In this document: positions 1 through 64,000 of the stretch, piece after piece
How the letters are laid out: every line of letters starts with the position of its first letter
Numbering within the stretch: the stretch's first letter is position 1
DNA from: Candidatus Angelobacter sp.
Lineage (GTDB): Bacteria > Acidobacteriota > Terriglobia > Terriglobales > Acidobacteriaceae
DNA: 64,000 bases
Assembly (NCBI GenBank): GCA_036495645.1
Contig: DASXMN010000011.1
Location: 62,940-126,939, forward strand
Direction: 5' to 3'
Program-made: the position numbers and the translations under genes
The notes under the pieces: model-generated
The model's database searches: none
Told to the model about the DNA's origin: nothing
The model's input: the letters and a program-made list of their open reading frames with translations, nothing else

Positions 1-1209
1 ATTGTTTACCGTGATGCACGGCGGCTTGAGCAGATTGATGCGGCGAATCTCTGCCGGATCAATATCCAGTTGCGCCGCAATCTCATCCAGTTGGCTTTCA
101 AACGCAAACCGCACATTCACCGTGCCATGTCCGCGCATGGCGCCGCAGGCCGGCTTGTTCGTCAGCACGCGATAGCCGTCATATTTAATATTTGGAATGT
201 CATACAGCGCGCCCAGCAGCGCTCCGGAATAAAGAATGGTCACTACGCCGTAAGAGCAATATGCGCCGCCATCCTGAATCACTTTGGCGGCCACAGCGGT
301 CAGATGCCCATCCTTCTTTGCGCCGATTTTGAGATCAATTATCGTGCGCGGCCGCCCACGATGCGCCCAGAAAACTTCTTCCCGCGTGTATGTGATTTTC
401 ACCGGCGCTTTGGCCTTGCGCGCCGCTACCGCGGCAATGATCTCCAGCGGGATCACTTCACTCTTGCCGCCAAAACCGCCGCCCACCAGCGGCTTGATCA
501 CGCGTATCTGCTGCATTGGCATCTCCAGCACAATGGAGAGCTTATGCTGCAGGTAATACGGAACCTGCGTCGATGACCAAACCGTCAGCCGCCCTGGCTG
601 CCCGGTCTGTGAATCAATCTCAAATGATGCCAGCGTTGAATGCGGTTCCATCGCCGCGTGCGTCACTTCACCCGCGATATAGCGATGCTCCGTCACCACG
701 TCCGCTTCCGCAAATCCCTTATCCGGATCGCCAAATACGTGGTGATAATCTTTTTCGATATTATTGGGCCGCTGCGGATGGATCCAGTCCTTCTCCGCCT
801 TCATTGAATCTTCCGGATCGAACCACGCCGGCAGCGGCTCATACTCAACGTCAATCAACTCCAGCGCTTGCTCCGCAATCGCTTCCGACGTGGCGACCAC
901 ACATGCCACATTGTCGCCCACATAACGGACCTTCTCCACTGCCAGCGCTGTTTCGTCGTGACCAACGGGCAGAATGCCATACTTGTTTGGCGCATCTGGC
1001 CCGGTTACCACGCATATCACGCCTTCAAGCGCTTCGACCTTCAATGCATCAATTTTTTTGACGTTTGCGTGCGGATAGGGCGAATGCAGAATCTTGCCCG
1101 TCAGCATTCCCGGCAATGACAAATCATCTGTATATTTGCCCTGGCCCGTAGTTTTGCCCGCCGAATCGACGAGGGCAACGCGTTTACCGATGATGGAGAA
1201 GTCAGGCAT
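1..1209 (-). CDS. xanthine dehydrogenase / aldehyde oxidoreductase-family molybdopterin-binding large subunit, N-terminal 403 codons (3' end lies beyond the window start)
   Basis: It is absent from the ORF track because there is no stop inside the window. Reading the reverse complement from the ATG at 1209-1207 stays open to nt 1. The translation is MPDFSIIGKRVALVDSAGKTTGQGKYTDDLSLPGMLTGKILHSPYPHANVKKID...IKPLVGGGFGGKSE...ACGAMRGHG, which is typical of CoxL/XdhA/HcrA-type large subunits. It lies directly downstream of the matching 2Fe-2S subunit gene. The + strand ORFs 70-576, 284-556, 516-1061 and 868-1119 are its antisense shadows. Confidence 0.85.
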   Translation of the reverse strand, partial: MPDFSIIGKRVALVDSAGKTTGQGKYTDDLSLPGMLTGKILHSPYPHANVKKIDALKVEALEGVICVVTGPDAPNKYGILPVGHDETALAVEKVRYVGDNVACVVATSEAIAEQALELIDVEYEPLPAWFDPEDSMKAEKDWIHPQRPNNIEKDYHHVFGDPDKGFAEADVVTEHRYIAGEVTHAAMEPHSTLASFEIDSQTGQPGRLTVWSSTQVPYYLQHKLSIVLEMPMQQIRVIKPLVGGGFGGKSEVIPLEIIAAVAARKAKAPVKITYTREEVFWAHRGRPRTIIDLKIGAKKDGHLTAVAAKVIQDGGAYCSYGVVTILYSGALLGALYDIPNIKYDGYRVLTNKPACGAMRGHGTVNVRFAFESQLDEIAAQLDIDPAEIRRINLLKPPCITVNN

Positions 1210-1224
1210 TATGTTTTACATCCT

Positions 1225-1360
1225 AACGAAGTGAAAGAACCCTATTCCCTCCCAAGCTGCTAGCCTCTAGCTTTTGGCTCCGGCTTTCTTGAAATCTCGA
1301 ACCTATCGAATCGTCGGCACCATAGGGTTCCCTCAATGCGCTCGGGCTTTCAGAAAAAAC
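1225..1360. repeat. REP/MITE-like inverted pair (degenerate) in the spacer between the Mo-enzyme subunit genes
   Basis: The right arm TAGGGTTCCCTCAATGCGCTCGGGCTTTCAGAAAA is at 1323-1357. A degenerate inverted left arm, CGAAGTGAAAGAACCCTAT, is at ~1226-1245. Confidence 0.6.
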
Positions 1361-1383
1361 TCCTTCGCGGCCTTTGCAGTGAA

Positions 1384-1878
1384 TCACCGGTTTGCCTGTT
1401 CCGCTTCTATCGCAGCCTTGATCGCCTGATACATCTGCGTGTAGCCGGTGCAGCGGCACAGGTTTCCGCTCAACGCGTGCCGAATGTCTTCTTCTGTCGG
1501 CTCGGGATTTCGGTCCAGCAGCGCTTTCACCGTGATCATAAACCCGGGTGTGCAATAGCCACACTGCGCGCCACCCCAATCGCCATAGGCTTTCTGGATC
1601 GCCACCAGTGCGCCATGATCCGCAATACCTTCAACTGTCGTAATATCTGGCGTTGATTGTTCATCGCCCGCGTGGCTCATCGCCAGCGCCGTGCAGCTCA
1701 GTGTGGGAACTCCATCAATCAGCACAGTACATGCCCCGCATGAGGAATCATCACATCCGCGCTTGGAGCCCGTAAGGTCCATTTCCTGGCGAAGCACATC
1801 CAGCAGCAGCGCACTCGGCTCAATTGCCAGCTCATGGTTGCGGCCGTTCACCCGGAGTTCGATTAATTCTTTGCGCAT
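1384..1878 (-). CDS. (2Fe-2S)-binding small subunit of an XDH/CODH-family molybdoenzyme (CoxS/HcrC-like)
   Basis: 164 aa. It has the two cysteine clusters of this family, GCDDSSCGACTV and CGYCTPG...CRCTGY, and the typical size. Confidence 0.9.
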   Translation of the reverse strand: MRKELIELRVNGRNHELAIEPSALLLDVLRQEMDLTGSKRGCDDSSCGACTVLIDGVPTLSCTALAMSHAGDEQSTPDITTVEGIADHGALVAIQKAYGDWGGAQCGYCTPGFMITVKALLDRNPEPTEEDIRHALSGNLCRCTGYTQMYQAIKAAIEAEQANR

Positions 1879-1880
1879 TG

Positions 1881-2070
1881 CTTTTCTAAAATCCCCGACC
1901 GCCGATTTTACGGCTTTTTCTAAAATCCCGAACCGCGGATTTTGCGGTGAGGGATCCCTATTCCCTTACTGATTCTCGCTAACAGTCCAGTAAAAAATTC
2001 AACGCCAACCTGATATTCATCGTTGTTATAGGGTTCCCTCACCCGCTTCGCGGGATTCGGGATTTCAAAA
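1881..2070. repeat. REP/MITE-like inverted pair
   Basis: The left arm AAAATCCCGAACCGCGGATTTTGCGGTGAGGGATCCC is at 1922-1958, with a partial tandem copy at 1881-1920. The right arm AGGGTTCCCTCACCCGCTTCGCGGGATTCGGGATTTCAAAAA is at 2029-2070 and abuts the stop codon at 2072. Confidence 0.75.
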
Positions 2071-2071
2071 A

Positions 2072-3001
2072 CTAATACCCATAATCCGTTTTCACCGCAT
2101 ACGCGTGCTGCTTCACGCCCAGGTCTTCCACCCGCGATTTCCCTAGCTGCGCAGCGTATTCCGCGCGATCGGCCACGCCTGTTACCCAGCGCTTTAACCA
2201 TGCATCGAAATCCCCCTGGGTCTTGGTCTCTGCGTGATACTGCTGAAAGAAAGCGTCGTCTCTCTTATAGTACCCCTGCACCGGCGATGGATGCGCGCCA
2301 AACGCGCATTCCACGACGGCAGTCACCAGAAAGCCCGGAATCACGGTACGGTTTGGATCGCTGGCGATCTCTTCTTCACTGACAATTTCCTCAGCACAGA
2401 CAATCACTTTCTTCGCTGCCCGGACGCCTTCCAGCATCACGCCAAAATTGCCCCAGCAGTGTGCGTTGCCATGTTTGTCCGCTCGTTGCAAATGGACAAT
2501 CGCCACATCCGGCGCCAGCGCCCGCACTGCCAGCAGAGTCTCTTTTGGCTCAAACGGAGAAATGATCTGGTAAAAGAAATGGTTTCCTTTAGGCACATCG
2601 CTACCTATGGCGCTGCGCGTAGGCAGAAATGGCACGCCCATAGCCCCTGCCTGGAGCGCCAGCGCCAAGGTGAAATTTGTCATGTTAAAGACGCGCAATT
2701 TCTCGCTTGGCGTGCCCGGGTTCTCAACTTCGGTGGCATGGCGGAAATTGTAAGCCGAGCCCATCATCACATTTCCGACCCAGGCCGCAACCACGTCCTT
2801 CACACAACCAGAGCCAATCATCTGGTCAAATAAAATATCGGAGATTGGCCCAATCAGCCGCAGCCCGCGCCTCTTTTGCCGCATGATCTCGTGTCCCGCA
2901 GCAAATGGAATCATCTGTTCCATCTGCAGCCCCAGCGCTAGGCTCGTGCCATCCGGAACGTGCTCGGCAATCGCCTGCCGCATTGTCATTATTTTTGACA
3001 T
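2072..3001 (-). CDS. CoA-transferase subunit A (glutaconate-CoA-transferase GctA-like, family I)
   Basis: 309 aa. The N-terminus (MRQAIAEHVPDGTSLALG), size and overall pattern match alpha subunits of two-subunit CoA-transferases. The partner beta subunit is at 4001-4753. Confidence 0.75.
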   Translation of the reverse strand: MSKIMTMRQAIAEHVPDGTSLALGLQMEQMIPFAAGHEIMRQKRRGLRLIGPISDILFDQMIGSGCVKDVVAAWVGNVMMGSAYNFRHATEVENPGTPSEKLRVFNMTNFTLALALQAGAMGVPFLPTRSAIGSDVPKGNHFFYQIISPFEPKETLLAVRALAPDVAIVHLQRADKHGNAHCWGNFGVMLEGVRAAKKVIVCAEEIVSEEEIASDPNRTVIPGFLVTAVVECAFGAHPSPVQGYYKRDDAFFQQYHAETKTQGDFDAWLKRWVTGVADRAEYAAQLGKSRVEDLGVKQHAYAVKTDYGY

Positions 3002-3309
3002 AGATTTGCGCGCGTCAACCTATACTAATTTTCGGAATAGTTAAGCAGGCGACCGGCTCCATGCCGTAAATTCGCCCGTAATACTCTGGGCATCTCCTGG
3101 TTGTGCTAAATACATATAAACGCTTGAAAGTAAATGACTTATGTTAGCACCGGACGATCTAAAAGTCAACAGAAAATGGATACGCTTCAAAGCGCTCTGC
3201 CTACATATCGAGCGGAAAATCTATTGGACCGAAAGTTGTAATTTGAGCCCTCTGATTGCATTACTTCAGTCATTTTTGGACTATGCATATGCAAACTACA
3301 ATTGCCCCT

Positions 3310-3909
3310 ATGAAGCTTATTATGCATGTTGCAGTTGTAATCATCGCGGGCGTGTTTCCGGCTTTGGCCCAGACGGCTGCCGTAGAACCTGAATCGCTGG
3401 GTGATGCCGCCCGTCAACTCAAGACGGAAAATAAAAACCAGCCTAAGGCCACATTTTCCAACGATTCTGAGTTGCTGCGCAAACCTCTTATACCTGACGT
3501 GACCGCAATCGGCCGCGATAATATGGATGAAATCCTGAAGAGTATCGATGATTACCGCAACTCACACAATTTGCAGGAGACTGAAACAGCCGTTCACGAC
3601 TGGTACAGCCGGCAGGTTTCTCTGCTAACGAACGCCATCCAGGAAAACCATCGCATCGAGCGGCGTGACCGCGAAGAAGCCAGGGAATACAGCACCAGCG
3701 ACGTGCGGCCGAATAACCATGATGAATATGTAAACTTGCGGCATATCGAGCGGGATTCCCGCAAAGCAGAACGCCAGCAGATAAAACTGAATCAGGTCCT
3801 TGTTAACAGAATACAGCAGGATTTCATACAGATCCGGCCGCAAATGCAAAGCAGGTATAGGATGGATGTCGAGTGGTTCACTATCTGCCAAGACGAAAAT
3901 TGCAGCTAG
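3310..3909 (+). CDS. hypothetical secreted protein
   Basis: The ORF 3256-3909 contains a signal-peptide-like start MKLIMHVAVVIIAGVFPALAQ at the internal ATG 3310. The rest is charged and low in motifs. The start codon is uncertain (3256, 3283 or 3310). I recognise no family. Confidence 0.45.
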   Translation: MKLIMHVAVVIIAGVFPALAQTAAVEPESLGDAARQLKTENKNQPKATFSNDSELLRKPLIPDVTAIGRDNMDEILKSIDDYRNSHNLQETETAVHDWYSRQVSLLTNAIQENHRIERRDREEAREYSTSDVRPNNHDEYVNLRHIERDSRKAERQQIKLNQVLVNRIQQDFIQIRPQMQSRYRMDVEWFTICQDENCS

Positions 3910-4000
3910 TGATTTTTGCTGGGGTAGTTGCGCAAGAAGCTACGTGAGAGAACTGCTATTAGCCTATGCAGTCTCCAATCAGGCATGATAACGGCAGTTC

Positions 4001-4753
4001 CTAGCTCGTCCAGAACCCTTTTGTATCGTACTCCCGGATCGCATTCAACTCCGCTGCATTTGGCTCCAGCGTAGGCTTTGCATCGTCAGTGACCTTCAAT
4101 TTCCATCCGGTATTCGCCAGCACATCATCCATAGTCACACCCGGATGATAGGTGGAAAGATAGGCTTCTGCATCCTCGCCAAAGCGCAGCACGCATTTGG
4201 TGGTAATCACCGCTGAAGGCCCGCCACGCTGCAATCCCACGCGTTTCCGCCATCCAGCCCCATCTCCATTTCCCGGACTCGTTATGTAATTCACTTTTTC
4301 CGGCAGCCGGTGCTTGCCATGTTCCAGCAGGGACACAAACCTGTGCGCCATCGATGCAATATCGCATGCTCCGCCCGATCCGGGCAGCCGCACCAACCCG
4401 TTCTTCCCCTGCACTTGTGTGGAGTTCAGGTTACCGTATTTATCCACCTCGGCTGCGCCCAGAAATCCCAGGTTCACCCGCCCCGATTGCAGCAGGCTCA
4501 TCACTTCCAGCATACCCAGGCACTGCGTGGCGCCTTTGATGTTCGGCGGGTCGGCCATTGTGTAGATCAGCTCGGGCGACGGCGTGGAACGAATCACGCC
4601 ATTTTCAAACAGCCCGATGGCGTTTGGCGCATGCGTCTTCTTGGCCACAACAAAAGCAATCAGCGGCAGCCGCATACCGACGAAGACAACTTCGCCGTCT
4701 TTGATCTCTCGCGCCGCAGCGGCGACCATGAGTTCGTTGAGGGTGTAGGACAT
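4001..4753 (-). CDS. CoA-transferase subunit B (GctB-like, family I)
   Basis: 250 aa. It has the ...GFLGAAEVDKYGNLNST...LPGSGGACDIA... pattern typical of beta subunits of two-subunit CoA-transferases. Confidence 0.75.
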   Translation of the reverse strand: MSYTLNELMVAAAAREIKDGEVVFVGMRLPLIAFVVAKKTHAPNAIGLFENGVIRSTPSPELIYTMADPPNIKGATQCLGMLEVMSLLQSGRVNLGFLGAAEVDKYGNLNSTQVQGKNGLVRLPGSGGACDIASMAHRFVSLLEHGKHRLPEKVNYITSPGNGDGAGWRKRVGLQRGGPSAVITTKCVLRFGEDAEAYLSTYHPGVTMDDVLANTGWKLKVTDDAKPTLEPNAAELNAIREYDTKGFWTS

Positions 4754-4760
4754 TGTTCTT

Positions 4761-4912
4761 TCTGAAATCCCGAAGCGGAGCGAAGGAACCCTGTTTCCTC
4801 GACACCGATCGGAAAGAAATAATCATAACAACAGCGATAAAAGATTGAGGGAACCTCAGCGGCTATTCAACCCGTAGGGTTCCCTCACTTCGTTCGGGAT
4901 TAAATCAAAAAC
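4761..4912. repeat. REP/MITE-like inverted pair
   Basis: The left arm TCTGAAATCCCGAAGCGGAGCGAAGGAACCCT is at 4761-4792. The right arm AGGGTTCCCTCACTTCGTTCGGGATTAAATCAAAAAC is at 4876-4912 and abuts the stop codon at 4913. Confidence 0.75.
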
Positions 4913-6094
4913 CTACTGCACCGCGTTCAGCGCGCTTTTTCTTACTTCGCCGATGGTGAGCAGCGGATCTTTTGCGCCTGCCTTTGGAGCAATCCACTTC
5001 TTTTCTGAACCAATGATATCCATCAGCAGCTTCTTGTCCGCGGCGTTTGGAAGCCAGCTATCGATCTGCTGCTTGTATTCCTTTTCTTCCAACTGCTGCC
5101 CTGTCTGCGGATGGAACATCTGTCCCTTCCAGCGGCCAATCATGCGGTTGAACTTAATATCAGGGCAATACAACTCGGTGCTGCCCGGACGCTGCCCGGC
5201 GCTGATGCGGCGTACAAGCCCCACGCACTCATCGCGATAGAGGTGCCTGTTGTAGTCATTCAGGTTATCGAGGTCAGGCGAGGTTTGATTCTTCAGCTCG
5301 TCATAACGGCCCTTCAGGCCCCACGTATAAGCCCAGTGCGCCGACGAAGAATGATCGGTGCCGAACAGGTCATAAGCACTGGAAATCCATTTGTTCAGAT
5401 ACTTCTGCATCAACCAGCCCGGCACTACCCCAGCTTCGGCGATGCGCGCCAGCCCGGTATTGCCCGTGCCCATATGGAATGCTTCTTCACGCAGCATGTA
5501 GCTCATTGACCGGCCCAGCGGCGCAAAAGCCGAATATTTTAGCATCTGAAGCTGGAACTTACCGTCGCGATCGACAAAGTCAGTGAAGGCAAAAAAATCC
5601 AGCCAGTTGTCGCACTCTTCATTGAACGATCCCAGCAGGCGCTTGTTTTCATACGCCTTACGCTCCAGCATTTTCTGCGCTTCCACTTTGCCCGTCGTGC
5701 CAAAGTGGTCAATCAACAGGGCGCACATTTGCCAGCCGTGGCGCATCTCCTCAATCATTACCCTTGTGAGCGACGAACGGTCATAGTCGCTGGGCGCGGT
5801 CTCAAACAACCAGCGCTGCTGCTCCACGCTGGCAAATTCCGTATCGCCCTGATAAACGATGAGGTTCATCAGTGCGTCACGCATGTTCTGCGTTGGAATC
5901 TGGCGGACGTTCTCCCACTTGTTGCGGCCCTTGTAATAGCCAAACGTGATTTCTTCCGTCTCGATCGCGCCGTACAGGGTATCAAACTTAAAATTGCGGA
6001 TGTCATCATGGTTGACGCCGATTTCATGGCGCCACTCCTTGAACAGACCTTCCCAATCACTAAACGATCCAATTTTCATAACTTTTCCCGGCAT
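4913..6094 (-). CDS. ferritin-like diiron oxygenase resembling benzoyl-CoA 2,3-epoxidase subunit BoxB
   Basis: Two ExxH diiron motifs are present (MIEEMRHGW and MLREEAFHMG). The blocks QGDTEFASVEQQR and FVDRDGKFQL match BoxB as I remember it. The start is set at ATG 6094 (MPGKVMKIG), which is preceded by AAGGGAG. The track's 13 extra codons overlap a REP-like repeat. Confidence 0.55.
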   Translation of the reverse strand: MPGKVMKIGSFSDWEGLFKEWRHEIGVNHDDIRNFKFDTLYGAIETEEITFGYYKGRNKWENVRQIPTQNMRDALMNLIVYQGDTEFASVEQQRWLFETAPSDYDRSSLTRVMIEEMRHGWQMCALLIDHFGTTGKVEAQKMLERKAYENKRLLGSFNEECDNWLDFFAFTDFVDRDGKFQLQMLKYSAFAPLGRSMSYMLREEAFHMGTGNTGLARIAEAGVVPGWLMQKYLNKWISSAYDLFGTDHSSSAHWAYTWGLKGRYDELKNQTSPDLDNLNDYNRHLYRDECVGLVRRISAGQRPGSTELYCPDIKFNRMIGRWKGQMFHPQTGQQLEEKEYKQQIDSWLPNAADKKLLMDIIGSEKKWIAPKAGAKDPLLTIGEVRKSALNAVQ

Positions 6095-6116
6095 GTAAAA
6101 AGCTCCCTTTTCCGAA

Positions 6117-6256
6117 GTCCCGAACCCGCGCATTTTGTGGGTGAGGGATCACTATTGCCTTATATGTCGTTTCGATTCTGAAATGTTTTTCTTTTTACCC
6201 TATGCTTCCTCTATCGGGTAGAGATCCCTCACCCGCAAAATGCGCGGGTTCGGGAC
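6117..6256. repeat. REP/MITE-like inverted pair, best preserved copy
   Basis: The arm at 6117-6150 is GTCCCGAACCCGCGCATTTTGTGGGTGAGGGATC. The reverse complement of 6223-6256 is GTCCCGAACCCGCGCATTTTGCGGGTGAGGGATC, matching at 33 of 34 positions. The arms are separated by 72 nt. Confidence 0.85.
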
Positions 6257-6265
6257 TTCAGAAAA

Positions 6266-7732
6266 TTACAAATTCATCCACACACTCTTTAACTCCGTGT
6301 AATGTTCAATCGCATGCATGCCCAGTTCGCGACCAAAGCCAGATTGCTTATAGCCGCCAAAGGGTAATGCTGCGTCCATTACGCCATAGGTGTTAATCCA
6401 CACCGTTCCCGCCTTCAACCGGCGTGAGAGCTGATGCGCTTTCTTGATGTCATTGGTCCAGACCGCCGCCGCCAGGCCGTAAACATTCTTGTTGGCCAGT
6501 TCGGCCACCTGTTCAATATCGTCAAACGTGAGCGTGGCCAGCACCGGGCCAAAAATTTCTTCCTGTGCGATCTTCATGTCATTGTTTACGCCGCCGAAGA
6601 TTGTCGGCTCAATAAAGTAGCCATTGTCACCGTTGACCTGCGCGCGCTTGCCGCCCGCCAGCAGTTGTGCGCCTTCTTTTTTCCCGGACTCAATGTAGCC
6701 CAGCACCGTCTGCATCTGCTTCTCGCTGACAATTGCCCCAAGCCGTGTCTTTGGATCCAGCGGATCGCCCAGCCTGATCTTCTTGGATGATTCCACCAGC
6801 TTGGTAACAAATTCGTCTTCTGCTTTCTTTTCAATGAACAGGCGCGAACCGGCGCAGCATACTTCGCCTTTGCCATAAAAAATCCCGTTCAACGCGCCTT
6901 TGACCGCCGAATCCATCTGCGAATCGGCAAACACAATGTTCGGTGACTTGCCGCCCAGTTCTAGCGTCACGCGTTTCAGCGTGTCCGCCGAATTGCGCAT
7001 AATCTCTTTGCCAACCGAGGTCGAGCCTGTGAAAGCAATCTTGTCCACGCCCGGATGTTTCACCAACGCCGACCCAGTCTCCGGTCCGCCAGTCACGATA
7101 TTCAGCACACCCGCTGGCAATCCGGCTTCCAGCGCCAGCTCACCAAAACGCAGCGCGGTAAGCGGTGTTTGCTCTGCGGGCTTCAAAATAACAGTGTTGC
7201 CACAAGCCAGCGCCGGGCCCAGCTTCCAGCTTGCCAGCAGTAGCGGGAAATTCCATGCAACAATCGCGCCCACCACCCCCACAGGGTCGCGCAGCGTATA
7301 AGTGAAGGCATTGCTAAACGTGTTCACTGTCTCGCCGTGGATCTTTGTGGCCCATCCGGCGTAGTAGCGGAAAACGTCGGCCACCATCGGCATATCCACA
7401 TAGCGCGACTCGAAGATTGGCTTGCCGTTGTTCAGCGTCTCCAATTCGGCCAGTTCTTCGATGTTCTTGTCGACCAGATCGGCAATGCGCCACAGCACTT
7501 TGCCGCGCTCGCTGGCGGACATCTTGCGCCATGGCCCGCTCACGTCATCGAACGCTTTGCGTGCCGCCGCGACTGCCTGATCAACGCCACTGGCGCCGCC
7601 TTCAGCCACCTGCGTTAACACCTCTCCCGTTGCAGGGTTGAATGTGTCAAACGATTTGCCTGAACCTTCCGACCATTGCCCGTTGATAAGCAGCTTGCCG
7701 GTAGTAACTTTTGCTTTTGTTGCTGCGATCAT
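6266..7732 (-). CDS. NAD(P)+-dependent aldehyde dehydrogenase
   Basis: 488 aa. It has the canonical ALDH motifs: FTGSTSVGK, ELGGKSP, the catalytic Cys region GEVCCAGSR, and EEIFGPV. Confidence 0.92.
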   Translation of the reverse strand: MIAATKAKVTTGKLLINGQWSEGSGKSFDTFNPATGEVLTQVAEGGASGVDQAVAAARKAFDDVSGPWRKMSASERGKVLWRIADLVDKNIEELAELETLNNGKPIFESRYVDMPMVADVFRYYAGWATKIHGETVNTFSNAFTYTLRDPVGVVGAIVAWNFPLLLASWKLGPALACGNTVILKPAEQTPLTALRFGELALEAGLPAGVLNIVTGGPETGSALVKHPGVDKIAFTGSTSVGKEIMRNSADTLKRVTLELGGKSPNIVFADSQMDSAVKGALNGIFYGKGEVCCAGSRLFIEKKAEDEFVTKLVESSKKIRLGDPLDPKTRLGAIVSEKQMQTVLGYIESGKKEGAQLLAGGKRAQVNGDNGYFIEPTIFGGVNNDMKIAQEEIFGPVLATLTFDDIEQVAELANKNVYGLAAAVWTNDIKKAHQLSRRLKAGTVWINTYGVMDAALPFGGYKQSGFGRELGMHAIEHYTELKSVWMNL

Positions 7733-7814
7733 ATGTCAGCCCTTAGCTATTAGCCTTTAGCTCTTAGTTTTATTTCTTGGAACACAGGCACGATTGCCTG
7801 TGATCAATTATCGT

Positions 7815-7876
7815 TGTCATCCTGAGCGATGCCCCGAGTCTCGCTTGGGCGAGATGAGGGCGAGTCGAAGGATCCC
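7815..7876. repeat. GTCATCCTGAGCG...GAGTCGAAGGATCC-type dispersed repeat
   Basis: The sequence is TGTCATCCTGAGCGATGCCCCGAGTCTCGCTTGGGCGAGATGAGGGCGAGTCGAAGGATCCC. Its ends match a short repeat family that I recall being scattered through acidobacterial and other soil-bacterial genomes. Confidence 0.5.
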
Positions 7877-7958
7877 GAAAATCTTTCTGTCTGAGATGCC
7901 GCATCAGGGAATTCTCTCGATGACTCGCAATTCAACCCTGAAAAGTTTCGTCAGAACC

Positions 7959-7992
7959 TAGGGATCCCTCGCTTTGCTCGGGATTTTAAAAA
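7959..7992. repeat. REP-like element, single arm
   Basis: The sequence is TAGGGATCCCTCGCTTTGCTCGGGATTTTAAAAA. It abuts the stop codon of the enoyl-CoA hydratase gene at 7993. Confidence 0.7.
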
Positions 7993-8802
7993 CTACTTCG
8001 CCTTAAACGTCGCCGGCCTCTTATCAACGTATGCAGCCAAGCCTTCCTTGGCATCTTCGCTGGCGAACAGGCGCTGTTGCAGTTCGCGCTCCACAGCCAA
8101 AGCAGACTCCATTGGAATTTCCCATCCTGTCTGCACAGACCGCTTGATATTGCCTACGGCCTTTGCGGCCTTGTTCGGAGGAGTGAACTGGCGCGCATAT
8201 TCCATGATGTTTTCCATAAAGTTGTCGCGCTCGTAAATGTCATTTACGATGCCCATCTCCTTCGCTTCTTCAAAAGTAAAGGTGTTGCCAGTCACCATCA
8301 GCTCAATGGCTTTGCTCTTGCCCACCATCCGGCTCAGGCGCTGCGTTCCGCCGGTGCCGGGCAGGACGCCAAGGTTGATTTCCGGCAAGCCGATCTTGCC
8401 CGCGTCTTTACGCGCAATACGGATATCAGCCGCCATAGCGATTTCAAGTCCGCCGCCCACGCAGTGGCCATTGATGGCTGCAATCACCAGCTTGGGTGTG
8501 TGCTCCAGGCGCAACAGCATTTCATTGGCATGCAGGCAGAAATAATATTTAAAAGTCGGATCGACGCTGGAAAGCATTTTGATATTGGCGCCGGCGGAAA
8601 AGAATTTGTCGCCTGCTCCGGTCAGCAGCAGAACATAAACGTCATTGTCCATGCGCGCTTTCAGGATGCATTCATCCAACTGGCGGTTCATCTCATAGGT
8701 ATAAGTATTTGCCGGCGGATCGGAGAGTTCAATGATCGCAATGCCATCTTCAACGCGATAGTTCACCAGGGTCTTGGTTTCCGTTGCTGTGGTTGTAGCC
8801 AT
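7993..8802 (-). CDS. enoyl-CoA hydratase/isomerase (crotonase family)
   Basis: 269 aa. It has the crotonase fold signatures FFSAGANIK and AAINGHCVGGGLEIAMAADIRIA. Confidence 0.9.
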   Translation of the reverse strand: MATTTATETKTLVNYRVEDGIAIIELSDPPANTYTYEMNRQLDECILKARMDNDVYVLLLTGAGDKFFSAGANIKMLSSVDPTFKYYFCLHANEMLLRLEHTPKLVIAAINGHCVGGGLEIAMAADIRIARKDAGKIGLPEINLGVLPGTGGTQRLSRMVGKSKAIELMVTGNTFTFEEAKEMGIVNDIYERDNFMENIMEYARQFTPPNKAAKAVGNIKRSVQTGWEIPMESALAVERELQQRLFASEDAKEGLAAYVDKRPATFKAK

Positions 8803-8867
8803 GGTTCAAAGCTCCTTATGGATTTTCAAATCTTAATCTCTTGTTTAGCAATCCCATGTTCGCGCCC

Positions 8868-9578
8868 TCAGGCATTGGCCTTTGCGCTTTTGCGTTTCGC
8901 TTTGCCGGTGCTGAGCACTCCCCGCAAAAACATGTTGCTCATTTCGGCTGCCAGTTCGCCGGCATCCAGATCAACGCGCGGGTTATGCCAGGTGTAGATC
9001 CAGTTGATCATGCCAAAAAGTCCCAGCACGGCCAGCCGTCCTGAAAATTCTAGTCCTTTTTCCCGCCGTAAATCTTCCAGCAGGTCCAGGCATATCTTGT
9101 AGTACTCGCGCTTAATTGCCCGGATCTCTGCTCCGCGGCCATTCTTGAGCGTTTCATCCTCATGGGTCAGCACCTTCATGGCTTCTTTATTCGCCAGAAA
9201 GTAGTCCAGATGGTTTTCAATAAAAATGCGGACTCGCTGCTCAGCCCCATGTGCGTCTTTCAGCCGATCCTGCAGGCTTTCGATGATGGTGCGAAAAGCA
9301 TGTTTCTGGATCAGGTAAAGCAGGTCTTCCTTGGAATCAAAATAGTGGTAGAGGCCGGCCAGCGACATTCCTGCCGCGCGGGAAAGGTCGCGCATGGATG
9401 CCCCTTCGTAGCCTTTTTCACAAAAGATATGCGCTGCGTGATGGAGTAGTTCGGCGAGCCGCCGGTCAAATGGAGAATTCGCTTCTTCGCCGGCTTTTCC
9501 GGATGTAAAAGCATGTCTGCCTTTGCGGCCATTGTAAGGCGCGGCAGGCATCCGGATTTCCATATTTATCTGAGCCAT
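8868..9578 (-). CDS. TetR/AcrR-family transcriptional regulator
   Basis: 236 aa. The N-terminal HTH is GYEGASMRDLSRAAGMSLAGLYHYFDSKEDLL. It is the first gene of the catabolic gene string. Confidence 0.85.
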   Translation of the reverse strand: MAQINMEIRMPAAPYNGRKGRHAFTSGKAGEEANSPFDRRLAELLHHAAHIFCEKGYEGASMRDLSRAAGMSLAGLYHYFDSKEDLLYLIQKHAFRTIIESLQDRLKDAHGAEQRVRIFIENHLDYFLANKEAMKVLTHEDETLKNGRGAEIRAIKREYYKICLDLLEDLRREKGLEFSGRLAVLGLFGMINWIYTWHNPRVDLDAGELAAEMSNMFLRGVLSTGKAKRKSAKANA

Positions 9579-9587
9579 AGTGCAGGT

Positions 9588-9602
9588 TACCGAACGTTCG
9601 TT
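9588..9602. promoter_or_regulatory. palindromic candidate operator upstream of the TetR gene
   Basis: A perfect 10-bp palindrome CGAACGTTCG lies at 9591-9600, extendable to ACCGAACGTTCGTT with one mismatch. It is 13 nt upstream of the TetR start codon. Confidence 0.35.
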
Positions 9603-9995
9603 CGACTCTTTTTATTATGCCTCAAGGTTGCTTGCACAGTCAATTTCGGCACTGAATTTGTTTTCGCGCAAATTATATTTTTCGGCGTGGCCAGCGCCAC
9701 TATAGGAGCAGGCAACAAATTTTGGCGGAATCTATCTCGGCGGGATCAGGCGCTCATTCCCAGAGCTCCCATTCATTCGAATCCCATGTAGTTTGCACAA
9801 TACAGGCTCGTTTATTCCAGTACTTTGGTGTATTCAGCCGTAGGTGTGTGCGGAGACCGCCGATCAAGAAAAGTTGTTCCATGCAGGCTCCAGGCACTGT
9901 CACATAACCCAGAGCCGAAATTGAATTACTTTCGACGGTGGACTAAGAAAGCTCAGGATTTCTATCAGCTTGGTCCCCTTCCAGGAGAGATACAA

Positions 9996-11402
9996 ATGAA
10001 CACATTTTGCAAGACCTCTTTTAATCCATTGGCCAAGCTGGCATCCACTTTTATGCTGTGGGCAATGATTGCCCTGGCCGCCGGTTGCGGTGGCGGATCA
10101 TCAGTCGCTTCCAATCCAACCCCTACACCAACTCCGGGCGTGGGAACTTCGTCCGCGCAAGTCCGCTTTGGCGACGCGCCGGCAGACAGCGTAATCGCCT
10201 TTGAAGTTTCCGTATCTGCGTTGTCGCTCACTCCTGCCGGAGAAGGATCGCCTGTTGGAGTCACAGTCCCGGCCAATAATCGTATTGAACTGACTCACGC
10301 ATCGGGAAAGTTTGAACCATTTATTGCCGGCAACCTGCCTCAGGGCACGTTCTCTGCGGTCAATCTAACGCTCACTAATGCTGAACTCACATTTCTGAGC
10401 AGTACCGGGACCGCGGTACACATCAATGGTCCAGCCAGCGCTCAGGTCACCATTCCGCTCAGCCCAAATCTTACGATTGGGACGAGCCCGTTAGTTTTGA
10501 ATATTGATGTGAATGTGGGGGCCTCTGTAACCACAGCCAGCGGAGTGGTAAATGGAATTGCCTTTACTGCCGCCTCATTCAACATTACGGCCAAAGCGCC
10601 AGGCGCAGCCGCTAACCAGCAGGATGACGACGGCGAAATTGAAGATGTTCAGGGCACGGTGACTGCCGTGAATGTATCCAGCTTCACATTCAAAGTCGGG
10701 CAGACGGGGTCTTCCCTGACCTTCAACACCGACGCTACCACGGAATTTAAAGATGGAGTCACCGGTGTAGCTGGATTGCTGAACCAGGTCGTGACGGTGG
10801 AAGGCTTCACCAAGTCCGATGGCAGCCTGTTTGCCAAAGAAATAGAAGGTTTGGAGAGCAGCACCGGCGCAGAAGCTGAAGGCTTGATCACCGCCATCAG
10901 CGGCACCGCTCTGACTGTAACAGCACAGGATGGCATCGGGAACGGGTTTGATGACACCAAAGTCGGCGCCAGTTTCACCGTGAACATTGCAGGCCTGAAC
11001 GTCAGTAAGTTCCGGGTAAAAGCCGGCAACGGTTTTGGCGGCGGACTGCCCAGCGCCAGCTTCCCCTTCGACGCGACAACGATGCACCAGGGTCAGCGCA
11101 TTGAAGTGGATAGTGATGTCGCTATCCCGCCGGCAAATGGCGCTATCACTCCGGACAAGATCAACTTGCAACAGCAGGGCGTCTCGGGTGTGGTGGCAAA
11201 CGCCGCAGCTAACACCTTCGACATCAACCTGGCGGCAGATTCAGCGCTGAGAACCATTTCCGGCCAGACAGTTGTTCACGTAACCAAAACCTCTTCCACC
11301 GATAGCCGCGTAACCGTGGCCAACGGCGGACCTGTGCAAGTGCGCGGACTGCTCTTCTGGAACGGAACATCATGGCAACTGGTGGCCCGCCGCATCCGTT
11401 AA
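9996..11402 (+). CDS. lipoprotein, DUF4382-like N-terminal domain plus DUF5666-like repeats
   Basis: ATG 9996 is preceded by GGAGAG. The lipobox is ALAAGC followed by GGGSS. The block VRFGDAPADSVIAFEVSVSALSL...NLPQGTFSAVNLTL fits my memory of DUF4382. The block GTVTAVNVSSFTFKVGQ...VTVEGFTKSDGSLFAKEIE fits DUF5666. The 57 upstream codons in the track ORF are rejected. Confidence 0.55.
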   Translation: MNTFCKTSFNPLAKLASTFMLWAMIALAAGCGGGSSVASNPTPTPTPGVGTSSAQVRFGDAPADSVIAFEVSVSALSLTPAGEGSPVGVTVPANNRIELTHASGKFEPFIAGNLPQGTFSAVNLTLTNAELTFLSSTGTAVHINGPASAQVTIPLSPNLTIGTSPLVLNIDVNVGASVTTASGVVNGIAFTAASFNITAKAPGAAANQQDDDGEIEDVQGTVTAVNVSSFTFKVGQTGSSLTFNTDATTEFKDGVTGVAGLLNQVVTVEGFTKSDGSLFAKEIEGLESSTGAEAEGLITAISGTALTVTAQDGIGNGFDDTKVGASFTVNIAGLNVSKFRVKAGNGFGGGLPSASFPFDATTMHQGQRIEVDSDVAIPPANGAITPDKINLQQQGVSGVVANAAANTFDINLAADSALRTISGQTVVHVTKTSSTDSRVTVANGGPVQVRGLLFWNGTSWQLVARRIR

Positions 11403-11429
11403 GTGCAAAGAACTTAGTACGCTCCTTAC

Positions 11430-11464
11430 AGGCCGCATCCACTCAGGGTGCGGCCTTCTTTTAT
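11430..11464 (+). terminator. rho-independent terminator after the lipoprotein gene
   Basis: The stem AGGCCGCA (11430-11437) pairs with TGCGGCCT (11449-11456). The loop is 11 nt and is followed by TCTTTTAT. Confidence 0.65.
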
Positions 11465-11505
11465 GATCAACTCAGGGTTGGCACGAACTCGTGGTCTCAG
11501 TGCAA

Positions 11506-11790
11506 TCAGTGTGCGTTAGCGAAGGGATTCTCGATACGTATGCCCGCGATCATCTGCCCTGCCTTCAGATCTTCAGACAGGGTTTGGACGGCGCCACTCT
11601 TGAGAGCGGAAACCACAATCAGAGCGTCCCAGAATCCGATCCTGGACGTATCCTGATTTGGAATGCGGCAGAGATTTCGGCAGCTGTGGTATCGATGCAC
11701 CACACTGCGTAGTTGCTCGCCACCAGGGCGGCAAGAATTTTTGCTTTTTTTAGCGCCTGCCGACTAAGACTGATGTTACATTTTGCTTCC
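11506..11790 (-). pseudogene. frameshifted PIN-domain (VapC-like) toxin remnant
   Basis: The track ORF 11506-11703 ends with a PIN C-terminus (FWDALIVVSALKSGAVQTLSEDLKAGQMIAGIRIENPF). A different frame just upstream reads KILAALVASNYAVWCIDTTAAEISAAFQIRIRPG, which looks like a PIN middle region and then hits a stop. I see no intact N-terminus and no antitoxin gene. Confidence 0.45.
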
Positions 11791-11936
11791 CGCTATCTCG
11801 CGAAGCTGCCATAATTAACTTTCTCCTACCAATCACGTGCCTGGAACGTTTTCCCACACCCAGTTGTTCTAGTATGCTTTTCATCATGCAATCATTGCTC
11901 ATGTCAATTTACGAATTTCGGAGGACATAAGGTTCT

Positions 11937-12710
11937 ATGACGACACGCAGTCATGCAATCGACTCCGGCCTGCTGTGGTTTGAGCATCTGTCCCGGGCCC
12001 CAGTACCGTCACTCCGGCTGTTTTGTTTCCCGTATGCGGGAGGAAGCGCAGAGGTGTTCCGCAGATGGCAGCGATGGTTTCCTCCACAGATTGACATGTG
12101 CCTGGTGCACTTGCCAGGCCGCGGCAAGCGCATGGGCGAACAGGCATTCACTCGGATCATTCCTCTGGTGAATGCGATTGCCGCTTGCATCGGCAGCAAA
12201 ACCAACGTTCCATATGCTCTCTACGGACATAGCATGGGCGCTTTGATCGGCTTTGAATTGGCCAGAGAAATCCTTCGCAGGAGCGGCAGCGGGCCGCAGC
12301 ACCTGTTTGTATCGGGCCACCGTGCTCCGCAATTGCCAAGGATTGAACCGGTAACGTTCCACCTTCCTCATGACGAGTTCATCACGGAGCTAAAAAGGCT
12401 CAAAGGCACTCCCGAGGAAGTTTTCGACCACCCTGAGCTCATGGACATATTCATCAGTCTCCTACGAGCAGATTTCGAAGCGGTCGAAACGTACGAATAC
12501 AATCCCGGAGAACAGTTGCCCTGCCCGATTACGGTGTACGGCGGATTCCAAGACGAACATGTGCCGGTAGAAAGCTCTCGAGCATGGCAGGAGCAAACTT
12601 CGTCCTACTGTAAAATCAGGATGTTCAAGGGAGACCATTTCTTTATTCGCAGTCCCGAACCGGAATTCACGAGCGCGTTCCAAAACGATGTCCTGGAATC
12701 TGTTCCCTGA
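11937..12710 (+). CDS. type II thioesterase (editing TE of NRPS/PKS systems)
   Basis: 257 aa. Motifs are LFCFPYAGGSAEVF, the nucleophile elbow GHSMGA and the C-terminal GDHFF. GGAGGA lies upstream of the ATG. Confidence 0.9.
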   Translation: MTTRSHAIDSGLLWFEHLSRAPVPSLRLFCFPYAGGSAEVFRRWQRWFPPQIDMCLVHLPGRGKRMGEQAFTRIIPLVNAIAACIGSKTNVPYALYGHSMGALIGFELAREILRRSGSGPQHLFVSGHRAPQLPRIEPVTFHLPHDEFITELKRLKGTPEEVFDHPELMDIFISLLRADFEAVETYEYNPGEQLPCPITVYGGFQDEHVPVESSRAWQEQTSSYCKIRMFKGDHFFIRSPEPEFTSAFQNDVLESVP

Positions 12711-13197
12711 ATCTGTTTCCTCTTCATGCGTTCCGAAAATTTGAAATGGATTGAAGGCCGGAGATTGCCGCTGCTCGTCTGAAACAGGTCCTCTCTGCCG
12801 CTGCCGCGGAAAACGCAAAGTCCCCGGAGCAGCCGCTTGTTGTTCGTGATACAGGCGGTGATTAGATCGGCTCGATCAATCTCGCTCAGAGAGGTCTTGA
12901 TTCTCCTCCAATAAGCGTCAACGATCTGGTTCAGAGCACGATTGTAGAGACGAAGTAAAATTCGCCGCAAATCGGCTTCGAAGGAGGGCGATTTTCGGCG
13001 GTAGAAAATCGGGTCGTCGGTACATAGAAGGTACCCGACCGAGGACCTGTCAGTAACTTATTGATTTGAGAGCCGGTTAGATGGTGGCTAGGGACGGTGT
13101 AGTGGCACACGGAGTCAAAATGAGTGTGGGTTCCCAATTTTCAGCGCTCGATGAGGTTTTGCGGATGACAATTGAAAGCAACGAAATAACGCGATAC

Positions 13198-14334
13198 TTA
13201 GGATAATTTTTCCTGCGACGCCTCGGCTTTTTGAGCATCGGGCGTATGTGATTGAGCCTTCTCCCTGATCAGCCTCGCCCGGAGTTCCAGCATTGATCGC
13301 GTAACCTCATCTATCTCGCTGGCGCGAAATCCATCGGCTATCTGTGGCAGATATTGCTTGAAGGCATGCTTCGCCGCTTCTCCGAATTCCACATATCCAT
13401 GGTGAAGTATTTTCACGCCATCGGCGACTGCGATTCTTTCATTCCATGCAATTGCCTTCTGTTCTGAAAGATCGGCCGGCAAATTCAACTCCATGCGTGC
13501 GCCCGCTACTCGTACCGGATATCCTCCGGGAAGCCCAAATGGGCCGGGTACGTGGGTTTCCACATCTCGTGCGTCAAGGATGTCGCGCAGCAATACAGCA
13601 GCCGTACATCCAATCACTTTATTGACCTCCAAACCACCGCTTGTTCGTTGGCCTACCAGCAAGCTGCTCACATTCTCGCAACGCTTTCCATCAATCCAGG
13701 CCTGTGCTTCATCCACTCCAGGCTTGGGTGTGTATAAGTGCAGGTGATGGGCCATGACCTGCAAGCGCTGTTGGGGCATAAGACCCAGCGAAGACCGCAA
13801 CGTTGCCGCCAAAAGGGCAATATTGCCGATGCCGCAAAAGACTGGAAGGTCGAGGGCGCGCAACAGTGGATTGACTGCGTCAGGGTAGCAGCCATTGATA
13901 AAAAGAACTGACCGTGAATGCCCGGCAACGGCTTTGGCAAACTTGATTGCGAAAGCTGCCTGCAATGGCAATGTGAAACCAAATCCTGCGCTGCGGAGCA
14001 ACTGCGTCCATGATGAAGGTTGGTGAATACCTTCCCAGGGAGAGTAATAAGAAGCACAGTTTACGACCACGTCAGGTTGAATCGACGAAAGCAGCCTGCC
14101 AGCATCACCTGATTCGGCGTCAAATTCGACGGACTCGAAAATGACCGGTGATTGTATGCTTGCGGCTTTTGCGCGTGAGACATACATCATTTCATTCAAT
14201 TGGCTCCTGGATCGGGCGCAAATAATCACCCGATAAGGCCGGGAAAGCAATAGAGCCAACGAATAAGAAATGGCCCGCGCCAAAGACCCACTGCCGACGA
14301 TCAAGATGGTTGCATTCACGAAGTGTAATTGCAC
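13198..14334 (-). CDS. NAD(P)-binding Rossmann-fold oxidoreductase, saccharopine-dehydrogenase-like
   Basis: The start is set at GTG 14334, 9 nt after the permease stop. The track ATG 14406 would overlap the permease by 64 nt. The N-terminal dinucleotide motif is ILIVGSGSLARA, and DVVVNCAS follows. Size is ~378 aa. The family call is tentative. Confidence 0.4.
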   Translation of the reverse strand: MQLHFVNATILIVGSGSLARAISYSLALLLSRPYRVIICARSRSQLNEMMYVSRAKAASIQSPVIFESVEFDAESGDAGRLLSSIQPDVVVNCASYYSPWEGIHQPSSWTQLLRSAGFGFTLPLQAAFAIKFAKAVAGHSRSVLFINGCYPDAVNPLLRALDLPVFCGIGNIALLAATLRSSLGLMPQQRLQVMAHHLHLYTPKPGVDEAQAWIDGKRCENVSSLLVGQRTSGGLEVNKVIGCTAAVLLRDILDARDVETHVPGPFGLPGGYPVRVAGARMELNLPADLSEQKAIAWNERIAVADGVKILHHGYVEFGEAAKHAFKQYLPQIADGFRASEIDEVTRSMLELRARLIREKAQSHTPDAQKAEASQEKLS

Positions 14335-14342
14335 CTCACTTC

Positions 14343-16772
14343 TTATTCTTCTCTCAGGGCTACAATCGGGTCTACCAAAGTGGCGCGTCGAGCGGGAAGG
14401 TAACACGCGCAGAGCGAAATAACAATCAATGCCGCAACTACAGCCACCAATGTCATGGGATCGAAAGGAGGGACGTTGAATAGCAAGCTGGACACATAGC
14501 GAGTCAGGAAGAACGTGGCCACAAGTCCAATCACTACGCCCATCAGCGTTAACCGCACACCATTGGCCAGCACCAGTTGCAAGACCCGGCCCCGTGATGC
14601 TCCCAGAGCCATGCGTAATCCAAGCTCCCGAGTGCGCTGGGCAACTGAGTATGCCATGACGCCAAAAATGCCGACTGCCGCAAGCACCAGGGCGATACCA
14701 GCAAAGACAGACAACAGAACGGTGCGAAATTTCGGCTCGGAGACAGACTGCGCTACATTTTCTTGCATGCTACGAATTGCAGTAACCGGCTGATTAGGAT
14801 CGATATTGTGCACCACTGAGCGTATAACATTGGTTTGCGCCAGAGGGTCCCCAGCGGTGCGCACAACCAGGGACAGCGTCAAGACTGGAAGCACCTGATC
14901 CGCCTGGCGAAAAGGCACGTACATTTCTGAAGAAGATTCACTGGCCAGAGATTGCTTAACATCAGCAACGACTCCGACAATCTCCATCCAGGGGACACTG
15001 GAATCAGGCACAGCCCCAACTTGTATGTGCTGTCCTATTGGCGACTGGTTGGGAAAATATGTGCGCGCGAAGCTGGAATTGATTACTACTACTGCCGGAG
15101 TTCCTTCTCGGTCGCGATCTTCGATCCATCGGCCGGTCATGAGTGGTATTCCCAGCGTTTTCAAGTAGCCTCCGCTCACGGCACGATAGCTGGCAATGGT
15201 GTACTCCTGGGGAGAGCGGGGAGGGCGACCCTGAATATTGAAGTGGAGAGCCGACCCAGTGCCGGTTACTGGGAGAAAGGATACAGCCCCAACCGAGCGG
15301 ACACCGGGCAGGGCTGCCACCTGCTCAAAGAGACGATCAAAGAAACCCAAACGCACATTCCGATCACTGTACGCGGTGGGCGAACGGACTATATTCGCAA
15401 TTAAGATGTGGTCAGTGGAAAAGCCCGGAGAAACATTGGACAGTCGCTCAAAGCTCTTGAACAGAAGACCAGCCCCAACCAGCAGCAACATAGCCAAAGC
15501 GATCTCAGAAACAACCAGTGCAGCGCGTGTACGCAAAACGGCGCTCACAGCCCCGCCGCGGTTGGTTTCACTCAAAGCTTCACGCGTGTCAATGGTCCAC
15601 GTGTGACGTGCAGGGGCCAGGCCGAACAGAACACCAGGAACAAGAGCAATTAAGGCAGTGAAGCCGAGAACCGACAAATCAATAGAAACGCTATTACTGC
15701 GGGGAAGGCTGCTCCCCGCCAGCCGCGTTAAAAGTGGCACTGCGGCCCAAGCCAACGCGAGCCCCAAAACGCCGCCGGCAACGGCCACCAGGATGCTTTC
15801 CGCCAATAGCTGGCGAATAATGTCGAAGCGCTGAGCTCCCAAAGCGATACAGACTGCCATCTCACGCCGCCGGCCGGTGGCGCGAACAAGCAGAAGATTG
15901 GCGACATTCGCACAGGCAATCAGGAGCACAACTCCCACTGCGCCGATCAAGACCCAAAGCGCAGTGTGAACGTTCTGCACAACCTGCTCCAGCATGGGAT
16001 CCACCAGTGCTGAAACATTGGTGTTCGTTTCCGGATATTGCTGCTCCAGTTGTTTGGCAATCACGGTCATCTCTGAGCGGGCCTGCTCAAGCGAAACATT
16101 CGGTTTTAGTCGGGCTATGGGTAGAATTCCGGGATGCCAGCTACGATCATCCGGCAGTGTTCTGGCCCAGGGCTCAAACGGCAGGATGACATCTGCCGCC
16201 TGCTGAAGGATCTCAAACTTTGGCGGCATCACGCCGATAATCGAATAGTTCTGATTGTCCAAGGTAATGGTCTTGCCAAACACGTCGCGAGAAGACGAAA
16301 ACTGCCGCTCCCAGAGATTATGGCTGATGATCGCCACAGGGGGCGCGCCCGGCTTATCTTCCGCGTCAGAGAAGGTGCGGCCAAATTCCGGTTTGACTCC
16401 TAAGAGATCAAAAAGATTGGCAGTAACATTTTGGGTGGGCAGCCTTTCAGCTTCGGTGACCCCCGTCATGGTCATCACGTTATTACGCACGGCTCCCACT
16501 GCTTCAAACGAGTGGCTCTGGTCGCGCCAGTCCTTGTAATTGAGATAGGACAAGGACAACCTGGGAAACTGCGGCCAATGCTCAGCAAGCAGCACCAGTC
16601 TTTGCGGATCGCGATATGGAAGAGGACGAAGCAGGACAGCATTCACGATGCTGAACATCGCGCTATTTGCCCCGATTCCCAAAGCCAGTGTAAGCACAGC
16701 TACGACGGTAAATCCGGGATTGCTTTTTAACCTGCGAAGCGCAAATTTGAAATTCTGTGCGAGCGTAAACAT
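14343..16772 (-). CDS. MacB/FtsX-type ABC permease of the ADOP (acidobacterial duplicated orphan permease) type
   Basis: 809 aa. The N-terminus is RRLKSNPGFTVVAVLTLALGIGANSAMFSIVNAVLLRPLPY. It has two FtsX-like membrane halves separated by large periplasmic segments. No ATPase gene lies next to it. Confidence 0.8.
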   Translation of the reverse strand: MFTLAQNFKFALRRLKSNPGFTVVAVLTLALGIGANSAMFSIVNAVLLRPLPYRDPQRLVLLAEHWPQFPRLSLSYLNYKDWRDQSHSFEAVGAVRNNVMTMTGVTEAERLPTQNVTANLFDLLGVKPEFGRTFSDAEDKPGAPPVAIISHNLWERQFSSSRDVFGKTITLDNQNYSIIGVMPPKFEILQQAADVILPFEPWARTLPDDRSWHPGILPIARLKPNVSLEQARSEMTVIAKQLEQQYPETNTNVSALVDPMLEQVVQNVHTALWVLIGAVGVVLLIACANVANLLLVRATGRRREMAVCIALGAQRFDIIRQLLAESILVAVAGGVLGLALAWAAVPLLTRLAGSSLPRSNSVSIDLSVLGFTALIALVPGVLFGLAPARHTWTIDTREALSETNRGGAVSAVLRTRAALVVSEIALAMLLLVGAGLLFKSFERLSNVSPGFSTDHILIANIVRSPTAYSDRNVRLGFFDRLFEQVAALPGVRSVGAVSFLPVTGTGSALHFNIQGRPPRSPQEYTIASYRAVSGGYLKTLGIPLMTGRWIEDRDREGTPAVVVINSSFARTYFPNQSPIGQHIQVGAVPDSSVPWMEIVGVVADVKQSLASESSSEMYVPFRQADQVLPVLTLSLVVRTAGDPLAQTNVIRSVVHNIDPNQPVTAIRSMQENVAQSVSEPKFRTVLLSVFAGIALVLAAVGIFGVMAYSVAQRTRELGLRMALGASRGRVLQLVLANGVRLTLMGVVIGLVATFFLTRYVSSLLFNVPPFDPMTLVAVVAALIVISLCACYLPARRATLVDPIVALREE

Positions 16773-16896
16773 TACTTGCCTCTGGATTGTGGATCAACGC
16801 GAATTCAAAACGATTTTCAAATCAAATCAAGCAGTGTAGCGAACATGCAAAAGCTGGCTTCGTTAAAGTAATGGCAGTTCACCTGCATAGCTGCGT

Positions 16897-19800
16897 TCAA
16901 TGCACGGCAAGAGCGGCTTTAAGTTCTTCAGGGCTCATCCTGCGGACCCTAAGCCAAATCTTTGCGATTTTTTCCAGTTCCTCCACAGGGCGTCCGGAAA
17001 TGGAACGTAGCTTCTGGGCAAACTCCATCAGCACCGAATGTTCGAGAAGGGTCGGCACGGAAAGTTCCGTCTGGAAACAGTCATTCACCCGGAACAATAC
17101 ACGGAGCGCGAGCAATGATTGTCCACCCAACGCGAAGAAGTCGTCATGACGGCCTACTTGCTCCAATTTGAGCACCTCCGCCCAAATGGCCGCCACCACG
17201 GTCTCAAGGTCTCCCTGCGGCGGTACATACTTATGCACCGCATACGCATCCCCTTGGGGCGCTGGCAAACTTTTACGATCCAGCTTGCCATTCGGCGTCA
17301 AGGGCAAAGATTCCAACTGCACATACGCTGCCGGAACCATGTACTCCGGCAAACGCTCGCGAAGAAAGGAGCGCAGATCGGAGCGCAGGGATTCGGGACC
17401 CGGTAAAGCATGCGGAGCTGAAGGGCAATAGTAAGCCACCAAACGCTTCTCTCCATGCGCGTCTTCCCGTACTATGGCTATCGCTTCCTCCACTGCGGGG
17501 TGCTCCTGCAGTCGCGCAGTAATCTCCCCAAGTTCAATACGGAATCCGCGAATCTTTACCTGATCGTCGTTCCGCCCCACAAATTCCAGGCTCCCGTCTG
17601 CCAGCCATCTCCCTACGTCGCCTGTTTTGTACATGCGCGCACCCGCTTGTCCTATATAGGGATCGGGCACGAAGCGCTCCGCCGTCAAATCCGGCCGATG
17701 CAAATATCCTCGGGTTACACCCGCTCCCACGATGTATATCTCCCCTGCTACACCGACCGGAACTGGTTCTCCTTGCCCATCCAGGATGTACACCCGCGTG
17801 TTCGCAATCGGCCGGCCGATCGGCACTGTTTGCCTGCTCAATGAGCGGGTACAACAGTGCATGCTCGCCCACACCGTACCTTCGGTAGGACCATACTCAT
17901 TGAATAGCTCAACTTGAGGTTGTTGCTGCGCTGACTTTGCCACTAAGTCCGGTGGGCAAACCTCGCCCGCAACGATCACCCGGGAAATCTGTTGCTTCTG
18001 TTCGCCGCCAACGGGATATTCCAAAAAGTGCCTATATAAAGATGGAACACAGAGCAGGGTTTCCACTCGCAGACGTTGAACCTCTTGGTTGAGACGCAAT
18101 GGATCGTGAACTAAATCATCTGGGGCAATGATTAACGTGCCCCCATGGATAAGACTTCCAAAGATACCTGCCACCGAACTATCAAAGGAGATGGAAGAAA
18201 GTAGCAAAAAACGGCCCAATTGACCGTAAGCCAGCTTCCTGGCAAAGGTTGAGCTCACAAGATTCTGGTGACTCACCATGACGCCTTTGGGCTTGCCGGT
18301 GGAACCAGACGTGTAAAGAACATAGGCCAGATGCCCAGCGATGAGCTTCGAGCCGGCAGCCTCTGGATTGCTCTCCGGTTGGCTGTTCCAAACAGCATCC
18401 GTCAAATCCAGTGTGGGCAGGCCAGCAGGCAATGACCCCATCCGCTCCCTTACTTGAGCTTGCGTCAGGAGGGCGACCGGTTCACTATCCTGCAGCATGT
18501 ACTGCAAACGTTCCGGCGGATAGGCCGGATCCAGTGGCACATAGGCACCCCCTGCCTTGAGTATGGCCATGAGTCCTACAATCATCTCCAGACCCCGCTC
18601 CACGCAGATGGCCACCCGCGCTTCCGGCTTCACTCCCAGAATCAAAAGATAATGCGCCAATCGATTTGCTTGCCGGTTCAGTTCACCATACGTCAACTGC
18701 CGCCCTGCATACTCCACCGCTGTCGCTCCGGGGGTTCTCTCCACCTGCTCCACGAACAATTCGTCAATGCGCTTGTTTGAGGGATATTCAACCCCAGTCT
18801 CATTCCACTGATACAGAACTTGCTCTCGCTCCCTTTCACTGAGCATGCCCAGGCGATCCACCATCTCCCATTCCTGCGCTACCATTCCTTCCAGCAATCT
18901 GCAGAAATATCCAAGGTAGCGTTTGACGGTGCCGGGCTCAAACAACGCGATGGCATACTCCAACCCGCCGATGATCGTCCCATTTACCTCCTGCAAAATA
19001 AGTGTCACGTCGAATTTTGCCGGCTGATAAGGTATCGACTCCAGCAGCTTCGCTTCCACTCCTGGAAGCATAATGGTCCCCCCTGGCTCGTTCTGCCAGC
19101 CGAAGGTCGCTTGAAACAGGGGGTGATGGGCCAGACTGCGCTCCGGTCTTACTATCTCCACTACCCGCTCAAACGGCAGGTTGTGGTTCTGTTGCCCTCC
19201 CAATGCCACTTCCTTCACCCGTTTGAGTAACTCTTTTACTGTCACGGCGCTGCTTACATCCACGCGCAGGGCCAGAGTATTCACAAAAAATCCAATCAGC
19301 CCCTCAATCTCCGCTCGCTCCCGATTAGCCACCGGCGTGCCGATCACCACCTCTGTCTGACCCGACAGTCGTGACAGCAACGCTGCCCAGCCAGCCAGCA
19401 GCGTCATATATAAGGTTGTTCCCTGACGCCAGCTTAGTTCTCTCAATGCCGCCGTCAATCCCTGCTCAAGTACCAACTCCTCAATACCTCCCCTATAGTC
19501 CTGCTGCGCCGGTCGCGCATGGTCCGTGGGTAACTCAAGCATCGCTGGTGCGTCCTGCAAAGCTCTTTTCCAGTACTCGCACTGCTGCGCCAATACGTCT
19601 CCTTCCAGCCACTGCCGTTCCCAGATCGCATAGTCCGCATACTGGACTGCTAACTCCGGCAATGGGTCTTCTTCGCCGCGCCGGAAGGCACTATACAATT
19701 TGCTCACTTCATTACGAAAAATACCCATGGACCACCCATCGGAAACGATATGGTGCATGGTGATGAGCAACGTGTGTTCATCCTCCGACTGGCGGATTAG

Positions 19801-22800
19801 TCGACCGCGGATCAACGGTCCCGTTTGCAGATCAAAAGATGCGTTGGCCTCCTCGGCCACAAGGCGGTTCAGTTCCGCGTTCGCATCCCGATGCTGACGC
19901 AGGTCCTGCTCCAGCAGATGAAACCGGCTGTCTGCAGCCGAGGCAATGTGCTGCCCGGGTTCTCCCTCAACGGAGACGAAAGTAGTGCGCAATGCTTCAT
20001 GTCGCGCCAAGATCCGGTCCAGCGACCGCCGCAAGGCTCCAGCATCCAACTCGCCCTTCAAATGCAGGCCCATCGGCACGTGATATGCATGGCCAGCCTC
20101 CGCTATCTGCGCCAAAAACCATAAGCGTTGCTGCGCAAACGACAACGGTAACCGCTGCCCTCGCTCCGCACGCACAATCGCCGGCAACTTGGCTCGCGCT
20201 GCGCCTTTCAGACTACTGGCCAGGTCCGCCAGTACTGGATGCGCAAACAGATCCCCTACCGTCATGGCCATATCCAACTCTTGCCGGATGCGCGTGACGA
20301 CTCGCGCCGCCAGGAGTGAGTGTCCACCCAGAGTAAAAAAATTATCGCACCGGCCGACTTGTTCGACGTGGAGCAACTCAGCCCATACCTCGGCGAGCAT
20401 TTTCTCCGTCTGCCCCTGCGGAGCTTCGTACGGTTGGGCCGCATACGCATCTGCTCCTGGGGCCGGCAATGCCTTACGGTCGAGTTTCCCGTTCGCGGTC
20501 AGTGGCATCTGGCCCATCCGGACATATACCGTCGGCACCATATACTCCGGCAGTTTTGCTTCAAGCCAGCGACGAAGTTCAGGTGCAAGACCTTCAGACA
20601 GAAGTGGCTGCAAAGGATCGTTGGAATAAATTTGCGGCCGTCCTAAGATTTCAGTCTCTCCCGGAAACCTCACTCTCCTGGCCTCCTTCGCATTCTTACC
20701 ATCGCCACGTCTGCGGAATAGCACGTCACAGAGCGCGGGTCCGCTTTGGGACCAGCGAACCTCGATGCTATAAGGCAAATCTTCTTCCAGTAACCAAATA
20801 TCTTCCAACTCAATCGCGCATTGCTGTTCACGGTCTAATTGGCGCCGCAGTTCGCCTACGGTAGCCGGGCAATGGCTTGAATGAAGAATTCGCGTGGCCG
20901 TGACATCGCGCTGGACTCGAGAGTTCGGAATGCCTGCCACCCCCAGCACTTCGGGCCCGGTCCGGTTCAAGATCTCCCGTAGCCGCTCTGGACTCAAATC
21001 CTTCTCGCTCCAATCAATCCAATGACATTCCAAAAACGTAACGGGCCTGCCCACGTGAAGCACGACATCATAGCGGAAGCTTGTGAGTTCATTGCCCGCG
21101 TAACCCCGTTTCAAATTGATTTCCACCCGGCTGATCTGCGGCAAGCGTTGCGGTAAGCTGGTGAAGAATTCCGGGGAAATAGCCAGCTCGCTCTCCTGCT
21201 TCAAATTTTTTTGCGCACTCTCCCGCACTTCCTGGCATAAGCGGGAATCTGGCGACTGGAAGAATTCAACCGAAGTATGGAAGGTTTCCAGCAATGGAAA
21301 ACTGCGCACGTCCCCGATAAAAATCTTCCCTCCTGGCGGTAAGGATTCCATCGCACCGGTCAGCACGGTCATTAAATATTGGACAGCGGGAAAATACTGG
21401 ACTACTGAGTTCAAAACGACCGCATCAAATTTCTCGCGCTCCTCCGGAACATCGAATTCATGCGCTGCTTTGCAATCCAGCTCTATTGCAGGCAAATTCA
21501 GCTCAGAGTGGTGTATCTGCTGCTCCAGAAAATCCAACACTGCTCGTGACACGTCGGTTCCGCGGTAGTAGACGCAGATGGGTGCAATGCGAAAGAGCAA
21601 CAGTCCTGTGCCGCAGCCAATTTCCCAGACCCGCTTCGGTTCCAAGGAAAGAATCCGTTGCACAGTGGTCTCTACCCAAACCTGCATCTCCTCTGCTGGA
21701 ATCGGCTGACCCGTGTAGCTGCTATTCCACCCGGCAATGTTGAAGGCCGAGTCTTTAACTGTCTCTGTCTTGCGGTAGGCTTCATCGAAGGTCATTGCCC
21801 ATTCCGATACCTGACCCGCACTGAAGTCCGCCCGCTTTTTGTTCTGATTGAGGCCACGATAATCCTTGTCGGGGACAAAGTAGGCCACCAGGCGTTTGTC
21901 CCCGGGGGTGTCTTCCCGCGCCAGCACCACGGCTTCTGCTACTCCCGCATGCTCGCGCAGCCGCGCCTCAATCTCGCCCAACTCAATGCGGAAGCCGCGG
22001 ATCTTGACCTGATGATCGTTGCGGCCCAGGAACTCGATGGTGCCATCGGGCAGCCATCGGCCCAGGTCGCCGGTCTTGTACATGCTAGCCTGCGCATCCT
22101 GAACGAAGGGATCGCGAAGGAAGCGTTCTGCGGTAAGCTCCGGGCGATTGAGATAGCCATGAGCCACGCCTGCACCGCCGATGTATAACTCTCCCGTCAC
22201 CCCCACCGGCACCGGCTCTCTCTGACCGTCTAATATGTAGATACGCGTGTTCCCGATGGGACGTCCAATGGGAATGCTCTGGCCCTCGCTCACCTTCAGA
22301 ATTTCGTACGTGGCAGCAAAAGTGGTGGTCTCAGTGGGCCCATAGCCATTGAGCAGGTGTTGCGGCGGGTTGTTCCGCAGCACCCGCCCAATGGTCACCG
22401 GGTCCAGCACATCACCTCCGACCAGCAGATAATGCAAGCTGCCCCAGTCAGCGCTCAACTTTTCGGCGTACTGGTTGAACAGGCCCACGGTCAGCCACAG
22501 AATGCTCACCTGATGCTGCTGCAAGGCTTGTGAGAATCGCGCCGGATCCAGCAGCACATCCTGGGCAATGACCACGATGCGTGCGCCGTTGAGCAGTGGC
22601 GCCCATACCTCCAGCGTGGTGGCATCAAAGGCCGGATTGGCGGCCATGGCCACCCGGTCGGTAGCGTCAAAGCGAGCAAAGCCGTTGTTCAGCACCAGCC
22701 GCTGGATGGCGCGGTGCGGCACCATTACCCCTTTGGGGGTTCCCGTCGAACCCGAGGTAAACATGATGTAGGCCGTAGCCTGGCTGCTTACGTTTATGCC

Positions 22801-23316
22801 CAGATCGGTTTCCCAATCGGGACTCTGACTCTGGTCAGTGGCCAGAATGCTTTGCGGCAGATCCAGGTTGACCCTGACCACCTCCGGCACGTCTGGCATT
22901 TCTGTGTGCTGGAGAGTGAGCAGGACTTGGGCCTGGCAATCGCTGATGAGCAAGGTCTTGCGTTGGGCGGGGAAGGCCGGATCAATAGGCACATAAGCAG
23001 CACCGCACTTGAGAATGGCCAGTTCTGCTATTACCAGTTCGATGGAGCGTTGCAGGAGCAGGGCAACTCTGTGACCGGGCTGGACTCCGATCGTGCGCAG
23101 ATAGTGGGCCAGCCGGTTGGCCCGCTGGTTCAGTTCGGCATAAGTGAAGGAAGTATCTTCCAACACCACGGCGGTGGCCTGAGGAGTTCTCGCCACCTGC
23201 TCTTCAAACAACTGATGAACACATTTGTCTTTGGCGTAGTCGGTCTCTGTGCGGTTCCACTCATACAAAATCTGCTGTCGCTCTGCGTCCGACAGCATCT
23301 CACCGGATTTATTCAT
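16897..23316 (-). CDS. non-ribosomal peptide synthetase NRPS4: A(embedded N-methyltransferase)-T-C-A-T
   Basis: The start is set at ATG 23316, preceded by GGGAGA; the track start 23328 is a GTG. There is no N-terminal C domain. A motifs are FTSGSTGTPKG, NGYGPTE, YKTGD and GRNDHQVKIRGFRIELGEIE. A ~430-aa insert carrying VWEIGCGTGLL follows, then LPEYMVP/NGKLDR. T1 is FFTLGGHSL. The C domain has MHHIVSDGWS. A second A domain follows, and T2 is FFALGGQSL. It ends about 45 aa after T2 with no TE, R or terminal C domain. Confidence 0.95.
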   Translation of the reverse strand: MNKSGEMLSDAERQQILYEWNRTETDYAKDKCVHQLFEEQVARTPQATAVVLEDTSFTYAELNQRANRLAHYLRTIGVQPGHRVALLLQRSIELVIAELAILKCGAAYVPIDPAFPAQRKTLLISDCQAQVLLTLQHTEMPDVPEVVRVNLDLPQSILATDQSQSPDWETDLGINVSSQATAYIMFTSGSTGTPKGVMVPHRAIQRLVLNNGFARFDATDRVAMAANPAFDATTLEVWAPLLNGARIVVIAQDVLLDPARFSQALQQHQVSILWLTVGLFNQYAEKLSADWGSLHYLLVGGDVLDPVTIGRVLRNNPPQHLLNGYGPTETTTFAATYEILKVSEGQSIPIGRPIGNTRIYILDGQREPVPVGVTGELYIGGAGVAHGYLNRPELTAERFLRDPFVQDAQASMYKTGDLGRWLPDGTIEFLGRNDHQVKIRGFRIELGEIEARLREHAGVAEAVVLAREDTPGDKRLVAYFVPDKDYRGLNQNKKRADFSAGQVSEWAMTFDEAYRKTETVKDSAFNIAGWNSSYTGQPIPAEEMQVWVETTVQRILSLEPKRVWEIGCGTGLLLFRIAPICVYYRGTDVSRAVLDFLEQQIHHSELNLPAIELDCKAAHEFDVPEEREKFDAVVLNSVVQYFPAVQYLMTVLTGAMESLPPGGKIFIGDVRSFPLLETFHTSVEFFQSPDSRLCQEVRESAQKNLKQESELAISPEFFTSLPQRLPQISRVEINLKRGYAGNELTSFRYDVVLHVGRPVTFLECHWIDWSEKDLSPERLREILNRTGPEVLGVAGIPNSRVQRDVTATRILHSSHCPATVGELRRQLDREQQCAIELEDIWLLEEDLPYSIEVRWSQSGPALCDVLFRRRGDGKNAKEARRVRFPGETEILGRPQIYSNDPLQPLLSEGLAPELRRWLEAKLPEYMVPTVYVRMGQMPLTANGKLDRKALPAPGADAYAAQPYEAPQGQTEKMLAEVWAELLHVEQVGRCDNFFTLGGHSLLAARVVTRIRQELDMAMTVGDLFAHPVLADLASSLKGAARAKLPAIVRAERGQRLPLSFAQQRLWFLAQIAEAGHAYHVPMGLHLKGELDAGALRRSLDRILARHEALRTTFVSVEGEPGQHIASAADSRFHLLEQDLRQHRDANAELNRLVAEEANASFDLQTGPLIRGRLIRQSEDEHTLLITMHHIVSDGWSMGIFRNEVSKLYSAFRRGEEDPLPELAVQYADYAIWERQWLEGDVLAQQCEYWKRALQDAPAMLELPTDHARPAQQDYRGGIEELVLEQGLTAALRELSWRQGTTLYMTLLAGWAALLSRLSGQTEVVIGTPVANRERAEIEGLIGFFVNTLALRVDVSSAVTVKELLKRVKEVALGGQQNHNLPFERVVEIVRPERSLAHHPLFQATFGWQNEPGGTIMLPGVEAKLLESIPYQPAKFDVTLILQEVNGTIIGGLEYAIALFEPGTVKRYLGYFCRLLEGMVAQEWEMVDRLGMLSEREREQVLYQWNETGVEYPSNKRIDELFVEQVERTPGATAVEYAGRQLTYGELNRQANRLAHYLLILGVKPEARVAICVERGLEMIVGLMAILKAGGAYVPLDPAYPPERLQYMLQDSEPVALLTQAQVRERMGSLPAGLPTLDLTDAVWNSQPESNPEAAGSKLIAGHLAYVLYTSGSTGKPKGVMVSHQNLVSSTFARKLAYGQLGRFLLLSSISFDSSVAGIFGSLIHGGTLIIAPDDLVHDPLRLNQEVQRLRVETLLCVPSLYRHFLEYPVGGEQKQQISRVIVAGEVCPPDLVAKSAQQQPQVELFNEYGPTEGTVWASMHCCTRSLSRQTVPIGRPIANTRVYILDGQGEPVPVGVAGEIYIVGAGVTRGYLHRPDLTAERFVPDPYIGQAGARMYKTGDVGRWLADGSLEFVGRNDDQVKIRGFRIELGEITARLQEHPAVEEAIAIVREDAHGEKRLVAYYCPSAPHALPGPESLRSDLRSFLRERLPEYMVPAAYVQLESLPLTPNGKLDRKSLPAPQGDAYAVHKYVPPQGDLETVVAAIWAEVLKLEQVGRHDDFFALGGQSLLALRVLFRVNDCFQTELSVPTLLEHSVLMEFAQKLRSISGRPVEELEKIAKIWLRVRRMSPEELKAALAVH
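20584..21867 (-). other. methyltransferase domain inserted between A8 and A9 core motifs of the first A domain of NRPS4
   Basis: This is aa ~488-915 of NRPS4. The SAM motif VWEIGCGTGLL lies at nt 21598-21630. GWNSSYTGQPIPAEEMQVWV is the block I associate with NRPS N-methyltransferase domains. Confidence 0.7.
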
Positions 23317-23352
23317 GGTTTCTCCCACGAAGTCCTCGACGCAAAAGGGTGT

Positions 23353-26300
23353 TCATCTTGTAGAAAGGGCGGCTGTTCGTTCCTCAGGTGTCATCTTGCG
23401 GACCATAAGCCCAATTCTGGCTATTTTTTCCATTTCCTGGACGGGACGAGCCGAAATGGAACGCAGCTTCTGTGCAAATTCCGTGAACACCGGATATTCA
23501 AGAAGCGTCCGCACTGAAAGCCCCGTCTGGAAATAGTCATTGATCCGGGATACTACGCGAAGCGCGAGCAGGGAGTGTCCGCCCAGAGCGTAGAAGTTGG
23601 AGCGCATTGAAACGCGTACAACTCCCAGCACCTCCTTCCAAAGGTCTGCAAGCAACTCCTCGATAGCAGTCATTGCCTCCGGAACATCTTCATGGATCTC
23701 CTGGAGCACTCTGTCTTCCACCTCCGGAAGAGCTCTGCGGTCCACTTTTCCATTCGTGTTGAGCGGCAGCTCGGGCAACATCACGTACACACCCGGCACC
23801 ATGTACTCGGGCAGCTTGGCTTTCAGATAATTCTTTAACTCGTCAGCATTCGCTTCGCCGGAAACGTAGGCCACCAGCTGCTTGCCACTTGCAAGGGTCT
23901 TCATCAGCACGGCACAATTTCGTACTCTGCGATGCTGCAGCAGGGCCACCTCAATCTCGCCCAACTCTACCCGGAAGCCGCGTATCTTGATCTGATTGTC
24001 CGCGCGGCCAAAGAATTCCAGATTGCCATCTTCCATCCAACGGGCAAGGTCCCCGACGTTATAGAGACGTCCGCCCGGTTGGCCATAAGGATCAGGGACA
24101 AATCTCTCCGCTGTTAATTCCGGCCTTCTCCAATAACCTCGCGCCAGTCCTTCGCCGCCTATATACAATTGGCCCCTTATTCCCACGGGCTCAAGGTTCA
24201 TGTTGCGATCCAGCACATAGAGCTGCGTATTTGCGACCGGCTTGCCGATAGGCACACTTGGTGCGTCCCTAGCCACTTCTTTTACGACATACCAACCACT
24301 GAACGTGGTGCACTCGGCAGGCCCATATGCATTCACTAGCCGCTCCGGCCCTCCATGCTCAAGCACCGCAGCCGCCGTTACGGGATAAACTGCTTCCCCT
24401 CCAAACAGCAGGTGCTTCACCGAATTAAACATGGCGGGTTTCAGGCGTCCCACTTCATTGAACAATGCGGTAGCCAGAAACATGACTTGCACACGCTTGT
24501 CTATGATCTCTGCCGCAAACCTCTCTACGTCCAACAGCACTTCATTGCCGATGATCACCAACCGGCACCCATTCAACAGAGCGCCCCATATCTCAAATGT
24601 GGATGGATCAAAGGACATGTTGACGGTCTGGGCCACTACCTCATCACCCTGGAATTGGATGTAGTTAGTTTCACGCAGCAGCCGGATCAAGCTGCGATGG
24701 CTTACCGCTGCGGCTTTCGGCTGTCCCGTCGAGCCGGACGTATAAACGACGTAAGCAAGGTTTTCCGGCAACACCTGCGTTTGGAAACTCTGATGGCTTT
24801 GCTGCGCGATCTCGTCCCAATCACGGTCAAGGCAAACCACATTTGCTTTCAACGTCGGAATGCGATTGGCCAGGCGTCCTTGTGTCAGCCAAACTCCGAT
24901 ATCGGAATCCTCTGCCATAAAACGCAGCCGGTCCGGTGGATATGCAGGATCGATAGGAACATAGGCTCCCCCGGCTTTGAGAATGCCCACCATCGCGAGC
25001 ACCATGTCCACGGAGCGCTCAACGCTGATGCCCACCAGCTTTTCCGGACCGACGCCCAGATTCCTTAAATAACGTCCAAGCTGGTTTGAGCGGCGGTCCA
25101 GTTCGATGTAGCTGATTTTCTCCTGGTCGCAGATCACGGCCAATTCTTCCCCACGGCGCTCGACCTGCTCTGCGAACAGCTCCATCATGGTTCTGTTGCG
25201 AGGATATTCTGTGTGGGTCTGATTGAATTCCACCACAATCTGTCGGCGTTCCCGCGCATCGAGTAAATCGATGAAGTTTACAGGCTGATCGGGAGCGGTG
25301 GCATAGGCCGTAAGAAGACGTACAAAGCGCCGGCTCATGGTCTCTATAAGACTGGAACTGAAGTGGTCGGGATTATAAGTAAAATACATTCCCAGACGCC
25401 GGCCGGGAGCAACCACCACAGTTAAAGGATAGTGAGCGGCATCATTGAGGTCCATCACTGTGAACCGCAGACCGCCGGACGGTTCCGCATCCCCTTCTTC
25501 TCCTCTGGGGAAGTTCTCAAACACCACCAGAGTGTCAAATAATTCATTCAATTTCGTCAGGCGCTGAATTTCCACTAGTCCAAGGTGTTGATGAGCAAGC
25601 AGGCGGGATTGCTCCTGATTCAACCGGCTCACGACATCGTTGAATGAATCGGCGGAGCGCAGGGTTACACGCGTGGGCACAGTATTGATCAGAAGTCCAA
25701 TCATGCTTTCAACGCCCGCGATCTCCGGAGAGCGTCCTGAAACGGTGCTCCCGAACACCACGTCCTCGCGGCCAGTGTGCCGTGATAGCAGAACAGCCCA
25801 CGCGCCCTGGACTATGGTATTGACGGTCAAATTGCGGGCGCGTGCCTGCTCTTTCAGCCGCCGCGTGGTCTCTTCGTCGAGTTCAACAATCATTCGCTCA
25901 GGTATTTTTGGGTCGCCCAGTGAAGCCAGCGGGCTGATTCGTGTGCCTTCTTCGAGCCCAGCCAGCGTTTCCCGCCAGGCAGCTTCGGCAGCGCTGCGGT
26001 CCCGGCTGGAAAGCCACGCCAGATAGTCCCGGAATGCCGTGACCCGGGGCAAAGCAGCAGCACTGCCATGATGCTCATAGAGTTGCTGCAACTCGGCAAT
26101 CATCAATGGCACAGACCATCCATCTACCAGGATGTGATGAGTGGTGATCAGTAGGCGGAATTCTTCAGGTGCACAGCGGACCATAAGAAATCGAAACAGT
26201 GGCGAGACACTCGGATTAAAGCGGGTCAGCCGATCGCGTTGCATGAGTTCAGCCCAGCTCTGTTCACGTTCAACCGCCCCAAGCGCGGAGAGATCAAGGG

Positions 26301-29300
26301 TATCCCATGGCACAGAAACATCTCTTGGTATGATTTGCACCGGCCGGTCCAGGTCTTTGTACTTGAAAGCCACGCACAAATTTTTGTGGCGACGAAACAA
26401 AGCTTTAGCTGCATCTTGAAGCGATTTTTCATCGAGCGGCCCTTCCAGACGGAGAGCGATCTGGACGTTGTACACATCCGGTCCACCCGCATCATAAAAA
26501 GCATGGAAGAGCATTCCCTCCTGGACCGGTGTGAGCGGCAATATGTCTTCGATTTCTCCGTATTCGCTCTCAAGCTGGTCAATTTCAGATTGGGAGAGGG
26601 CGACCAGGGGCACGTCAGACGGCGTGAGTCCTCCCGATCCGGGTTGTTCGCTATGCTGGACAAGCGCTTCCAGCATGTGGAACCACCCTTCTGCCAATGA
26701 ATGAACGTCCTGTTCTGAAAATATTCCCGGCATCCACGTCCAGATGGCCGTCAACTCCGGACCGGCAGCCCGCTCCAGGACCATGGAATCCACTTGCAAT
26801 GGATGATGGAAGGCCATTTCAGGGTCCAGGCCTCCACTGAAAGATTCGGCGGGTGCCCAATCGACAGTTTCCGCCACCGGAAAACGGCCCAGGTAGTTGA
26901 AGTCAATTTGAGACTTGGCCAGAGCAGACAAAACTGACTCAGTTTCAGGATTCAAATAGCGCAGCAATCCATAACCAATCCCATTGTTGGGGACCGCGCG
27001 AAGCTGTTCCTTGATTGATTTGAGTGCTATTCCCAGCGCTTCCCCTCCCGCCCAGGCTTCCTCAAGGTCCAGCGGACCAGGATCAAGACGCACAGGAAAG
27101 ATGCTGGTAAAAAACCCCACCGTGCGCGAAAGATCAACCCCGTCGAAAATGCTTTCCCGCCCATGGCCTTCCATGTCAATTAAAACGGACGTGCCATTGC
27201 CCGGATGACGCTGTCGCCGCCATTTCAGAATGCTGAGAACCAGCCCAGTGAGCAGCACGTCATTGATTCGCGCATGAAATGCGCCTGCAACCCGGCTTAG
27301 CAAAGGAGCAGTAACTTTGGGCGGCAACGTAAGAACAATCTGGCTGGCTTTGCCCACGGTATCGCGACCGGGAACGAGTTGGTGGCCGGGAACAAGTTCC
27401 AGTGCGTCCTTCAACGTGTCAGTCCAGAAGGATAATTCCTTCACTCGCTCTGGATTCAGCGCCTCACGGCTTAATCGTTCAGCCCAGCCTCGGAATGAGA
27501 CGGGGGATGGTTCAAGTAGTGGAGAATTTCCAGCACTGATTGCTGCCCAGGCGGACGCGAGGTCTGGCAAGAGGATTCGCCAGGACACTCCATCGACGGC
27601 TAAATGATGGATAACCAGCAGCAAATGGCCGGACGAACTGCGGCCCGCGTCAAACCATATAGCCTGCAGCATGAGTCCGTTTTCAGCGGACAGCCGTTTC
27701 GTGGCAGCTTGTGCCTCCTCCTGTATCTTCTGCCTGCATACATCATCGGCAAGTCCTGCGATATAGATTGCATGCAAGCACGATTCTGCATTCACCGCGC
27801 CTTGCGCCAGTACCTCCAGTCTCCATTCCTCTCTGCGCCCTTCCGCGCCGGTGAAACGCAGGCGCAGAGCATCGTGATGATCCAGTATCGTCTGCAAAGC
27901 GCGCGCAAGATCCTGGCGCTCCAGATTGGCCGGGACTTGCAGCACAATAGACTGGCTGAAGCTATGCAGCGTGCCACCTGACTCCAGGAACCAGCACATG
28001 ATCGGAGTGGGTGGCATGGCTCCTACTCCGACATCGGGCACGGCAGCCGCCGCATCTTCGTTTTGGGCCTGGGAAATGCCCGCGAGGGCCTCAATCGTCG
28101 ATTGTTCAAAAACATCGCGCAAGCTAACGATCAGCCCCACTTTCCGCGCGCGACTGACCAACTGAAATGCCAAAATGCTGTCACCGCCCAGAGCGAAGAA
28201 ATTATCGTCCGGCGTGGCGCGAGAGATGCCGAGCACCTGCATCATGAGTGAACAGAAAACTTCTTCCGCATGTGTGCGAGGCGCGCGCCCTGAACGGCCC
28301 CCCATGAATTCAGGCGTCGGCAATGCCTTGCGGTCGAGCTTGCCGTTCGAGTTCAAAGGCAGAGAGGAGAGAACCGTAATGGAGGCGGGCACCATGTAGT
28401 TGGGCAGCATGTGAACCAGGCGCTCGCGCAACTCAGTGGCATTTAAGCTGCGGCCCGGGGCAGGAACCACGTAGGCAAACAGCCGCTTCTCCTCCTTCTT
28501 GTCCTCGCGCACAATCACGGCTGCGTGGCCCACGCCGGAACAGCCCAACAAAGCTGCCTCAATTTCTGCCAACTCGATGCGATATCCGCGAAGCTTGACC
28601 TGCTGGTCAGTTCGTCCCAGGAACTCTATCTGCCCGTCTTCTCTCCAACGCACTCGATCGCCGGTGCGATACATGCGTCCGCCAGAATTACGGAAGGGAT
28701 TCGGGACAAAACGCTCTGCCGTAAGATCAGGCCGTTTCAAATACCCGCGCGCCACTCCGGCGCCGGCAATAAATAACTCACCGGGAATACCCACCGGGAC
28801 CGGCTTGAAAGCAGAATCCAGAACGTAGACCTGGTGGTTATCCATGGCGCTGCCAATCGGCACATTGCCGTTCAACTTCTCCGGGTTGGACACCGCATAA
28901 TGGGTGGCAAAAGTAGTGGTTTCCGTTGGTCCGTAGCCATTGCACACCAGGGTCTCAGGGCAATGCCGGCGCAGCCGTTGGACGGCGGCGGCGGAAACAA
29001 CATCGCCGCCCGCCCATATCTCAGGAACACCGGAAAAGCATTCCGGTGCCTCCTGAACCAGCACATTGAAAAGGGCGGCTGTGAGGAACGTAGACGTGAT
29101 TTTCTCCGTCTGGAACAAACGCTTGTAATCGGCAACATCCAACTCGCCGGGCGGCGCAGTGATGACCTGTTTGCCTCGCAGTAATGGGGCCCAGATCTCG
29201 AACGTCGAAGCGTCAAAAGCGTGGGAAGAATGAAACAGCACTCTTTCCAAGCTCCCCTCCCGCCAGCTACGGTCGAATGCCAGGCTAACAACATTGCGGT

Positions 29301-31323
29301 GTGTTACGGCAACGCCTTTGGGAGTACCAGTGGATCCCGAAGTATACATGGCATAGGCAAGCTGGTCGGGATGGACCGCGACATTGGGATCGCTATCGTC
29401 TTCATTTTGCGCCGCCAGAGAAGGATCGCCATCGAGAATGATGACCTGGGTGTGAGTAAGTCCGCGGCTTGCAGTTGTACGGTCGAGGAGAAGCGCGGAC
29501 GCGCCTGCCTCTTCCATAATCAGGCGCATGCGCTCAAGTGGATACGCGGGATGTAGCGGAAGATATGCGCCGCCGGCTTTCAACACCGCAAGCGTGGCAA
29601 CTATCATGTCCACGGACCGTTCCATCAGGATGGCAACCACAGTCTCAGATTTGACGCCGGTGCTTATGAGCCTGTGAGCAAGATGGTTTGCCCGCTTATT
29701 CAGTTCACTATAGGTCAGCTCCGCTTGCGACGATCGAAGAGCAATGGCGTTTTCGGCCTGTGAAACCTGCACGGCAAAGCAGCTTTGAATGGTCTGCGTG
29801 GACGGATAGGGCACGGCAGTGTCATTCCAATCTGTAAGAATCTGTTGCCGCTCACGATCATTGATCAGCAGAAAATCATTCAGTCGCTTGCCCGGATCAG
29901 CCGTCGCCTGCTCGAACAAACGCTGAAAATGCTGCATCATACGCTCCCCTGTGGAGGCCAGGAAGAGATCGACAAGGTAGTCAAAAACCACGACGGCATG
30001 ATCGGTGTTATCGTTCACTCCGAGATTGACGTCCAGCCAGCCTGACTGGTAAAAAGCGTCAAATTCTTCCAGTGTCACGCCGGCCGGAGGTTGCGGCGGC
30101 TTGTGGTCGTTGCCAAACGCATACGAACTGTCCACCAGTGGCGCCCGGCTGGGATCACGCTCGGCCTGGAGTTTGTTCAACAGAAACTCAAAGGGCAAAT
30201 CGGAGTTCGCCATAGCTTCCAGTGTGGTCAAGCGCGTGCGCTGCAACAGTTCACGAAAGCTGGGATCGCCCGAGAGATCCAGACGATACACGATGGTATT
30301 GAGAAAGTAGCCAATCACAGGTTGCGTTTCCCGATGCTTGCGGCTGCTCACCGGCGTGGCAATGGGAATGTCATCTTTGCCGCTATATTCCCTCAGGAAC
30401 ATGGCAAAGACGGCGAGAAACCCTGTAAATCGTGTGACATTTTCAGCCGCACACAACTGCTTGAACTGCACCCACAACGTCTCCGGCAGATTCCATACAA
30501 GGCGCACGGCGCTAAAACTCCGGTTATGCGGGCGCGGCATGTCCGTTACCAGATCGAGGCGCGGCATGTCCGCGAGTTTGCGGATCCAATAGTCAGCTTG
30601 TCTGGCGGCTTCTTCAGACTTCATCCAGTGGTCGAGCCAGTAGGCAAAGTCGCCGTACTGAATCGTCAGATCGGGAAGGGGAGATGGCAATCCGCGGGAA
30701 AAAGCATCGTAAAGAGCAAAGAACTCATTATCAATCAAATCATAGGAAACAAAATCCGTGATGAGGTGATGGAGAGTGAGCATGACTGCATGCTCATGTT
30801 CAGTGACGCGGAAAAGAGTCGCTCGAATCAAAGGACCCTTCAGGATGTCAAAAGGCCGGCAAGTGTGGGCTGTAACCAGGGCTTGCAAACGCTCGTACCG
30901 GTCTTCCACAGGAAACTCCGGCACTTCCACCCGCTCCAGCGGAATCTGAAGCTCGGGAGCAACTACCGCCCTGGGCTTGCCGTCAATTTCCGGGAGCGAC
31001 GTGCGAAAATTCTCGTGGCGACGCACCATTTCGTTAATAGCACGCTCCACCGCATCAATATTCAAGTCGCCTTTCAGCCGATAGGCATGGGTATGGTTGA
31101 AGTAATAGACATTCGGATCAACCTGATGCAGCAGCCACAGATGTTCCTGCTCGGCAGTGAGTGGATAATCCGACGTGGGACGACGCTTGATGGCTGATTT
31201 GGATTCGCTTCGCGGCCCTTCACCTCGCAGCCGCTTCTGCAGCATTTCGCGCTGGGCCGGCGTAAGCCGGGAAATCCGCTCCTGATGGACGCTTGGTTCT
31301 TCACTGTGAACTTCGTTGCTCAT
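23353..31323 (-). CDS. non-ribosomal peptide synthetase NRPS3: C-A-T-E-C-A-T
   Basis: 2656 aa. C1 has the variant motif HHLITDFVS. A1 has YTSGSTGTPKG. T1 has FFALGGDSI. The E domain has HHLAVDGVSW, at about nt 26644-28026. The following C starts LPLTPVQEGMLFH and has HHILVDGWS, which is DCL-like. A2 has YTSGSTGQPKA. T2 has FYALGGHSL. It ends with the same ~45-aa tail as NRPS4. Confidence 0.95.
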   Translation of the reverse strand: MSNEVHSEEPSVHQERISRLTPAQREMLQKRLRGEGPRSESKSAIKRRPTSDYPLTAEQEHLWLLHQVDPNVYYFNHTHAYRLKGDLNIDAVERAINEMVRRHENFRTSLPEIDGKPRAVVAPELQIPLERVEVPEFPVEDRYERLQALVTAHTCRPFDILKGPLIRATLFRVTEHEHAVMLTLHHLITDFVSYDLIDNEFFALYDAFSRGLPSPLPDLTIQYGDFAYWLDHWMKSEEAARQADYWIRKLADMPRLDLVTDMPRPHNRSFSAVRLVWNLPETLWVQFKQLCAAENVTRFTGFLAVFAMFLREYSGKDDIPIATPVSSRKHRETQPVIGYFLNTIVYRLDLSGDPSFRELLQRTRLTTLEAMANSDLPFEFLLNKLQAERDPSRAPLVDSSYAFGNDHKPPQPPAGVTLEEFDAFYQSGWLDVNLGVNDNTDHAVVVFDYLVDLFLASTGERMMQHFQRLFEQATADPGKRLNDFLLINDRERQQILTDWNDTAVPYPSTQTIQSCFAVQVSQAENAIALRSSQAELTYSELNKRANHLAHRLISTGVKSETVVAILMERSVDMIVATLAVLKAGGAYLPLHPAYPLERMRLIMEEAGASALLLDRTTASRGLTHTQVIILDGDPSLAAQNEDDSDPNVAVHPDQLAYAMYTSGSTGTPKGVAVTHRNVVSLAFDRSWREGSLERVLFHSSHAFDASTFEIWAPLLRGKQVITAPPGELDVADYKRLFQTEKITSTFLTAALFNVLVQEAPECFSGVPEIWAGGDVVSAAAVQRLRRHCPETLVCNGYGPTETTTFATHYAVSNPEKLNGNVPIGSAMDNHQVYVLDSAFKPVPVGIPGELFIAGAGVARGYLKRPDLTAERFVPNPFRNSGGRMYRTGDRVRWREDGQIEFLGRTDQQVKLRGYRIELAEIEAALLGCSGVGHAAVIVREDKKEEKRLFAYVVPAPGRSLNATELRERLVHMLPNYMVPASITVLSSLPLNSNGKLDRKALPTPEFMGGRSGRAPRTHAEEVFCSLMMQVLGISRATPDDNFFALGGDSILAFQLVSRARKVGLIVSLRDVFEQSTIEALAGISQAQNEDAAAAVPDVGVGAMPPTPIMCWFLESGGTLHSFSQSIVLQVPANLERQDLARALQTILDHHDALRLRFTGAEGRREEWRLEVLAQGAVNAESCLHAIYIAGLADDVCRQKIQEEAQAATKRLSAENGLMLQAIWFDAGRSSSGHLLLVIHHLAVDGVSWRILLPDLASAWAAISAGNSPLLEPSPVSFRGWAERLSREALNPERVKELSFWTDTLKDALELVPGHQLVPGRDTVGKASQIVLTLPPKVTAPLLSRVAGAFHARINDVLLTGLVLSILKWRRQRHPGNGTSVLIDMEGHGRESIFDGVDLSRTVGFFTSIFPVRLDPGPLDLEEAWAGGEALGIALKSIKEQLRAVPNNGIGYGLLRYLNPETESVLSALAKSQIDFNYLGRFPVAETVDWAPAESFSGGLDPEMAFHHPLQVDSMVLERAAGPELTAIWTWMPGIFSEQDVHSLAEGWFHMLEALVQHSEQPGSGGLTPSDVPLVALSQSEIDQLESEYGEIEDILPLTPVQEGMLFHAFYDAGGPDVYNVQIALRLEGPLDEKSLQDAAKALFRRHKNLCVAFKYKDLDRPVQIIPRDVSVPWDTLDLSALGAVEREQSWAELMQRDRLTRFNPSVSPLFRFLMVRCAPEEFRLLITTHHILVDGWSVPLMIAELQQLYEHHGSAAALPRVTAFRDYLAWLSSRDRSAAEAAWRETLAGLEEGTRISPLASLGDPKIPERMIVELDEETTRRLKEQARARNLTVNTIVQGAWAVLLSRHTGREDVVFGSTVSGRSPEIAGVESMIGLLINTVPTRVTLRSADSFNDVVSRLNQEQSRLLAHQHLGLVEIQRLTKLNELFDTLVVFENFPRGEEGDAEPSGGLRFTVMDLNDAAHYPLTVVVAPGRRLGMYFTYNPDHFSSSLIETMSRRFVRLLTAYATAPDQPVNFIDLLDARERRQIVVEFNQTHTEYPRNRTMMELFAEQVERRGEELAVICDQEKISYIELDRRSNQLGRYLRNLGVGPEKLVGISVERSVDMVLAMVGILKAGGAYVPIDPAYPPDRLRFMAEDSDIGVWLTQGRLANRIPTLKANVVCLDRDWDEIAQQSHQSFQTQVLPENLAYVVYTSGSTGQPKAAAVSHRSLIRLLRETNYIQFQGDEVVAQTVNMSFDPSTFEIWGALLNGCRLVIIGNEVLLDVERFAAEIIDKRVQVMFLATALFNEVGRLKPAMFNSVKHLLFGGEAVYPVTAAAVLEHGGPERLVNAYGPAECTTFSGWYVVKEVARDAPSVPIGKPVANTQLYVLDRNMNLEPVGIRGQLYIGGEGLARGYWRRPELTAERFVPDPYGQPGGRLYNVGDLARWMEDGNLEFFGRADNQIKIRGFRVELGEIEVALLQHRRVRNCAVLMKTLASGKQLVAYVSGEANADELKNYLKAKLPEYMVPGVYVMLPELPLNTNGKVDRRALPEVEDRVLQEIHEDVPEAMTAIEELLADLWKEVLGVVRVSMRSNFYALGGHSLLALRVVSRINDYFQTGLSVRTLLEYPVFTEFAQKLRSISARPVQEMEKIARIGLMVRKMTPEERTAALSTR

Positions 31324-31539
31324 GTCTTTAGAAAATCTCCCATTCTCGCAGGTGGCTCCTGCCTGGAATTGCCGCCAATGCGTGGTAGTGGAGCAAGTTT
31401 GACTGCTCCCTGTATCAGCATCTAGCGATTCGCTTTTGCGAATCGCGTGCCTTTAGGCAGACGTAATCGCGACAGCGATGAATCCTCGTATCCACAGCCG
31501 GGCACCCAAAACCAAACTGAGTTCCGGAGCTATTGCTGT

Positions 31540-32718
31540 TTATGTCTCAACTCTTACTGAAATGTAATCTGCTATCGGAGGAATCGATGCCAGGCCATGC
31601 TCCAGAATCTGGACCCCTCCTCTGTTCTCGATTTCCGTAAATCCAGCAAACTTGTAAGTGACGTACATCATGCGGTTGCGGTCATTCGATACAAATTCAG
31701 AAAGCAGCCGGACCCTGGATTCCCGCGCCTTCCTCAGAATATGGTTCAACATGATTGTGCCCACACCCCGGTTCATCACCCGGCAGGACATGAGCAGCAG
31801 CTCGATCGTCCACACTTCAGGATCGCATTCCACCAGGGCAAGGCCAATTTTTCCGTAACTGCCAAACTTGTCAGTCAACTCAGACATGAGCAGGAGGTGG
31901 CGATCTGAGCACCGCAGTTTTTCCAGCTCTTCCCGGGAAAAGGTGCGTCCCGTGGTGTTGAGTTGATTGGTACGGTTGGTAAGTTCCTCCGCCCGGGCCA
32001 GGTCTTCGGCACGCGCAGGAGAGATCGTAAACACCATGCCGAGAGTAGCGAGGAATTCCTCCTGTGGTCCGGTGAATGTGTCTTCTGTCTGCTTACGTCG
32101 CATTTCGCCCAGATACATCTGGCGTCGCATGCGGGATTCTGCCGTGATGGTCTCAGGGTTTAGTTCCGGCATCCGCAGCAGATGGAGCAATTGGGTATGG
32201 TCCACACAAAGGACCTGCGGCAGTGCAGCCCGGACTTCCGCAAGCTCAAAGGGCTGGTCGTCAATAAAACAGATGCTATCCAGGCCGATGTTAAGACTTT
32301 CAGCGATCATCCGTATGGAAGCCGCCTTGGATCCCCAGTTAATCTGGGGATACAGGAAGTATTCTTCCAACTCCAGTTCACGCAACCGGGCCAGCGCCGA
32401 TTCTGGATGATTGCGGCTAGCGATGGAGTTCAGAATGCCGCGAGCATCAAGTACGTGGATGATTTCCAGAACACCATCGCGCAGATGTACCTCATCGCCT
32501 TCAAGCAAAGTCCCGTCCCACAGGGTATTATCCAGGTCCCAAACGACGCACTTGACCTTGGGCCGTTTCACGGGCGCCGCGGCGTCTCTTGAAATTTCGT
32601 TTTGGATTCCGAGTTCATTCACAAGTAACGTCTCACTTGGCCGTGACTGCGCTGTCCGCAACTTCCTGACAGGCACTCTGCGCAATCGTGATTTCCTGGA
32701 TCTCATTGCTGCCTTCAA
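31540..32718 (-). CDS. FkbH-like HAD-superfamily phosphatase/acyltransferase (glyceryl-ACP forming)
   Basis: The HAD motif I block is VVWDLDNTLWDG, followed by NSIASRN...GSKAASI...FIDDQPFE. There is a GNAT-like C-terminal half. The start is uncertain: ATG 32718 overlaps the upstream gene by 86 nt, whereas GTG 32622 lies 10 nt past its stop. Confidence 0.85.
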   Translation of the reverse strand: MKAAMRSRKSRLRRVPVRKLRTAQSRPSETLLVNELGIQNEISRDAAAPVKRPKVKCVVWDLDNTLWDGTLLEGDEVHLRDGVLEIIHVLDARGILNSIASRNHPESALARLRELELEEYFLYPQINWGSKAASIRMIAESLNIGLDSICFIDDQPFELAEVRAALPQVLCVDHTQLLHLLRMPELNPETITAESRMRRQMYLGEMRRKQTEDTFTGPQEEFLATLGMVFTISPARAEDLARAEELTNRTNQLNTTGRTFSREELEKLRCSDRHLLLMSELTDKFGSYGKIGLALVECDPEVWTIELLLMSCRVMNRGVGTIMLNHILRKARESRVRLLSEFVSNDRNRMMYVTYKFAGFTEIENRGGVQILEHGLASIPPIADYISVRVET

Positions 32719-33784
32719 TGATCTCCATTATCTTGGCGTCCCGATAAAAGCGTTCTGCCGGATATTCGCTGCTGCATCCGTTTGCGCCGTGTATTTGAAC
32801 AGCATCCCGGGCAATCTTCGCGGCGGTCGTGCAGGCGAAGTATTTCGCAATCGAAGTCTCAATCATTGAGGCGGGATCGCCGGCATCCTTGAGTTGTCCG
32901 GCGTTGTAGCACAGCAAACGGGCTGCTTTCACGCCCACCACCACGCGCGCGATGATACGCTGAACCAGCTGGTGGTCCCGCAAGAGAGCGCCGAACTGTT
33001 TTCTCCGGCCGGTGTATCGCAGGCACGCTTCCAAACATGCCTGGGCAATGCCCACGCAGCCCCAGGCCACACTGTAACGGCCGCAATCCAGGGCTGAGGA
33101 GGCAACATGAGAAAGGCCGAACCCGGGAGCGCCGATCATGTTTTGTTTCCGCACACGGCATTGTTCCAGGTGGAGTTCAGCCATCATGGAGGCGCGCGTG
33201 CCCAACATGCCATGCACAGGCGAAATCACCAGTCCGGGCGTATTTCGTTCCAATAAGAAGGCACACGGGGCCCGCTGGCTTCTGGCGAATACCAGAAACA
33301 AATCTGCAATCTGCGCAAAGGTAATCCATTTCTTATGTCCGCTGAGAAGAAAATCATCACCGCTGGCCACGGCCTCTGTCCTGATTTCCCGCGCATCACT
33401 TCCGGCTTCGGGCTCGGTGAGAGCAAATGCGGCTATTGCCTGCCCCTGCCCCAGCTTTTCCAGCCACTGGGCCTTTTGCGCTTCCGTTCCCCACCGCCAT
33501 ATTGCCAAAGCAGCCATGCTATGCACGGTCAACAAACTGCGGAGGGATGAACAGCCTCGCCCCAATTCCTCATTCAGCAGGCCAAATTCAACCATATTGA
33601 ACCCGGCGCCGCCACGATCAGCCGGCAGCACTGCTCCGAGATAGCCCTTAACAGCCAATTGCCGCACCATCTCCGCCGGCATGACTTCTGCCTGGTCCCA
33701 GGCATTGGCGTAGGGTACGATCTGCGCGTCCGCAAATTCCCGGAACGCAATCCGTAGCCGCTGCTGTTCAGGAGTAAGTTCCAT
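32633..33784 (-). CDS. acyl-CoA dehydrogenase-family enzyme (FkbI/ZmaE-like, acts on acyl-ACP)
   Basis: 383 aa with the ACAD fold (AFALTEPEAGSD, ...YRDAKIMEIIEGSNEIQ). It is embedded with the FkbH, ACP and 3-hydroxyacyl-CoA DH genes. Confidence 0.85.
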   Translation of the reverse strand: MELTPEQQRLRIAFREFADAQIVPYANAWDQAEVMPAEMVRQLAVKGYLGAVLPADRGGAGFNMVEFGLLNEELGRGCSSLRSLLTVHSMAALAIWRWGTEAQKAQWLEKLGQGQAIAAFALTEPEAGSDAREIRTEAVASGDDFLLSGHKKWITFAQIADLFLVFARSQRAPCAFLLERNTPGLVISPVHGMLGTRASMMAELHLEQCRVRKQNMIGAPGFGLSHVASSALDCGRYSVAWGCVGIAQACLEACLRYTGRRKQFGALLRDHQLVQRIIARVVVGVKAARLLCYNAGQLKDAGDPASMIETSIAKYFACTTAAKIARDAVQIHGANGCSSEYPAERFYRDAKIMEIIEGSNEIQEITIAQSACQEVADSAVTAK

Positions 33785-33796
33785 AAAGATCCAGCG

Positions 33797-34054
33797 TCAA
33801 TTCGCGCCGTTCTGCGAGTTCGAAGTCTTTCTCTCTATCAGCTCCGCCATGGCGTTAACGCTCTGAAAATTTTTTAGCTCCAGGTCCTCGTTGCCAATGG
33901 CGATCTTAAAGTTCTTTTCCAGGAACAATACGAGTTGCATGGCAAACATAGAGTTGACAAACCCAGCCGCAAAAATCTGATCGTCATCAGCAATCGTCCG
34001 GCCGCTGATATGTCGCCCCAGGAAAGCCCTCAGTTTTTCTTTCGATTGCTCCAT
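33797..34054 (-). CDS. discrete acyl carrier protein (FkbJ/ZmaD-like)
   Basis: 85 aa with a DltC-like carrier pattern, GFVNSMFAMQLVLFLEKNFKIAI...NFQSV. The phosphopantetheine Ser is in NSM. Confidence 0.75.
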   Translation of the reverse strand: MEQSKEKLRAFLGRHISGRTIADDDQIFAAGFVNSMFAMQLVLFLEKNFKIAIGNEDLELKNFQSVNAMAELIERKTSNSQNGAN

Positions 34055-34078
34055 GAATTTCTTTCCTTGCAGGATTGA

Positions 34079-35023
34079 CTAATCTTCGTAACTATAAAAT
34101 CCGCGTCCGTTCTTGCGGCCGTACAGGCCGGCATCCACCATCTGCCGGAGTAGCGGACAGGGGCGGAATTTGCTGTCTTTAAATTCGTCATACAGGACCT
34201 CAATAGAAAGCAGAATGGTATCCAACCCAATGAGGTCGGCGGTTTCCAGCGGACCCATCTTATGCTCGAAGCAGTTCTTGAAAATATCGTCCACTGCCTC
34301 GGGCGAGGCGACTTTTTCCTGCACCAGAAAAATCGCTTCGTTGATGGTCAGCATCAGTACCCGGTTGGAAACAAATCCGGGCGAATCATTCACCAGGATG
34401 GCCTTTTTGCCCATAAGACCGAGCAACCGGGTTGCTGTAGCAATGGTGTTGTCGCTGGTGTGATAGCCGCGAATCACCTCAACCGCCGCCTTCAGCGGTA
34501 CCGGATTCATGAAATGCATACCAAGTACACGTGCGGGCTGGCGCGTTAAGGCGCTGATCCGGGTGATAGGAATAGCAGAGGTGTTGGCGGCGAAAACGCA
34601 TTGCGGAGAACAAATCGCATCCAGCCGGCGATACACCTCCGTCTTGACCGTCAATTTTTCCGTCACATTTTCAACCACGAAATCGGCATCCCGCAGAACG
34701 TCATAGTCGGCAGAAACCTTGATGCGCCCCAGGATTTCTTCAGGACCACTGCCCTGATTCCTGTGAAATAAACGCTGGAAACGAACGTTGTTTCTGATCT
34801 GCCCAAGGGCGGACTCCAGAATGGGATCGGAGACATCTATCAGCAGGGTGCGCAACCCGCTCTGGGCCAACGCATGGGCCAGGCCCACACCCATGACTCC
34901 CGCTCCAATCACACCTATGGTTTCAAGGCGGGGAAGACCCAGGTTGTCCCCGGATTGCTTGTCGTCAATCACCGGCGGATGGGCGGACATCATTTGTCTC
35001 CATTCCGGACAGTGCGGACTCAT
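34079..35023 (-). CDS. 3-hydroxyacyl-CoA dehydrogenase-family enzyme (FkbK/ZmaG-like)
   Basis: The dinucleotide fold is IGVIGAGVMGVGLAHALA, and the protein is Hbd-like throughout. The start is uncertain: ATG 35023 overlaps the PKS gene by 59 nt, and alternatives are ATG 34993/34990 or GTG 34972. Confidence 0.85.
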   Translation of the reverse strand: MSPHCPEWRQMMSAHPPVIDDKQSGDNLGLPRLETIGVIGAGVMGVGLAHALAQSGLRTLLIDVSDPILESALGQIRNNVRFQRLFHRNQGSGPEEILGRIKVSADYDVLRDADFVVENVTEKLTVKTEVYRRLDAICSPQCVFAANTSAIPITRISALTRQPARVLGMHFMNPVPLKAAVEVIRGYHTSDNTIATATRLLGLMGKKAILVNDSPGFVSNRVLMLTINEAIFLVQEKVASPEAVDDIFKNCFEHKMGPLETADLIGLDTILLSIEVLYDEFKDSKFRPCPLLRQMVDAGLYGRKNGRGFYSYED

Positions 35024-38000
35024 CCATGTTCTCGATCATGGTCAGCAGGGCGTCCTCAACAAACAGGGCGATCTCAGATACGGTACCCGATTTCAACAGC
35101 GCGCCAAGGGGGAACTCGATTTGAAAGGCTTCACGCAACTCCGCGGCTACGCGTATGGCTAAAAGCGAATTTCCGCCTAAACGCAGAAACTCGTCATGAA
35201 TTCCAATGGGATGCACCCCCAACAACTCCTCCCATATTTCCACAATCTTTTGCTCGGTGAAATTACGCGGCGCGACATATTCGGCGCTCAGGTATGACCG
35301 CGAATTCACCATGCCGTTGCCTTCCGGCTGGGTGCCTTGGTTTGATGCAACTATTTCGTGTGTGAACGGAGCAGCCATTGCATTAGCCTTCGCGGGTTCG
35401 GCTTCCCGCTTTTCCTTACGCCGCCTGCTGGGCGTGTGCCAATAGGATTGCCGCTCGAAAGGATACGTCGGAAGCGGGACGCGGTTTCTCCGTTCATTGC
35501 GATGGACTCCGATCCAGTCGGGTTCAATGCCTGCCAGCCATAAATTTCCAAGAGTACTGAGAATAAAAGCACGATCCGGCTGCGCGTCCGATGCATGCGG
35601 CAGGGAAGCCAGCGCGACCCGATCAGCCAAGCCTCTACCGCCAAGATACTGTTCGGCAAGTGACGTCAGCATTTGACCGGGTCCGATCTCCAGAAACACT
35701 GGCGCAGATGGTGAGCACATCTGTTGTAAGCCTGCCGCAAACTGGACCGGCTGCGTCAGATGCCGCGCCCAATACGTGGGATCAGTGGCTTCAGAATCCG
35801 TAATCGGTTTGCCGGTCACATTGGAAATGTAAGGAATTTTGGGAGGACTGAGACGGATTGAGCGCGCAATTCTGGTCAATTCCTCGGCTACCGGCGCCAT
35901 CAGCGGTGAATGGAAAGCATGGGTTGCAAGAAGCCGCCGGCACACGAGTTCGCCTTCGCGCAGCAGGCGCTGTTGCAATGCATCAATCGCCTCCAGTGTG
36001 CCCGCAACTACGCACAGTGATTTGCCATTGATGCCCGCCATGGAGATTTCCGGGGTGAGCAGCGGCCGGATTTCTTCTTCTGACGCCGCGATGGCCAGCA
36101 TTGCGCCAGGGGCAAGCGCTTCAATTCTCTGCGCCCGAACTGCCAGCATACGTAGGCTGTCTTCCAGTGAGATAACGCCGGCCAGGCATGCAGCCACATA
36201 TTCCCCAATGCTATAGCCCATCATGCTTTCCGGAACCACGCCCCAGCTCATCCAGAGTTTAGCCAGCGCATACTCGATGATAAAGAGCGCGGGTTGCGCC
36301 CACAAGGTACGATGAATTTCCTGCAAAGCCGGGGAGCTTTCATCGCGCGCACGCTGCACCAGGTTGCGGAAGTTCATACGTTCTTCCGTCCTGACTTCAT
36401 TCTGCTGCCGCACGCGGGAATCGGGATACATGGTCTTACGCAGATCAACCCCCAAAAGCGGCTTGAGGAACTCGGAGCAATGGTCAACATGGCGCGCGAA
36501 TTCAGGCTCCGATTCATACAAGCCACGGCCCATATCGAGGTATTGATCTCCCAATCCCGGCAACAGGAAAGCAACAGGACGCCGTCCCGATGGCGCCACA
36601 GCAGTGAAGACCTGGGAAGGAGTCCGAGCCTGTAAGAGGGTTATAGCGGCGGAAGCGTCGCGAGAGACAACCATGCGCCTGTGCTCGAAAGCCTTTCTCC
36701 CTTGCTGCAAAGTGAATGCGACATCGGCAAAGTTCTGCTCCGGATGTTGCAGCAGATGTGCGGCCAATTGATCCGTAGCTCGCTCCAGCGCCTGCCGGCT
36801 CCTGGCAGAGATCATGATGAGTTGCCATGACCTTGCCGGTTCCGATGGTTTTGTCTTCGGCGCTTCCTCCAAAATCACATGTACGTTGGTGCCCCCGATC
36901 CCAAATGAGCTTACTCCCGCTCGCCGCGGCTTGTTGCTTTCCGGCCAGGGAGAAAGCGTGTGATTGACCCGGAAAGGACCGCGTTCGAAGGGAATTTTGG
37001 GGTTCGCCTTCCGGAAGTTCAAAGAAGGCGGGATATAACCATGCTGAAGGGACAAAATAGTCTTAATCAACCCAGCCACTCCGGCCGCTGCGTTCAGATG
37101 TCCAAGGCTGCTCTTCACAGATCCCACGGCAATGCTTGCGGACTTGAGAGCAGCCTGGCCATAGGCCTGATTCAGCGCCGCGATCTCAATCGGATCTCCC
37201 ATTGTTGTGGCGCTGCCGTGAGCTTCGATATAGCCGATGCTTGCGCATTCCACTTCCGCTGCCGCAAGCGCCATGGCAATGACTTCCGCCTGCCCTTCAA
37301 CCGCGGGAGCAGTGAAACCGACTTTCCTGCGGCCATCGTTGTTGACTGCTGAACCCTTGATGACTGCGTAGACGGTATCGCCATCGGCAACCGCGTCCTC
37401 CAGACGCTTCAAAAGAACAACGCCAACTCCATCACCGCTTACCGAGCCACTGGCATCGGCATCAAAACTGCGGCAATGACCATCGGCGGAAGCAATGCCT
37501 CCGGACTCGTACATGTACCCGCAACGCTGGGGTACGCTGACGGTCGCGCCGCCGGCCAGCGCCATATCGCACTCATAGGTCATCACTGCTCGAGCAGCCG
37601 CATGAACGGCGGCAAGCGAGGTGGAACATGCCGTTTGGATATTGAAGCTCGGACCCCGCAGGTTAAGGCGGTAAGAGACGGTCGTCGCCAGATGGTCCTT
37701 CTCCGCGCCACCCATCAGGAGGCGAAAAGCGCTTACGGAGTCTCCTTCCATCTCCTCTCCTGCAAGTTGCCATATATAAGAGGTGAATGACATTCCAGCA
37801 TAGACGCCGATCATCCCGAGAAATTTCTCCGGCTCCCATCCCGCAGATTCCAGGGCTTCCCACGCGCACTCCAGAAACAACCGTACCTGCGGGTCCGTCA
37901 ATTCTGCCTCGCGTGGCGAGTAACCAAAAAAACCAGCATCGAACAAATCAGCGTCCTGCAGCACTCCTCGGGCTTTCACATAATTCGGATGGCGCAGCAG

Positions 38001-38162
38001 CTCAGGGCTGATTCCGGCTTGTTCCAATTCTTGGTCAGAGAAAAACGACGTTGCTTCAATTCCCTGGTACAGGTTCTCCCAGAACCGCTGGAGATTGGGG
38101 GCCTGGGGAAATCGTCCCGCCATGCCGATGATTGCTATTCCGTCAAGTGCGTCCCTGGTCAT
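34965..38162 (-). CDS. type I polyketide synthase module: KS-AT-carrier (no KR/DH/ER)
   Basis: 1065 aa. The KS has DGIAIIGMAGRFP and the active-site block TACSTSL. The AT has GYSIGE (nt 36201-36218) and HAFHS. The carrier domain is PCP-like (YVAPRNFTEQKIVEIWEELLGV...FLRLGGNSLLAIRV). The start ATG overlaps the NRPS2 stop (ATGA). Confidence 0.95.
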   Translation of the reverse strand: MTRDALDGIAIIGMAGRFPQAPNLQRFWENLYQGIEATSFFSDQELEQAGISPELLRHPNYVKARGVLQDADLFDAGFFGYSPREAELTDPQVRLFLECAWEALESAGWEPEKFLGMIGVYAGMSFTSYIWQLAGEEMEGDSVSAFRLLMGGAEKDHLATTVSYRLNLRGPSFNIQTACSTSLAAVHAAARAVMTYECDMALAGGATVSVPQRCGYMYESGGIASADGHCRSFDADASGSVSGDGVGVVLLKRLEDAVADGDTVYAVIKGSAVNNDGRRKVGFTAPAVEGQAEVIAMALAAAEVECASIGYIEAHGSATTMGDPIEIAALNQAYGQAALKSASIAVGSVKSSLGHLNAAAGVAGLIKTILSLQHGYIPPSLNFRKANPKIPFERGPFRVNHTLSPWPESNKPRRAGVSSFGIGGTNVHVILEEAPKTKPSEPARSWQLIMISARSRQALERATDQLAAHLLQHPEQNFADVAFTLQQGRKAFEHRRMVVSRDASAAITLLQARTPSQVFTAVAPSGRRPVAFLLPGLGDQYLDMGRGLYESEPEFARHVDHCSEFLKPLLGVDLRKTMYPDSRVRQQNEVRTEERMNFRNLVQRARDESSPALQEIHRTLWAQPALFIIEYALAKLWMSWGVVPESMMGYSIGEYVAACLAGVISLEDSLRMLAVRAQRIEALAPGAMLAIAASEEEIRPLLTPEISMAGINGKSLCVVAGTLEAIDALQQRLLREGELVCRRLLATHAFHSPLMAPVAEELTRIARSIRLSPPKIPYISNVTGKPITDSEATDPTYWARHLTQPVQFAAGLQQMCSPSAPVFLEIGPGQMLTSLAEQYLGGRGLADRVALASLPHASDAQPDRAFILSTLGNLWLAGIEPDWIGVHRNERRNRVPLPTYPFERQSYWHTPSRRRKEKREAEPAKANAMAAPFTHEIVASNQGTQPEGNGMVNSRSYLSAEYVAPRNFTEQKIVEIWEELLGVHPIGIHDEFLRLGGNSLLAIRVAAELREAFQIEFPLGALLKSGTVSEIALFVEDALLTMIENMDESALSGMETNDVRPSAGD

Positions 38163-41100
38163 GGTGTCTGTATCCTTCTTAACTTTTGTACGGCGCTTTT
38201 TTGCCGCTCCGCCCGGTTCCGTGTTTCACGGGACTTCCCCTCAAAATTGTAACCCGCGTGAAGAAAGCGGACGAGAGAATCAATCGTGGGAAATTGAAAG
38301 AGATGCAGGAGTTCAATCTCAACCGAAAGTTCCGCGCGCAGTTTCTGATGGAGCTGGATCATGAGGAGCGAATGCCCGCCAAGATCAAAAAAGTTGTCAT
38401 GCACTCCCACCTGATCTACCCCGAGGGCGGTCTGCCATGCAGTGGCAATGGTTTGTTCCAATTCGGTTCGCGGGAGCACAAACTCCGTGGTTAATTGCTC
38501 CTGGCCCAGAACGGACAATGCGGCTCGATCCACCGCACCTCTGGCATTCTGCGGCAACTCCTGCAACGTAATGAAAGCGTCTGGAATCATGTAGGGAGGT
38601 AGCTTGTCATCAAGGAAGCTGCGCAGCTCATTCTGACCCAATCTCTTTCCGTTGTGGACCACGACATAAGCAATCAGTTCGCCATTGGGACGTACAACGA
38701 CCGCCGCTTCCTGCACGCTTTCGTAATTCGCCAGCACGGCTTCAATTTCTCCCAACTCGATCTCGACGCCCTCCATCTCTACCCGATCATCAAGTCTGCC
38801 CATAAGTTCGATAGTTCCATCCTTTCTGTATCGAGCACGCTCTCCGGTTCCACACATACGCCCACCCATTTCCGATGTAAACGGATTGGGAAGAAACTTC
38901 TCCGCCGTCAGTGACGGCCGCCCCATGTAACCACGGCCCGCGGCAGGTCCGGCAATCCACAGCTCCCCTGGAACGCCAATGGCAACCCGCTGCAGGTGCG
39001 GATCGAGGACGTAGATCTCTGCGTTGCCGCGTGGCCTGAATCTGGTTCGTTCTCCTTCTGCAAACGACGTGAGAAAGGCAGAGCTGGAGACCAGAAAAGA
39101 ACTTGACGTTAAACGCGACAAGATTTCCGGACAGCTATTCTCTTGGGCATGCCCATTTTGGTTCGCCGTATCAGCGGCCTCGCACTCCAATACAAGATCC
39201 ATCAGCGCGCTGTGCTCAAGCATCAGACCTTTGGCGTGTCCCTCCTGTGCGCCGGTATAGATGACACAAGCGAGGTTCCGGGGATTGATGTGAACATCAG
39301 GGTTTGTTGCGCTGTGCTGCCCTATCATCTCCCATTCCGAATCCAAACAAACCACGGGCGCATTGGTCTGCGGGAGACGCTTGCGCAGGCCCTCCAGGGT
39401 CAGCAACACGTCAACGTCAGAACTCTCAAGAATGACCCGCAGACGATCTTTAGGATTCAGGATGTCCAGAGGCAGATAGGCCCCACCGGCTTTTAGCACT
39501 CCCATGGTGGCCACCATCATCTCCTGCGAATGCGGCATGAAAATGCCGACCATTGATTCCGGCGCCACTCCCATGCGGGCGAGATAATGCCCAACTTGGT
39601 TGGCCCGGCGGTTCAGATCCCCATAGCTGAATTGCGTTTCGCCAAAAGTTGCAGCCGATTCTTGCGGCCGGTGTTCTGCTTGCGCATCGAAAATCTCGGT
39701 GACGTTGTTCTCCGGGCGAGAGACCAGGCCAACTTCGTTCCAACTGGACAAAACCCTCTCGTCCAACTCGCTCATCATGGGCAATGCCCAAACCGGTTGG
39801 TCGGCGTCTGCAACGATTCCCTCCAGCAGACGCTCATAACGTTGCAACATCTGGCGGATGGTCTCGGCCTCAAATAAGTCTCTGCTGTAGTTAAGGCCAA
39901 TCACTGCGCTCTGCCTGGCCTCTTCCACGCCCATAATAAGATCGAACTTAGAAGTACCAGGGTCCAGTGCGAACGGGACCAACTCCAACCCTCCTAATTC
40001 CGACTTACCCGCAACTGCCCGGCGCAACGTAAACGCCACTTGAAAAACAGGGGTACGGCTAACCTCACGGTCCGGCGCCAGATCTTCCACCAATTTTTCA
40101 AATGCCAGGTCCTGATGTTCGTACCCGCTCAGCACCGCCTCCCGTACTCGCCGCAGCACCTCGCGGAAGGTGGGTTCTCCGCCCAAGTTCGCGCGTATCA
40201 CCAGCGTGTTCAGAAAAAAACCAATCAACCCTTTCGTCTCTTTCCGCTTGCGATTGGCCACCACCGTGCCGACTCCAAAATCCTCCTGCCCGCTGTATCT
40301 CATCAACAGCACCTGGAACGCCGCCAGCAGGGTCATGAGCAAGCTGGCCTTTTCTGTCCTCCCGACCGCATTCAAACCTTCCAACAAATCGCTTCGCAAA
40401 ATTCCCTGCTCTGTCCCTCCGCGAAAACTCTCCCGCGCTGGCCGCACATAGTCCGTCGGCAACTCCAGCACTTGCGGCATCCCGGCTAACTGTCGTTTCC
40501 AGTACTCCATCTGCTGCTGGAACTTCCCTCCACGCAGCCCTTCTCTCTGCTCCAGCGCATACTCCCCATATTGCATTTCCAATTCCGGCAGCGGCGACTC
40601 TTCTCCTCTCCCATACGCCTCATACAATTTTCCCAACTCCTCCATGAATACGCCCAAAGACCAGTCATCACAGACAATGTGGTGCAGCGTCAGGCCCACA
40701 ACATGCTCCCTGTCTCCCGTCTGCACCAACACTCCTCGCAGCAAAGGCGCATGGCCTAAATCAAATGCTTTTCCAGCCTGTTCCGCCAGAACCTTCTTCG
40801 CCTGCTCCTCTCGCTCGCCTGCCTCTAGCGCCCGCAAGTCCACTACCGGCAATCGTAGGTCGAGCTGCTCCGCAAGAACTTTCTGGCTTGGTTCTTCGTG
40901 TTCGTCCGTCACAAAGCAGGTCCGCAGGACTTCATGTCGCCGCACCAGTTCCTGAAAACTCCGTTCCAGCCGAGGAACGTCCAAGTCGCCTTTGAGCTTC
41001 CAGGTCATAGGCACGTTGTAGAACGCATTGCCGGGATTGAACCGGTCCAGAAACCAAAGCTGCTCCTGCTGGTAGGAAAGCGGGAAGACAGAGAGTCTTG

Positions 41101-44100
41101 AGGCAGCAGCTCTCTGCGCCGGTTTGACGCCTTTGTCGGCTCCTGATTTCCTTCCCGGCAATTTCAAGCCAAGCTCTATCACCTCTGCCAGTTCCACAAG
41201 GGTTGGTGATTCAAATATCGCTCGTACCGGAACATCTATTCCAAACGCGTTCTCCATTCTGGTCGCCAATAATGTCGCAAGCAATGAGTGTCCGCCCAGG
41301 TCAAAGAAATTATCGTGTCGTCCAACGCGCGTGATTTCCAGCGCCTCGGCCCAAATCTGCGCCAATTGCTCCTCTACCTCAGTATGAGGAGCTTCGTAGT
41401 GCTCAGCTCCCAAATCCAGATCCTCAAACTTTTCCAGTGCCTCCCGGTCTACCTTCCCATTGCCCGAGAGCGGCAACTCGTGCAAGGTCACGATGAGGCT
41501 TGGAACCATGTACGCTGGAAGCTTGCCTTTCAGGTCTCGCCGCAACTCATCACGGTCCCGCTCTCCAACCACATACGCCACCAGCCGTTTACTTCTATTT
41601 GCGCCAGTCTTCGCCACCACTGCACAGCCCCGTATCCCGCTCTGCTGTTGCAGCATCGCCTCAATCTCTCCCAATTCCACGCGGTAACCGCGTATCTTCA
41701 CCTGGGAATCATTCCGTCCAATAAATTCGATCGTCCCATCCGGACGCCATCTCCCAAGGTCTCCTGACCTATACATCCGCGATCCCTCTTCATTGGCAAA
41801 CCGATTCTTAAGAAAACGCTTTTCTGTCAAATCTGGACGGTTCAAATACCCTCGCGCGACGCCCGCTCCCCCAATGTACAGTTCTCCTGCCACTCCCACC
41901 GGAACGAACTGCTCGTACTTATCCACTATGTAAATCTGCGCATTCGCAATTGGGCGCCCGATCGGCGGCAACAGGGGCCAACGGTTCCTTTCCATACTCA
42001 AATGGAATGCAGATGCAGCGTGGGTTTCTGTCGGACCATAATGGTTGTTCAACCGGCAGTGCTCCAGGCGCGTAAAGAGTCCTTTTATCTTGTCATTGAT
42101 GCGCAGTTGCTCCCCGGCTACGTTTATTTCCTGCAGTGCACAAGCGAAAGGCTCTTTGCCGATCTGGGCCACGCCATCGGCAAACATTTGCAGCCCAACA
42201 TAGGGAAGAAATAAGCGCTGGATGCCTTTCTCTATCACATAGCGCGTCATGTCTGTGGCGTTGCGTCTCTTCTCTTCATCGATCAGGACCAAAGTCCCGC
42301 CTGCGCATAAGGTGCTGAAGATCTCTTGAAATGAAACGTCAAACCCGAGTGCGGAAAACTGCAAGGTGCGCTGTGGTCCAGTCCACGCTGATTCATTCAT
42401 CTGCCACATAATCATGTTCATCGCGGCACGCGCCGGCATGGCAACGCCTTTGGGCAGACCAGTAGAACCCGACGTATAGATGACGTATGCCAGGTCCTTG
42501 GCGCTCAATCCAATGGTGGTGTGCTCCGGGTTCGAGTCGGGTTGGTTACTCCACGGCTCTGCGCCTCTCAGGTCAATCAACTTCAAGTCCTCTCTGACTT
42601 CCGTGAACAACCCGCGAAGATGGCTTTGGGTCAACAACACCCCCGGCCTGCTGTCCTCCAGCATGAATCGCAACCGCTCTTCCGGATATGCAGGATCCAT
42701 CGGTACGTATGCCCCTCCCGCCTTCATCACGGCAAGCAGCCCTACAATCATTTCCAGGCTGCGGTCCACGCATACGGCTACCAGCGTGTCCGGTTTCACC
42801 CCCAACGCTCGCAGATAATGGGCTAACCGGTTGGCCTGGCGATTCAAATCACCATATTTAAATTTCTGCCCTTCGTACTCCACCGCCACAACATTCGGTG
42901 TCTTCGCCGCATGCTCTTCGAACAATCTTCCGATGGTCTTGTCGCGCGGATAGTCTCTGGCGGTCTGATTCCATCTTTCCAGTTGCTCCCTCTCGGGCTC
43001 GGTCAACAAGGGCAGGTTCCACACCCGCTGCTCCGGATTTTCCACCACCGCCTTCAGTAACTGCTCGTAATGTCCCAGCATCCGCTGGATAGTTTCCGCT
43101 TCAAACAAGTCAGTGGCGTAGTTGATCGTAACCGCTGCGCCCTGCGTGGCCTCCTGCACACTTATGACGAGATCGAACTTAGACATCCCAATATCTATCT
43201 CGAAGCCGCTCAACCCCAATGCCCCGAATTCCAATGGGTCGGGCTCGCCCAGCGTCGTAAACAGCACTTGAAATATGGGGGTACGGCTGACATCACGGTC
43301 GGGCGCCAATTCTTCCACCAATTTTTCAAATGACACATCCTGATGCGCGTACCCGCCCAGCGCCGCCTTACGCACTTGCCGTAGAACTTCACGGAAGCTG
43401 GGCCCGCTGCTCAAATTTGCGCGTATCACCAGCGTGTTCAGGAAGAAACCGATGATTTGTTCCATCTCTATCCGCTTACGGTTTGCTACTACTGTTCCAA
43501 TTCCAAAATCCTCCTGCCCGCTATACCTCATCAGCAGCACCTGGCACACCGCCAGCAGCGTCATGAATAAGCTGGCCCGCTCTCCCTTTCCCACGGCATT
43601 TACGCCTTCCAGCAGGTCGCTGCTTAGGCTTCGCTGCTCAATCCCTCCACGGAAACTCTGCCGCGCCGGCCGCACATGGTCCGTCGGCAGCTCAAGCACT
43701 TGTGGCATTCCTTCCAACTGCCCTTTCCAATACTCCATCTGCTGCTCTAACCCTCCTCCACGCAACCCTTCCCTCTGCTCCAGCGCATACTCTCCATATT
43801 GCATTCCCAATTCCGGCAGCGGCGACTCTTCTCCTCTTCCATACGCCTCATACAATTTTCCTAACTCACTCATCAATATTCTCAACGACCAGTCGTCACA
43901 AATAATGTGGTGCAGCGTCAGCCCCAAAACGTGCTCCCTTTCTCCCATCCGCACCAATAGTCCCCGCAACAACGGCGCTTGGGTTAAATCAAAGGCCTTG
44001 CTACCCTCTTCCGCTATAATCTTCTTCGCCTGCTCCTCTCGCTCACTTGCCTCTAACTGCCGCAAATCCATTACCGGCAACCGCACATCGACTTTCTCCC

Positions 44101-47100
44101 CAACAACTTTCTGCTTCAGGTCTTGATGTTCATCCATCACAAAGCAGGTCCGCAGGATTTCATGTCGCCGTACCACCTCCTGCAGACTCCGCTCCAATGT
44201 GGCGACGTCTAGATCGCCTTCGAGCCTCCAGGCCAAGGGCACGTTATAGAAGTCACTACTCGGCTCGAACCTGTCCAGAAACCAAAGCTGCTCCTGTTGA
44301 TAGGAAAGCGGAAAGAGAGAAGGTCTTGAACTGGAATTTGCCTGCTTCCGTGCTACGCCTTTATCACTTCGTGACTGCAAACTGCGCTCTATTACCTCTG
44401 CCAGGTCCGCAATCGTCGGGGACTCGAATATCGTGTGCACCTGAACATCTATTCCAAATGTGTCTCGAAACCTGGATACCATTGCGACCGCCAGCAGCGA
44501 GTGTCCGCCCAAATCAAAGAAATTATCATGCCGCCCGACTCGAGTAACTTCCAGCACCGCTGCCCAAATCTCCGCCAGTTCTTCCTCTATCGACGTTCGA
44601 GGGGCTTCGTAGTGCTGTGCTGAATCGTCCAAACCCAAATTTTCCAGCTTTTCCAACGCCTGCCGGTCTACCTTCCCATTGCTCGTGAGCGGCAGTTCCT
44701 GCAAACCCACTATGACACTCGGAACCATGTATGCCGGAAGCTTGCCTTTCAGATCGCGCCTTAAGCCCTCATAGTCCCCAACCACATATGCAATCAGCCT
44801 CTTACTTCCATTCGCACCAGACTTCGCCACCACCGCGCAGCCCCGTATCCCACTCTGCTGTTGCAGGATCGCCTCAATCTCTCCTAACTCAATTCGGAAA
44901 CCGCGGACCTTGACCTGAAGATCATTCCGTCCCACAAACTCGATTGTCCCGTCTCTCCGCCACCGCACCAGATCTCCCGTCCGGTACAATCGCCCTCCAC
45001 CCTCCTCGCTATACCGGTCCGGCACAAACCGCTCCGCCGTTAAATCCGGTCGCCGCAAATACCCCCGCGCTACACTCGCTCCCGCTACATACGCTTCTCC
45101 CACCACTCCTATCGGCACTACATTCATCGCTCGATCCAGCACATACATCCGCCGGTCTCCTATCGGCTTCCCGATGGGCAGTGAAATCACACTCTCCGGC
45201 AATTCCCCCGGCACCACATAGCAACTGCTGAATACCGTGCATTCCGATGGCCCATACCCGTTCACCACCCGCATTCCCGGCATCTCCGCCAGAGCCCTCT
45301 TGATGTGCGTCACCGACGCCGTCTCGCCCCCCGTCAGCAGATACTTCACTCCTTGCAGGCACTCCACATCGCTTTCCACAATCGAGTTCAACAGGGCCGC
45401 CGTCAACCACAGCGTATTCACTCCCCGCCCCTGCACGTACTTCCTGATCTCTTCTGCGCTCAAGATTCGCTGCTGCGCCAGTACGCTCCGTCCTCCCGTC
45501 AACAACGCCCCCCACAGCTCCAGTGTGAATGCGTCCCAGCTCACCGAGGAATGCTGCAGCAGCACCGTTTCTTCATCGAAACGCACATAATCAATTCCAA
45601 AAATGAATCCGGCAATACTGCGATGCGGAATCTCGCTCCCCTTCGGTTCTCCCGTCGATCCCGATGTGTAGATCACGTACGCAAGATTTTCAGCGTCCAC
45701 TCCCGTTTCCGCCCGCTCCAGGCTCGTCTCCGGCAAGCTCCTGAACGCATCCTCATTCGCTACATCGATAACCTGGATGCCTTCATGGATTCCACCTGCC
45801 AAATCCAGCAAACCCGGCCAATCACTTCTCACTAGCAGCGCCACCGGAGTGCTGTCCTCCAAAATGAATTGCAATCGTTCCCTGGGGTACGACAGATCCA
45901 GCGGCACATACGCTCCACCCGCCTTCAACACTGCCACCATCCCCACCACCATCTCCAATCCGCGCTCCACACCAATTGCTACGCGCGTATCCGGCCTCAC
46001 TCCAACGGTTCGCAGGTAATGCGCCAGCCGGTTGGCTCTGCGGTTCAGCTCCGCATACGTCAACTCCTGCCCTTGGTGCTCCACCGCCACGGCGTTCCCC
46101 ATTCTGGCCGCACATTCTTCGAACAACTCATGCACGCACTTCTGTCCGCCTTGCGTCTCCCCCAGGTTCCACTCCACTAAGAGCTGCCGTGTTTCATTCT
46201 TGGCTAACATTGCCAGGTCCCAAATTCGCTGCTCCGGATTCTCCACCACCGCCTTTAGCAGCCGCTCGTAATGGCCTAGCATCCACTCAATGGTCACTGC
46301 TTCAAACAGGTCAGTACTGTAGTTGAGCGCAAGCTTTGGCTCATTGGATTCTTCAACAATCATGGTGAAGTCAAATTTGGAATGTCTAATATCTGCTCCG
46401 AACTCGCTCAATTCCAATCCCGCAAATTTCGAGTCCGTGGGTCTGCGCACCGTAAACATTACTTGGATTAACGGGTTACGGCTGATGTCGCGGTCCGGAG
46501 CCAGTTCTTCCACCAGCTTTTCAAATGGCAGGTCCTGATGATCGTACCCGCTCAGCGCGGACTGCCGGACCTGCCGCAGTACTTCGCGGAAAGTCGGATC
46601 GCCTTCCAGATTCGCGCGTATCACCAGCGTGTTCAGGAAGAAGCCAATCAATTCGTGCGTGTTTGTCCGGCTGCGGTTAGCTATGGACGTGCCAACTCCA
46701 AAATCTTTCTGCCCGCTGTACCTCATCAGCAGCACCTGGTACGCCGCCAGCAACGTCATGAATAAGCTGGCCCCCTCAGCTCTCCCCAGTGCGCTCAAAC
46801 TTTCCAGCAAACCGCTTCCCAAACTTCGATTTTGTATTCCTCCGCGGAAACTCTGATGCGCCTGCCGCATATGGTCCGTCGGCAACTCCAGCACTTGTGG
46901 CATTCCGTCCAACTGTTTTTTCCAGTATTCCATCTGCTGCTGAAACTTCTCTCCACGCAGCCCTTCCCTCTGCTCCAGCGCATACTCCCCGTATTGCATT
47001 TTCAATTCCGGCAGCGGCGACTCTTCTCCTCTTCCATACGCCTCATACAACTTCTCTAACTCTTCCATCAATACTTCCAACGACCACTCATCACAGATAC

Positions 47101-47686
47101 TGTGGTGCAGCGTCAGCGTCAAAACATGCTCCGCTTCTTCCATGCGCACCAACACTCCCCGGAATAAGGGTGCCCGGCTTAAATCAAATGCCTTGCCGGC
47201 CTCCTCCGCTACAACCTTCTTCGCCTGCTCCTCTCGCTCGCGCGGCTCTAACCGCCGCAAATCCATCGCCGGCAACCGCACATCGAGTTTCTCCCCAACA
47301 ACCTTCTGCCTCGGTTTTTCCTGTTCGCCCATGACAAAGCAGGTCCGGAGGATTTCATGCCGGCGCACCACTTCCTGCAGGCTCCGTTCCAGCCGGGGAA
47401 CATCCAGGTCGCCTTTGAGCTTCAAAGTCATAGGCACGTTATAGAAGTCGCTACTGGGCTGGAACTGGTCGAGAAACCAAAGCTGCTCCTGCTGGCAGGA
47501 AAGCGGGAAAAGGGAAGGTCTTGTCCTTGAATCTTCTGATGAAGAAACGGGCAGTTGCTCCTGAGTCGCATCCCGCGGTGTCTGAGCGCTCGGAGCGCCA
47601 AGGCCCTCTTTCTCCAACAAACGCCGCAGCAGTTCCCGTTCTTCTTCCAACCGGTCTTTTTTCGGTACAACTCTTCCCGAAGCCAT
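38159..47686 (-). CDS. non-ribosomal peptide synthetase NRPS2: C-A-T-C-A-T-C-A*-T (third A domain decayed)
   Basis: 3175 aa. It has three closely related C domains (HHSICDEWS, HHIICDDWS, HHIVCDDWS). A1 and A2 have complete core motifs. The third A lacks the A4-A5 region and has mutated A3, A7, A8 and A10 motifs. Its three T domains are all FFDLGGHSLL. Confidence 0.95.
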   Translation of the reverse strand: MASGRVVPKKDRLEEERELLRRLLEKEGLGAPSAQTPRDATQEQLPVSSSEDSRTRPSLFPLSCQQEQLWFLDQFQPSSDFYNVPMTLKLKGDLDVPRLERSLQEVVRRHEILRTCFVMGEQEKPRQKVVGEKLDVRLPAMDLRRLEPREREEQAKKVVAEEAGKAFDLSRAPLFRGVLVRMEEAEHVLTLTLHHSICDEWSLEVLMEELEKLYEAYGRGEESPLPELKMQYGEYALEQREGLRGEKFQQQMEYWKKQLDGMPQVLELPTDHMRQAHQSFRGGIQNRSLGSGLLESLSALGRAEGASLFMTLLAAYQVLLMRYSGQKDFGVGTSIANRSRTNTHELIGFFLNTLVIRANLEGDPTFREVLRQVRQSALSGYDHQDLPFEKLVEELAPDRDISRNPLIQVMFTVRRPTDSKFAGLELSEFGADIRHSKFDFTMIVEESNEPKLALNYSTDLFEAVTIEWMLGHYERLLKAVVENPEQRIWDLAMLAKNETRQLLVEWNLGETQGGQKCVHELFEECAARMGNAVAVEHQGQELTYAELNRRANRLAHYLRTVGVRPDTRVAIGVERGLEMVVGMVAVLKAGGAYVPLDLSYPRERLQFILEDSTPVALLVRSDWPGLLDLAGGIHEGIQVIDVANEDAFRSLPETSLERAETGVDAENLAYVIYTSGSTGEPKGSEIPHRSIAGFIFGIDYVRFDEETVLLQHSSVSWDAFTLELWGALLTGGRSVLAQQRILSAEEIRKYVQGRGVNTLWLTAALLNSIVESDVECLQGVKYLLTGGETASVTHIKRALAEMPGMRVVNGYGPSECTVFSSCYVVPGELPESVISLPIGKPIGDRRMYVLDRAMNVVPIGVVGEAYVAGASVARGYLRRPDLTAERFVPDRYSEEGGGRLYRTGDLVRWRRDGTIEFVGRNDLQVKVRGFRIELGEIEAILQQQSGIRGCAVVAKSGANGSKRLIAYVVGDYEGLRRDLKGKLPAYMVPSVIVGLQELPLTSNGKVDRQALEKLENLGLDDSAQHYEAPRTSIEEELAEIWAAVLEVTRVGRHDNFFDLGGHSLLAVAMVSRFRDTFGIDVQVHTIFESPTIADLAEVIERSLQSRSDKGVARKQANSSSRPSLFPLSYQQEQLWFLDRFEPSSDFYNVPLAWRLEGDLDVATLERSLQEVVRRHEILRTCFVMDEHQDLKQKVVGEKVDVRLPVMDLRQLEASEREEQAKKIIAEEGSKAFDLTQAPLLRGLLVRMGEREHVLGLTLHHIICDDWSLRILMSELGKLYEAYGRGEESPLPELGMQYGEYALEQREGLRGGGLEQQMEYWKGQLEGMPQVLELPTDHVRPARQSFRGGIEQRSLSSDLLEGVNAVGKGERASLFMTLLAVCQVLLMRYSGQEDFGIGTVVANRKRIEMEQIIGFFLNTLVIRANLSSGPSFREVLRQVRKAALGGYAHQDVSFEKLVEELAPDRDVSRTPIFQVLFTTLGEPDPLEFGALGLSGFEIDIGMSKFDLVISVQEATQGAAVTINYATDLFEAETIQRMLGHYEQLLKAVVENPEQRVWNLPLLTEPEREQLERWNQTARDYPRDKTIGRLFEEHAAKTPNVVAVEYEGQKFKYGDLNRQANRLAHYLRALGVKPDTLVAVCVDRSLEMIVGLLAVMKAGGAYVPMDPAYPEERLRFMLEDSRPGVLLTQSHLRGLFTEVREDLKLIDLRGAEPWSNQPDSNPEHTTIGLSAKDLAYVIYTSGSTGLPKGVAMPARAAMNMIMWQMNESAWTGPQRTLQFSALGFDVSFQEIFSTLCAGGTLVLIDEEKRRNATDMTRYVIEKGIQRLFLPYVGLQMFADGVAQIGKEPFACALQEINVAGEQLRINDKIKGLFTRLEHCRLNNHYGPTETHAASAFHLSMERNRWPLLPPIGRPIANAQIYIVDKYEQFVPVGVAGELYIGGAGVARGYLNRPDLTEKRFLKNRFANEEGSRMYRSGDLGRWRPDGTIEFIGRNDSQVKIRGYRVELGEIEAMLQQQSGIRGCAVVAKTGANRSKRLVAYVVGERDRDELRRDLKGKLPAYMVPSLIVTLHELPLSGNGKVDREALEKFEDLDLGAEHYEAPHTEVEEQLAQIWAEALEITRVGRHDNFFDLGGHSLLATLLATRMENAFGIDVPVRAIFESPTLVELAEVIELGLKLPGRKSGADKGVKPAQRAAASRLSVFPLSYQQEQLWFLDRFNPGNAFYNVPMTWKLKGDLDVPRLERSFQELVRRHEVLRTCFVTDEHEEPSQKVLAEQLDLRLPVVDLRALEAGEREEQAKKVLAEQAGKAFDLGHAPLLRGVLVQTGDREHVVGLTLHHIVCDDWSLGVFMEELGKLYEAYGRGEESPLPELEMQYGEYALEQREGLRGGKFQQQMEYWKRQLAGMPQVLELPTDYVRPARESFRGGTEQGILRSDLLEGLNAVGRTEKASLLMTLLAAFQVLLMRYSGQEDFGVGTVVANRKRKETKGLIGFFLNTLVIRANLGGEPTFREVLRRVREAVLSGYEHQDLAFEKLVEDLAPDREVSRTPVFQVAFTLRRAVAGKSELGGLELVPFALDPGTSKFDLIMGVEEARQSAVIGLNYSRDLFEAETIRQMLQRYERLLEGIVADADQPVWALPMMSELDERVLSSWNEVGLVSRPENNVTEIFDAQAEHRPQESAATFGETQFSYGDLNRRANQVGHYLARMGVAPESMVGIFMPHSQEMMVATMGVLKAGGAYLPLDILNPKDRLRVILESSDVDVLLTLEGLRKRLPQTNAPVVCLDSEWEMIGQHSATNPDVHINPRNLACVIYTGAQEGHAKGLMLEHSALMDLVLECEAADTANQNGHAQENSCPEILSRLTSSSFLVSSSAFLTSFAEGERTRFRPRGNAEIYVLDPHLQRVAIGVPGELWIAGPAAGRGYMGRPSLTAEKFLPNPFTSEMGGRMCGTGERARYRKDGTIELMGRLDDRVEMEGVEIELGEIEAVLANYESVQEAAVVVRPNGELIAYVVVHNGKRLGQNELRSFLDDKLPPYMIPDAFITLQELPQNARGAVDRAALSVLGQEQLTTEFVLPRTELEQTIATAWQTALGVDQVGVHDNFFDLGGHSLLMIQLHQKLRAELSVEIELLHLFQFPTIDSLVRFLHAGYNFEGKSRETRNRAERQKSAVQKLRRIQTP
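38486..39703 (-). other. decayed adenylation domain (A*) of NRPS2 module 3
   Basis: This is aa ~2662-3067, about 405 aa against ~520 in the other A domains. A3 reads VIYTGAQEGHAKG instead of YTSGSTGxPKG. Only ~70 aa separate A3 from IYVLD (nt 38969-39271 is the collapsed core), so the FDxS and NxYGPTE motifs are gone. A7 is CGTGE, A8 is GRLDDRVEMEGVEIELGEIE and A10 is RGAVDR. Confidence 0.8.
44868..46237. repeat. A-core cassette copy in NRPS2 module 1 (partner at 53080-54449)
   Basis: The nucleotide sequence aligns by eye at a constant offset of 8212 nt with few mismatches. The antisense track ORFs 44944-45231 and 45237-45590 are near copies of 53156-53443 and 53449-53802. The copy spans from the C-A linker (EQRIWDLAML) to the A8 motif (VRGFRIELGEIEA). 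Confidence 0.85.
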
Positions 47687-47690
47687 CTCT

Positions 47691-50600
47691 TTAAAAACCC
47701 TTTCTAGAAGTCTTTTCCATCGTCAAACTTTCTTCTCTATGTTCTAGCTTCTCTGCCAGCAAGCGCACAGTGGGATAGGAGAAGAAGTCGACGAGCGCTA
47801 TATCCTTCTGCAGTTTCTCCCGCAGGTTGAAACGTACACGCGCCACCAGCAGCGAATATCCACCAAGATCGAAAAAGTTGTCATCGAGGCCAGCTCGTTC
47901 CACCCCCAGCGCCTCCTGCCATACACTGGCCACCATTTGCTCCAAAGGGGTCCGAGGCGCGACGTACGGATTTCTCGCTCTCCGTTCCGCCTTTCCGGTC
48001 TGGGTTACTCCCCGAATCTTTAACTGCTGTATCTCGCTCGCGCTCAAGATCTCCAGATCGCAGATAGGTTTCTTCAGATCCTGCATCGCCGCTGCCAGCA
48101 ATCGTTCGTAATATCTTGCCATTTGCTCTATGCGCCAGCGATCGAACAAATCCCGGTTGTAGATCCAGACGATGTCCAGTTGTCCATTGCGTTCAATGGC
48201 ATGGACCTCCAAATCAAAGCGCACGGTCCATGCTTCTGTTCCCAACTCCTCAACTTCCAGTCCTTTCAGTTCCTGAGTTCCCGAGGAAGCATTCTGCAGG
48301 GCAAAGACCACCTGGAAGATGGGCGTCCGATTTAAGCTGCGGCGCAATGGCAGGACCTCTACCAGCCGCTCAAACGGAATATGTTGATGCCGGTACGTCT
48401 CCAAGGCCAAATCGCGCACTTCCTCAAGGAGTTCTCCGAAACTGGCATTTGGGTTCACTTCCACTCGCATGACTAGCATGTTCGCGAAGAAACCGATCAG
48501 GCCTTCCAGACGCTCGTCCTGGCGGTTAGCAATGGGCGACCCAACCACGATGTCATCCTGCCCGCTATAGCGATGCATCTGAACAGCAAAAGCCGTGAGC
48601 AAAGTCATATATAAGGTGGAGCGGCCACATCGTTTCAATGCAGCTACTTTTTCCTGAGGCAAAGTTATTCCGCAGGCATCGGCAGCGTAAGTCTGTACCG
48701 GAGGACGTGGCCTGTCCTTGGGAATCTCCAGCTCTTCCGGTATTTCTGCCAGATGTTCTTGCCAGAACCGAAGGTCCTCATCTAGTCCCTCATTTGCATC
48801 CTGCATCTGCCACAAAGCAAAATCCGTGAATTGAAGCAGCAGGTCCGGCAATGGATTCTCGCGGCCCTGCGAGTACGCCTCATATAATTCCCTGAACTCC
48901 CGCATAAATATACCTAGCGACCATCCATCCGATACGATGTGGTGGAATGTTTGCAGGAGAATATGATTTTCTTCCGCCAGCTTAAGCAGCTTGAGTCGTA
49001 GCACAGGGCCATGCGCCAGATCGAATGGTTCACGCCATTCTTGATTCACGGACTCCATTACATGCCTCTGCTGCTCCGCTTCGGAAAGCCGGCTGAGGTC
49101 CTTGATTGGGATTTCAAAAGTAAGGTCGGGCGCAATGATCTGCACCGGCTCTCCCCGCTCTTCTGCGAAGTGTGTACGCAAGCTCTCATGCCGGTCCACA
49201 ATCGTCTGGACGGCGCGGCGTAGCGCATCCACATCCAACCTGCCGCGCAACCGCAGGGCCTCGGGCATGTTGTATTCCGCGCTGCTGCCTTGCAGTTCAT
49301 TGATGAACCATAACCGCCGCTGGGAATACGACAATGGCGCGTGCTCAGCTTTGGGATGGCGTCGCAGCGAGATCTGGGCTTTCCGGGCTCCCCCATCGTC
49401 TTGAAGTTGAGACGCTAATTTAGCGATCGTGGGTGATTCAAACACGCTGCGTAGCGCTACATCTATTCCCAAAGTAGCGCGGATTCGGCTTATCAGCCGG
49501 GTAGCCAGCAACGAGTGTCCGCCTATGGCAAAGAAATCATCATGCACACCCACCCGGTCCCGATTCAACACTTCCGCAAACAGACCACACAATATTTCTT
49601 CCTCGCCATTGCGTGGGCCTGTGTAGCCCCTTCTATCATCCCATTCTCTTTTCGGGGCGGGCAGTGCTTTGCGATCGACCTTTCCGTTTGGCGTCAACGG
49701 CAATTGTTCCATCTCCACAAAAGCAGATGGAACCATGTATTCGGGCAACCGCTCTTTCAGGAACTCCCTGAAAGCCTCCGCCCTCACCGCACCATTCTTG
49801 ATTACGTATGCCACTACTCGTTTTTCCGCGGGTTGATCTTCCCGGACTATTACGGCGCACGCCCTGACTCCCTCATGTGCCTGCAAAACCGCTTCAATCT
49901 CTCCCAGTTCGATACGGTAGCCCCGCACCTTCACCTGCTGATCCAATCGGCCGATGAATTCCAGATTTCCCTTCCGCCCCCATTTCACCTGGTCCCCTGT
50001 TCGATAGATCCGCTCTCCTCCGCGCTCAGAGAAGGGATTGGGAATGAACTTTTCCGCTGTCAAGTCCGGCTGGTTTAGATATCCGCGCGCGACTCCCTGG
50101 CCTCCCAAAAACAATTCGCCGGTCATGCCTATAGGTACGGGTTGATATTCCCTATCCAGAACGTAAGCTTGCGTATTGCTAATGGGCTTTCCTATCGGCA
50201 CTCTTTCATTTGTCTCGCCTTTTTCCAAACATGCATATGTGGAGTAGGTCGTATCCTCCGATGGTCCATACAGATTGAAAACCCGCTTTACCTTTAATTC
50301 TTCGTAGAGCTGTTCCACTGTGTTCGGCGGCAGAGCTTCTCCAGCCAGGTTCACAGTTTGAATCGAGTCGGGTACACCCTTGATTCGCAGCAACTCTGCC
50401 ATCGCTGAGGGTACCGTGTTGAGCAACTTCACTCCGGACTCTTGCTCCATCTCGGCCAGGTTCAACGCATCGCGTACCACGATTGTCTTTCCACCCCAAC
50501 TGAGAGGAGCAAAAATTTCAAATACCGAGAGGTCAAAACAAATGGATGTGGACGCCAGAACTCCGCCCAATTCTTCTGCCGAGAAGACCTCCCGCGCCCA

Positions 50601-53600
50601 TTGCAACAGCGCATTCGCACTACCGTGCTGGACGGCCACGCCTCTTGGCCTGCCCGTGGAGCCCGATGTGTAAATTACATAGACAAGATTTTCCGGATAA
50701 AGTGGAAGCCCAACATCCTTCCCGCTCTCATGCGCTATCTCAACAAGTTCCTTATCAATACAAATCACCTTCGGCGATCCGAGCAACTGCTCCAATAAGC
50801 CGCTCTGGGTCACCAGCACTGCAATGGATGAATCCTCCACCATGAATTTGAGACGTTCCACTGGGTAATGAGGGTCCAGCGCGACATAGGCTCCGCCTGC
50901 CTTGAGAATTCCCAGCAACCCGATCACCATCTCCAGACTGCGCTCCATGCAGAGTCCCACCCGCACTTCCGGCCCCACTCCCAGCTTCCTTAAATAATGT
51001 CCCAGTTGATTTGCTCTCCGGTTCAGCTCGCCATACGTTAACTTCTGTCCCTCAAACTCCACTGCTGGCGCTTCCGCGCTTCTCCCCACCTGATCTTCGA
51101 ACAACTCATGCATGCACTTCGGGGGATAGGGCGCATCCGTCCGGTTCCACTCGTATAAAATCTGATACCGCTCGCTCTTCGGCAACAAGTCCAGACAATC
51201 CACTATCTGTCCGCTCCCGGCGACCATACCTTCCAGAATGCGACGCCAATATCCCATGTAGCGTTCGATCCTTGCTCTCTCATAAAGCGCCGTGGAATAT
51301 TCCACACCACCGGCAATTCGTTCATCCATTTCCCACAATGAAACCGTTAGATCAAACCGCGCTACGCGATGCGTCGCCATCTCCAGTCCCATCGTCTTCA
51401 ACCCAACAAGATCCAACGCGCCTCTGGGAGCGTTTTGCCAGGCAAACATCACCTGAAACAATGGACTGTGGGCCAGGCTGCGTTCCGGCTGCACAATTTC
51501 CACCACCTGCTCAAAGGGAATGTCTTGGTGTTGCTGTGCTCCTAACGATCGGCTCTTCACACGTTCCAGCAGTTCCCCTACACGAGGTCTGTGGGATAAA
51601 TCCGTCCGCAGCACCAGCGTGTTCACAAAAAATCCGATCAGCCCCTCAAGCTCTTCTTGTCCCCGGTTGGCAACCGGCGTCCCAATCAATACGTCCTGCT
51701 GCCCCGATAACCGCCCCAGCAGCACCGCCCACCCCGCGAGAAGGGTCATATATAAGGTGGCGCCATGCTGCTTGCTCAACTCCTTTAGCCCTGTCGTCAA
51801 CTCTTCATCCAGCATCATCTCGTGCCATGCGCCCGCATACTCCTGGTCCGCTGGCCGCACATGGTCCGCAGGTAACTCAAGCAACGCCGGCGCCCCTGCC
51901 AGTGTGGTTTGCCAGTACTCAGCCTGCTGTCTTAGAACTTCCCCCTGCATCCAATGCCGCTGCCACACCGCGTAGTCTGGATATTGCACAGCTAACTCCG
52001 GCAACGGATCGGCTTCCCCGCGTACAAATGCCCGGTACAATACGCTCAATTCGTTGAGCAACACCGCTACTGACCAGCCATCGGAAACGATGTGGTGCAT
52101 GGTAATGAGCAGCGCATATTGATCCTCTCCCTCCCGGATCAGCAGCCCACGAATCAGCGGACCGGCTTCCAGATCAAAACTCGCATGCGCCTCTTCTTCA
52201 AGTAGTTGTCGTAATCCCGATTCCGAATCCACCTGTTGGCACAAATCCTGATCTCGCAAATCATGGTCACGCAATAAAAAATGGCTGTCCTCGACGGCTG
52301 CAATCCGTTGCAGTGCTTCGCCATCCACCACCACGAATGTGGTGCGCAACGCTTCATGACGCTGCACGAGCCGATCCAGAGCCAGGCCCAATGCATGCCG
52401 GTCCAGCTTGCCCACGAGACGTACGCCAAAGGGAATGTGATAGACCTCGCTTACCGCTTTCATCTGCGCCAGGAACCACAACCGCTGCTGTGCGTAAGAA
52501 AGAGGAAGAGGCCGCTTGCGATCAGCTTTCGTGATCGGTGGCAATTGCGTCTGTCTGCCGCCTGAGATCTTGCTGGCTAATTCACTCAGACGGGAATGCT
52601 CGAATACCTCGCCGATTTCAACTTCCAATCCGAGCATTTCCCTCAACCGCCCAATCATGGTTATCGCAAGCAACGAGTGCCCGCCTAATTCAAAAAAGTT
52701 GTCGTTCCGCCCCACCTTTGCTGCTCCAAGCAATTCCCGCCAAATCGCTACCAGCGTGGTCTCAATTTCTCCTTGTGGTTCCTCATATCCATTCGCCGAA
52801 TACGCATTTCCATCCGGGGCTGGTAAGCGCTTCCGGTCCAGCTTCCCGTTGGGCGTCAGCGGCAATGCCTCAAGCCGCACATACGCCGCCGGCACCATGT
52901 ACTCTGGCAGTCTTTGTGCCAGATGGCTGCGCAATTCTTCTGCTCCGAGCTTTCTTCTGCCATCGCTCTGCTGAAGATCACTTGCGCCTTCCGTGTAATA
53001 AGCCACCAGACGCTTGCTCCCAGCCACATCTTCCTGCGCTATTACTACCGCTTCTCTCACTCCCTCATATTCCAACAGCCGCGCTTCAATCTCTCCTAAC
53101 TCAATTCGGAAACCGCGCACCTTGACCTGAAGATCATTTCGTCCTACAAACTCGATTGTCCCATCTCCCCGCCACCGCACCAGGTCTCCCGTCCGGTACA
53201 ATCGCCCTCCACCCTCCTCGCTATACAGGTCCGGTACAAACCGCTCCGCTGTCAAATCCGGTCGCCGCAAATACCCCCGCGCTACACTCGCTCCCGCTAC
53301 ATACGCTTCTCCCACCACTCCTATCGGCGCTACGTTCATCGCCGCATCCAGCACATACATCCGCCGGTCTCCTATCGGCTTCCCGATGGGCAGCGAAATT
53401 AATGTTTCAGGCATTTCCGCCGGCACCACATAGCAACTGCTGAATACCGTGCATTCCGATGGCCCATACCCGTTCACCACCCGCATTCCCGGCAACTCCT
53501 CCATCGCCCGCCGGATGTGCATCACCGACGCCGTCTCTCCCCCGGTCAGCAAATACTTCACCCCTTGCAGACACCCCACATCGCTTTCCACAATCGAGTT

Positions 53601-55856
53601 GAACATGGCCGCCGTCAACCACAGCGTATTCACTCCCCGCCCCTGCACGTACTTCCTGATTTCTTCAGCACTCAAGACTCGCTGCTGCGCCAGTACGCTC
53701 CGTCCTCCGGTCAGCAACGCCCCCCACAGCTCCAGCGTGCATGCATCCCAACTCACCGAAGAATGCTGCAACAGCACCGTTTCTTCATCGAAGCGCACAT
53801 AGTCAGTTCCCAAAATGAATCCGGGAATACCGCGATGCGGAATCTCGCTCCCCTTCGGTTCCCCGGTCGATCCCGATGTGTAGATCACGTAGGCAAGGCA
53901 TTCAGCGTCCACTCCCGTCTCAGTTGGCTCCAGGTTCGTCTCCGGCAGATTCGTGAACACATCCTCACTTGCTAAATCGATAACCTGGATGCCTTCATGA
54001 ATTGCACTCGCCAAATCCGCCAACCCCGGCCAATCATTTCGTACCAGCAGCGCCACCGGAGTGCTATCCTCCAAAATGAATTGCAAGCGTTCCACGGGGT
54101 ACGATAGGTCCAGCGGCACATACGCTCCGCCTGCCTTCAACACTGCCACCATCCCCACCACCATCTCCAGTCCACGCTCCACGCCAATCGCCACTCGGGC
54201 ATCCGGCCTTACTCCAACGGTTCGCAGGTAATGCGCCAGCCGGTTGGCTCTGCGGTTCAGCTCGGCATACGTCAACTCCTGCCCTTGGTGCTCCACCGCC
54301 ACGGCGTTCCCCATTCTGGCCGCACATTCTTCGAACAACTCATGCACGCACTTCTGTCCGCCTTGCGTCTCCCCCGGGTTCCACTCCACTAAGAGCTGCC
54401 GTGTTTCATCCTGAGTCAACATCGCCAGGTCCCAAATTCGCTGCTCCGGTCCGTCCAGGGTGGCAGCCATTAAAAGCCCAAAGTGCTGAAGCATGCGCTG
54501 AATTGTGTCTGCCTCAAACAATCCAGTGTCGTAGTTAAACGCCAGTTTGGGAATTTCATCATCTACCGCAAGTAGCGCCAAATCGTACTTGGAGGTAGCG
54601 GTTTCCCACACCATCGGACGCATCTCCACACCTGGAAGCTCAAGCGATATGGCCTTGCCGTTCATGAACGTAAACGTCACCTGAAACAGGGGCGAGCTAC
54701 TCATCTGCCGCTCCGGCGACAATTCCTCGACCAGTTTCTCCAAGGGCAAATCCTGATGATCGAATGCATCCAGCGTCGCTTTTCTCACCCGCCCGAGCAC
54801 TTCCCTAAAAGTCGGTTCGCACCTTAAATCAGCCCGCATGATCAGAGTGTTCACGCAGAATCCGATCATGCCCTCTGTCCGCACGTGGCTGCGGTTCGCT
54901 ATTGGCGTTCCCACTCCGAAGTCCGCCTGTCCCGTATACCTAAGCAGCAGCACCTGGTAGATCGCCAGCACTGTCATAAACACGCTGGCGCCTTCCTGTT
55001 GGCTGAACCACTTCATTTTTTCCCAATAGTCCCTGGCAATCGTTACCGCCTCCGTGCTGCCACGATGTTGGGGGATGGCAGGCCGCGGCTTGTCCATGGG
55101 CAACTCTAAAAGTTCCGGCATTCCAGTCAACTGTTTCGTCCAGTACTCCATCTGATGGGCGAAAACTTCTCCCTGCAGCCATTGGGTCTGCCACAACGTG
55201 TAGTCCGCATATTGGAGCGGCATCTCTTTGAGCGGCGATTCCTGCCCTTGTACATAGGCCCCGTAGAGCAATGCCATTTCCTGGTGCAACACTCCCATTG
55301 ACCACTCATCCACTACGATGTGATGAATGCTCAATGCCAGAACATGTTCCCGCTCTCCTAACCGGATCATCACTCCACGCAACAAAGGTGCGCTTTCCAG
55401 ATCGAACGGCTTTGCTGCTTCCTGCCTCACGATCTCCTGCGCCTGTTTTTTTCTGTCCTCGGCGCCCTCATGCTTGCTCAAATCCAGCAGTTGCAGCCGG
55501 AACTCTATTGATTCCTCGACCTTCTGCACTGGCTCGCCGTCCTCTATCACAAAACTCGTCCGCAAAGCTCCGTGCCGCCGAATGATCTCTGCCAAACTCC
55601 GCTCCAGAGCCCGCACGTTCAAATCCCCGTGCAGCTCACACGCCAGCACGACGTTGTAGAAGTCACTGCTCGGTTGCAGACGGTCCAGAAACCAAAGGCG
55701 CTTTTGCGCCCAGGAAAGCGGTAGCCGCTCCCGAGTTTCTGCTGAAGCAATTTCCCAGTCTTGGGGGCCAAGACCCTCTTTCTGCAGCAAAAGATGCAGC
55801 AGTTCCCGCTCTTCTTCCGCCTGATCTTTTTTCAACACAGTTCTTTCAGGAGACAT
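47691..55856 (-). CDS. non-ribosomal peptide synthetase NRPS1: C-A-T-C-A-T-C-T (last module has no A domain)
   Basis: 2721 aa. C1 is HHIVVDEWS, A1 has YTSGSTGEPKG and T1 is FFELGGHSL. C2 is MHHIVSDGWS, A2 has YTSGSTGRPRG and T2 is FFAIGGHSL. C3 is FHHIVSDGWS. About 29 aa after C3 comes T3 (FFDLGGYSLL), and the protein then ends. Confidence 0.95.
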   Translation of the reverse strand: MSPERTVLKKDQAEEERELLHLLLQKEGLGPQDWEIASAETRERLPLSWAQKRLWFLDRLQPSSDFYNVVLACELHGDLNVRALERSLAEIIRRHGALRTSFVIEDGEPVQKVEESIEFRLQLLDLSKHEGAEDRKKQAQEIVRQEAAKPFDLESAPLLRGVMIRLGEREHVLALSIHHIVVDEWSMGVLHQEMALLYGAYVQGQESPLKEMPLQYADYTLWQTQWLQGEVFAHQMEYWTKQLTGMPELLELPMDKPRPAIPQHRGSTEAVTIARDYWEKMKWFSQQEGASVFMTVLAIYQVLLLRYTGQADFGVGTPIANRSHVRTEGMIGFCVNTLIMRADLRCEPTFREVLGRVRKATLDAFDHQDLPLEKLVEELSPERQMSSSPLFQVTFTFMNGKAISLELPGVEMRPMVWETATSKYDLALLAVDDEIPKLAFNYDTGLFEADTIQRMLQHFGLLMAATLDGPEQRIWDLAMLTQDETRQLLVEWNPGETQGGQKCVHELFEECAARMGNAVAVEHQGQELTYAELNRRANRLAHYLRTVGVRPDARVAIGVERGLEMVVGMVAVLKAGGAYVPLDLSYPVERLQFILEDSTPVALLVRNDWPGLADLASAIHEGIQVIDLASEDVFTNLPETNLEPTETGVDAECLAYVIYTSGSTGEPKGSEIPHRGIPGFILGTDYVRFDEETVLLQHSSVSWDACTLELWGALLTGGRSVLAQQRVLSAEEIRKYVQGRGVNTLWLTAAMFNSIVESDVGCLQGVKYLLTGGETASVMHIRRAMEELPGMRVVNGYGPSECTVFSSCYVVPAEMPETLISLPIGKPIGDRRMYVLDAAMNVAPIGVVGEAYVAGASVARGYLRRPDLTAERFVPDLYSEEGGGRLYRTGDLVRWRGDGTIEFVGRNDLQVKVRGFRIELGEIEARLLEYEGVREAVVIAQEDVAGSKRLVAYYTEGASDLQQSDGRRKLGAEELRSHLAQRLPEYMVPAAYVRLEALPLTPNGKLDRKRLPAPDGNAYSANGYEEPQGEIETTLVAIWRELLGAAKVGRNDNFFELGGHSLLAITMIGRLREMLGLEVEIGEVFEHSRLSELASKISGGRQTQLPPITKADRKRPLPLSYAQQRLWFLAQMKAVSEVYHIPFGVRLVGKLDRHALGLALDRLVQRHEALRTTFVVVDGEALQRIAAVEDSHFLLRDHDLRDQDLCQQVDSESGLRQLLEEEAHASFDLEAGPLIRGLLIREGEDQYALLITMHHIVSDGWSVAVLLNELSVLYRAFVRGEADPLPELAVQYPDYAVWQRHWMQGEVLRQQAEYWQTTLAGAPALLELPADHVRPADQEYAGAWHEMMLDEELTTGLKELSKQHGATLYMTLLAGWAVLLGRLSGQQDVLIGTPVANRGQEELEGLIGFFVNTLVLRTDLSHRPRVGELLERVKSRSLGAQQHQDIPFEQVVEIVQPERSLAHSPLFQVMFAWQNAPRGALDLVGLKTMGLEMATHRVARFDLTVSLWEMDERIAGGVEYSTALYERARIERYMGYWRRILEGMVAGSGQIVDCLDLLPKSERYQILYEWNRTDAPYPPKCMHELFEDQVGRSAEAPAVEFEGQKLTYGELNRRANQLGHYLRKLGVGPEVRVGLCMERSLEMVIGLLGILKAGGAYVALDPHYPVERLKFMVEDSSIAVLVTQSGLLEQLLGSPKVICIDKELVEIAHESGKDVGLPLYPENLVYVIYTSGSTGRPRGVAVQHGSANALLQWAREVFSAEELGGVLASTSICFDLSVFEIFAPLSWGGKTIVVRDALNLAEMEQESGVKLLNTVPSAMAELLRIKGVPDSIQTVNLAGEALPPNTVEQLYEELKVKRVFNLYGPSEDTTYSTYACLEKGETNERVPIGKPISNTQAYVLDREYQPVPIGMTGELFLGGQGVARGYLNQPDLTAEKFIPNPFSERGGERIYRTGDQVKWGRKGNLEFIGRLDQQVKVRGYRIELGEIEAVLQAHEGVRACAVIVREDQPAEKRVVAYVIKNGAVRAEAFREFLKERLPEYMVPSAFVEMEQLPLTPNGKVDRKALPAPKREWDDRRGYTGPRNGEEEILCGLFAEVLNRDRVGVHDDFFAIGGHSLLATRLISRIRATLGIDVALRSVFESPTIAKLASQLQDDGGARKAQISLRRHPKAEHAPLSYSQRRLWFINELQGSSAEYNMPEALRLRGRLDVDALRRAVQTIVDRHESLRTHFAEERGEPVQIIAPDLTFEIPIKDLSRLSEAEQQRHVMESVNQEWREPFDLAHGPVLRLKLLKLAEENHILLQTFHHIVSDGWSLGIFMREFRELYEAYSQGRENPLPDLLLQFTDFALWQMQDANEGLDEDLRFWQEHLAEIPEELEIPKDRPRPPVQTYAADACGITLPQEKVAALKRCGRSTLYMTLLTAFAVQMHRYSGQDDIVVGSPIANRQDERLEGLIGFFANMLVMRVEVNPNASFGELLEEVRDLALETYRHQHIPFERLVEVLPLRRSLNRTPIFQVVFALQNASSGTQELKGLEVEELGTEAWTVRFDLEVHAIERNGQLDIVWIYNRDLFDRWRIEQMARYYERLLAAAMQDLKKPICDLEILSASEIQQLKIRGVTQTGKAERRARNPYVAPRTPLEQMVASVWQEALGVERAGLDDNFFDLGGYSLLVARVRFNLREKLQKDIALVDFFSYPTVRLLAEKLEHREESLTMEKTSRKGF
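47745..49340 (-). other. A-less C-T module at the C-terminus of NRPS1
   Basis: C3 is aa ~2173-2604 (nt 48045-49340). T3 is aa ~2631-2704 (nt 47745-47966), with its carrier Ser codon at 47853-47855. The C-to-T linker is only ~29 aa, so no A domain can be present. Confidence 0.85.
53080..54449. repeat. A-core cassette copy in NRPS1 module 1 (partner at 44868-46237)
   Basis: Evidence is the same as for the partner copy. The left edge of similarity is at CAATCTCTCCTAACTCAATTCGGAAACCGCG and the right edge is at AAATTCGCTGCTCCGG. Confidence 0.85.
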
Positions 55857-56378
55857 TTTTTAAAAAACTCTTAATTTTTTGATGGGGCTTAAATTCAGGA
55901 GCTCCCTGATTGGAAGATGGAATACCCTGGTCATTGATGGAGGCGGACCAAAAATGTGGAAGTCAGAGCCCCTGATTGATGACCTGCAAGCGGACTATCA
56001 CCACCCGTTTAACAACCTACTTATTAGTCTATTAGTTTAAAAGGTTTTTCGGGTTGATTGTTTACATAAAATCCAGCTCTCGATTGGAAAAATCGTGAGT
56101 GGCATCGCTACCGCCCCATCCTTCTCATCCGCATACTTGTTTATGCAAATGCCGATAGGGGTCTGGGATGAGGTTTATTAGACCAATATAGAAAATACTG
56201 ATGCATTCGTAGAATGCTGGGATAAAGCTCAAGAAAATATAAGCTGTTACACAAATCTTGGCTGGCACAAATGCGCAGTGATCCAATTCAGAAAAGGACG
56301 AAAATCCCTTTCAAACTTTTGCGGGGCATGCATAATTGGCATGCATCATTTCTGTATGGATTCTCTTTGAAATCTTTC

Positions 56379-57455
56379 TTAACCCAATTGCGGATTAATT
56401 AAGCTTTTAGACGCGGAACCTGCAACTACATTTTCCAAGGCCGCATTCGCTTCGCTCAAGCCAAAAAATTTCAGAGGAATCGCTGACCAGGCAGCGGAGC
56501 GAGAGGGATCTGTCATCATCCGCACGGATTTATAAAAGTGAGAAAAGTCAGCGCCCCAACAGCCACGCACGTCAAGGTGCTTTTTATTCAAATCCAAGTG
56601 CGGATTGAAAAGTACGTCGCCCGCATTCGTGTATTGACCAACAATGACCACACGTCCCGCATCGCGCGTGTACCGCATTGCATCAACTACAGCGGTGGGA
56701 TTGCCCGTGGCTTCAATCGTCACATCCGCTCCTCTTCCATCGGTAAGGTCGCGGATCCAGTCTAATCGTTCGGCTTCTGTACAGGTTGAGAAGTCCTTGG
56801 TTTTATGTGCGCCTACTTGCCTGGCCACCTGCAAGCGAGCTTCCGGGGCGCCCAGGCAAAAAACGCGATGTGCGCCACGCAGCAACGCACAAATAATGAT
56901 GGATATACCCACTGGACCACTCCCGAGTACCAGCACTATGTCTCCCAGTGAGATCTCCGCGCGCTCCACTGCGTGCAGGGCCGTGGGCAATGAACAACCA
57001 CCGGCCATGAATCTTTGCGGATCCACGCCATTCAGGCTCAAACAGCGCGTATTCGGCTTAAGATAAATCGATTGGGCCCATCCGCCCGCCAAGCCATCCT
57101 TGACTCCATATGTGACCCCATAAACTTTCCTCTTCGGACAGCGTGTACTTGCCTTTGCCACAGCGCAATACCAACACACACCGCATGTTCGATGGACATC
57201 AAGAAATGTGACTTCATCTCCTTCGCGAAATCGGCGGTCCTCAGAGTCAACTAAATTGCCACGTATTTTGCTCAGAAAGCCCACTGAGACGTGCCCGGGA
57301 ATGATTGGATAGGGCACATCGGCCAGGTGCCCCGCATGCAAGTGAATATCTGTGCCACAGACCTCGCTTAGGCGAACATCCAGGATCGCTGAGTTCATTT
57401 CCAGTTCGGGTTCTTCAAACTCGCACACCTGTATAGGGAGAAACGGTTTTTGCAT
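56379..57455 (-). CDS. zinc-dependent medium-chain alcohol dehydrogenase/reductase
   Basis: The start is set at ATG 57455 (MQKPFLPIQVCEFEEPELEM), giving 358 aa. It has the catalytic Zn region CGTDIHLHAG...PGHV, the structural Zn cluster CGVCWYCAVAKASTRC and the Rossmann motif VLGSGPVG. The 75 upstream codons of the track ORF are rejected. Confidence 0.8.
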   Translation of the reverse strand: MQKPFLPIQVCEFEEPELEMNSAILDVRLSEVCGTDIHLHAGHLADVPYPIIPGHVSVGFLSKIRGNLVDSEDRRFREGDEVTFLDVHRTCGVCWYCAVAKASTRCPKRKVYGVTYGVKDGLAGGWAQSIYLKPNTRCLSLNGVDPQRFMAGGCSLPTALHAVERAEISLGDIVLVLGSGPVGISIIICALLRGAHRVFCLGAPEARLQVARQVGAHKTKDFSTCTEAERLDWIRDLTDGRGADVTIEATGNPTAVVDAMRYTRDAGRVVIVGQYTNAGDVLFNPHLDLNKKHLDVRGCWGADFSHFYKSVRMMTDPSRSAAWSAIPLKFFGLSEANAALENVVAGSASKSLINPQLG

Positions 57456-57730
57456 GACCGCTGCTAAAATTTTTGGCAAGAGTTTACCTCGGCTTCCTGC
57501 GAATTTACCTGGAGTGTGGCTCCCAGGGACGGAAAAGACAAGATTAGCCCCGGGCCTCAAGCAGTAGAGGGAATCGGGATAAATACGTGAGATTCCGGCG
57601 TTCCAATGAATTTCCCGAATACCAGCTTTCGTAAACCATAACCCGGCAGCACCGCATTTCCAAACATAAAATAAGTTCACATTTGCGTCTACATTCCGCC
57701 TTGATGCCTGACAATAGCAGGAAGGACTTT

Positions 57731-58957
57731 ATGGGCACGGCAATCACACCAATCGCTTCTACCGCTACGATCGAGCATCCGCTACGCAATCCCCAGTATC
57801 GCCTTTGGCTGATCGGCGGGACGATATCATTTCTCGGCGACCAGTTCTATATGGTGGCGTTACCCTGGTTGATTCTGCAGCAGACGGGATCGGCTGTGGC
57901 CATGGGCGCGGTCCTGATGGCGGGATCCATTCCGCGCGCTCTTCTAATGCTCATGGGCGGGGTCCTGAGCGATCGCATGTCCGCGCGTAAGATCATGATG
58001 ACCACAGCCGCAACGCGTACCATCTGTGTGGCCGTAATCGGAGTTCTCATCTGGTTCGGCATTCTTCACATGTGGGAACTCTACGCGTTGGCGGTTATTT
58101 TTGGCTTGGCCGATGCATTTGCCGCTCCCGCATCAACAGCCTACTTGCCTTCTCTGTTGCAGCCTGAACAACTGGTGGCGGCCTCCTCGGTCGGCCAAAG
58201 CACGGCACAATTAACAAGCATCGTTGGCCCCGTTCCGGCAGGATTTGTAATCAAGGCCCTGGGTGTAGCATGGGCGTTCTTCGTGGACGCAGTCAGTTTC
58301 CTGTTCATCATCGGCGCACTCTGGAAGCTGCCTGACCCACCTAAATCTCAGGCTGCGACGAAAGCGGTATGGCCCGCGATTGCAGAGGGTATTGCCTACG
58401 TGGGAAGAGATGTGCCCCTGCGCTCTTTGATGCTGCTGGCCATGACCATGAACTTCTGCTTTACTGGGCCGGTTGCGATTGGTCTCACCTACCTGGCCAA
58501 GACCCGCTTTGGTTCACCTGCCATATTGGGGACTTTGATGTCGGCTGTTGCCGTGGGAAGTCTGTTGGGCGCGCTGCTGGCCGGCGTGTGGAAGATTCGC
58601 AGGCGCGGTGTCCTGATGCTTCTGGTGGCAGCGGCATTGGCTCCTTGCCTCGGATCCATTGGGCTCATAGGCAGTGTGTGGCCCCTTGCCGGGGTGCTAT
58701 TTACGATCGGCGTTTTGGCGGCCTTGATGAACGTCCACATCGGTGCCTGGGTAATGCAGCGGATTGATGCAGCGGTGCGGGGGCGAGTGGCAAGTGTGCT
58801 CATGCTTGCCACTTTCGGAATCATGCCCATCTCTTTCGCCGTTGCCGGATTCCTGATTGCATGGAACCTGAAGTTCACGTTTCTGATCGCTGGCCTGGCA
58901 ATGTTCCTGACTGCTGCCGGAGCGTCATTCCAGAAGCCGGTCCGAGAGATCGAATAG
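57731..58957 (+). CDS. MFS transporter (EntS/DHA3-like exporter)
   Basis: The start is set at ATG 57731, preceded by AGGAAGGA. The N-terminus NPQYRLWLIGGTISFLGDQFYMVALPWLILQ is characteristic of this family. It is hydrophobic with 12-TM-like periodicity and has the motif MGGVLSDRMSARK. Confidence 0.8.
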   Translation: MGTAITPIASTATIEHPLRNPQYRLWLIGGTISFLGDQFYMVALPWLILQQTGSAVAMGAVLMAGSIPRALLMLMGGVLSDRMSARKIMMTTAATRTICVAVIGVLIWFGILHMWELYALAVIFGLADAFAAPASTAYLPSLLQPEQLVAASSVGQSTAQLTSIVGPVPAGFVIKALGVAWAFFVDAVSFLFIIGALWKLPDPPKSQAATKAVWPAIAEGIAYVGRDVPLRSLMLLAMTMNFCFTGPVAIGLTYLAKTRFGSPAILGTLMSAVAVGSLLGALLAGVWKIRRRGVLMLLVAAALAPCLGSIGLIGSVWPLAGVLFTIGVLAALMNVHIGAWVMQRIDAAVRGRVASVLMLATFGIMPISFAVAGFLIAWNLKFTFLIAGLAMFLTAAGASFQKPVREIE

Positions 58958-59115
58958 GAAGGGCATTCCTAGCTATCCTGGGCTTGGTCACTCCCATTCG
59001 CGGCGGAAATCGATACGTGCAACACTTGTCTTATCTGGGCAGCACGGTGGAAATTGCAGAGACGCGAGCATAGGTCCCGTATTCACTCAGAACCGCTTGC
59101 AGGCAAGCCGTTCTC

Positions 59116-59814
59116 TTAAGCGGATTTTGCGCTCACTTCCATGCTCTCGGCGTTCTTTTTGTTGTCGAACACCTGGCTGAGTTCGGAAAAGAAAGCGATC
59201 CACAAGCGCCACATCTCTTCAGCACTACTTACAACCCGTTGATAGTCATCGGTTGAGAGCTCTGGTTCCAGGGCGTTACTCGCCTTATCAACGTGGTTTG
59301 GTTCCTGAAGAACGTGTATGTCCACCCAAGGAAGGTTCTTCATGCCGCTCACTTGCCGAACCGCCGCGCCGATTCCGGAAACCATGGCCAGATCGGCTAC
59401 CTCGGTCCCATATACAAAGCCGAGCGCGCTGGCGTGCTCAGCGGATGCGGATTCGTATCCCTTAATAAGTTTGCGAGTGGATTCAAGTGGAGGAGCTTCG
59501 GCGACCTCGTGTTGAGAAAAGCCTGCGGCAGCCATCGTTTCCAGGTAGATGCGTTCATGGGCCATGGCCGGATTGCCTTCTCCAAGTTCCTGGGACAAAA
59601 TGGCACAAATCGCGGTTTTCGTCTCGAGCCAGGGGACGACTGAAATACTTCTTGAAAGAAAATTGGGGAAATAGTGTAAGGGATGCCACCACTGTCCCAG
59701 AAAAATTGCGACGTCACTGCGCGTAAGCAGTCCAGATTTGATCTCACCGAAAAAACGATGGTGAATCAGGTCTTTTCTCAGAGCATTATTTTTCAGTGAA
59801 TCAAGAACAGTCAT
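59116..59814 (-). CDS. heme-oxygenase-like fold iron-dependent enzyme (TenA/PqqC/HDO-type, DUF3865-like)
   Basis: 232 aa and predicted all-helical. The blocks SQELGEGNPAMAHERIY, VYGTEVADL and QEPNHVDKA give E/H ligand spacing like heme-oxygenase-like diiron oxidases. The family call is tentative. Confidence 0.45.
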   Translation of the reverse strand: MTVLDSLKNNALRKDLIHHRFFGEIKSGLLTRSDVAIFLGQWWHPLHYFPNFLSRSISVVPWLETKTAICAILSQELGEGNPAMAHERIYLETMAAAGFSQHEVAEAPPLESTRKLIKGYESASAEHASALGFVYGTEVADLAMVSGIGAAVRQVSGMKNLPWVDIHVLQEPNHVDKASNALEPELSTDDYQRVVSSAEEMWRLWIAFFSELSQVFDNKKNAESMEVSAKSA

Positions 59815-59896
59815 GGTAAAGCTCCTTTTATGAATGAAGTTCTTCGCTTCTTACATTTTATTTGTGAATGGATTTATGATCGCGCAAACGCACCTT

Positions 59897-59932
59897 ATCA
59901 TCGCTCTCCACTGCATCATTGCTCTCCACTGA
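59897..59932. repeat. tandem 18-nt direct repeat in divergent promoter region
   Basis: ATCATCGCTCTCCACTGC (59897-59914) is followed directly by ATCATTGCTCTCCACTGA (59915-59932), with 16 of 18 positions identical. Confidence 0.8.
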
Positions 59933-60001
59933 GTTCCTTGTCAACACTAGTTTATTTTCAGAGGGGTTGTGATCGTGCGAGCTACTCGGGATCGAACACT
60001 T

Positions 60002-60026
60002 CACACGTTCCAAAATGGAACGTGTG
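60002..60026. promoter_or_regulatory. perfect 10-bp inverted repeat, candidate operator
   Basis: The site reads CACACGTTCC-AAAAT-GGAACGTGTG. It lies in the 422-bp spacer between the divergently transcribed heme-oxygenase-like and CmlA-like genes. Confidence 0.4.
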
Positions 60027-60236
60027 GATTTTGCTGTCAATTGCAGAGTGTCTAAGAATGCATCCAAGTGCATGCCCATATCAACGCTGAAGCCATGTTA
60101 TTGTGTGAAAAGATGATGAGCGACGCACGGCTGAAGCTGACTTCCTGAAGCTTAGCGCACGCATGTCCGGTCAATGTGCGCCGATATAGGACGAAGAAGT
60201 CCGAGTCCGCGGATTTTTTGATGAAGGAGTTGAACG

Positions 60237-61877
60237 ATGCCCGATAACGAGCAGTTGTACCTCAGACCGAACATACAGGTTGAGCCTTTGATCGATGGCT
60301 GGTACGCCTGGCCTCACCTTATTCCTCCCGCAACTGCGGCAAGAAACATAACCGAGCGTCATATGAAAATCATGGATTCCTACATCAATATGCCGCTGGT
60401 CCATGCGAATGCGGTCAAAAACCCTAAAATGCTGGGCGGACCGTTCATCGATTATGGAGGGAAACGGGTCGATGAGATTCGTGCCTTGCGGAACCATATT
60501 AAGCGGGAGCGTGCGCACCTGATTGAATTATCCGCTGCACTCGTAGAACTGGACGTCGCATTGAGGGGAAGCGCGAAGGGGTACAGCCTGCTTCCTTTAT
60601 ACGAGAAAATTCCAGCCATCCTGCGAGGTTATGTAGAGCTCGTTTACGACCTGAACAATCATCCTTCTTTCCGCCTGATCGAACCATTGCTGTACAGAAG
60701 CCGCTATTATGACCGCTCACAGCAGAGCGTGAGACTTTCGAAGATATCAAATGACGATCGGCCATTTGTGCTGAGTACGCCCAGGCTGGAAAGCGACGAC
60801 GCGCTTCATCTCCATATTCCATTCGATAGTCCGGTGATCGACGATCTGTTCCGGCTGAAGTCATCTCACCGTCCATGGTGCGAGATCAAGGAAATGCTTC
60901 AGGTACCGGCTTCCCATGATGAGCTGCTGCGCTCCTTCCTTACGCCGGAGCCGTCGCCGCACTATTCGCCTTATACCGGTCCCGGGGTGCGCTGGAGATA
61001 TTTTGGGCACGCCTGCATCCTGATAGAGTCGCAGGGCGCCAGCATGGTATTTGACCCGGTCCTCAGCTATACCTACGAGAACGGAATTTCCCGCTACACT
61101 TATCTCGATTTGCCCGACGAGATCGATTACGTCTTAATAACCCATAATCATCAGGACCACATCCTGTTTGAAACCTTGCTGCAAATCCGGCACAAGATCA
61201 AGAATATTGTCGTGCCGCGCAATAATCCTGGCCATCTCCAGGACCCTTCTCTGAAACTCATTCTCGAGAATTGCGGCTTCCGAAACGTGATTGAGTTGAA
61301 CGAACTTGAGGAAATCCGCGTTGGAAACCTGTCCATCACTGGACTTCCTTTTCTTGGCGAGCATGCAGACCTGGACATTCATAGCAAAATGTCATGGTTG
61401 GTCAAGCTGGGGTTGCACACCCTGCTGTTTGCAGCAGATTCCTGCAACATCGACCCCGCACTGTATGAACATCTGCACAGGGAATTCGGAGATGTAGATG
61501 CACTTTTCCTCGGAATGGAATGCGATGGCGCCCCGCTGAGCTGGCTCTATGGACCGCTTCTTTCCAAGAAGCTTGAGCGCGGCATGGATGAATCGAGGCG
61601 GCTTGCCGGCTCCAATTATGAACAAGCAATGAACATCGTTAATTCCCTTAACTGCAGGGAAGCATACGTTTATGCCATGGGACAGGAGCCGTGGCTGAAT
61701 TACATCATGAGCGTAAAATACACAGAGCAATCACGCCCGATTATGGAATCGACCAAACTAATTAATGCTTGTCACGAACGCGGAATCGTCGCGGAAAGGC
61801 TCTACGGAGAAAAAGAAATTCTTCTGGAACCGAAGTCTGCTCCACATGTAGCGCAACCGGTGGCCATAAGAGCGTGA
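60237..61877 (+). CDS. CmlA-like non-heme diiron beta-hydroxylase (N-terminal domain + metallo-beta-lactamase fold)
   Basis: 546 aa. The C-terminal half has the MBL signature ITHNHQDH plus downstream acidic/His ligand candidates (GEHADLD, FAADSC, GMECDG). The ~250-aa N-terminal domain and overall size match CmlA-type enzymes, which hydroxylate carrier-bound amino acids. Confidence 0.55.
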   Translation: MPDNEQLYLRPNIQVEPLIDGWYAWPHLIPPATAARNITERHMKIMDSYINMPLVHANAVKNPKMLGGPFIDYGGKRVDEIRALRNHIKRERAHLIELSAALVELDVALRGSAKGYSLLPLYEKIPAILRGYVELVYDLNNHPSFRLIEPLLYRSRYYDRSQQSVRLSKISNDDRPFVLSTPRLESDDALHLHIPFDSPVIDDLFRLKSSHRPWCEIKEMLQVPASHDELLRSFLTPEPSPHYSPYTGPGVRWRYFGHACILIESQGASMVFDPVLSYTYENGISRYTYLDLPDEIDYVLITHNHQDHILFETLLQIRHKIKNIVVPRNNPGHLQDPSLKLILENCGFRNVIELNELEEIRVGNLSITGLPFLGEHADLDIHSKMSWLVKLGLHTLLFAADSCNIDPALYEHLHREFGDVDALFLGMECDGAPLSWLYGPLLSKKLERGMDESRRLAGSNYEQAMNIVNSLNCREAYVYAMGQEPWLNYIMSVKYTEQSRPIMESTKLINACHERGIVAERLYGEKEILLEPKSAPHVAQPVAIRA

Positions 61878-62236
61878 CCCCAATGTGAACCTTGGCGCTA
61901 CGGCAGTCGACAAGATGGAAATGATGGCAATTCCCATGTTTGCCGATGATTCCTTTCACTCTCCTTATTTCGATCGGTCGTATACGCAGCTTTCGCCCAC
62001 AACGACACTCGTAAAACTGCGAGGGATTAAGGTATTTGAGTTAATAAACCGATTGCGCGTTCCAAAATAGAACAGCTCTGCTTTTCCAGCTCTCAATTAC
62101 GATTGAATCAGACTAATGAATCTTGTTTAATTGGTTTACTAGCCGCTGGCCCCTTCTCACCTTGACCGGACTGGCGTCTTAATCACCACGATCTTCGACC
62201 GTGTGCAGCGGTAGTTTTTTCTGGCACCGGCGCTCG

Positions 62237-64000
62237 ATGAGGTTCTGTTCTGTGGACGCACGCGTTAAGCCCGTTGCCTTGATAAGCATGCCCTGCCTTT
62301 CTGCGCGCTTTCCTTCCTTTCAGCTTGCGCTGCTTAAACCCACTCTCGAAGAGGCAGGCATTCCAGCACAGCCCTTTTCCATGTTTATGTACCTGGGCAA
62401 CCAGATTGGCTGGCGCATCAGTGAAACCATTGCTGACGTATGGCCTTCGCTGGTCGGCGAGTGGATCTGGTCCAAGGCCGCATTTGGCGATGAAATCAAC
62501 ACGGACGACGACGAAGAATACTTTGCCGCGCATGAAAATGTGTTTGCCGCCGTTTGTCATTATGGCAAATGTACTCTGGATGACCTGCGTCGCGTTCGCT
62601 ATGAGTCTGCTCCTCAATTCATTGATTTTTGTGTGAATAGCACAGACTGGAACCGCTTCGGGTTGATCGGCTTCACCGTAGTGTTCCAGCAGCTTATTGC
62701 AAGCCTGGCCCTGGCCCGCGCTTTGAAGCAAAAGTATCCGCATATTCCAATCGTTCTGGGCGGAGCCAGCCTGGAAGACGATATCGCAGACGAAGTGATG
62801 AAAGGCTGCCCGAAGGTTGACTATGTGCATTGTGGCGACGCTGAAATCTCTTTTCCTAAAATGGTGCACAGGCTTTATGCCGGTCAGAGCATGGAAGGCG
62901 TTCCCGGCATCATGTGGCGTAATCGCGAAGGCGAGGTGCGCTATGCCGGGCGTGCGCCCAATTTTCTGAATATGAATGACACACCTGTACCCGATTTTGA
63001 CGAATATTTTTACGCTCGCAAGGCCAGCGGCTATGAGGCATCCCCCGGCGCACGTGAACCGCTGCTCCCCTTTGAAGCCGCGCGTGGTTGCTGGTGGGGA
63101 GAAAAGAACCATTGCACTTTCTGCGGCCTGAACCGTTCAGGGATGGAATTTCGCGCCAAGGATGCAGACAAGGTGATTGAGCAGTTGGATGTGCTTTCCC
63201 GTCGCTACGGCCAGCTTCAATTCAATGCCATAGATAACATCATGGCGCCCGAATACACGGAAAAGCTTTTCGGTAAACTCGCGGCCGCCAACAGTGACAT
63301 TAAGGTCCACTATGAGATTAGGCCAAATTTCTCCCGCCAGCAGCTCTCGCGGCTCAGACGTGGGGGATTGTTCTCCGTGCAGCCCGGCGTTGAGAGTCTC
63401 TCCACTAACATTCTCAAGATTATGCGCAAGCTTTCCACCGGCATGCGCAATGTGGAACTTATTAAGTGGTGCACGTACTACGGAATCAATAATCTCTACA
63501 ACATTCTATGCCGTTTCCCAGGTGAGACCGTTGAGGACTACGCAAGCCAGTGCGAGGTAATCGCCAGAATTCCACATTTCCAACCGCCTTATGCAATCGT
63601 AAGGGCGCGGGCAGATCGCGGATCGCCCATGTACACAGAGTCGGCATCGCAATCCATTTCAGATCTGGTCCCGGCCAGGTGCTACAACTACCTGCTGCCT
63701 CGAGGCAAATTCAATTTGTATCGCATCTCCTACTACTTTGAGCACAAGATGGCCAACACCGTGGATGATTCGGTTTATGACGAAATTTTCCGTCGCGTAG
63801 AAGCTTGGCAGGAGCAGTGGAAAAATGCCAGGCGTCCTTACCTGCGCTATCAGAAGGCATGGTCCTCCATCCGCGTTTTAGATGGAAGAGGTGAGAACCT
63901 GCGCACTTTTGTCATCGCAGACGAGCCGGCAGCGCTCTATGAGTACTGCGCTGAAGCCCGGACACCGCGTGACATCGCTGCGAAATTCGGCGCTGAGCCG
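62237..64000 (+). CDS. B12-binding-domain radical SAM enzyme (class B, RiPP-maturase/C-methyltransferase-like), 3' end beyond window
   Basis: It is not in the ORF track because there is no stop in the window. My translation from ATG 62237 reads MRFCSVDARVKPVALISMPCLSARFPSFQLALLKPTLEEAGIP...IVLGGASLEDD...PFEAARGCWWGEKNHCTFCGLN...SVQPGVESLS... It has the radical SAM cluster motif CxxxxxxxCxxC and a B12-like N-terminal domain, and stays open to nt 64000. The minus-strand ORF 62183-63112 is its antisense shadow. Confidence 0.75.
   Translation, partial: MRFCSVDARVKPVALISMPCLSARFPSFQLALLKPTLEEAGIPAQPFSMFMYLGNQIGWRISETIADVWPSLVGEWIWSKAAFGDEINTDDDEEYFAAHENVFAAVCHYGKCTLDDLRRVRYESAPQFIDFCVNSTDWNRFGLIGFTVVFQQLIASLALARALKQKYPHIPIVLGGASLEDDIADEVMKGCPKVDYVHCGDAEISFPKMVHRLYAGQSMEGVPGIMWRNREGEVRYAGRAPNFLNMNDTPVPDFDEYFYARKASGYEASPGAREPLLPFEAARGCWWGEKNHCTFCGLNRSGMEFRAKDADKVIEQLDVLSRRYGQLQFNAIDNIMAPEYTEKLFGKLAAANSDIKVHYEIRPNFSRQQLSRLRRGGLFSVQPGVESLSTNILKIMRKLSTGMRNVELIKWCTYYGINNLYNILCRFPGETVEDYASQCEVIARIPHFQPPYAIVRARADRGSPMYTESASQSISDLVPARCYNYLLPRGKFNLYRISYYFEHKMANTVDDSVYDEIFRRVEAWQEQWKNARRPYLRYQKAWSSIRVLDGRGENLRTFVIADEPAALYEYCAEARTPRDIAAKFGAEP

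Follow-up and report, generated by a model that had tools for sequence, protein, structure and literature searches.

Which product does a megasynthase locus of about 50 kb in a Candidatus Angelobacter genome specify, in which order would its enzymes work, and is the locus complete? These questions are raised by a stretch of 64,000 nt from Candidatus Angelobacter sp. (GCA_036495645.1, DASXMN010000011.1:62940-126939; hereafter, the window). Eleven co-directional genes occupy its minus strand between 13198 and 55856, encoding four NRPSs, a KS-AT-T PKS, a four-gene cassette, an ADOP permease and a Rossmann-fold protein. The first-pass annotation of the window had placed the same eleven genes there, and the domain strings it gave for NRPS1 to NRPS4 and the PKS were reproduced exactly when domains were mapped with Pfam, NCBIfam and internal phmmer comparisons. 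The open reading frames of two to three thousand codons are all uninterrupted, and their family matches have E-values of 0 to 1e-40, so that chance matching is not an issue; the Pfam E-values for the C, A and T domains of the multimodular proteins range from 0 to 1e-24. The tight gene junctions described earlier could be read directly from the sequence as an ATGA overlap between NRPS2 and the PKS and a 4-nt gap between NRPS1 and NRPS2, and the widest gap of the operon is indeed 216 nt, from FkbH to NRPS3. The gap between ACAD and FkbH is about 10 nt, provided that the in-frame GTG at 32622 is the FkbH start.

The domain tally comprises ten C/E domains, ten NRPS T domains, only nine functional A domains and one KS-AT-T module, together with the single E domain and the single A-embedded, N-MT-type methyltransferase that had already been noted. 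Pfam and NCBIfam profiles detected no TE or R release domain in any synthase. No stand-alone methyltransferase was found within the window, the sole MT being the one inside the first A domain of NRPS4. Two exporters are encoded, the ADOP permease and an MFS transporter. Judged by its gene content, the region is an intact hybrid NRPS/type I PKS biosynthetic gene cluster of about 50 kb.

NRPS1 (47691..55856, minus strand; 2721 aa; C-A-T-C-A-T-C-T) and NRPS2 (38159..47686, minus strand; 3175 aa; C-A-T-C-A-T-C-A*-T) are paralogs that are 50% identical and colinear across 2666 aa. Their A domains carry the codes DALWLGGVFK and DLFNNALTYK in NRPS1 and DALWLGGVFK and DVQFNAHAAK in NRPS2. Neither third module has a working A domain. 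That of NRPS1 is a C-T module devoid of any A domain, and the A* of NRPS2 is truly dead, with motifs A3, A5, A7, A8 and A10 as well as Asp235 and Lys517 missing and the A4-A5 pocket region deleted. Both A-less modules nevertheless retain the HHxxxD motif and the T-domain serine. The dN/dS values are 0.13-0.17 for the third C domain of NRPS1 (C3) and 0.25 for A* of NRPS2, compared with 0.11-0.17 for the active domains and a range of 0.11-0.26 throughout, the A-less modules included. A-less NRPS modules that are charged either in trans or from an adjacent A domain are known from module 9 of syringomycin SyrE and from yersiniabactin HMWP1/2. As in those systems, the A-less modules described here combine intact C and T motifs and are under purifying selection; unlike trans-loaded A-less systems, the conserved core shows no obvious dedicated stand-alone A-T loader. 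We regard the third modules C-T and C-A*-T as functional parts of the line, presumably charged in trans or from an adjacent A domain. The A-less modules of NRPS1 and NRPS2 originated when an entire trimodular gene was duplicated.

The terminal T domain of NRPS1 varies among the relatives. C3 is followed by an intact T domain (GGYS) in the window and in the loci L087 and L095, whereas the orthologs of L084 and L168 lack this T domain and end in a bare C domain; its loss in some orthologs is independent of the presence of NRPS4. The terminal C(-T) of NRPS1 was noted as a candidate release domain. Upstream of NRPS1, an intergenic region of 522 nt (55857..56378, minus strand) contains invariant sequence blocks and is probably the promoter and 5' leader; it gave no convincing structure and no Rfam match.

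The type I PKS (34965..38162, minus strand) consists of KS-AT-T, with no KR, DH or ER found in the module. The Cys-His-His triad of the KS is intact (TACSTS, EAHGS, LGHL), and the active-site serines of the AT and the T domain are present. The AT bears the motifs GYSIG and HAFH, the latter being the classical malonyl-CoA motif, and GYSxG is kept in about 110 of 116 homologs. ZmaA-AT was the fourth-best PDB match to this AT. At the "MXW" position for ACP recognition the AT has VCR, in which only the first residue is hydrophobic. The GYSxG signature is also found in ATs for ACP-linked extenders, in ZmaA-AT as GYSFG and in ZmaF as GYSLG (PMC4207774).

Downstream of the PKS, all on the minus strand, follow the genes for a 3-hydroxyacyl-CoA dehydrogenase family protein (3HCDH, FkbK/ZmaG-like; PF02737/PF00725) at 34079-35023 or 34079..34993, a discrete acyl carrier protein of 85 aa (FkbJ/ZmaD-like; PF00550) at 33797..34054, an acyl-CoA dehydrogenase family protein (ACAD, FkbI/ZmaE-like; PF02771/PF02770/PF00441) at 32633..33784, and an FkbH-like HAD-IIIC phosphatase/acyltransferase at 31540-32718 or, from the GTG, 31540..32622. 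The last scored 270.6 bits with TIGR01686 (cutoff 146.65). Orthologs of the 3HCDH were called at 302-303 aa and those of FkbH at 360 aa. The hydroxymalonyl-ACP cassette of four genes proposed earlier is accordingly complete, without an O-methyltransferase. The block is syntenic across all relatives, and even distant phyla have the PKS together with the cassette (Nostoc, Pyrinomonadaceae, Holophagales); beyond Acidobacteriota, the PKS relatives reach about 50-56% identity at most, and no product name is attached to any of them.

The FkbH, FkbJ, FkbK and FkbI homologs lie in one block as in the methoxymalonyl-ACP cassette fkbGHIJK of the FK520 and ansamitocin type, but an FkbG O-methyltransferase is lacking in the window. 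In this respect the cassette resembles the zwittermicin A branch (ZmaN/ZmaD/ZmaG/ZmaE), which likewise has an FkbH-like loader, a discrete ACP and two dehydrogenases without an O-methyltransferase; the cis AT also shares with ZmaA-AT the replacement of His by Tyr in GHSxG (GYSIG here, GYSFG there). The similarity to the zwittermicin system is, however, at the family level only: the YASH position reads HAFH instead of GAAH, the PKS has no KR, there is no aminomalonyl branch, and the surrounding NRPS architecture is unrelated.

NRPS3 (23353..31323, minus strand; 2656 aa) has the order C-A-T-E-C-A-T plus a tail of 45 aa, and its A-domain codes, DAFFWGGTFK and DPFFLGATFK, are kept in six relatives. 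Its first C domain (motif HHLITDF) is the most divergent of all C domains, with at most 34% identity to the others, which fits a ketide donor; the second C domain follows the E domain. NRPS4 (16897..23328, minus strand; 2143 aa; A(MT)-T-C-A-T) ends in a tail homologous to that of NRPS3 and has the codes DALWLGGTFK and DSALIAEVWK. Its MT is inserted between A8 and A9 of the first A domain, and its N-terminus is a normal start of an initiation-type A domain, with no C domain ahead. NRPS4 is missing from L005 and L008, and in L082, L166 and L167 it is 61-68% identical with differing A-domain codes; as this comparison of relatives indicates, it is an optional, variable and fast-evolving gene.

The ADOP-family duplicated MacB/FtsX-type permease (14343..16772, minus strand) scored 971.7 bits with TIGR03434 (cutoff 622.3) and has two MacB_PCD and two FtsX stretches; its position after the last NRPS gene is conserved in the relatives. 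It is followed by ORF402 (13198-14406, or 13198..14319 for a form of 373 aa; minus strand), an NAD(P)-binding Rossmann protein of 373-402 aa with a GSGSLA motif and no Pfam or NCBIfam match. Its AF2 model (pLDDT 92) gave Foldseek TM scores of about 0.5 to LDH/MDH, so that the modelled fold resembles LDH/MDH-type dehydrogenases. An ORF402 ortholog with 80% identity is annotated in Gp1-AA117 (P0185).

Five of the flanking genes named in the first-pass annotation are present by profile matches, although three of them fall outside the core. A Zn-dependent medium-chain alcohol dehydrogenase (Zn-ADH; 56379..57455, minus strand) lies upstream of NRPS1 and adjoins it in 13 metagenome loci, and the divergent MFS transporter gene (57683..58957, plus strand) appears to mark the conserved right boundary. 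The heme-oxygenase-like di-iron enzyme (HDO; 59116..59814, minus strand; PF14518) occurs in only some relatives. The CmlA-like di-iron beta-hydroxylase (60237..61877, plus strand; CmlA_N 308 bits) was found in L094, L100 and L167, in the last of which it is placed after ORF402, on the opposite side. The CmlA family hydroxylates carrier-bound amino acids, and the predicted hydroxylase combines a CmlA_N domain with a metallo-beta-lactamase fold like CmlA of chloramphenicol biosynthesis; unlike CmlA, it is found in only some of the related clusters, and its position varies. Judging by their distribution, neither the HDO nor the CmlA-like hydroxylase belongs to the core; both are accessory. The stand-alone type II thioesterase (11937..12710, plus strand; PF00975, 156.7 bits), convergent with the operon, was seen only in this window and in none of the relatives; the flanks of L082, L166 and L167 lack it.

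The conserved core among the relatives compared reads MFS, then Zn-ADH-NRPS1-NRPS2-PKS-cassette-NRPS3-(NRPS4)-ADOP-ORF402. The whole operon is conserved on a 2.25-Mb JGI contig, a 95-kb ENA contig and a 289-kb NCBI MAG contig, and about 13 MAGs at the species level and 13 metagenome contigs carry parts of it. Orthologs at 75-96% identity all come from Candidatus Angelobacter, other Terriglobia or Ca. Sulfotelmatobacter MAGs. They bear out the acidobacterial host proposed earlier and point to an uncultured acidobacterium from soil, of the Candidatus Angelobacter type (Terriglobia).

Could the locus nevertheless be a decaying, non-functional remnant? The A* stripped of all catalytic motifs, the loss of the third T domain of NRPS1 in some lineages and the lack of a release domain would fit such decay. 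Against it stand the uninterrupted reading frames, the recurrence of the architecture in over 80 sequence clusters with 75-96% identity, and the low dN/dS values that extend to the A-less modules, and we regard decay as extremely improbable; the conservation pattern indicates that the cluster is selectively maintained. Its extent was also in question, because the first-pass annotation had it running off the right edge of the window, with a B12-radical SAM enzyme as a tailoring function. The gene concerned (plus strand, PF04055 above the Pfam cutoff) starts near 62252, only 375 nt past the CmlA-like gene, runs off the window edge, and B12-radical SAM methylases do occur in some non-ribosomal pathways. 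Yet it scored 528.3 bits (cutoff 281.85) with TIGR03975, "RiPP maturation radical SAM C-methyltransferase", and 23.7 bits with the B12-binding profile PF02310, below its cutoff of 32.1 bits; no precursor peptide was identified. The next gene encodes a PRTase-AMMECR1 fusion without relation to NRPS chemistry, neither gene adjoins the cluster in any relative examined, the flanks of the relatives contain no homolog of the edge gene, and in two relatives unrelated genes come directly after the MFS gene. An extension past the edge is accordingly quite unlikely, and since the edge gene is unlinked to the cluster elsewhere, the cluster probably ends within the window. A minus-strand ORF of 309 aa at 62183-63112 has no family match and lies antisense to the radical SAM gene. 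For the cassette, a different use is conceivable, in which glyceryl-ACP would serve as a glycerate unit or in tetronate-type chemistry and the PKS would take malonyl-CoA. FkbH-only systems are known, and the HAFH motif of the AT is of the malonyl-CoA type. However, all relatives have, in syntenic positions, both dehydrogenases for the conversion of glyceryl-ACP to hydroxymalonyl-ACP, the AT shares GYSxG with ZmaA-AT and ZmaF, and a tetronate-forming FabH-like gene is lacking, which leaves this use with little probability.

On this basis, we consider it quite probable that the intact, maintained cluster makes a hydrophobic non-ribosomal peptide into which one two-carbon ketide unit is inserted. 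From a comparison of the Stachelhaus codes with specificity tables, the A domains are predicted to select three to four Val-like residues, Ala, a Pro-like, an Ile/Val-like, one unassigned hydrophobic and one probably aromatic residue; DALWLGGVFK, shared by the first A domains of NRPS1 and NRPS2, is presumably Val-like, DLFNNALTYK Ala-like and DVQFNAHAAK Pro-like. The same tables gave no assignment for DPFFLGATFK and DSALIAEVWK. By analogy with the FK520 and zwittermicin pathways, FkbH would load a glyceryl unit onto the discrete ACP, the two dehydrogenases would oxidise it to hydroxymalonyl-ACP, and the KS would condense the hydroxymalonyl unit with the peptide from NRPS2. Without a KR, an alpha-hydroxy-beta-keto unit would result, and this might undergo reduction in trans, either by the conserved Zn-ADH or by the LDH/MDH-fold ORF402. 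NRPS3 would then add one D-configured and one L-configured hydrophobic residue. The lack of a fused TE or R domain implies that a trans-acting enzyme or a C domain releases the chain, and export would proceed through the ADOP permease and the MFS pump.

The order most likely begins with NRPS4, the only protein starting with an A domain, which would supply N-methyl-Val and one further residue, and continues with NRPS1, NRPS2, the PKS and NRPS3. Docking cannot discriminate between assembly orders, because NRPS3 and NRPS4 have a common C-terminal tail and NRPS1 and NRPS2 a common N-terminal head. In a strictly colinear line, the first C domain of NRPS1 would serve as a starter C domain and N-acylate residue 1, giving a lipopeptide, and NRPS4 would add the last two residues. 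Gene order and tight translational coupling favour this arrangement, as does the same T-plus-tail that the last synthetase ahead of the ADOP gene always has. So do the species without NRPS4, in which every synthetase starts with C or KS, so that the line must begin at a C-A-T module there. Yet NRPS4 opens with an A domain and lacks a C domain that could take over the chain bound to NRPS3, the first C domain of NRPS1 is not of a distinct starter type but shares 48-52% identity with the elongation C domains inside NRPS2, and the cluster encodes no fatty-acyl ligase or acyl-ACP source; we judge strict colinearity unlikely. Equally unlikely in our estimation is the non-colinear order NRPS4, NRPS2, PKS, NRPS3, NRPS1, in which the terminal C domain of NRPS1 would release the chain by hydrolysis, cyclisation or amine capture. 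Such a release would account for the lack of a TE (the whole conserved core is devoid of TE and R domains), every tail could have one head as its partner, C3 is as constrained as the active domains, and the NRPS1 orthologs of L084 and L168 stop at a bare C domain. It is opposed by the intact T domain after C3 in the window, L087 and L095 and by the position of NRPS1, which is encoded first and translationally coupled to NRPS2, and the likeness of heads and tails may merely reflect duplication and recombination. Under the preferred order with NRPS4 first, species without NRPS4 would start the line at a C-A-T module. The product size of roughly a decapeptide given earlier becomes uncertain, with two modules lacking a working A domain, no release domain, NRPS4 absent in some species and an order that is not simply colinear.

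In keeping with the first-pass annotation, no described pathway that matches the cluster was found in the searchable literature. The BGC repertoire of Candidatus Angelobacter has been published, uncharacterised (Crits-Christoph et al., ISME Commun 2022, PMC9723581; before it, the Gp1-AA117 genome). According to the available text of that survey, no BGC of the genus is linked to any MIBiG entry, orphan megasynthase clusters are its hallmark, with large NRPS and NRPS-PKS hybrids and MacB-type efflux genes that often adjoin the BGCs, and most BGCs are singletons, few being common to several species. The present cluster matches this repertoire in its host at the genus level, its large NRPS-PKS hybrid architecture and its MacB-type efflux gene, and the same text contains no individual description of it; compared with the singletons reported there, its family occurs in very many contigs and species. 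For Candidatus Angelobacter, the cluster is an ordinary sort of find in a genus already known for such clusters.

The eleven co-directional minus-strand genes between 55856 and 13198 proposed by the first-pass annotation were all recovered in the ORF listing, and the Pfam and NCBIfam assignments agree with the products given there. The tight junctions were also found as described (an ATGA overlap, a 4-nt gap, and a gap of about 10 nt), with a maximum gap of 216 nt. Domain copies were mapped with three NRPS1-derived seeds (a C, an A, and a T domain) searched against every protein, which gave C-A-T-C-A-T-C-T for NRPS1 (47691-55856), C-A-T-C-A-T-C-A*-T for NRPS2 (38159-47686), C-A-T-E-C-A-T for NRPS3 (23353-31323), and A-T-C-A-T for NRPS4 (16897-23328), whose first A domain carries a methyltransferase, all as first proposed. 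The PKS (34965-38162) is likewise KS-AT-T. The HHxxxD motif is kept in 10/10 C/E domains and the GGxS serine in all T domains of the cluster, and the KS has its Cys-His-His triad. The methyltransferase of NRPS4, about 430 aa long, is inserted ahead of the last 35 residues of that first A domain and contains VWEIGCGTG and NELTSFRY, which we take to be NRPS N-methyltransferase motifs. The A* domain in the third module of NRPS2 is dead as judged from its sequence: it lacks motifs A3, A5, A7, A8, and A10 together with Asp235 and Lys517, and a deletion of about 130 residues runs across the binding pocket. Pfam and NCBIfam searches found no TE or R domain in any synthase of the cluster. A search of the small ORFs for an MbtH-like protein and for a precursor peptide gave no family match, and an Rfam scan of the entire window returned zero matches.

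To define the extent of the cluster, we compared relatives after fetching loci around the FkbH, Zn-ADH, ORF402, and PKS genes. The conserved unit consists of a divergent MFS gene (57683-58957, plus strand) followed by Zn-ADH (56379-57455, minus strand), NRPS1, NRPS2, PKS, the 3HCDH-ACP-ACAD-FkbH cassette (31540-35023, minus strand), NRPS3, optionally NRPS4, the ADOP permease (14343-16772), and ORF402, a Rossmann protein of 373-402 aa (13198-14406). The core from MFS to ORF402 measures about 46 kb. The 2.25-Mb JGI contig Ga0556623_0000001 carries the entire series in identical order, at about 1,632,659-1,685,000. Thus, among the flanking genes that had been listed with the cluster, Zn-ADH and MFS belong to the conserved unit, whereas the heme-oxygenase-like HDO gene (59116-59814, minus strand) was found in six relatives and the CmlA-like gene (60237-61877, plus strand) in three, in one of them on the opposite side of the cluster past ORF402. 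The type II thioesterase (11937-12710, plus strand) was not seen in any relative compared, and the gene beyond ORF402 was not the same in any two genomes compared.

The first-pass annotation had the cluster running off the right edge of the window, which was not supported. We lengthened the window by 3.3 kb rightward through a 12.9-kb Logan contig (L001) with an exact match to the CmlA protein of the window. The gene at the edge (plus strand, 62252-64000, continuing into L001:7873-9819) encodes a B12-binding radical SAM protein of 648 aa matching TIGR03975, 'RiPP maturation radical SAM C-methyltransferase', with 528 bits. The next gene (L001:9831-12749) encodes a 972-aa protein in which phosphoribosyltransferase-like and AMMECR1 domains are fused. 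Neither gene was near the cluster in any flank of a relative examined. In two relatives, MFS leads directly to unrelated genes, which in one of them are for molybdopterin oxidoreductase and carboxylesterase and in the other for kinase, lipocalin-like, and OMP proteins. The comparison therefore places the end of the NRPS-PKS cluster within the window, at 61877 at the latest. The right-edge locus is most likely separate and possibly an independent RiPP-type locus, for which no precursor gene was identified. A 61-aa ORF between the CmlA-like and radical SAM genes (61885-62070, plus strand; about 51 aa from an internal Met) has no family match; it may encode a precursor peptide or have no function at all. 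The 309-aa ORF at 62183-63112 on the minus strand is almost certainly no gene, as it matches no family and lies antisense to the plus-strand radical SAM gene.

On the left, window positions 1-9600 hold genes that look catabolic and have no relation to the cluster. Their products are a 2Fe-2S protein, two CoA-transferase subunits, a PaaA/PaaC-like protein, an aldehyde dehydrogenase, an enoyl-CoA hydratase, and a regulator of the TetR type. A DUF5666/DUF4382 protein is encoded just outside the cluster at 9825-11402 (plus strand), and a distant DUF5666 protein (33% identity) lies near the cluster of one relative (L167:14678-16087), which is probably a coincidence.

The acidobacterial host suggested at first reading was borne out by the distribution of three proteins. 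The PKS has close relatives in about 80 sequence clusters at 90% identity (75-96% identical to it), and the named ones are all from MAGs of Candidatus Angelobacter, which NCBI taxonomy places within Terriglobia, Acidobacteriota, or of Ca. Sulfotelmatobacter. Among the GTDB species representatives scanned, FkbH matches at 78-90% were confined to MAGs of Ca. Angelobacter, Terriglobia, Ca. Sulfotelmatobacter, and Acidobacteriaceae, with a second, cyanobacterial tier at about 60% identity. No GTDB representative proved to be an identical genome, which makes the host a species or strain of this group not sampled so far. Relatives of ORF402 follow the same taxonomic pattern, one being from Ca. Angelobacter sp. 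Gp1-AA117, and the strong ADOP permease match is consistent with such a host. Outside this group, many cyanobacteria and members of other phyla have the FkbH/ACAD/3HCDH block (about 60% identity) beside NRPS genes and a KS-AT-T PKS (51-53% identity). Such loci include L015-L017, L020, L021, L025, and others from Nostoc, Scytonema, and other cyanobacteria, as well as L023, L052, and L071 from other Acidobacteriota. The cassette and this type of PKS move as a pair across phyla.

NRPS1 and NRPS2 are 50% identical and colinear across 2666 residues, and by this similarity are paralogs. Their first A domains (53082-54995 and 44870-46777, minus strand) share 83% DNA identity over 1.9 kb, far exceeding the 50% protein identity elsewhere in the pair, which suggests gene conversion between them. 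Neither third module has a working A domain, as NRPS2 holds the dead remnant and NRPS1 holds none. The dN/dS values were 0.13-0.17 for the third C domain of NRPS1, 0.12-0.21 for both third-module T domains, and 0.25 for A*, compared with 0.11-0.17 for active domains. These low values argue that the A-less modules are not decaying. Homologs found with the C-T end of NRPS1 were all fragments of less than 1000 aa, too short for tracing the gene back to its start in genomes lacking NRPS4. The terminal T domain of NRPS1 is missing in two orthologs, which end in a bare C domain; a tie between this loss and the presence of NRPS4 was tested among orthologs and rejected, as there was no correlation.

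NRPS4 itself is missing in two species, represented by L005/L168 (DASSXL010000202.1) and L008 (JAIQGL010000035.1), where NRPS3 leads directly to ADOP. Where present, NRPS4 is only 61-68% identical, as against about 85% for neighboring genes, and its A-domain codes vary from species to species. The optional gene is flanked by 233-bp direct repeats (16909-17141 in NRPS4 and 23365-23597 in NRPS3, minus strand) with 78% DNA identity. They encode the final T domain and the 45-aa tail behind it, the remainder of the two proteins being about 35% identical, and both tail types are kept across species. NRPS4 could be gained or lost through these repeats. In the NRPS4-less loci, the coding tail is of the NRPS3 type, and behind it the downstream spacer of L008 is of the NRPS4 type, which is compatible with, without proving, an origin in which the repeated tails recombined.

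The domain layout also bears on the order of assembly. NRPS4 is the sole synthase beginning with an A domain and has a normal initiation-type N-terminus, so it would start the chain in species that have it, and NRPS1, NRPS2, PKS, and NRPS3 would follow. The first C domain of NRPS3 is the most divergent of the cluster, which fits a ketide donor passing from the PKS onto NRPS3. We considered two other orders, both of which seem improbable to us, and equally so. In one, assembly is strictly colinear with the genes and NRPS4 acts at the end; in the other, the line finishes with NRPS1, and its terminal C domain would release the chain. The shared heads of NRPS1 and NRPS2 and the shared tails of NRPS3 and NRPS4 are compatible with more than one order. 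The NRPS4-first order is the most likely one, albeit not proven.

In analogy to FK520 and zwittermicin biosynthesis, the four-gene FkbH/ACP/3HCDH/ACAD cassette, which lacks an O-methyltransferase, implies a hydroxymalonyl-ACP extender. In favor of an ACP-linked extender, the AT has the motif GYSIG, a motif kept by about 110 of the 116 homologs, and ZmaA-AT is among its best PDB matches. It also has HAFH, and the proposed ACP-recognition triplet, VCR, contains one hydrophobic residue only, which counts against an ACP-linked extender. For the alpha-hydroxylated C2 unit anticipated by the first-pass annotation, the predicted gene set is complete and the AT motifs point both ways. As no KR is present, the ketide unit would be alpha-hydroxy-beta-keto, unless reduced in trans. 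ORF402, previously called an oxidoreductase, has no Pfam or NCBIfam match. The name is reasonable given the GSGSLA Rossmann motif at its N-terminus and a confident AF2 model (pLDDT 92) with a loose likeness to LDH/MDH-type NAD-dependent dehydrogenases (TM about 0.5), but a specific reaction is not assignable.

Stachelhaus codes were taken by alignment to a GrsA segment, which, as a self-check, returns the published DAWTIAAICK. We tentatively take DALWLGGVFK (NRPS1-A1 and NRPS2-A1) and DALWLGGTFK (NRPS4-A1) to be Val-like, DLFNNALTYK (NRPS1-A2) Ala-like, DVQFNAHAAK (NRPS2-A2) Pro-like, and DAFFWGGTFK (NRPS3-A1) Ile/Val-like; NRPS3-A2 has DPFFLGATFK and NRPS4-A2 DSALIAEVWK, both left unassigned. 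One relative has DAWTVAAVC, tentatively a Phe code, at NRPS4-A2, and the first A domain of NRPS2 in L168 has DAWQYGLID, presumably Gln-like. The codes of NRPS1-A2, NRPS2-A2, and both NRPS3 domains are stable across species, whereas those of NRPS4-A1/A2 and NRPS2-A1 vary. On these tentative assignments, the peptide is predicted to be hydrophobic. A product of about 9-11 residues would be expected. The one N-methyl and one D-residue expected earlier are also predicted here, the latter from the single E domain; the C domain following it differs most from the other C domains, apart from the first one of NRPS3. Additional D-residues via dual E/C domains were rejected because the second N-terminal His motif was absent from all C domains checked. 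Beta-hydroxylation, also anticipated, is plausible in this strain via the CmlA-like enzyme but is not a family trait. From the mix of conserved and variable codes, the products of the cluster family are probably congeners that have a conserved Pro-like-X-glycolate-D-aa-aa portion in common; the absence of NRPS4 and the altered L168 code indicate natural congeners.

In the region between Zn-ADH and NRPS1 (55857-56378, minus strand), some blocks do not vary among nine relatives, for example TATGGTCTAATAAA, and ATTAGAGTTT immediately ahead of the start codon. The region probably serves as a promoter, operator, or leader. A structured RNA was rejected, since the alifold signal was weak (-5.85 kcal/mol) and Rfam gave no match.

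Ca. Angelobacter is described in PMC9723581 as unusually rich in orphan NRPS/PKS clusters, often with MacB-type pumps; BGCs occupy up to about 10% of the genome in this uncultured genus, were mostly singletons, and in the BiG-SCAPE analysis reported there none was linked to MIBiG. The abstract of bioRxiv 10.1101/2025.10.02.680145 places Acidobacteriota among the most abundant soil bacteria, with few metabolites experimentally confirmed. Our literature search found no paper on this NRPS-PKS cluster or its product. None of the enzyme types is new: NRPS and type I PKS genes are combined with a glycolate-extender cassette, a CmlA-type hydroxylase, an HDO, and efflux of the MacB/ADOP kind. This is one more orphan megasynthase cluster in a genus known for them, which will not surprise a specialist. 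Unlike the singletons described in PMC9723581, its family is widely shared, with several non-canonical features under selection. It is conceivable, though we lean against it, that this is a signature cluster of Ca. Angelobacter making new N-methylated, Val-rich peptide-glycolate hybrids. Its two duplicated A-less modules would be loaded in trans, and the optional initiation synthetase NRPS4 would be exchanged between species by recombination at the repeated T-tail. Release would need no thioesterase and would fall to a terminal C domain or to ORF402, the conserved protein with the LDH/MDH fold, and species-specific A-domain swaps would yield natural congeners. If true, assembly would run contrary to several textbook rules. 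The A-less modules and TE-free release are also useful for testing non-canonical NRPS logic. A family maintained by purifying selection across dozens of species and many soils makes a better candidate for heterologous expression or for synthesis than a BGC that occurs as a singleton, and its product could bear on the competition of these bacteria in soil.

Follow-up and report, generated by a model that had tools for sequence, protein, structure and literature searches.

Putative docking elements and protein order in an NRPS–PKS gene cluster of Candidatus Angelobacter without integrated release domains

An uncharacterized peptide–polyketide gene cluster with five megasynthases, found in the uncultured soil bacterium Candidatus Angelobacter, raises the question of how a chain is passed along several separate proteins, and finally released, when no protein carries a release domain and the genes may not be arranged in the order of synthesis. 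The cluster was analyzed within a window of 64,000 nucleotides, the whole stretch of DNA under study. Ca. Angelobacter is an uncultured soil lineage with very large NRPS/PKS repertoires, most of whose clusters are singletons without characterized relatives (PMC9723581). In contrast to such singletons, the present cluster, which is not described in that paper, is common to at least 12 species-level Ca. Angelobacter/Terriglobia genomes, and its product is therefore probably important to the genus.

Domain organization and borders of the cluster

Domain maps give the following organization for the five megasynthases:

16897-23328, minus strand: NRPS4, A(N-MT)-T-C-A-T-tail, with the N-MT between A8 and A9; proposed initiation protein
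23353-31323, minus strand: NRPS3, head-C-A-T-E-C(DCL-like)-A-T-tail
34965-38162, minus strand: PKS module, KS-AT-ACP, its start overlapping the NRPS2 stop; KS Cys/His/His present, AT with GYSIGE and HAFH
38159-47686, minus strand: NRPS2, head-C-A-T-C-A-T-C-A(dead)-T plus a 31-aa basic tail
47691-55856, minus strand: NRPS1, head-C-A-T-C-A-T-C-T; proposed last protein

The only Pfam domains in NRPS1 to NRPS4 are Condensation, AMP-binding, PP-binding and methyltransferase, and those of the PKS protein are KS, AT and PP-binding. The sequence-only reading that neither the four NRPSs nor the PKS contain a thioesterase (TE) or reductase (R) is borne out, with no Thioesterase or NAD_binding_4 reductase detected by Pfam in any of the five, all of which end in a carrier domain (T or ACP) followed by 14-35 extra residues. 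Canonical NRPS termination, by a C-terminal TE, R, or C after the last T, is likewise absent from all five; the last module of NRPS1 does contain a C domain, but there the T comes after the C. Terminal extensions are found as tails of 31-35 aa on NRPS2, NRPS3 and NRPS4 and as heads of 41-57 aa on NRPS1, NRPS2 and NRPS3, and the domain maps as a whole fit an NRPS/PKS assembly line spread over several proteins, with putative docking elements at their ends. A split synthetase with an order set by docking is a known design and fairly ordinary for such clusters, some details here being unusual.

Two modules stand out in these maps:

47736-49349, minus strand: A-less terminal C-T module of NRPS1, with HHIVSDG and GGYS intact (domain map)
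38534-39691, minus strand: truncated, degenerate A domain of NRPS2 module 3, which stays in frame in orthologs

The truncated A domain of NRPS2 is predicted to be inactive and, as the NRPS1 C-T and NRPS2 C-A(dead)-T modules both lack a working A domain, their building block must come from another A domain.

The remaining genes of interest comprise an extender-unit set and the genes flanking the megasynthases:

11937-12710, plus strand: free-standing type-II-like thioesterase, GHSMG; synteny not conserved
13198-14319, minus strand: conserved 373-aa NAD(P)-type protein with an LDH/MDH-like fold; cluster border
14343-16772, minus strand: ADOP-family duplicated MacB/FtsX permease, conserved right after the last NRPS gene
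31540-35023, minus strand: hydroxymalonyl-ACP-type gene set, whole
31540-32718, minus strand: FkbH (TIGR01686 match, 270 bits)
32633-33784, minus strand: acyl-CoA DH (ACAD)
33797-34054, minus strand: ACP, an 85-aa PP-binding protein
34079-35023, minus strand: 3-hydroxyacyl-CoA DH (3HCDH)
56379-61877: conserved upstream accessory genes, whole block
56379-57680, minus strand: Zn-ADH
57683-58957, plus strand: MFS
59116-59814, minus strand: heme-oxygenase-like diiron protein
60237-61877, plus strand: CmlA-like beta-hydroxylase

The four extender-unit genes, lying side by side, make up a gene set of the FkbH-I-J-K (hydroxymalonyl/methoxymalonyl-ACP) type, and the lack of an O-methyltransferase, which the methoxy form would require, points to the hydroxymalonyl form. 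The 373-aa neighbor gene had been suspected of encoding a trans-acting thioester reductase, from an 'NGCYPD' motif resembling the ArgC active site. This was ruled out by an AF2 model (pLDDT 93) matching LDH/MDH folds with a TM of ~0.55, and by the occurrence of the gene together with the Zn-ADH elsewhere, both in an NRPS cluster unrelated to this one and in actinomycete loci that contain no NRPS.

The same two genes delimit the orthologous clusters, the CmlA-like one at one end and the LDH-like one at the other, and outside them the clusters have nothing in common; the orthologous loci also lack the 309-aa gene at 62183-63112. A release gene just outside the window, one of two sources of release that had been suggested, is therefore unlikely. 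The other, the distant thioesterase, has a PF00975 fold and the GHSMG motif; of ~15 orthologous loci, only L009 and L022 resemble the window in having it beside the cluster, and in ~13 others the downstream sequence, up to 10 kb or as far as a shorter contig reaches, does not contain it. As an enzyme on which release would always depend, it is therefore a weak candidate. No gene of the conserved cluster accounts for product release.

Duplicated tails, heads and first modules

The terminal elements considered in what follows, here termed tails and heads, are:

16897-17142, minus strand: tail4, the C-terminal half of the last T of NRPS4 plus a 35-aa post-T tail (…RPVEELEKIAKIWLRVRRMSPEELKAALAVH)
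23353-23598, minus strand: tail3, its paralog at the end of NRPS3 (…RPVQEMEKIARIGLMVRKMTPEERTAALSTR)
31177-31323, minus strand: NRPS3 head, 49 aa (…LTPAQREMLQKRLRGEG…)
47516-47686, minus strand: head2, 57 aa before NRPS2 C1, core KKDRLEEERELLRRLLEKEGLG
55734-55856, minus strand: head1, 41 aa before NRPS1 C1, core KKDQAEEERELLHLLLQKEGLG

The tails of NRPS3 and NRPS4 are near copies, as had been noticed, with 55/81 aa (68%) and 186/246 nt identical over the last 81 aa, well above the 45% identity of the two proteins across their A-T regions. The heightened conservation spans both the T-domain half and the tail: identity is 74% in the carrier-domain part, where the 11 carrier domains of the cluster have a median of 37%, and 63% after the T domain. 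This type of tail forms the extreme C-terminus in every homolog and is rare, with 8 real matches among 1.84 billion representative proteins; its ~35 aa after the T are far longer than in-cis T-C linkers, to which they bear no resemblance. An AF2 model of the T domain and tail of NRPS4 predicts two helices at low confidence (pLDDT 59), too uncertain for a fold search.

On the acceptor side, the first 30 aa of head1 (55767-55856) and head2 (47597-47686) are identical at 20/30 aa (67%) and 70/90 nt, and their cores at about 73%. The description of these heads as near copies thus stands, but the similarity runs past the head, the whole first modules of NRPS1 and NRPS2 being paralogous (67% overall, 52% in C, and in A 85% from end to end, rising to 93-100% within a core of ~420 aa). 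Because the head similarity belongs to a duplication of the entire first module, the whole junction, from T and tail to head, C and A, seems to have been duplicated. NRPS1 C1 is, as had been proposed, an ordinary elongation-type domain with HHxxxD intact, which shares 47-52% identity with the C domains inside NRPS2; its grouping with these domains rules out a lipo-initiation (starter) C. The NRPS3 head looks, by visual comparison, like a distant version of the head1/head2 helix motif. Domains of the TubC_N type span ~60-70 aa and have an alpha-beta-beta-alpha-alpha arrangement. The three heads, of only 41-57 aa, show one conserved helix and no Pfam match, TubC_N included, even at E≤10, and are thus not of the beta-hairpin (TubC_N) type; searches with heads and tails against Pfam (E≤10) and PDB sequences gave only spurious matches and none to solved docking domains.

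Both kinds of element are nearly invariant within each type, head2 almost entirely so. The tail types differ in the fixed residues I-G-L..E(Q/E)R versus I-W-L..E(E/Q)L (12 tail3 and 14 tail4 orthologs) and the head types in KKDQ-A..LLR-L-LL versus KKDR-L..LLR-R-LL (~30 head1 and 12 head2 orthologs). Two similar tails facing two similar heads are a real feature, conserved as two distinct types each. The resemblance might reflect no docking at all, originating instead from a shared trans-acting partner, such as a CmlA-like hydroxylase or a thioesterase recognizing both terminal T domains, or from recent duplication or gene conversion. It does take in the T-domain core as well as the tail, the conserved genes of the cluster include a CmlA-like hydroxylase, of a kind whose substrates are amino acids bound to a carrier, and gene conversion clearly operates in the nearly identical A cores of NRPS1 and NRPS2. 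We nonetheless regard such an origin as very unlikely, given that the tails are always C-terminal and reach well beyond the T domain, that the tail types, after diverging, have remained constant among orthologs, unlike sequences under ongoing conversion, and that the acceptor-side elements were duplicated in parallel.

A second alternative retains docking but makes it promiscuous, as the sequence-only reading had suggested: either tail would engage either head, so that NRPS4 and NRPS1 could make a short product and/or NRPS3 could pass its chain back into NRPS2, and a product family would result like that of the rhabdopeptide/xenortide (RXP) synthetases, for which promiscuous docking is described (Hacker et al. 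2018, PMC6195595). Apart from this precedent, the identity between the two post-T tails and between the two head cores speaks for promiscuity, and cross-docking would be chemically tolerated, the A domain being the same in the two acceptor modules. That the type-specific residues never vary among the orthologs examined, from at least 12 species-level genomes, is however not expected of fully interchangeable elements, and RXP promiscuity goes with single-module, iteratively used subunits, unlike the architecture found here. Ambiguous docking is accordingly quite unlikely in our view, and the retention by each tail and head type of its own fixed residues argues, indirectly, for specific pairing.

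Proposed order of the proteins along the assembly line

Among the five megasynthases, only NRPS4 has an initiation-type start, with an A domain containing an embedded N-methyltransferase and no N-terminal C. The sequence-only reading that it begins directly with an A domain agrees with our results, this domain opening at residue ~41 of an ORF that is not extendable upstream and that shares its start point with the orthologs; the claim that NRPS4 has no C domain was mistaken, since one occupies residues 1057-1504 and the protein comprises two modules. In its first A domain, N-MT motifs occur alongside a specificity code that we take to be Val-like. NRPS4 is the last megasynthase gene in the window, but its position varies, no such gene following NRPS3 in orthologous clusters L014 and L015. 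Because the one protein with an initiation-type start is encoded last, biosynthetic order probably differs from gene order, as had been supposed.

The explanation that we favor, with moderate confidence, is a TE-less five-protein NRPS–PKS line, the order of which is set by terminal docking elements and not by gene order. NRPS4 would initiate, its A domain and N-methyltransferase probably giving N-methyl-valine. The donor cassette would consist of half a T domain and a ~35-aa basic helical tail, and the acceptor of an acidic helix head, a C and a Val-type A; with this junction cassette duplicated, the line would contain two junctions of one kind, held apart by the type-specific residues (G/W and R/L in the tails, A/L and L/R in the heads). 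The best-fitting, though unproven, order is NRPS4→NRPS2→PKS→NRPS3→NRPS1, which would use each conserved element once and leave unpaired only the C-terminus of NRPS1, the post-T tail of which (after '…EKLEH') is short, poorly conserved and variable among orthologs. In L096, the one comparable ortholog, the tail of NRPS2 and the N-terminus of the PKS show 83-86% conservation and their genes directly adjoin; the C1 of NRPS3 has diverged further than any other elongation C domain (29-34% identity), in keeping with a polyketide as donor. Synthesis would finish at the NRPS1 C-T module that lacks an A domain, and release would then take place in trans, hydrolysis being the most likely route; this last step is the weakest part of the explanation. 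Other orders that pair both tails with both heads may also apply (4→1→PKS→3→2, 4→1→3→2→PKS and 4→2→3→1→PKS). Complementarity between the fixed residues was set aside as a guide to pairing because its two logics oppose each other, charge favoring tail3-head1 and size tail4-head1.

Counting against this docking-set order, NRPS1 and NRPS2 are adjacent in every ortholog, which agrees also with a hand-over from NRPS1 to NRPS2. The line could then be nearly colinear (NRPS4→NRPS1→NRPS2→PKS→NRPS3), with the starter gene alone displaced, the short C-terminus of NRPS1 handing the chain to NRPS2, and the NRPS3 tail, at the end of the line, recruiting a release factor or returning the chain to a head. Genes and biosynthesis would then run in parallel from NRPS1 to NRPS3, and NRPS1, NRPS2 and PKS are indeed neighbors, NRPS2 starting from a few bases to ~120 nt from the NRPS1 stop in all orthologs seen. 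Such an arrangement would, however, require the near-invariant, head1-type head2 to receive a poorly conserved tail unlike tail3 or tail4, and would leave tail3, strongly conserved and with fixed residues of its own, without an identified partner; the conserved cluster holds no candidate release protein with a head-like helix either. We therefore deem it unlikely.

A further proposal, namely that the cluster embodies a lineage-restricted docking class, with a T-coupled two-helix tail and a single-helix head, used twice and made orthogonal by about two residues per side, together with an A-less C-T end that off-loads without TE, reductase or terminal C, strikes us as rather doubtful. Any attempt to predict, synthesize or heterologously express the product has to reckon with the order of the proteins, with two modules that lack an A domain and with the absence of an encoded release enzyme. 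If two near-identical but orthogonal tail/head pairs were confirmed, they would exemplify, in compact natural form, a docking code of the kind used in NRPS engineering.

Relationship to known synthetases

A literature search combining Acidobacteria and docking domain found no paper, and the closest parallels come from other synthetases. The COM domains of Bacillus NRPSs (tyrocidine, gramicidin S, surfactin) are short helical donor and acceptor ends that set subunit order, the donors following an E domain. The elements described here resemble them in being short, helical, terminal and apparently order-setting, but both tails follow the T of C-A-T modules, and the sole E domain of the cluster is internal to NRPS3; since their donors follow T and not E, the tail/head pairs are not COM-domain pairs.

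Modules without an A domain can be loaded in trans, as in module 9 of SyrE with SyrB1/SyrC, although SyrE still ends in a TE, and a single A domain may serve several carrier domains, as in yersiniabactin HMWP2 and the fungal ferrichrome synthetases. The C-T module of NRPS1 and the C-A(dead)-T module of NRPS2 similarly need an outside A domain, but, unlike in SyrE, the conserved cluster has no free-standing A-T protein or SyrC/CmaE-type shuttle enzyme, and no TE. The product of the TE-less NRPS CchH of coelichelin biosynthesis is released by a separate hydrolase, CchJ. The present line also lacks an integrated release domain and has a free-standing alpha/beta-hydrolase as candidate, yet this thioesterase is not conserved with the cluster, making its role doubtful.

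As in the RXP synthetases, similar docking elements recur within one system, pointing to possible alternative orders and product families; the differences are that RXP subunits are single modules in flexible use, that two types with fixed type-specific residues exist here and that the heads have no TubC_N-type Pfam match. In the Xenorhabdus PAX-peptide NRPS, a short C-terminal element of PaxA (T1-CDD), together with the preceding T domain, binds the N-terminal helical docking domain of PaxB (NDD) located before C (Watzel et al. 2021, PMC8251938). At ~35 aa and with two predicted helices, the present tail exceeds that element in length, the head consists of one helix core of ~22 aa and docking is predicted from sequence; the conserved and paralogous unit spans a T-domain half and the tail that follows it, which would be consistent with T-assisted docking as in PaxA/PaxB.

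Domain organization and predicted substrates of the cluster

The five megasynthase genes, all encoded on the minus strand, were mapped with Pfam and with phmmer, using the condensation (C), adenylation (A) and carrier (T) domains of the cluster itself as queries.

Megasynthases and neighbouring genes (E, epimerisation domain; A*, truncated A domain)
13198-14319, minus strand: 373-aa protein at a conserved cluster border, with no Pfam or NCBIfam family and a confident LDH/MDH-like predicted fold
14343-16772, minus strand: ADOP-family duplicated MacB/FtsX permease
16897-23328, minus strand: NRPS4, 2143 aa, A(methyltransferase inserted)-T-C-A-T-tail
23353-31323, minus strand: NRPS3, 2656 aa, head(1-49)-C-A-T-E-C-A-T-tail
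34965-38162, minus strand: PKS, KS-AT-ACP
38159-47686, minus strand: NRPS2, 3175 aa, head(1-57)-C-A-T-C-A-T-C-A*-T plus a 31-aa basic tail
47691-55856, minus strand: NRPS1, 2721 aa, head(1-41)-C-A-T-C-A-T-C-T
56379-57680, minus strand: Zn-ADH, listed as a 433-aa ORF

Carrier serines are intact in all T domains of the cluster and HHxxxD is kept in every C domain. The E domain of NRPS3 is a true one, and the C domain next to it has a DCL-like N-terminus. Four C domains (NRPS1 C1 and NRPS2 C1-C3; 47-71% identical) form a subfamily in which HHxxxD(D/E)W replaces the usual HHxxxDG, at residue 178 of NRPS1 and residues 194, 1259 and 2335 of NRPS2. The cluster also conserves both a heme-oxygenase-like diiron protein and a CmlA-like beta-hydroxylase, which are encoded upstream of NRPS1 together with the Zn-ADH and an MFS transporter. 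After the PKS lie genes for a 3-hydroxyacyl-CoA dehydrogenase, a discrete ACP, an acyl-CoA dehydrogenase and an FkbH protein (TIGR01686, 270 bits), which together form the usual hydroxymalonyl-ACP gene set. The AT domain of the PKS reads GYSIGE where GHSxG is expected and carries a HAFH motif, commonly interpreted as a sign of malonyl-CoA, yet the hydroxymalonyl-ACP set directly downstream is complete.

Stachelhaus positions were taken by alignment to the Phe-activating A domain of GrsA, and the known GrsA code (DAWTIAAICK) was reproduced as an extraction control. The first A domains of NRPS1 (~52900-54400) and NRPS2 (~44700-46200) share the code DALWLGGVFK, which we read as Val-like, as we do DALWLGGTFK in NRPS4-A1; DLFNNALTYK (NRPS1-A2) and DVQFNAHAAK (NRPS2-A2) are presumably Ala-like and Pro-like, respectively. 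The codes of the remaining A domains are hydrophobic or without assignment. Together with its N-methyltransferase (N-MT) motifs, the Val-like NRPS4-A1 points to N-methyl-Val as the start unit.

Two modules were overlooked by the sequence-only reading. The final module of NRPS1 (47736-49349) is a C-T unit without an A domain, and the third A domain of NRPS2 (38534-39691) is a truncated remnant with YTGAQEGHAKG as its A3 motif, lacking the A4-A5 substrate-pocket core as well as the A10 lysine; the remnant persists in frame and with the same defects in three orthologous loci (L093, L096 and L097). Module 3 of both NRPS1 and NRPS2 is thus predicted to be unable to charge its own carrier domain, and no free-standing A-T protein or shuttle enzyme was found in the conserved cluster.

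NRPS4 does open with an A domain, as had been proposed; its reading frame is closed upstream, orthologs share the same start point, and its residues 1-40 resemble a C-A linker remnant. The further statement that NRPS4 has no C domain is mistaken, given the C domain at residues 1057-1504. NRPS1 C1 was rightly described as an ordinary internal-type domain, for it clusters with the internal C domains of NRPS2, and this grouping rules it out as a starter C domain. NRPS4 is the sole possible starter among the megasynthases. The position of its gene varies, a full NRPS3 ortholog being followed directly by the permease in loci L014 and L015 (contigs DASSXL010000202.1 and JAIQGL010000035.1). L022 has a shorter form of the protein (1782 aa), as L002 apparently does, and the methyltransferase insert may have been lost from these forms.

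Duplicated protein ends as putative docking elements

The C-terminal ends of NRPS3 and NRPS4 (tail3 and tail4; 23353-23598 and 16897-17142), previously described as near copies, are indeed identical at 55 of 81 residues and 186 of 246 nucleotides. Identity rises to 74% in their T-domain part, whereas all pairs of the 11 carrier domains have a median of 37% and the A-T regions of the two proteins overall reach only 45%. A similar claim for the N-terminal extensions that precede C1 in NRPS1 and NRPS2 (head1 and head2) stands as regards the likeness itself (20 of 30 residues identical), but this is not limited to the heads and runs on through module 1, which is 67% identical overall and 52% in its C domain. 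The first A domains of both proteins are 85% identical across their full length and 93-100% within a stretch of about 420 residues, an excess over the flanking C domains that is indicative of gene conversion between NRPS1 and NRPS2. Both sides of a junction have been duplicated in parallel, with T-half and tail as donor and head, C and Val-type A as acceptor. The simplest reading would be the duplication of a single inter-protein junction in one piece, which would support the pairing of tail3 and tail4 with head1 and head2.

The post-T tails (~35 aa) and heads (41-57 aa) far exceed in length the in-cis T-C linkers found within these proteins and bear no resemblance to them; an AF2 model of low confidence suggests two helices in the tail. 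Sequence searches with heads and tails matched no Pfam family and no solved docking domain, the tails and heads tested as non-members of the COM-domain class, and the heads as non-members of the TubC_N type. When the last 49 aa were compared by phmmer with 1.84 billion representative proteins, only eight real relatives emerged, each matching at its extreme C-terminus (the full-length ones NRPS-sized, the others short fragments), so that this kind of tail is narrowly distributed and in every case terminal. One related protein from the tail search (P0170, 2724 aa) is arranged as A(N-MT)-T-C-A-T-C-(A remnant)-T and carries a tail3-like tail at its end (…IALMVRRMTPEQRKAAL); another cluster thus combines such a tail with the A-less C-T design. 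The helix core of the heads, in turn, resembles an N-terminal motif of other NRPSs and of the NRPS3 head (..QREMLQKRLRGEG vs ..ERELLRLLLQKEG).

Two similar tails facing two similar heads had been taken to allow ambiguous docking, for which the promiscuous RXP system (PMC6195595) offers a precedent. Orthologs drawn from fragments, long metagenomic contigs, 16 GTDB genomes and JGI metagenomes argue indirectly against this. All 12 tail3 orthologs read …ARIGL(M/I)VR(R/K)M(T/S)(P/A)(E/D)(Q/E)R(K/T)AAL and all 14 tail4 orthologs …I(or M)WL(R/K/G)(V/I)(H/R)(R/S/G)M(T/S)(P/S/A)E(E/Q)LKAAL, with fixed differences of G vs W and R vs L; head1 (n~30; KKDQAEEERELLRLLLQKEGLG) and head2 (n~12; KKDRLEEERELLRRLLEKEGLG) differ by essentially fixed A vs L and L vs R residues. 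Because interchangeable elements would not be expected to keep such differences across a dozen species, promiscuous docking appears less likely than specific pairing. Residue complementarity between the fixed tail and head positions gave contradictory pairings and was of no use for establishing order.

Protein order and chain release

Were the two conserved tails to pair with the two conserved heads, four protein orders would formally be allowed. The one that seems to fit the sequence evidence best would run NRPS4→NRPS2→PKS→NRPS3→NRPS1. It is the only one of the four to leave just the NRPS1 C-terminus unpaired, an end that in orthologs is short and variable after '…EKLEH'; it preserves the abutting and conserved pair of NRPS2 tail and PKS start, and it places NRPS3 C1, the most divergent C domain, after the PKS. 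The main rival, NRPS4→NRPS1→NRPS2→PKS→NRPS3, agrees with the universal adjacency of NRPS1 and NRPS2 but gives tail3, for all its strong conservation, nothing to pair with.

As the sequence-only reading had it, none of the five megasynthases carries a thioesterase (TE) or reductase domain; each of them ends in a carrier domain. A conserved release gene just outside the window, where one of the candidates had been placed, is unlikely: orthologous clusters are bordered by the CmlA-like gene on one side and the 373-aa gene on the other, and the neighbourhoods beyond differ by genome. The position of the CmlA-like gene varies: in some clusters it lies upstream of NRPS1, in others downstream of the gene for the LDH-like 373-aa protein. 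Downstream of NRPS4, the permease and the 373-aa gene are followed, on the opposite strand, by a 257-aa thioesterase of normal type-II-like sequence (GHSMG), homologs of which adjoin the cluster in only two of the ~15 orthologous loci with sufficient downstream sequence; a 37%-identical thioesterase accompanies the same pair of 373-aa protein and Zn-ADH in a different NRPS cluster. As a working guess of low confidence, the chain would be hydrolysed in trans off the last T domain of NRPS1.

The 373-aa protein was considered as a reductive release enzyme and rejected, on the grounds of its LDH/MDH-like model, predicted with high confidence (pLDDT 93), and of its relatives (~45%) in non-NRPS loci of many actinomycetes; it is more likely a precursor or tailoring dehydrogenase. 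Its GTG start at 14319 agrees with orthologs, the listed 402-aa ORF beginning too early, and in L007, a locus of another NRPS cluster, its gene adjoins a 70%-identical copy of the Zn-ADH. The Zn-ADH itself probably starts ~68 codons after the listed position; its similarity to the copies in L007 and L005 sets in at residue ~70. The ADOP-family permease, near which no ABC ATPase gene was found, stands in every ortholog immediately after the final NRPS gene, which agrees with reports that Angelobacter clusters are associated with MacB. It also fits the Candidatus Angelobacter / Terriglobia (Acidobacteriota) source to which the names of homologs point. Most Angelobacter clusters are reported to be singletons (PMC9723581), whereas the present one is common to a dozen or more species-level genomes (L009-L024; GTDB Ca. 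Angelobacter / Terriglobia).

Gene order that departs from colinearity is a known phenomenon, as are synthetases lacking a TE and modules lacking an A domain, and the finding is real but mostly ordinary. What is modestly unusual is an apparently duplicated junction kept apart by a few fixed residues, together with a release step that the cluster does not explain. The nearest functional analogue of the predicted docking elements may be the T-assisted PaxA/PaxB interface (PMC8251938), and in function the system would resemble the multi-protein docking known from other NRPSs.

Follow-up and report, generated by a model that had tools for sequence, protein, structure and literature searches.

Five genes, all on the minus strand, occupy positions 31540-38162 between two NRPS genes in the window, the whole 64,000-nt stretch of DNA that was analysed. 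A single PKS module is followed by a four-gene cassette encoding homologues of a 3-hydroxyacyl-CoA dehydrogenase, a discrete ACP, an acyl-CoA dehydrogenase (ACAD) and FkbH. The positions and identities assigned to these genes in an earlier note on the sequence were confirmed by Pfam and TIGRFAM domains and by their coordinates. The PKS start ATG shares nucleotides with the stop codon of the NRPS gene that precedes it (38159-47686). At the other end, a gap of 216 nt (31324..31539, minus strand) separates FkbH from the next NRPS gene (23353..31323, minus strand), the product of which begins with a C domain (Pfam) and is presumed to accept the PKS product, provided that the genes are arranged in the order of assembly. 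A zinc-type (MDR) alcohol dehydrogenase (56379..57680, minus strand) is encoded at the head of the cluster, in which no other stand-alone enzyme of the alcohol-dehydrogenase type was found. The host, Candidatus Angelobacter, is an uncultured soil bacterium; its genome is 100%-complete, FkbH is unique within it, and the PKS of this cluster is its only cis-AT PKS.

The PKS module is a KS-AT-T protein of 1065 aa (34965..38162, minus strand) in which Pfam recognises ketoacyl-synt, Ketoacyl-synt_C, the KS-AT linker, Acyl_transf_1 and PP-binding, and the translation contains the Cys-His-His motifs of an active KS (TACSTS, EAHGSAT and KSSLGH). No KR, DH, ER or methyltransferase domain was found in the module by Pfam, which agrees with the claim that it lacks the three reductive-loop domains. 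The carrier domain (35061..35252, minus strand; LGGNSL, with Ser999 at 35166-35168) is of the PCP type and is preceded by YVAPRN..EQKIVEIWEELLGV, and the full signature YVAPRN..EQKIVEIWEELLGV..LGGNSL resembles those of the NRPS carriers in the same window; the PCP-like character of the domain had been remarked before. The further proposal of a recombined chimeric module fared less well. PCP-type carriers occur in relatives down to ~45% identity, KS-AT-KR-T modules included, so a recent joining of a PKS module to an NRPS carrier was rejected and, as judged from these alignments, the PCP-like carrier is a family-wide trait.

The first cassette gene (34079..34972, minus strand; longest ORF 34079-35023) encodes the 3-hydroxyacyl-CoA dehydrogenase homologue, with 3HCDH_N and 3HCDH domains (E 9e-54) and the putative role of FkbK or ZmaG. 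It is followed by the gene for an ACP of 85 aa (33797..34054, minus strand; FkbJ/ZmaD role), which matches PP-binding (PF00550) with 24.1 bits against a cut-off of 20.8. Its attachment residue, Ser35, lies in GFVNSMFAM (33950-33952, minus strand); among 76 cassette ACPs the serine is invariant, and 53 of them have the motif around it conserved. The ACAD homologue (32633..33784, minus strand; 383 aa; FkbI/ZmaE role) has three acyl-CoA-dehydrogenase domains. FkbI (1r2j) was considered as its specific relative, but generic short-chain ACADs (~250 bits) outscore FkbI (207 bits, E 3e-60) and the comparison is uninformative. The last gene (31540..32622, minus strand; longest ORF to 32718) encodes an FkbH-family glyceryl-ACP synthase/phosphatase in the role of FkbH or ZmaN, with 270.6 bits to TIGR01686 against a cut-off of 146.65. 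Its DLDNT (the DxDxT phosphatase motif) and MSCRVM (with the conserved C-terminal Cys) are intact and are kept across ~80 relatives. With all families above their curated cut-offs and the catalytic motifs intact, the identification of these four genes as a hydroxymalonyl-ACP gene set stands.

The overlaps of 86 and 59 nt previously described between these genes are artefacts of reading the longest ORFs. The starts of FkbH and the dehydrogenase were chosen from their homologues, which begin 29-36 residues after the longest-ORF start; the best start of FkbH is then GTG 32622, giving 360 aa and leaving 10 nt between it and the ACAD stop, and that of the dehydrogenase is GTG 34972, giving 297 aa and an 8-nt overlap with the PKS stop. 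Compared with four orthologous loci, the AT and all four cassette genes are under purifying selection (dN/dS 0.06-0.17), with values of 0.09-0.15 for the 3-hydroxyacyl-CoA dehydrogenase homologue and ~0.10 for the ACAD homologue. The maintenance of both dehydrogenases bears on one alternative, namely that the cassette goes no further than glyceryl-ACP or the aldehyde and provides a C3 unit, for a tetronate or for a glycerate or lactate starter, rather than a C2 extender. FkbH-type enzymes do supply C3 units of these kinds in other pathways. However, the cassette has two intact dehydrogenase genes that purifying selection maintains, none of the window's annotated ORFs was found to encode a FabH-like tetronate-forming enzyme, and the PKS is an extending module, with a KS active by its motifs, placed between NRPS genes. 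A C3 product is therefore very improbable indeed.

The earlier note had reported no FkbG-type O-methyltransferase (PF01596) in the window, and the absence extends to the whole 197-kb contig; matches occur on other contigs only. The one good match in the genome (150 bits) is on contig 15, where its neighbours are a yfcH-type oxidoreductase and a phosphatidylinositol-phosphate synthase, and the family is also matched in 13 of 14 control genomes. The last NRPS (16897-23328) does contain a methyltransferase domain (residues ~554-685), embedded in its first A domain, which is neither FkbG-like nor placed to act on the cassette. It had also been allowed that an O-methyltransferase just outside the window would point to methoxymalonyl. 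What lies there, 5.6 kb beyond the window (window-equivalent 69.7-70.5 kb), is a SAM-dependent methyltransferase of the LCM/TIGR00027 family, which is not FkbG-type. Its gene sits past a RiPP-type radical-SAM gene set. Of five related genomes four lack it, and the fifth has it on another contig in a non-syntenic position. That the extender is nevertheless methoxymalonyl-ACP, methylated by this enzyme or by the PF01596 enzyme of contig 15, could be argued from the presence of the two genes and from the FkbM-type methyltransferase fused behind the carrier domain in some relatives (L005, L033). Set against this are the poor conservation and remote setting of the LCM gene, the housekeeping neighbours and separate contig of the PF01596 gene, the matches to its family in the control genomes, and a PKS module with no methyltransferase domain of its own; methoxymalonyl is accordingly highly unlikely.

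The AT domain (residues 532-840; 35643..36569, minus strand; Pfam) is the only cis-AT of the cluster. The whole genome holds four AT-like matches, this one among them, too few for the other PKS ATs to serve as an internal control. The nucleophile elbow reads GYSIGE (36201..36218, minus strand), with Tyr in place of the usual His, and the carrier-recognition and ‘YASH’ region reads VCR-RLLAT-HAFH (35910..35945, minus strand). Two ATs that use ACP-bound extenders share the tyrosine, ZmaA-AT (hydroxymalonyl-ACP) with GYSFG and ZmaF (aminomalonyl-ACP) with GYSLG, whereas the malonyl-CoA AT ZmaK reads GHSIG [PMC4207774, Table 2]. Of the marks expected for use of an ACP-bound extender, the Tyr in GHSxG is therefore present; the lid is HAFH, a malonyl-type motif by the definitions of PMC4207774; and the VCR triplet is half a match, its first position being hydrophobic (Val) and its third Arg, so that the ‘hydrophobic patch’ is hydrophobic at one position out of two.

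Structural matches did not discriminate between specificities. The AT scored 246 bits with 8xjy (a PKS), 233 bits with ZmaA (4qbu) and 227 bits with the malonyl AT of CurL, and scores so alike were rejected as a specificity test; a literature search found no paper naming structure 8xjy. In an AT phylogeny, all 49 GYS ATs from the loci described below form one clade (SH-aLRT 89), and a tree placing ZmaA-AT inside it is not rejected (AU test, p-AU 0.56). The free tree hinted that His was replaced by Tyr convergently in ZmaA and in this clade; as the AU test is compatible with a common group, no claim is made either way. The residue seven positions past the active Ser was also tried as a marker of cassette use, but it is Thr in 35 GYS ATs and Cys in 21, and is uncorrelated.

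Relatives of this FkbH are encoded at no fewer than 568 places in a species-level genome collection, and the minimal KS-AT-T module with the cassette is found also in Microcoleus, so the earlier description of the system as rare holds for characterised cases only. When loci were chosen by FkbH alone, the complete order 3HCDH-ACP-ACAD-FkbH was found in 59 loci outside the Angelobacter group, in other phyla. Of the 59, 43 have a cis-AT no more than 10 kb away, and in 38 of these 43 a GYS AT falls inside that distance from the cassette, in most cases as part of the module immediately upstream; GHSIGE is what other modules in those loci have. Of seven loci chosen instead by the PKS protein alone, four had the cassette next to the PKS gene and one more had it on that contig. 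Three cyanobacterial loci encode the GYS AT as a separate protein, immediately ahead of the cassette. Sister clusters at ~62% identity behave differently: the cassette has gone from the locus in L092 and L098 and is reduced to a dehydrogenase and an ACP fragment in L099, yet the AT remains GYSIGE/HAFH in each. Since these clusters lost the cassette and kept the AT, a GYS-type AT may be able to work without an adjacent cassette.

These persisting ATs, together with the HAFH motif, are what would be expected if the AT were a normal malonyl-CoA enzyme and the glyceryl- or hydroxymalonyl-ACP made by the cassette were used elsewhere. The wider comparison makes this unlikely. The cassette travels with the GYS AT clade across phyla and across very different module architectures, in some loci as a five-gene unit of free AT and cassette, and the other modules of the same loci keep GHS. 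The GYS motif, moreover, is common to the two ATs shown to use ACP-bound extenders, ZmaA-AT and ZmaF. As for use elsewhere, FkbH is provided with an ACP by the cassette itself and does not require another carrier. The adjacent GYS AT is thus, as far as sequence comparison can tell, the likely user of the cassette product.

Taken together, the GYSIGE AT, its place in a single GYS-AT clade and the co-occurrence of AT and cassette in 38 of 43 loci support the reading that the cassette makes hydroxymalonyl-S-ACP and that the neighbouring PKS module uses hydroxymalonyl as its extender unit, which we consider probable. The points that count against the hydroxymalonyl reading are the HAFH lid, the half-matching VCR triplet, an AT score no nearer to ZmaA than to CurL, the sisters that lack a cassette, and an ACAD score no better with FkbI than with generic short-chain ACADs.

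By analogy with the Zma and Fkb enzymes, FkbH would dephosphorylate a glycolytic three-carbon phosphate and load the glyceryl group onto Ser35 of the ACP; in the Zma system this phosphate is 1,3-bisphosphoglycerate. The 3-hydroxyacyl-CoA dehydrogenase homologue would then convert C3 to the aldehyde and the ACAD homologue would convert the aldehyde to the carboxylate. From the motifs and the synteny, the GYS-type AT would move hydroxymalonyl from the discrete ACP to the PCP-like carrier of the PKS module, where the KS would condense it with the peptidyl chain of the upstream NRPS. Because the module lacks KR, DH, ER and methyltransferase domains and no O-methyltransferase is linked, the unit would pass to the next NRPS, at its C domain, as a 2-hydroxy-3-ketoacyl thioester, unless it is reduced by an enzyme acting in trans. 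The zinc-type dehydrogenase at 56379-57680 is one such enzyme that we can infer only as a candidate for reduction of the 3-keto group; two related genomes have a counterpart on the contig that carries FkbH, ~25 kb upstream of that gene.

Hydroxymalonyl-ACP is among the few extender units that put oxygen directly on the polyketide backbone, and to our knowledge only a handful of pathways for it have been characterised. The Angelobacter case adds no new chemistry in principle: the gene set was already known and, by the locus comparison, occurs commonly in the genomes of cyanobacteria and soil bacteria, which makes the case a fairly ordinary one. It does offer a rule for genome mining, that a GYSxGE AT beside 3HCDH-ACP-ACAD-FkbH probably uses hydroxymalonyl-ACP even if its second motif reads ‘malonyl’. 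ATs combining GYSxGE with HAFH occur in Cyanobacteriota, Acidobacteriota, Chloroflexota and Thiotrichaceae, and they could form a distinct, widespread clade specific for hydroxymalonyl-ACP despite the textbook malonyl-CoA motif, a tentative generalisation for which the chances are slightly under even. Were it true, rule-based predictors would be misreading a whole class of clusters as malonate users, the Angelobacter peptide backbone would carry an unreduced, unmethylated 2-hydroxy-3-keto (reductone-like) group, and the cassette-less sister clusters would be natural experiments in the switching of an AT back to malonyl-CoA. If the 3-keto group stays unreduced, the Angelobacter product would contain an unusual and reactive 2-hydroxy-3-keto amide unit. 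A literature search found no characterised product of the cyanobacterial or Angelobacter clusters.

Comparison with known systems starts from the methoxymalonyl-ACP locus fkbGHIJK of FK520/FK506, which has equivalents in ansamitocin, geldanamycin and bafilomycin biosynthesis. Homologues of FkbH, FkbI (1r2j), FkbJ and FkbK are present in Angelobacter, but FkbG is absent; with no PF01596 O-methyltransferase in the locus, this type is not matched. In the AT motifs of FkbA the histidine of GHSxG is retained [PMC4207774], where the Angelobacter AT has Tyr. Xenocoumacin and amicoumacin involve the use of hydroxymalonyl-ACP [PMC5688692, PMC4894447], and the likeness to them lies in a hybrid NRPS-PKS line with a hydroxymalonyl extender that is not O-methylated. 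A PKS homologue from Bacillus pumilus (P0105), which may or may not belong to the amicoumacin cluster, has GHS ATs and only a weak FkbH-like match (24% identity) within 10 kb. Cyanobacterial clusters (Nostoc, Microcoleus, Scytonema and others) have the same 3HCDH-ACP-ACAD-FkbH order, ATs of the same clade and proteins 47-63% identical to those of Angelobacter; one Microcoleus locus (L057) has the same minimal KS-AT-T module, of 1072 aa, directly ahead of the cassette. In many relatives the module also contains MT and KR, only KR, or an FkbM-type MT, whereas the Angelobacter module has none of them.

In the aminomalonyl-ACP system (ZmaJ/H/G/I and ClbH/E/D/F), the ACP is loaded not by FkbH but by an A domain that activates serine. 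This type is not matched either, the Angelobacter loader being of the FkbH family and no free-standing A domain lying in or beside the cassette. Nor is the tetronate glyceryl-ACP system, in which FkbH and ACP work alongside a condensing enzyme resembling FabH and the pair of dehydrogenases is missing, since Angelobacter has both dehydrogenases and no FabH-like annotated ORF in the window. The hydroxymalonyl-ACP system of zwittermicin A from Bacillus cereus comprises ZmaN, ZmaD, ZmaG and ZmaE with the cis-AT of ZmaA. The ATs of ZmaA and of Angelobacter differ at the ‘YASH’ position (HAFH in Angelobacter, GAAH in ZmaA) and in the carrier-recognition triplet (VCR as against MCM), and the similarity of the Angelobacter AT to ZmaA (233 bits) is in substance no higher than that to CurL (227 bits). 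Unlike ZmaA, the Angelobacter module lacks a KR, which means that the module itself does not reduce the 3-keto group. In their composition, however, the Zma and Angelobacter systems agree: both have the same four enzyme families and no O-methyltransferase, in a hybrid NRPS-PKS setting.

The window belongs to a 197-kb contig within a 5.1-Mb genome, and the names borne by near-identical proteins assign it to Candidatus Angelobacter, a genus of uncultured Acidobacteriota from soil. A hybrid NRPS-PKS cluster spans ~12 kb to ~58 kb of the window on the minus strand. Two NRPS genes (47691-55856 and 38159-47686) lead to the single PKS gene (34965-38162; KS-AT-T), then come four small genes, and the cluster continues with an NRPS that opens with a C domain (23353-31323) and with the last NRPS (16897-23328). 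The four genes, here called the cassette, encode a 3-hydroxyacyl-CoA-dehydrogenase homologue (3HCDH, 34079-34972), a discrete ACP (33797-34054), an acyl-CoA-dehydrogenase homologue (ACAD, 32633-33784) and an FkbH-family enzyme (31540-32622; TIGR01686 match of 270.6 bits against a cut-off of 146.65). Pfam and NCBIfam bear out these five gene calls, made earlier from sequence alone, and neither finds KR, DH or ER in the PKS module. Key residues are in place: the Cys-His-His motifs in the KS, Ser and Arg in the AT, the serine in the ACP, and DLDNT and MSCRVM in FkbH. The nucleophile elbow of the AT reads GYSIGE, not GHSxGE (hence ‘GYS AT’), and its second motif reads HAFH. A 402-aa ORF at 13198-14406 (minus strand), adjoining a MacB/FtsX-type permease, has no Pfam or NCBIfam match.

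The earlier note had genes of the cassette overlapping their upstream neighbours by 86 and 59 nt. These overlaps appear only with the first possible start; homologues of ~60% identity begin 29-36 residues later. The sole fitting start for FkbH is GTG 32622; the protein then has 360 aa, against 356 in homologues, and 10 nt separate the gene from the stop codon of the ACAD. The dehydrogenase fits with GTG 34972, at 297 aa against 285 in homologues, and overlaps the end of the PKS gene by 8 nt, whereas beginning at the following start codon would remove part of the Rossmann fold. Against four orthologous loci of 78-91% protein identity, dN/dS is 0.06-0.17 for the AT and each of the four cassette genes, so selection is maintaining the cassette in this lineage. 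The host genome, rated 100% complete, contains only one FkbH and only one cis-AT PKS module. Two metagenomic orthologues of the PKS differ at the second AT motif, P0001 (96% identical) reading LAFH and P0028 (87% identical) reading HAFQ, with the catalytic His replaced; either sequencing error or loss of activity in these copies may be the cause.

The reading best supported by the GYS motif, the synteny and the lack of a linked FkbG is the one first proposed, that the cassette probably supplies hydroxymalonyl, rather than methoxymalonyl, to the adjacent PKS module. No PF01596 (FkbG-type) gene occurs on the 197-kb contig. The one good match in the genome lies on contig 15 and is taken as housekeeping because of its flanking genes, a yfcH-type oxidoreductase and a phosphatidylinositol-phosphate synthase; the family is also matched in 13 of 14 control genomes. 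An O-methyltransferase just outside the window would have pointed to methoxymalonyl, and in the 30 kb examined beyond its upper end an LCM/TIGR00027 SAM-dependent methyltransferase is indeed present (window-equivalent 69.7-70.5 kb, by profile match), but it is not conserved with the cluster. Since it is missing in four of five related genomes with the cluster, and in the fifth lies on a different contig, it is not counted in the pathway. It stands past the cluster head with two B12-dependent radical-SAM genes and a 974-aa AMMECR1-domain protein (window 62201-64000 on to window-equivalent ~70.5 kb; G000:C11:125140-133468), and the one radical-SAM gene tested, the first, scores 510 bits with TIGR03975 (RiPP maturation C-methyltransferase); the set looks like a separate, neighbouring RiPP-type cluster. 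Within the cluster itself the sole methyltransferase is a domain inserted into the last NRPS, in its first A domain, and this acts on the amino acid of its own module.

The association of cassette and GYS AT was followed in 80 genome loci picked solely by FkbH similarity. Outside the Angelobacter group, 59 loci have all four genes in the order 3HCDH-ACP-ACAD-FkbH; 43 of these have a cis-AT within 10 kb, which in 38 is of the GYS type. Upstream of the cassette lie 37 GYS ATs, most of them in the immediately preceding module, and the ATs of other modules in these loci are mostly GHSIGE with HAFH. The modules vary: KS-AT-T, as in the window, in Microcoleus (L057); KS-AT-T with a fused FkbM-type methyltransferase; KS-AT-MT-KR-T in many Nostoc; and KS-AT-KR-T. 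The fused domain (PF05050, behind the carrier domain in L005:678-4637 and L033:3705-7643) may serve on-line O-methylation and is absent from the window's module. In three cyanobacterial loci (L082:6179-7591, L079:3863-5317, L038:3635-5044) the GYS AT is free-standing, directly before the cassette; these proteins of ~470 aa keep the KS-AT linker domain and look like cis-ATs detached from their module. Some cyanobacterial loci also carry Cupin_8/JmjC-type oxygenase genes within or beside the cassette (L038:7435-8373, L038:8862-9839, L050:8930-9826, L079:6580-7551). A second sampling guarded against circularity by starting from the PKS protein: among seven distant GYS homologues the cassette is adjacent in four, an FkbH lies 6 kb off on the same contig in one, PKS genes wholly fill the contig in another, and the last has no cassette within 10 kb. 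The supposed rarity of the system did not survive this comparison; among at least 600 stretches found with FkbH, at least 568 encode relatives, and this FkbH type is therefore common.

Sister clusters of ~62% identity have the same NRPS-PKS-NRPS layout with the cassette decaying stepwise. It is complete in L097, reduced in L099 to the dehydrogenase and an ACP fragment (residues 5-46), and in L092 and L098 the next NRPS follows the PKS with nothing left between them. GYSIGE and HAFH are kept in the ATs of all four. Either these ATs are fed by another cassette, which is conceivable because as many as three FkbH genes occur in related genomes, or the AT type is able to use malonyl-CoA too. It is mainly this persistence of GYS ATs in cassette-less clusters that keeps hydroxymalonyl use in the window at likely and no higher.

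By analogy with the characterized Zma and Fkb homologues, the cassette would convert a glycolytic intermediate to hydroxymalonyl-ACP, and motif and synteny suggest that the GYS AT would transfer the unit. As the module has no reducing or methylating domain, condensation should give a 2-hydroxy-3-ketoacyl thioester, which would pass to the C domain opening the next NRPS if assembly follows gene order. The sole candidate reductase in trans, on speculation, is a zinc-type dehydrogenase at the cluster head (56379-57680); in two related genomes it shares a contig with FkbH and lies ~25 kb upstream of it. Matches to its syntenic homologues contain stop codons, three in G001:C78:131197-132381 and two in G003:C14:282311-283573; gene decay is a possible cause, but the probable one is an N-terminal over-extension of the window's 433-aa ORF.

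The carrier domain of the PKS module is PCP-like, as was first noticed; the chimeric origin drawn from this was not upheld. The signature is common to relatives down to ~45% identity, among them KS-AT-KR-T modules from Chloroflexota and Acidobacteriota, and so gives no evidence of recent recombination. Judged by sequence, this PKS family has long had a PCP-like carrier.

Zwittermicin biosynthesis provides a comparison for the AT motifs. ZmaA-AT, which uses hydroxymalonyl-ACP, has GYSFG/GAAH, ZmaF (aminomalonyl-ACP) has GYSLG/GPFH and ZmaK-AT (malonyl-CoA) has GHSIG/HAFH; from the ZmaA-AT structure, a hydrophobic patch (MCM) was proposed where CoA-using ATs have a basic RxR (PMC4207774). The window's AT scores 233 bits with ZmaA, 227 with CurL and 246 with an unnamed PKS, so that by score it stands equally near to all three, and such motifs and scores alone do not settle its specificity. 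All 49 GYS ATs from the loci form one group (SH-aLRT 89). ZmaA-AT falls outside it in the free tree search, but constraining it inside is not worse (p-AU 0.56), and common descent is therefore neither shown nor excluded. The window's AT has the Tyr in common with ZmaA-AT and half of the patch (VCR versus MCM), whereas its HAFH is of the malonyl type.
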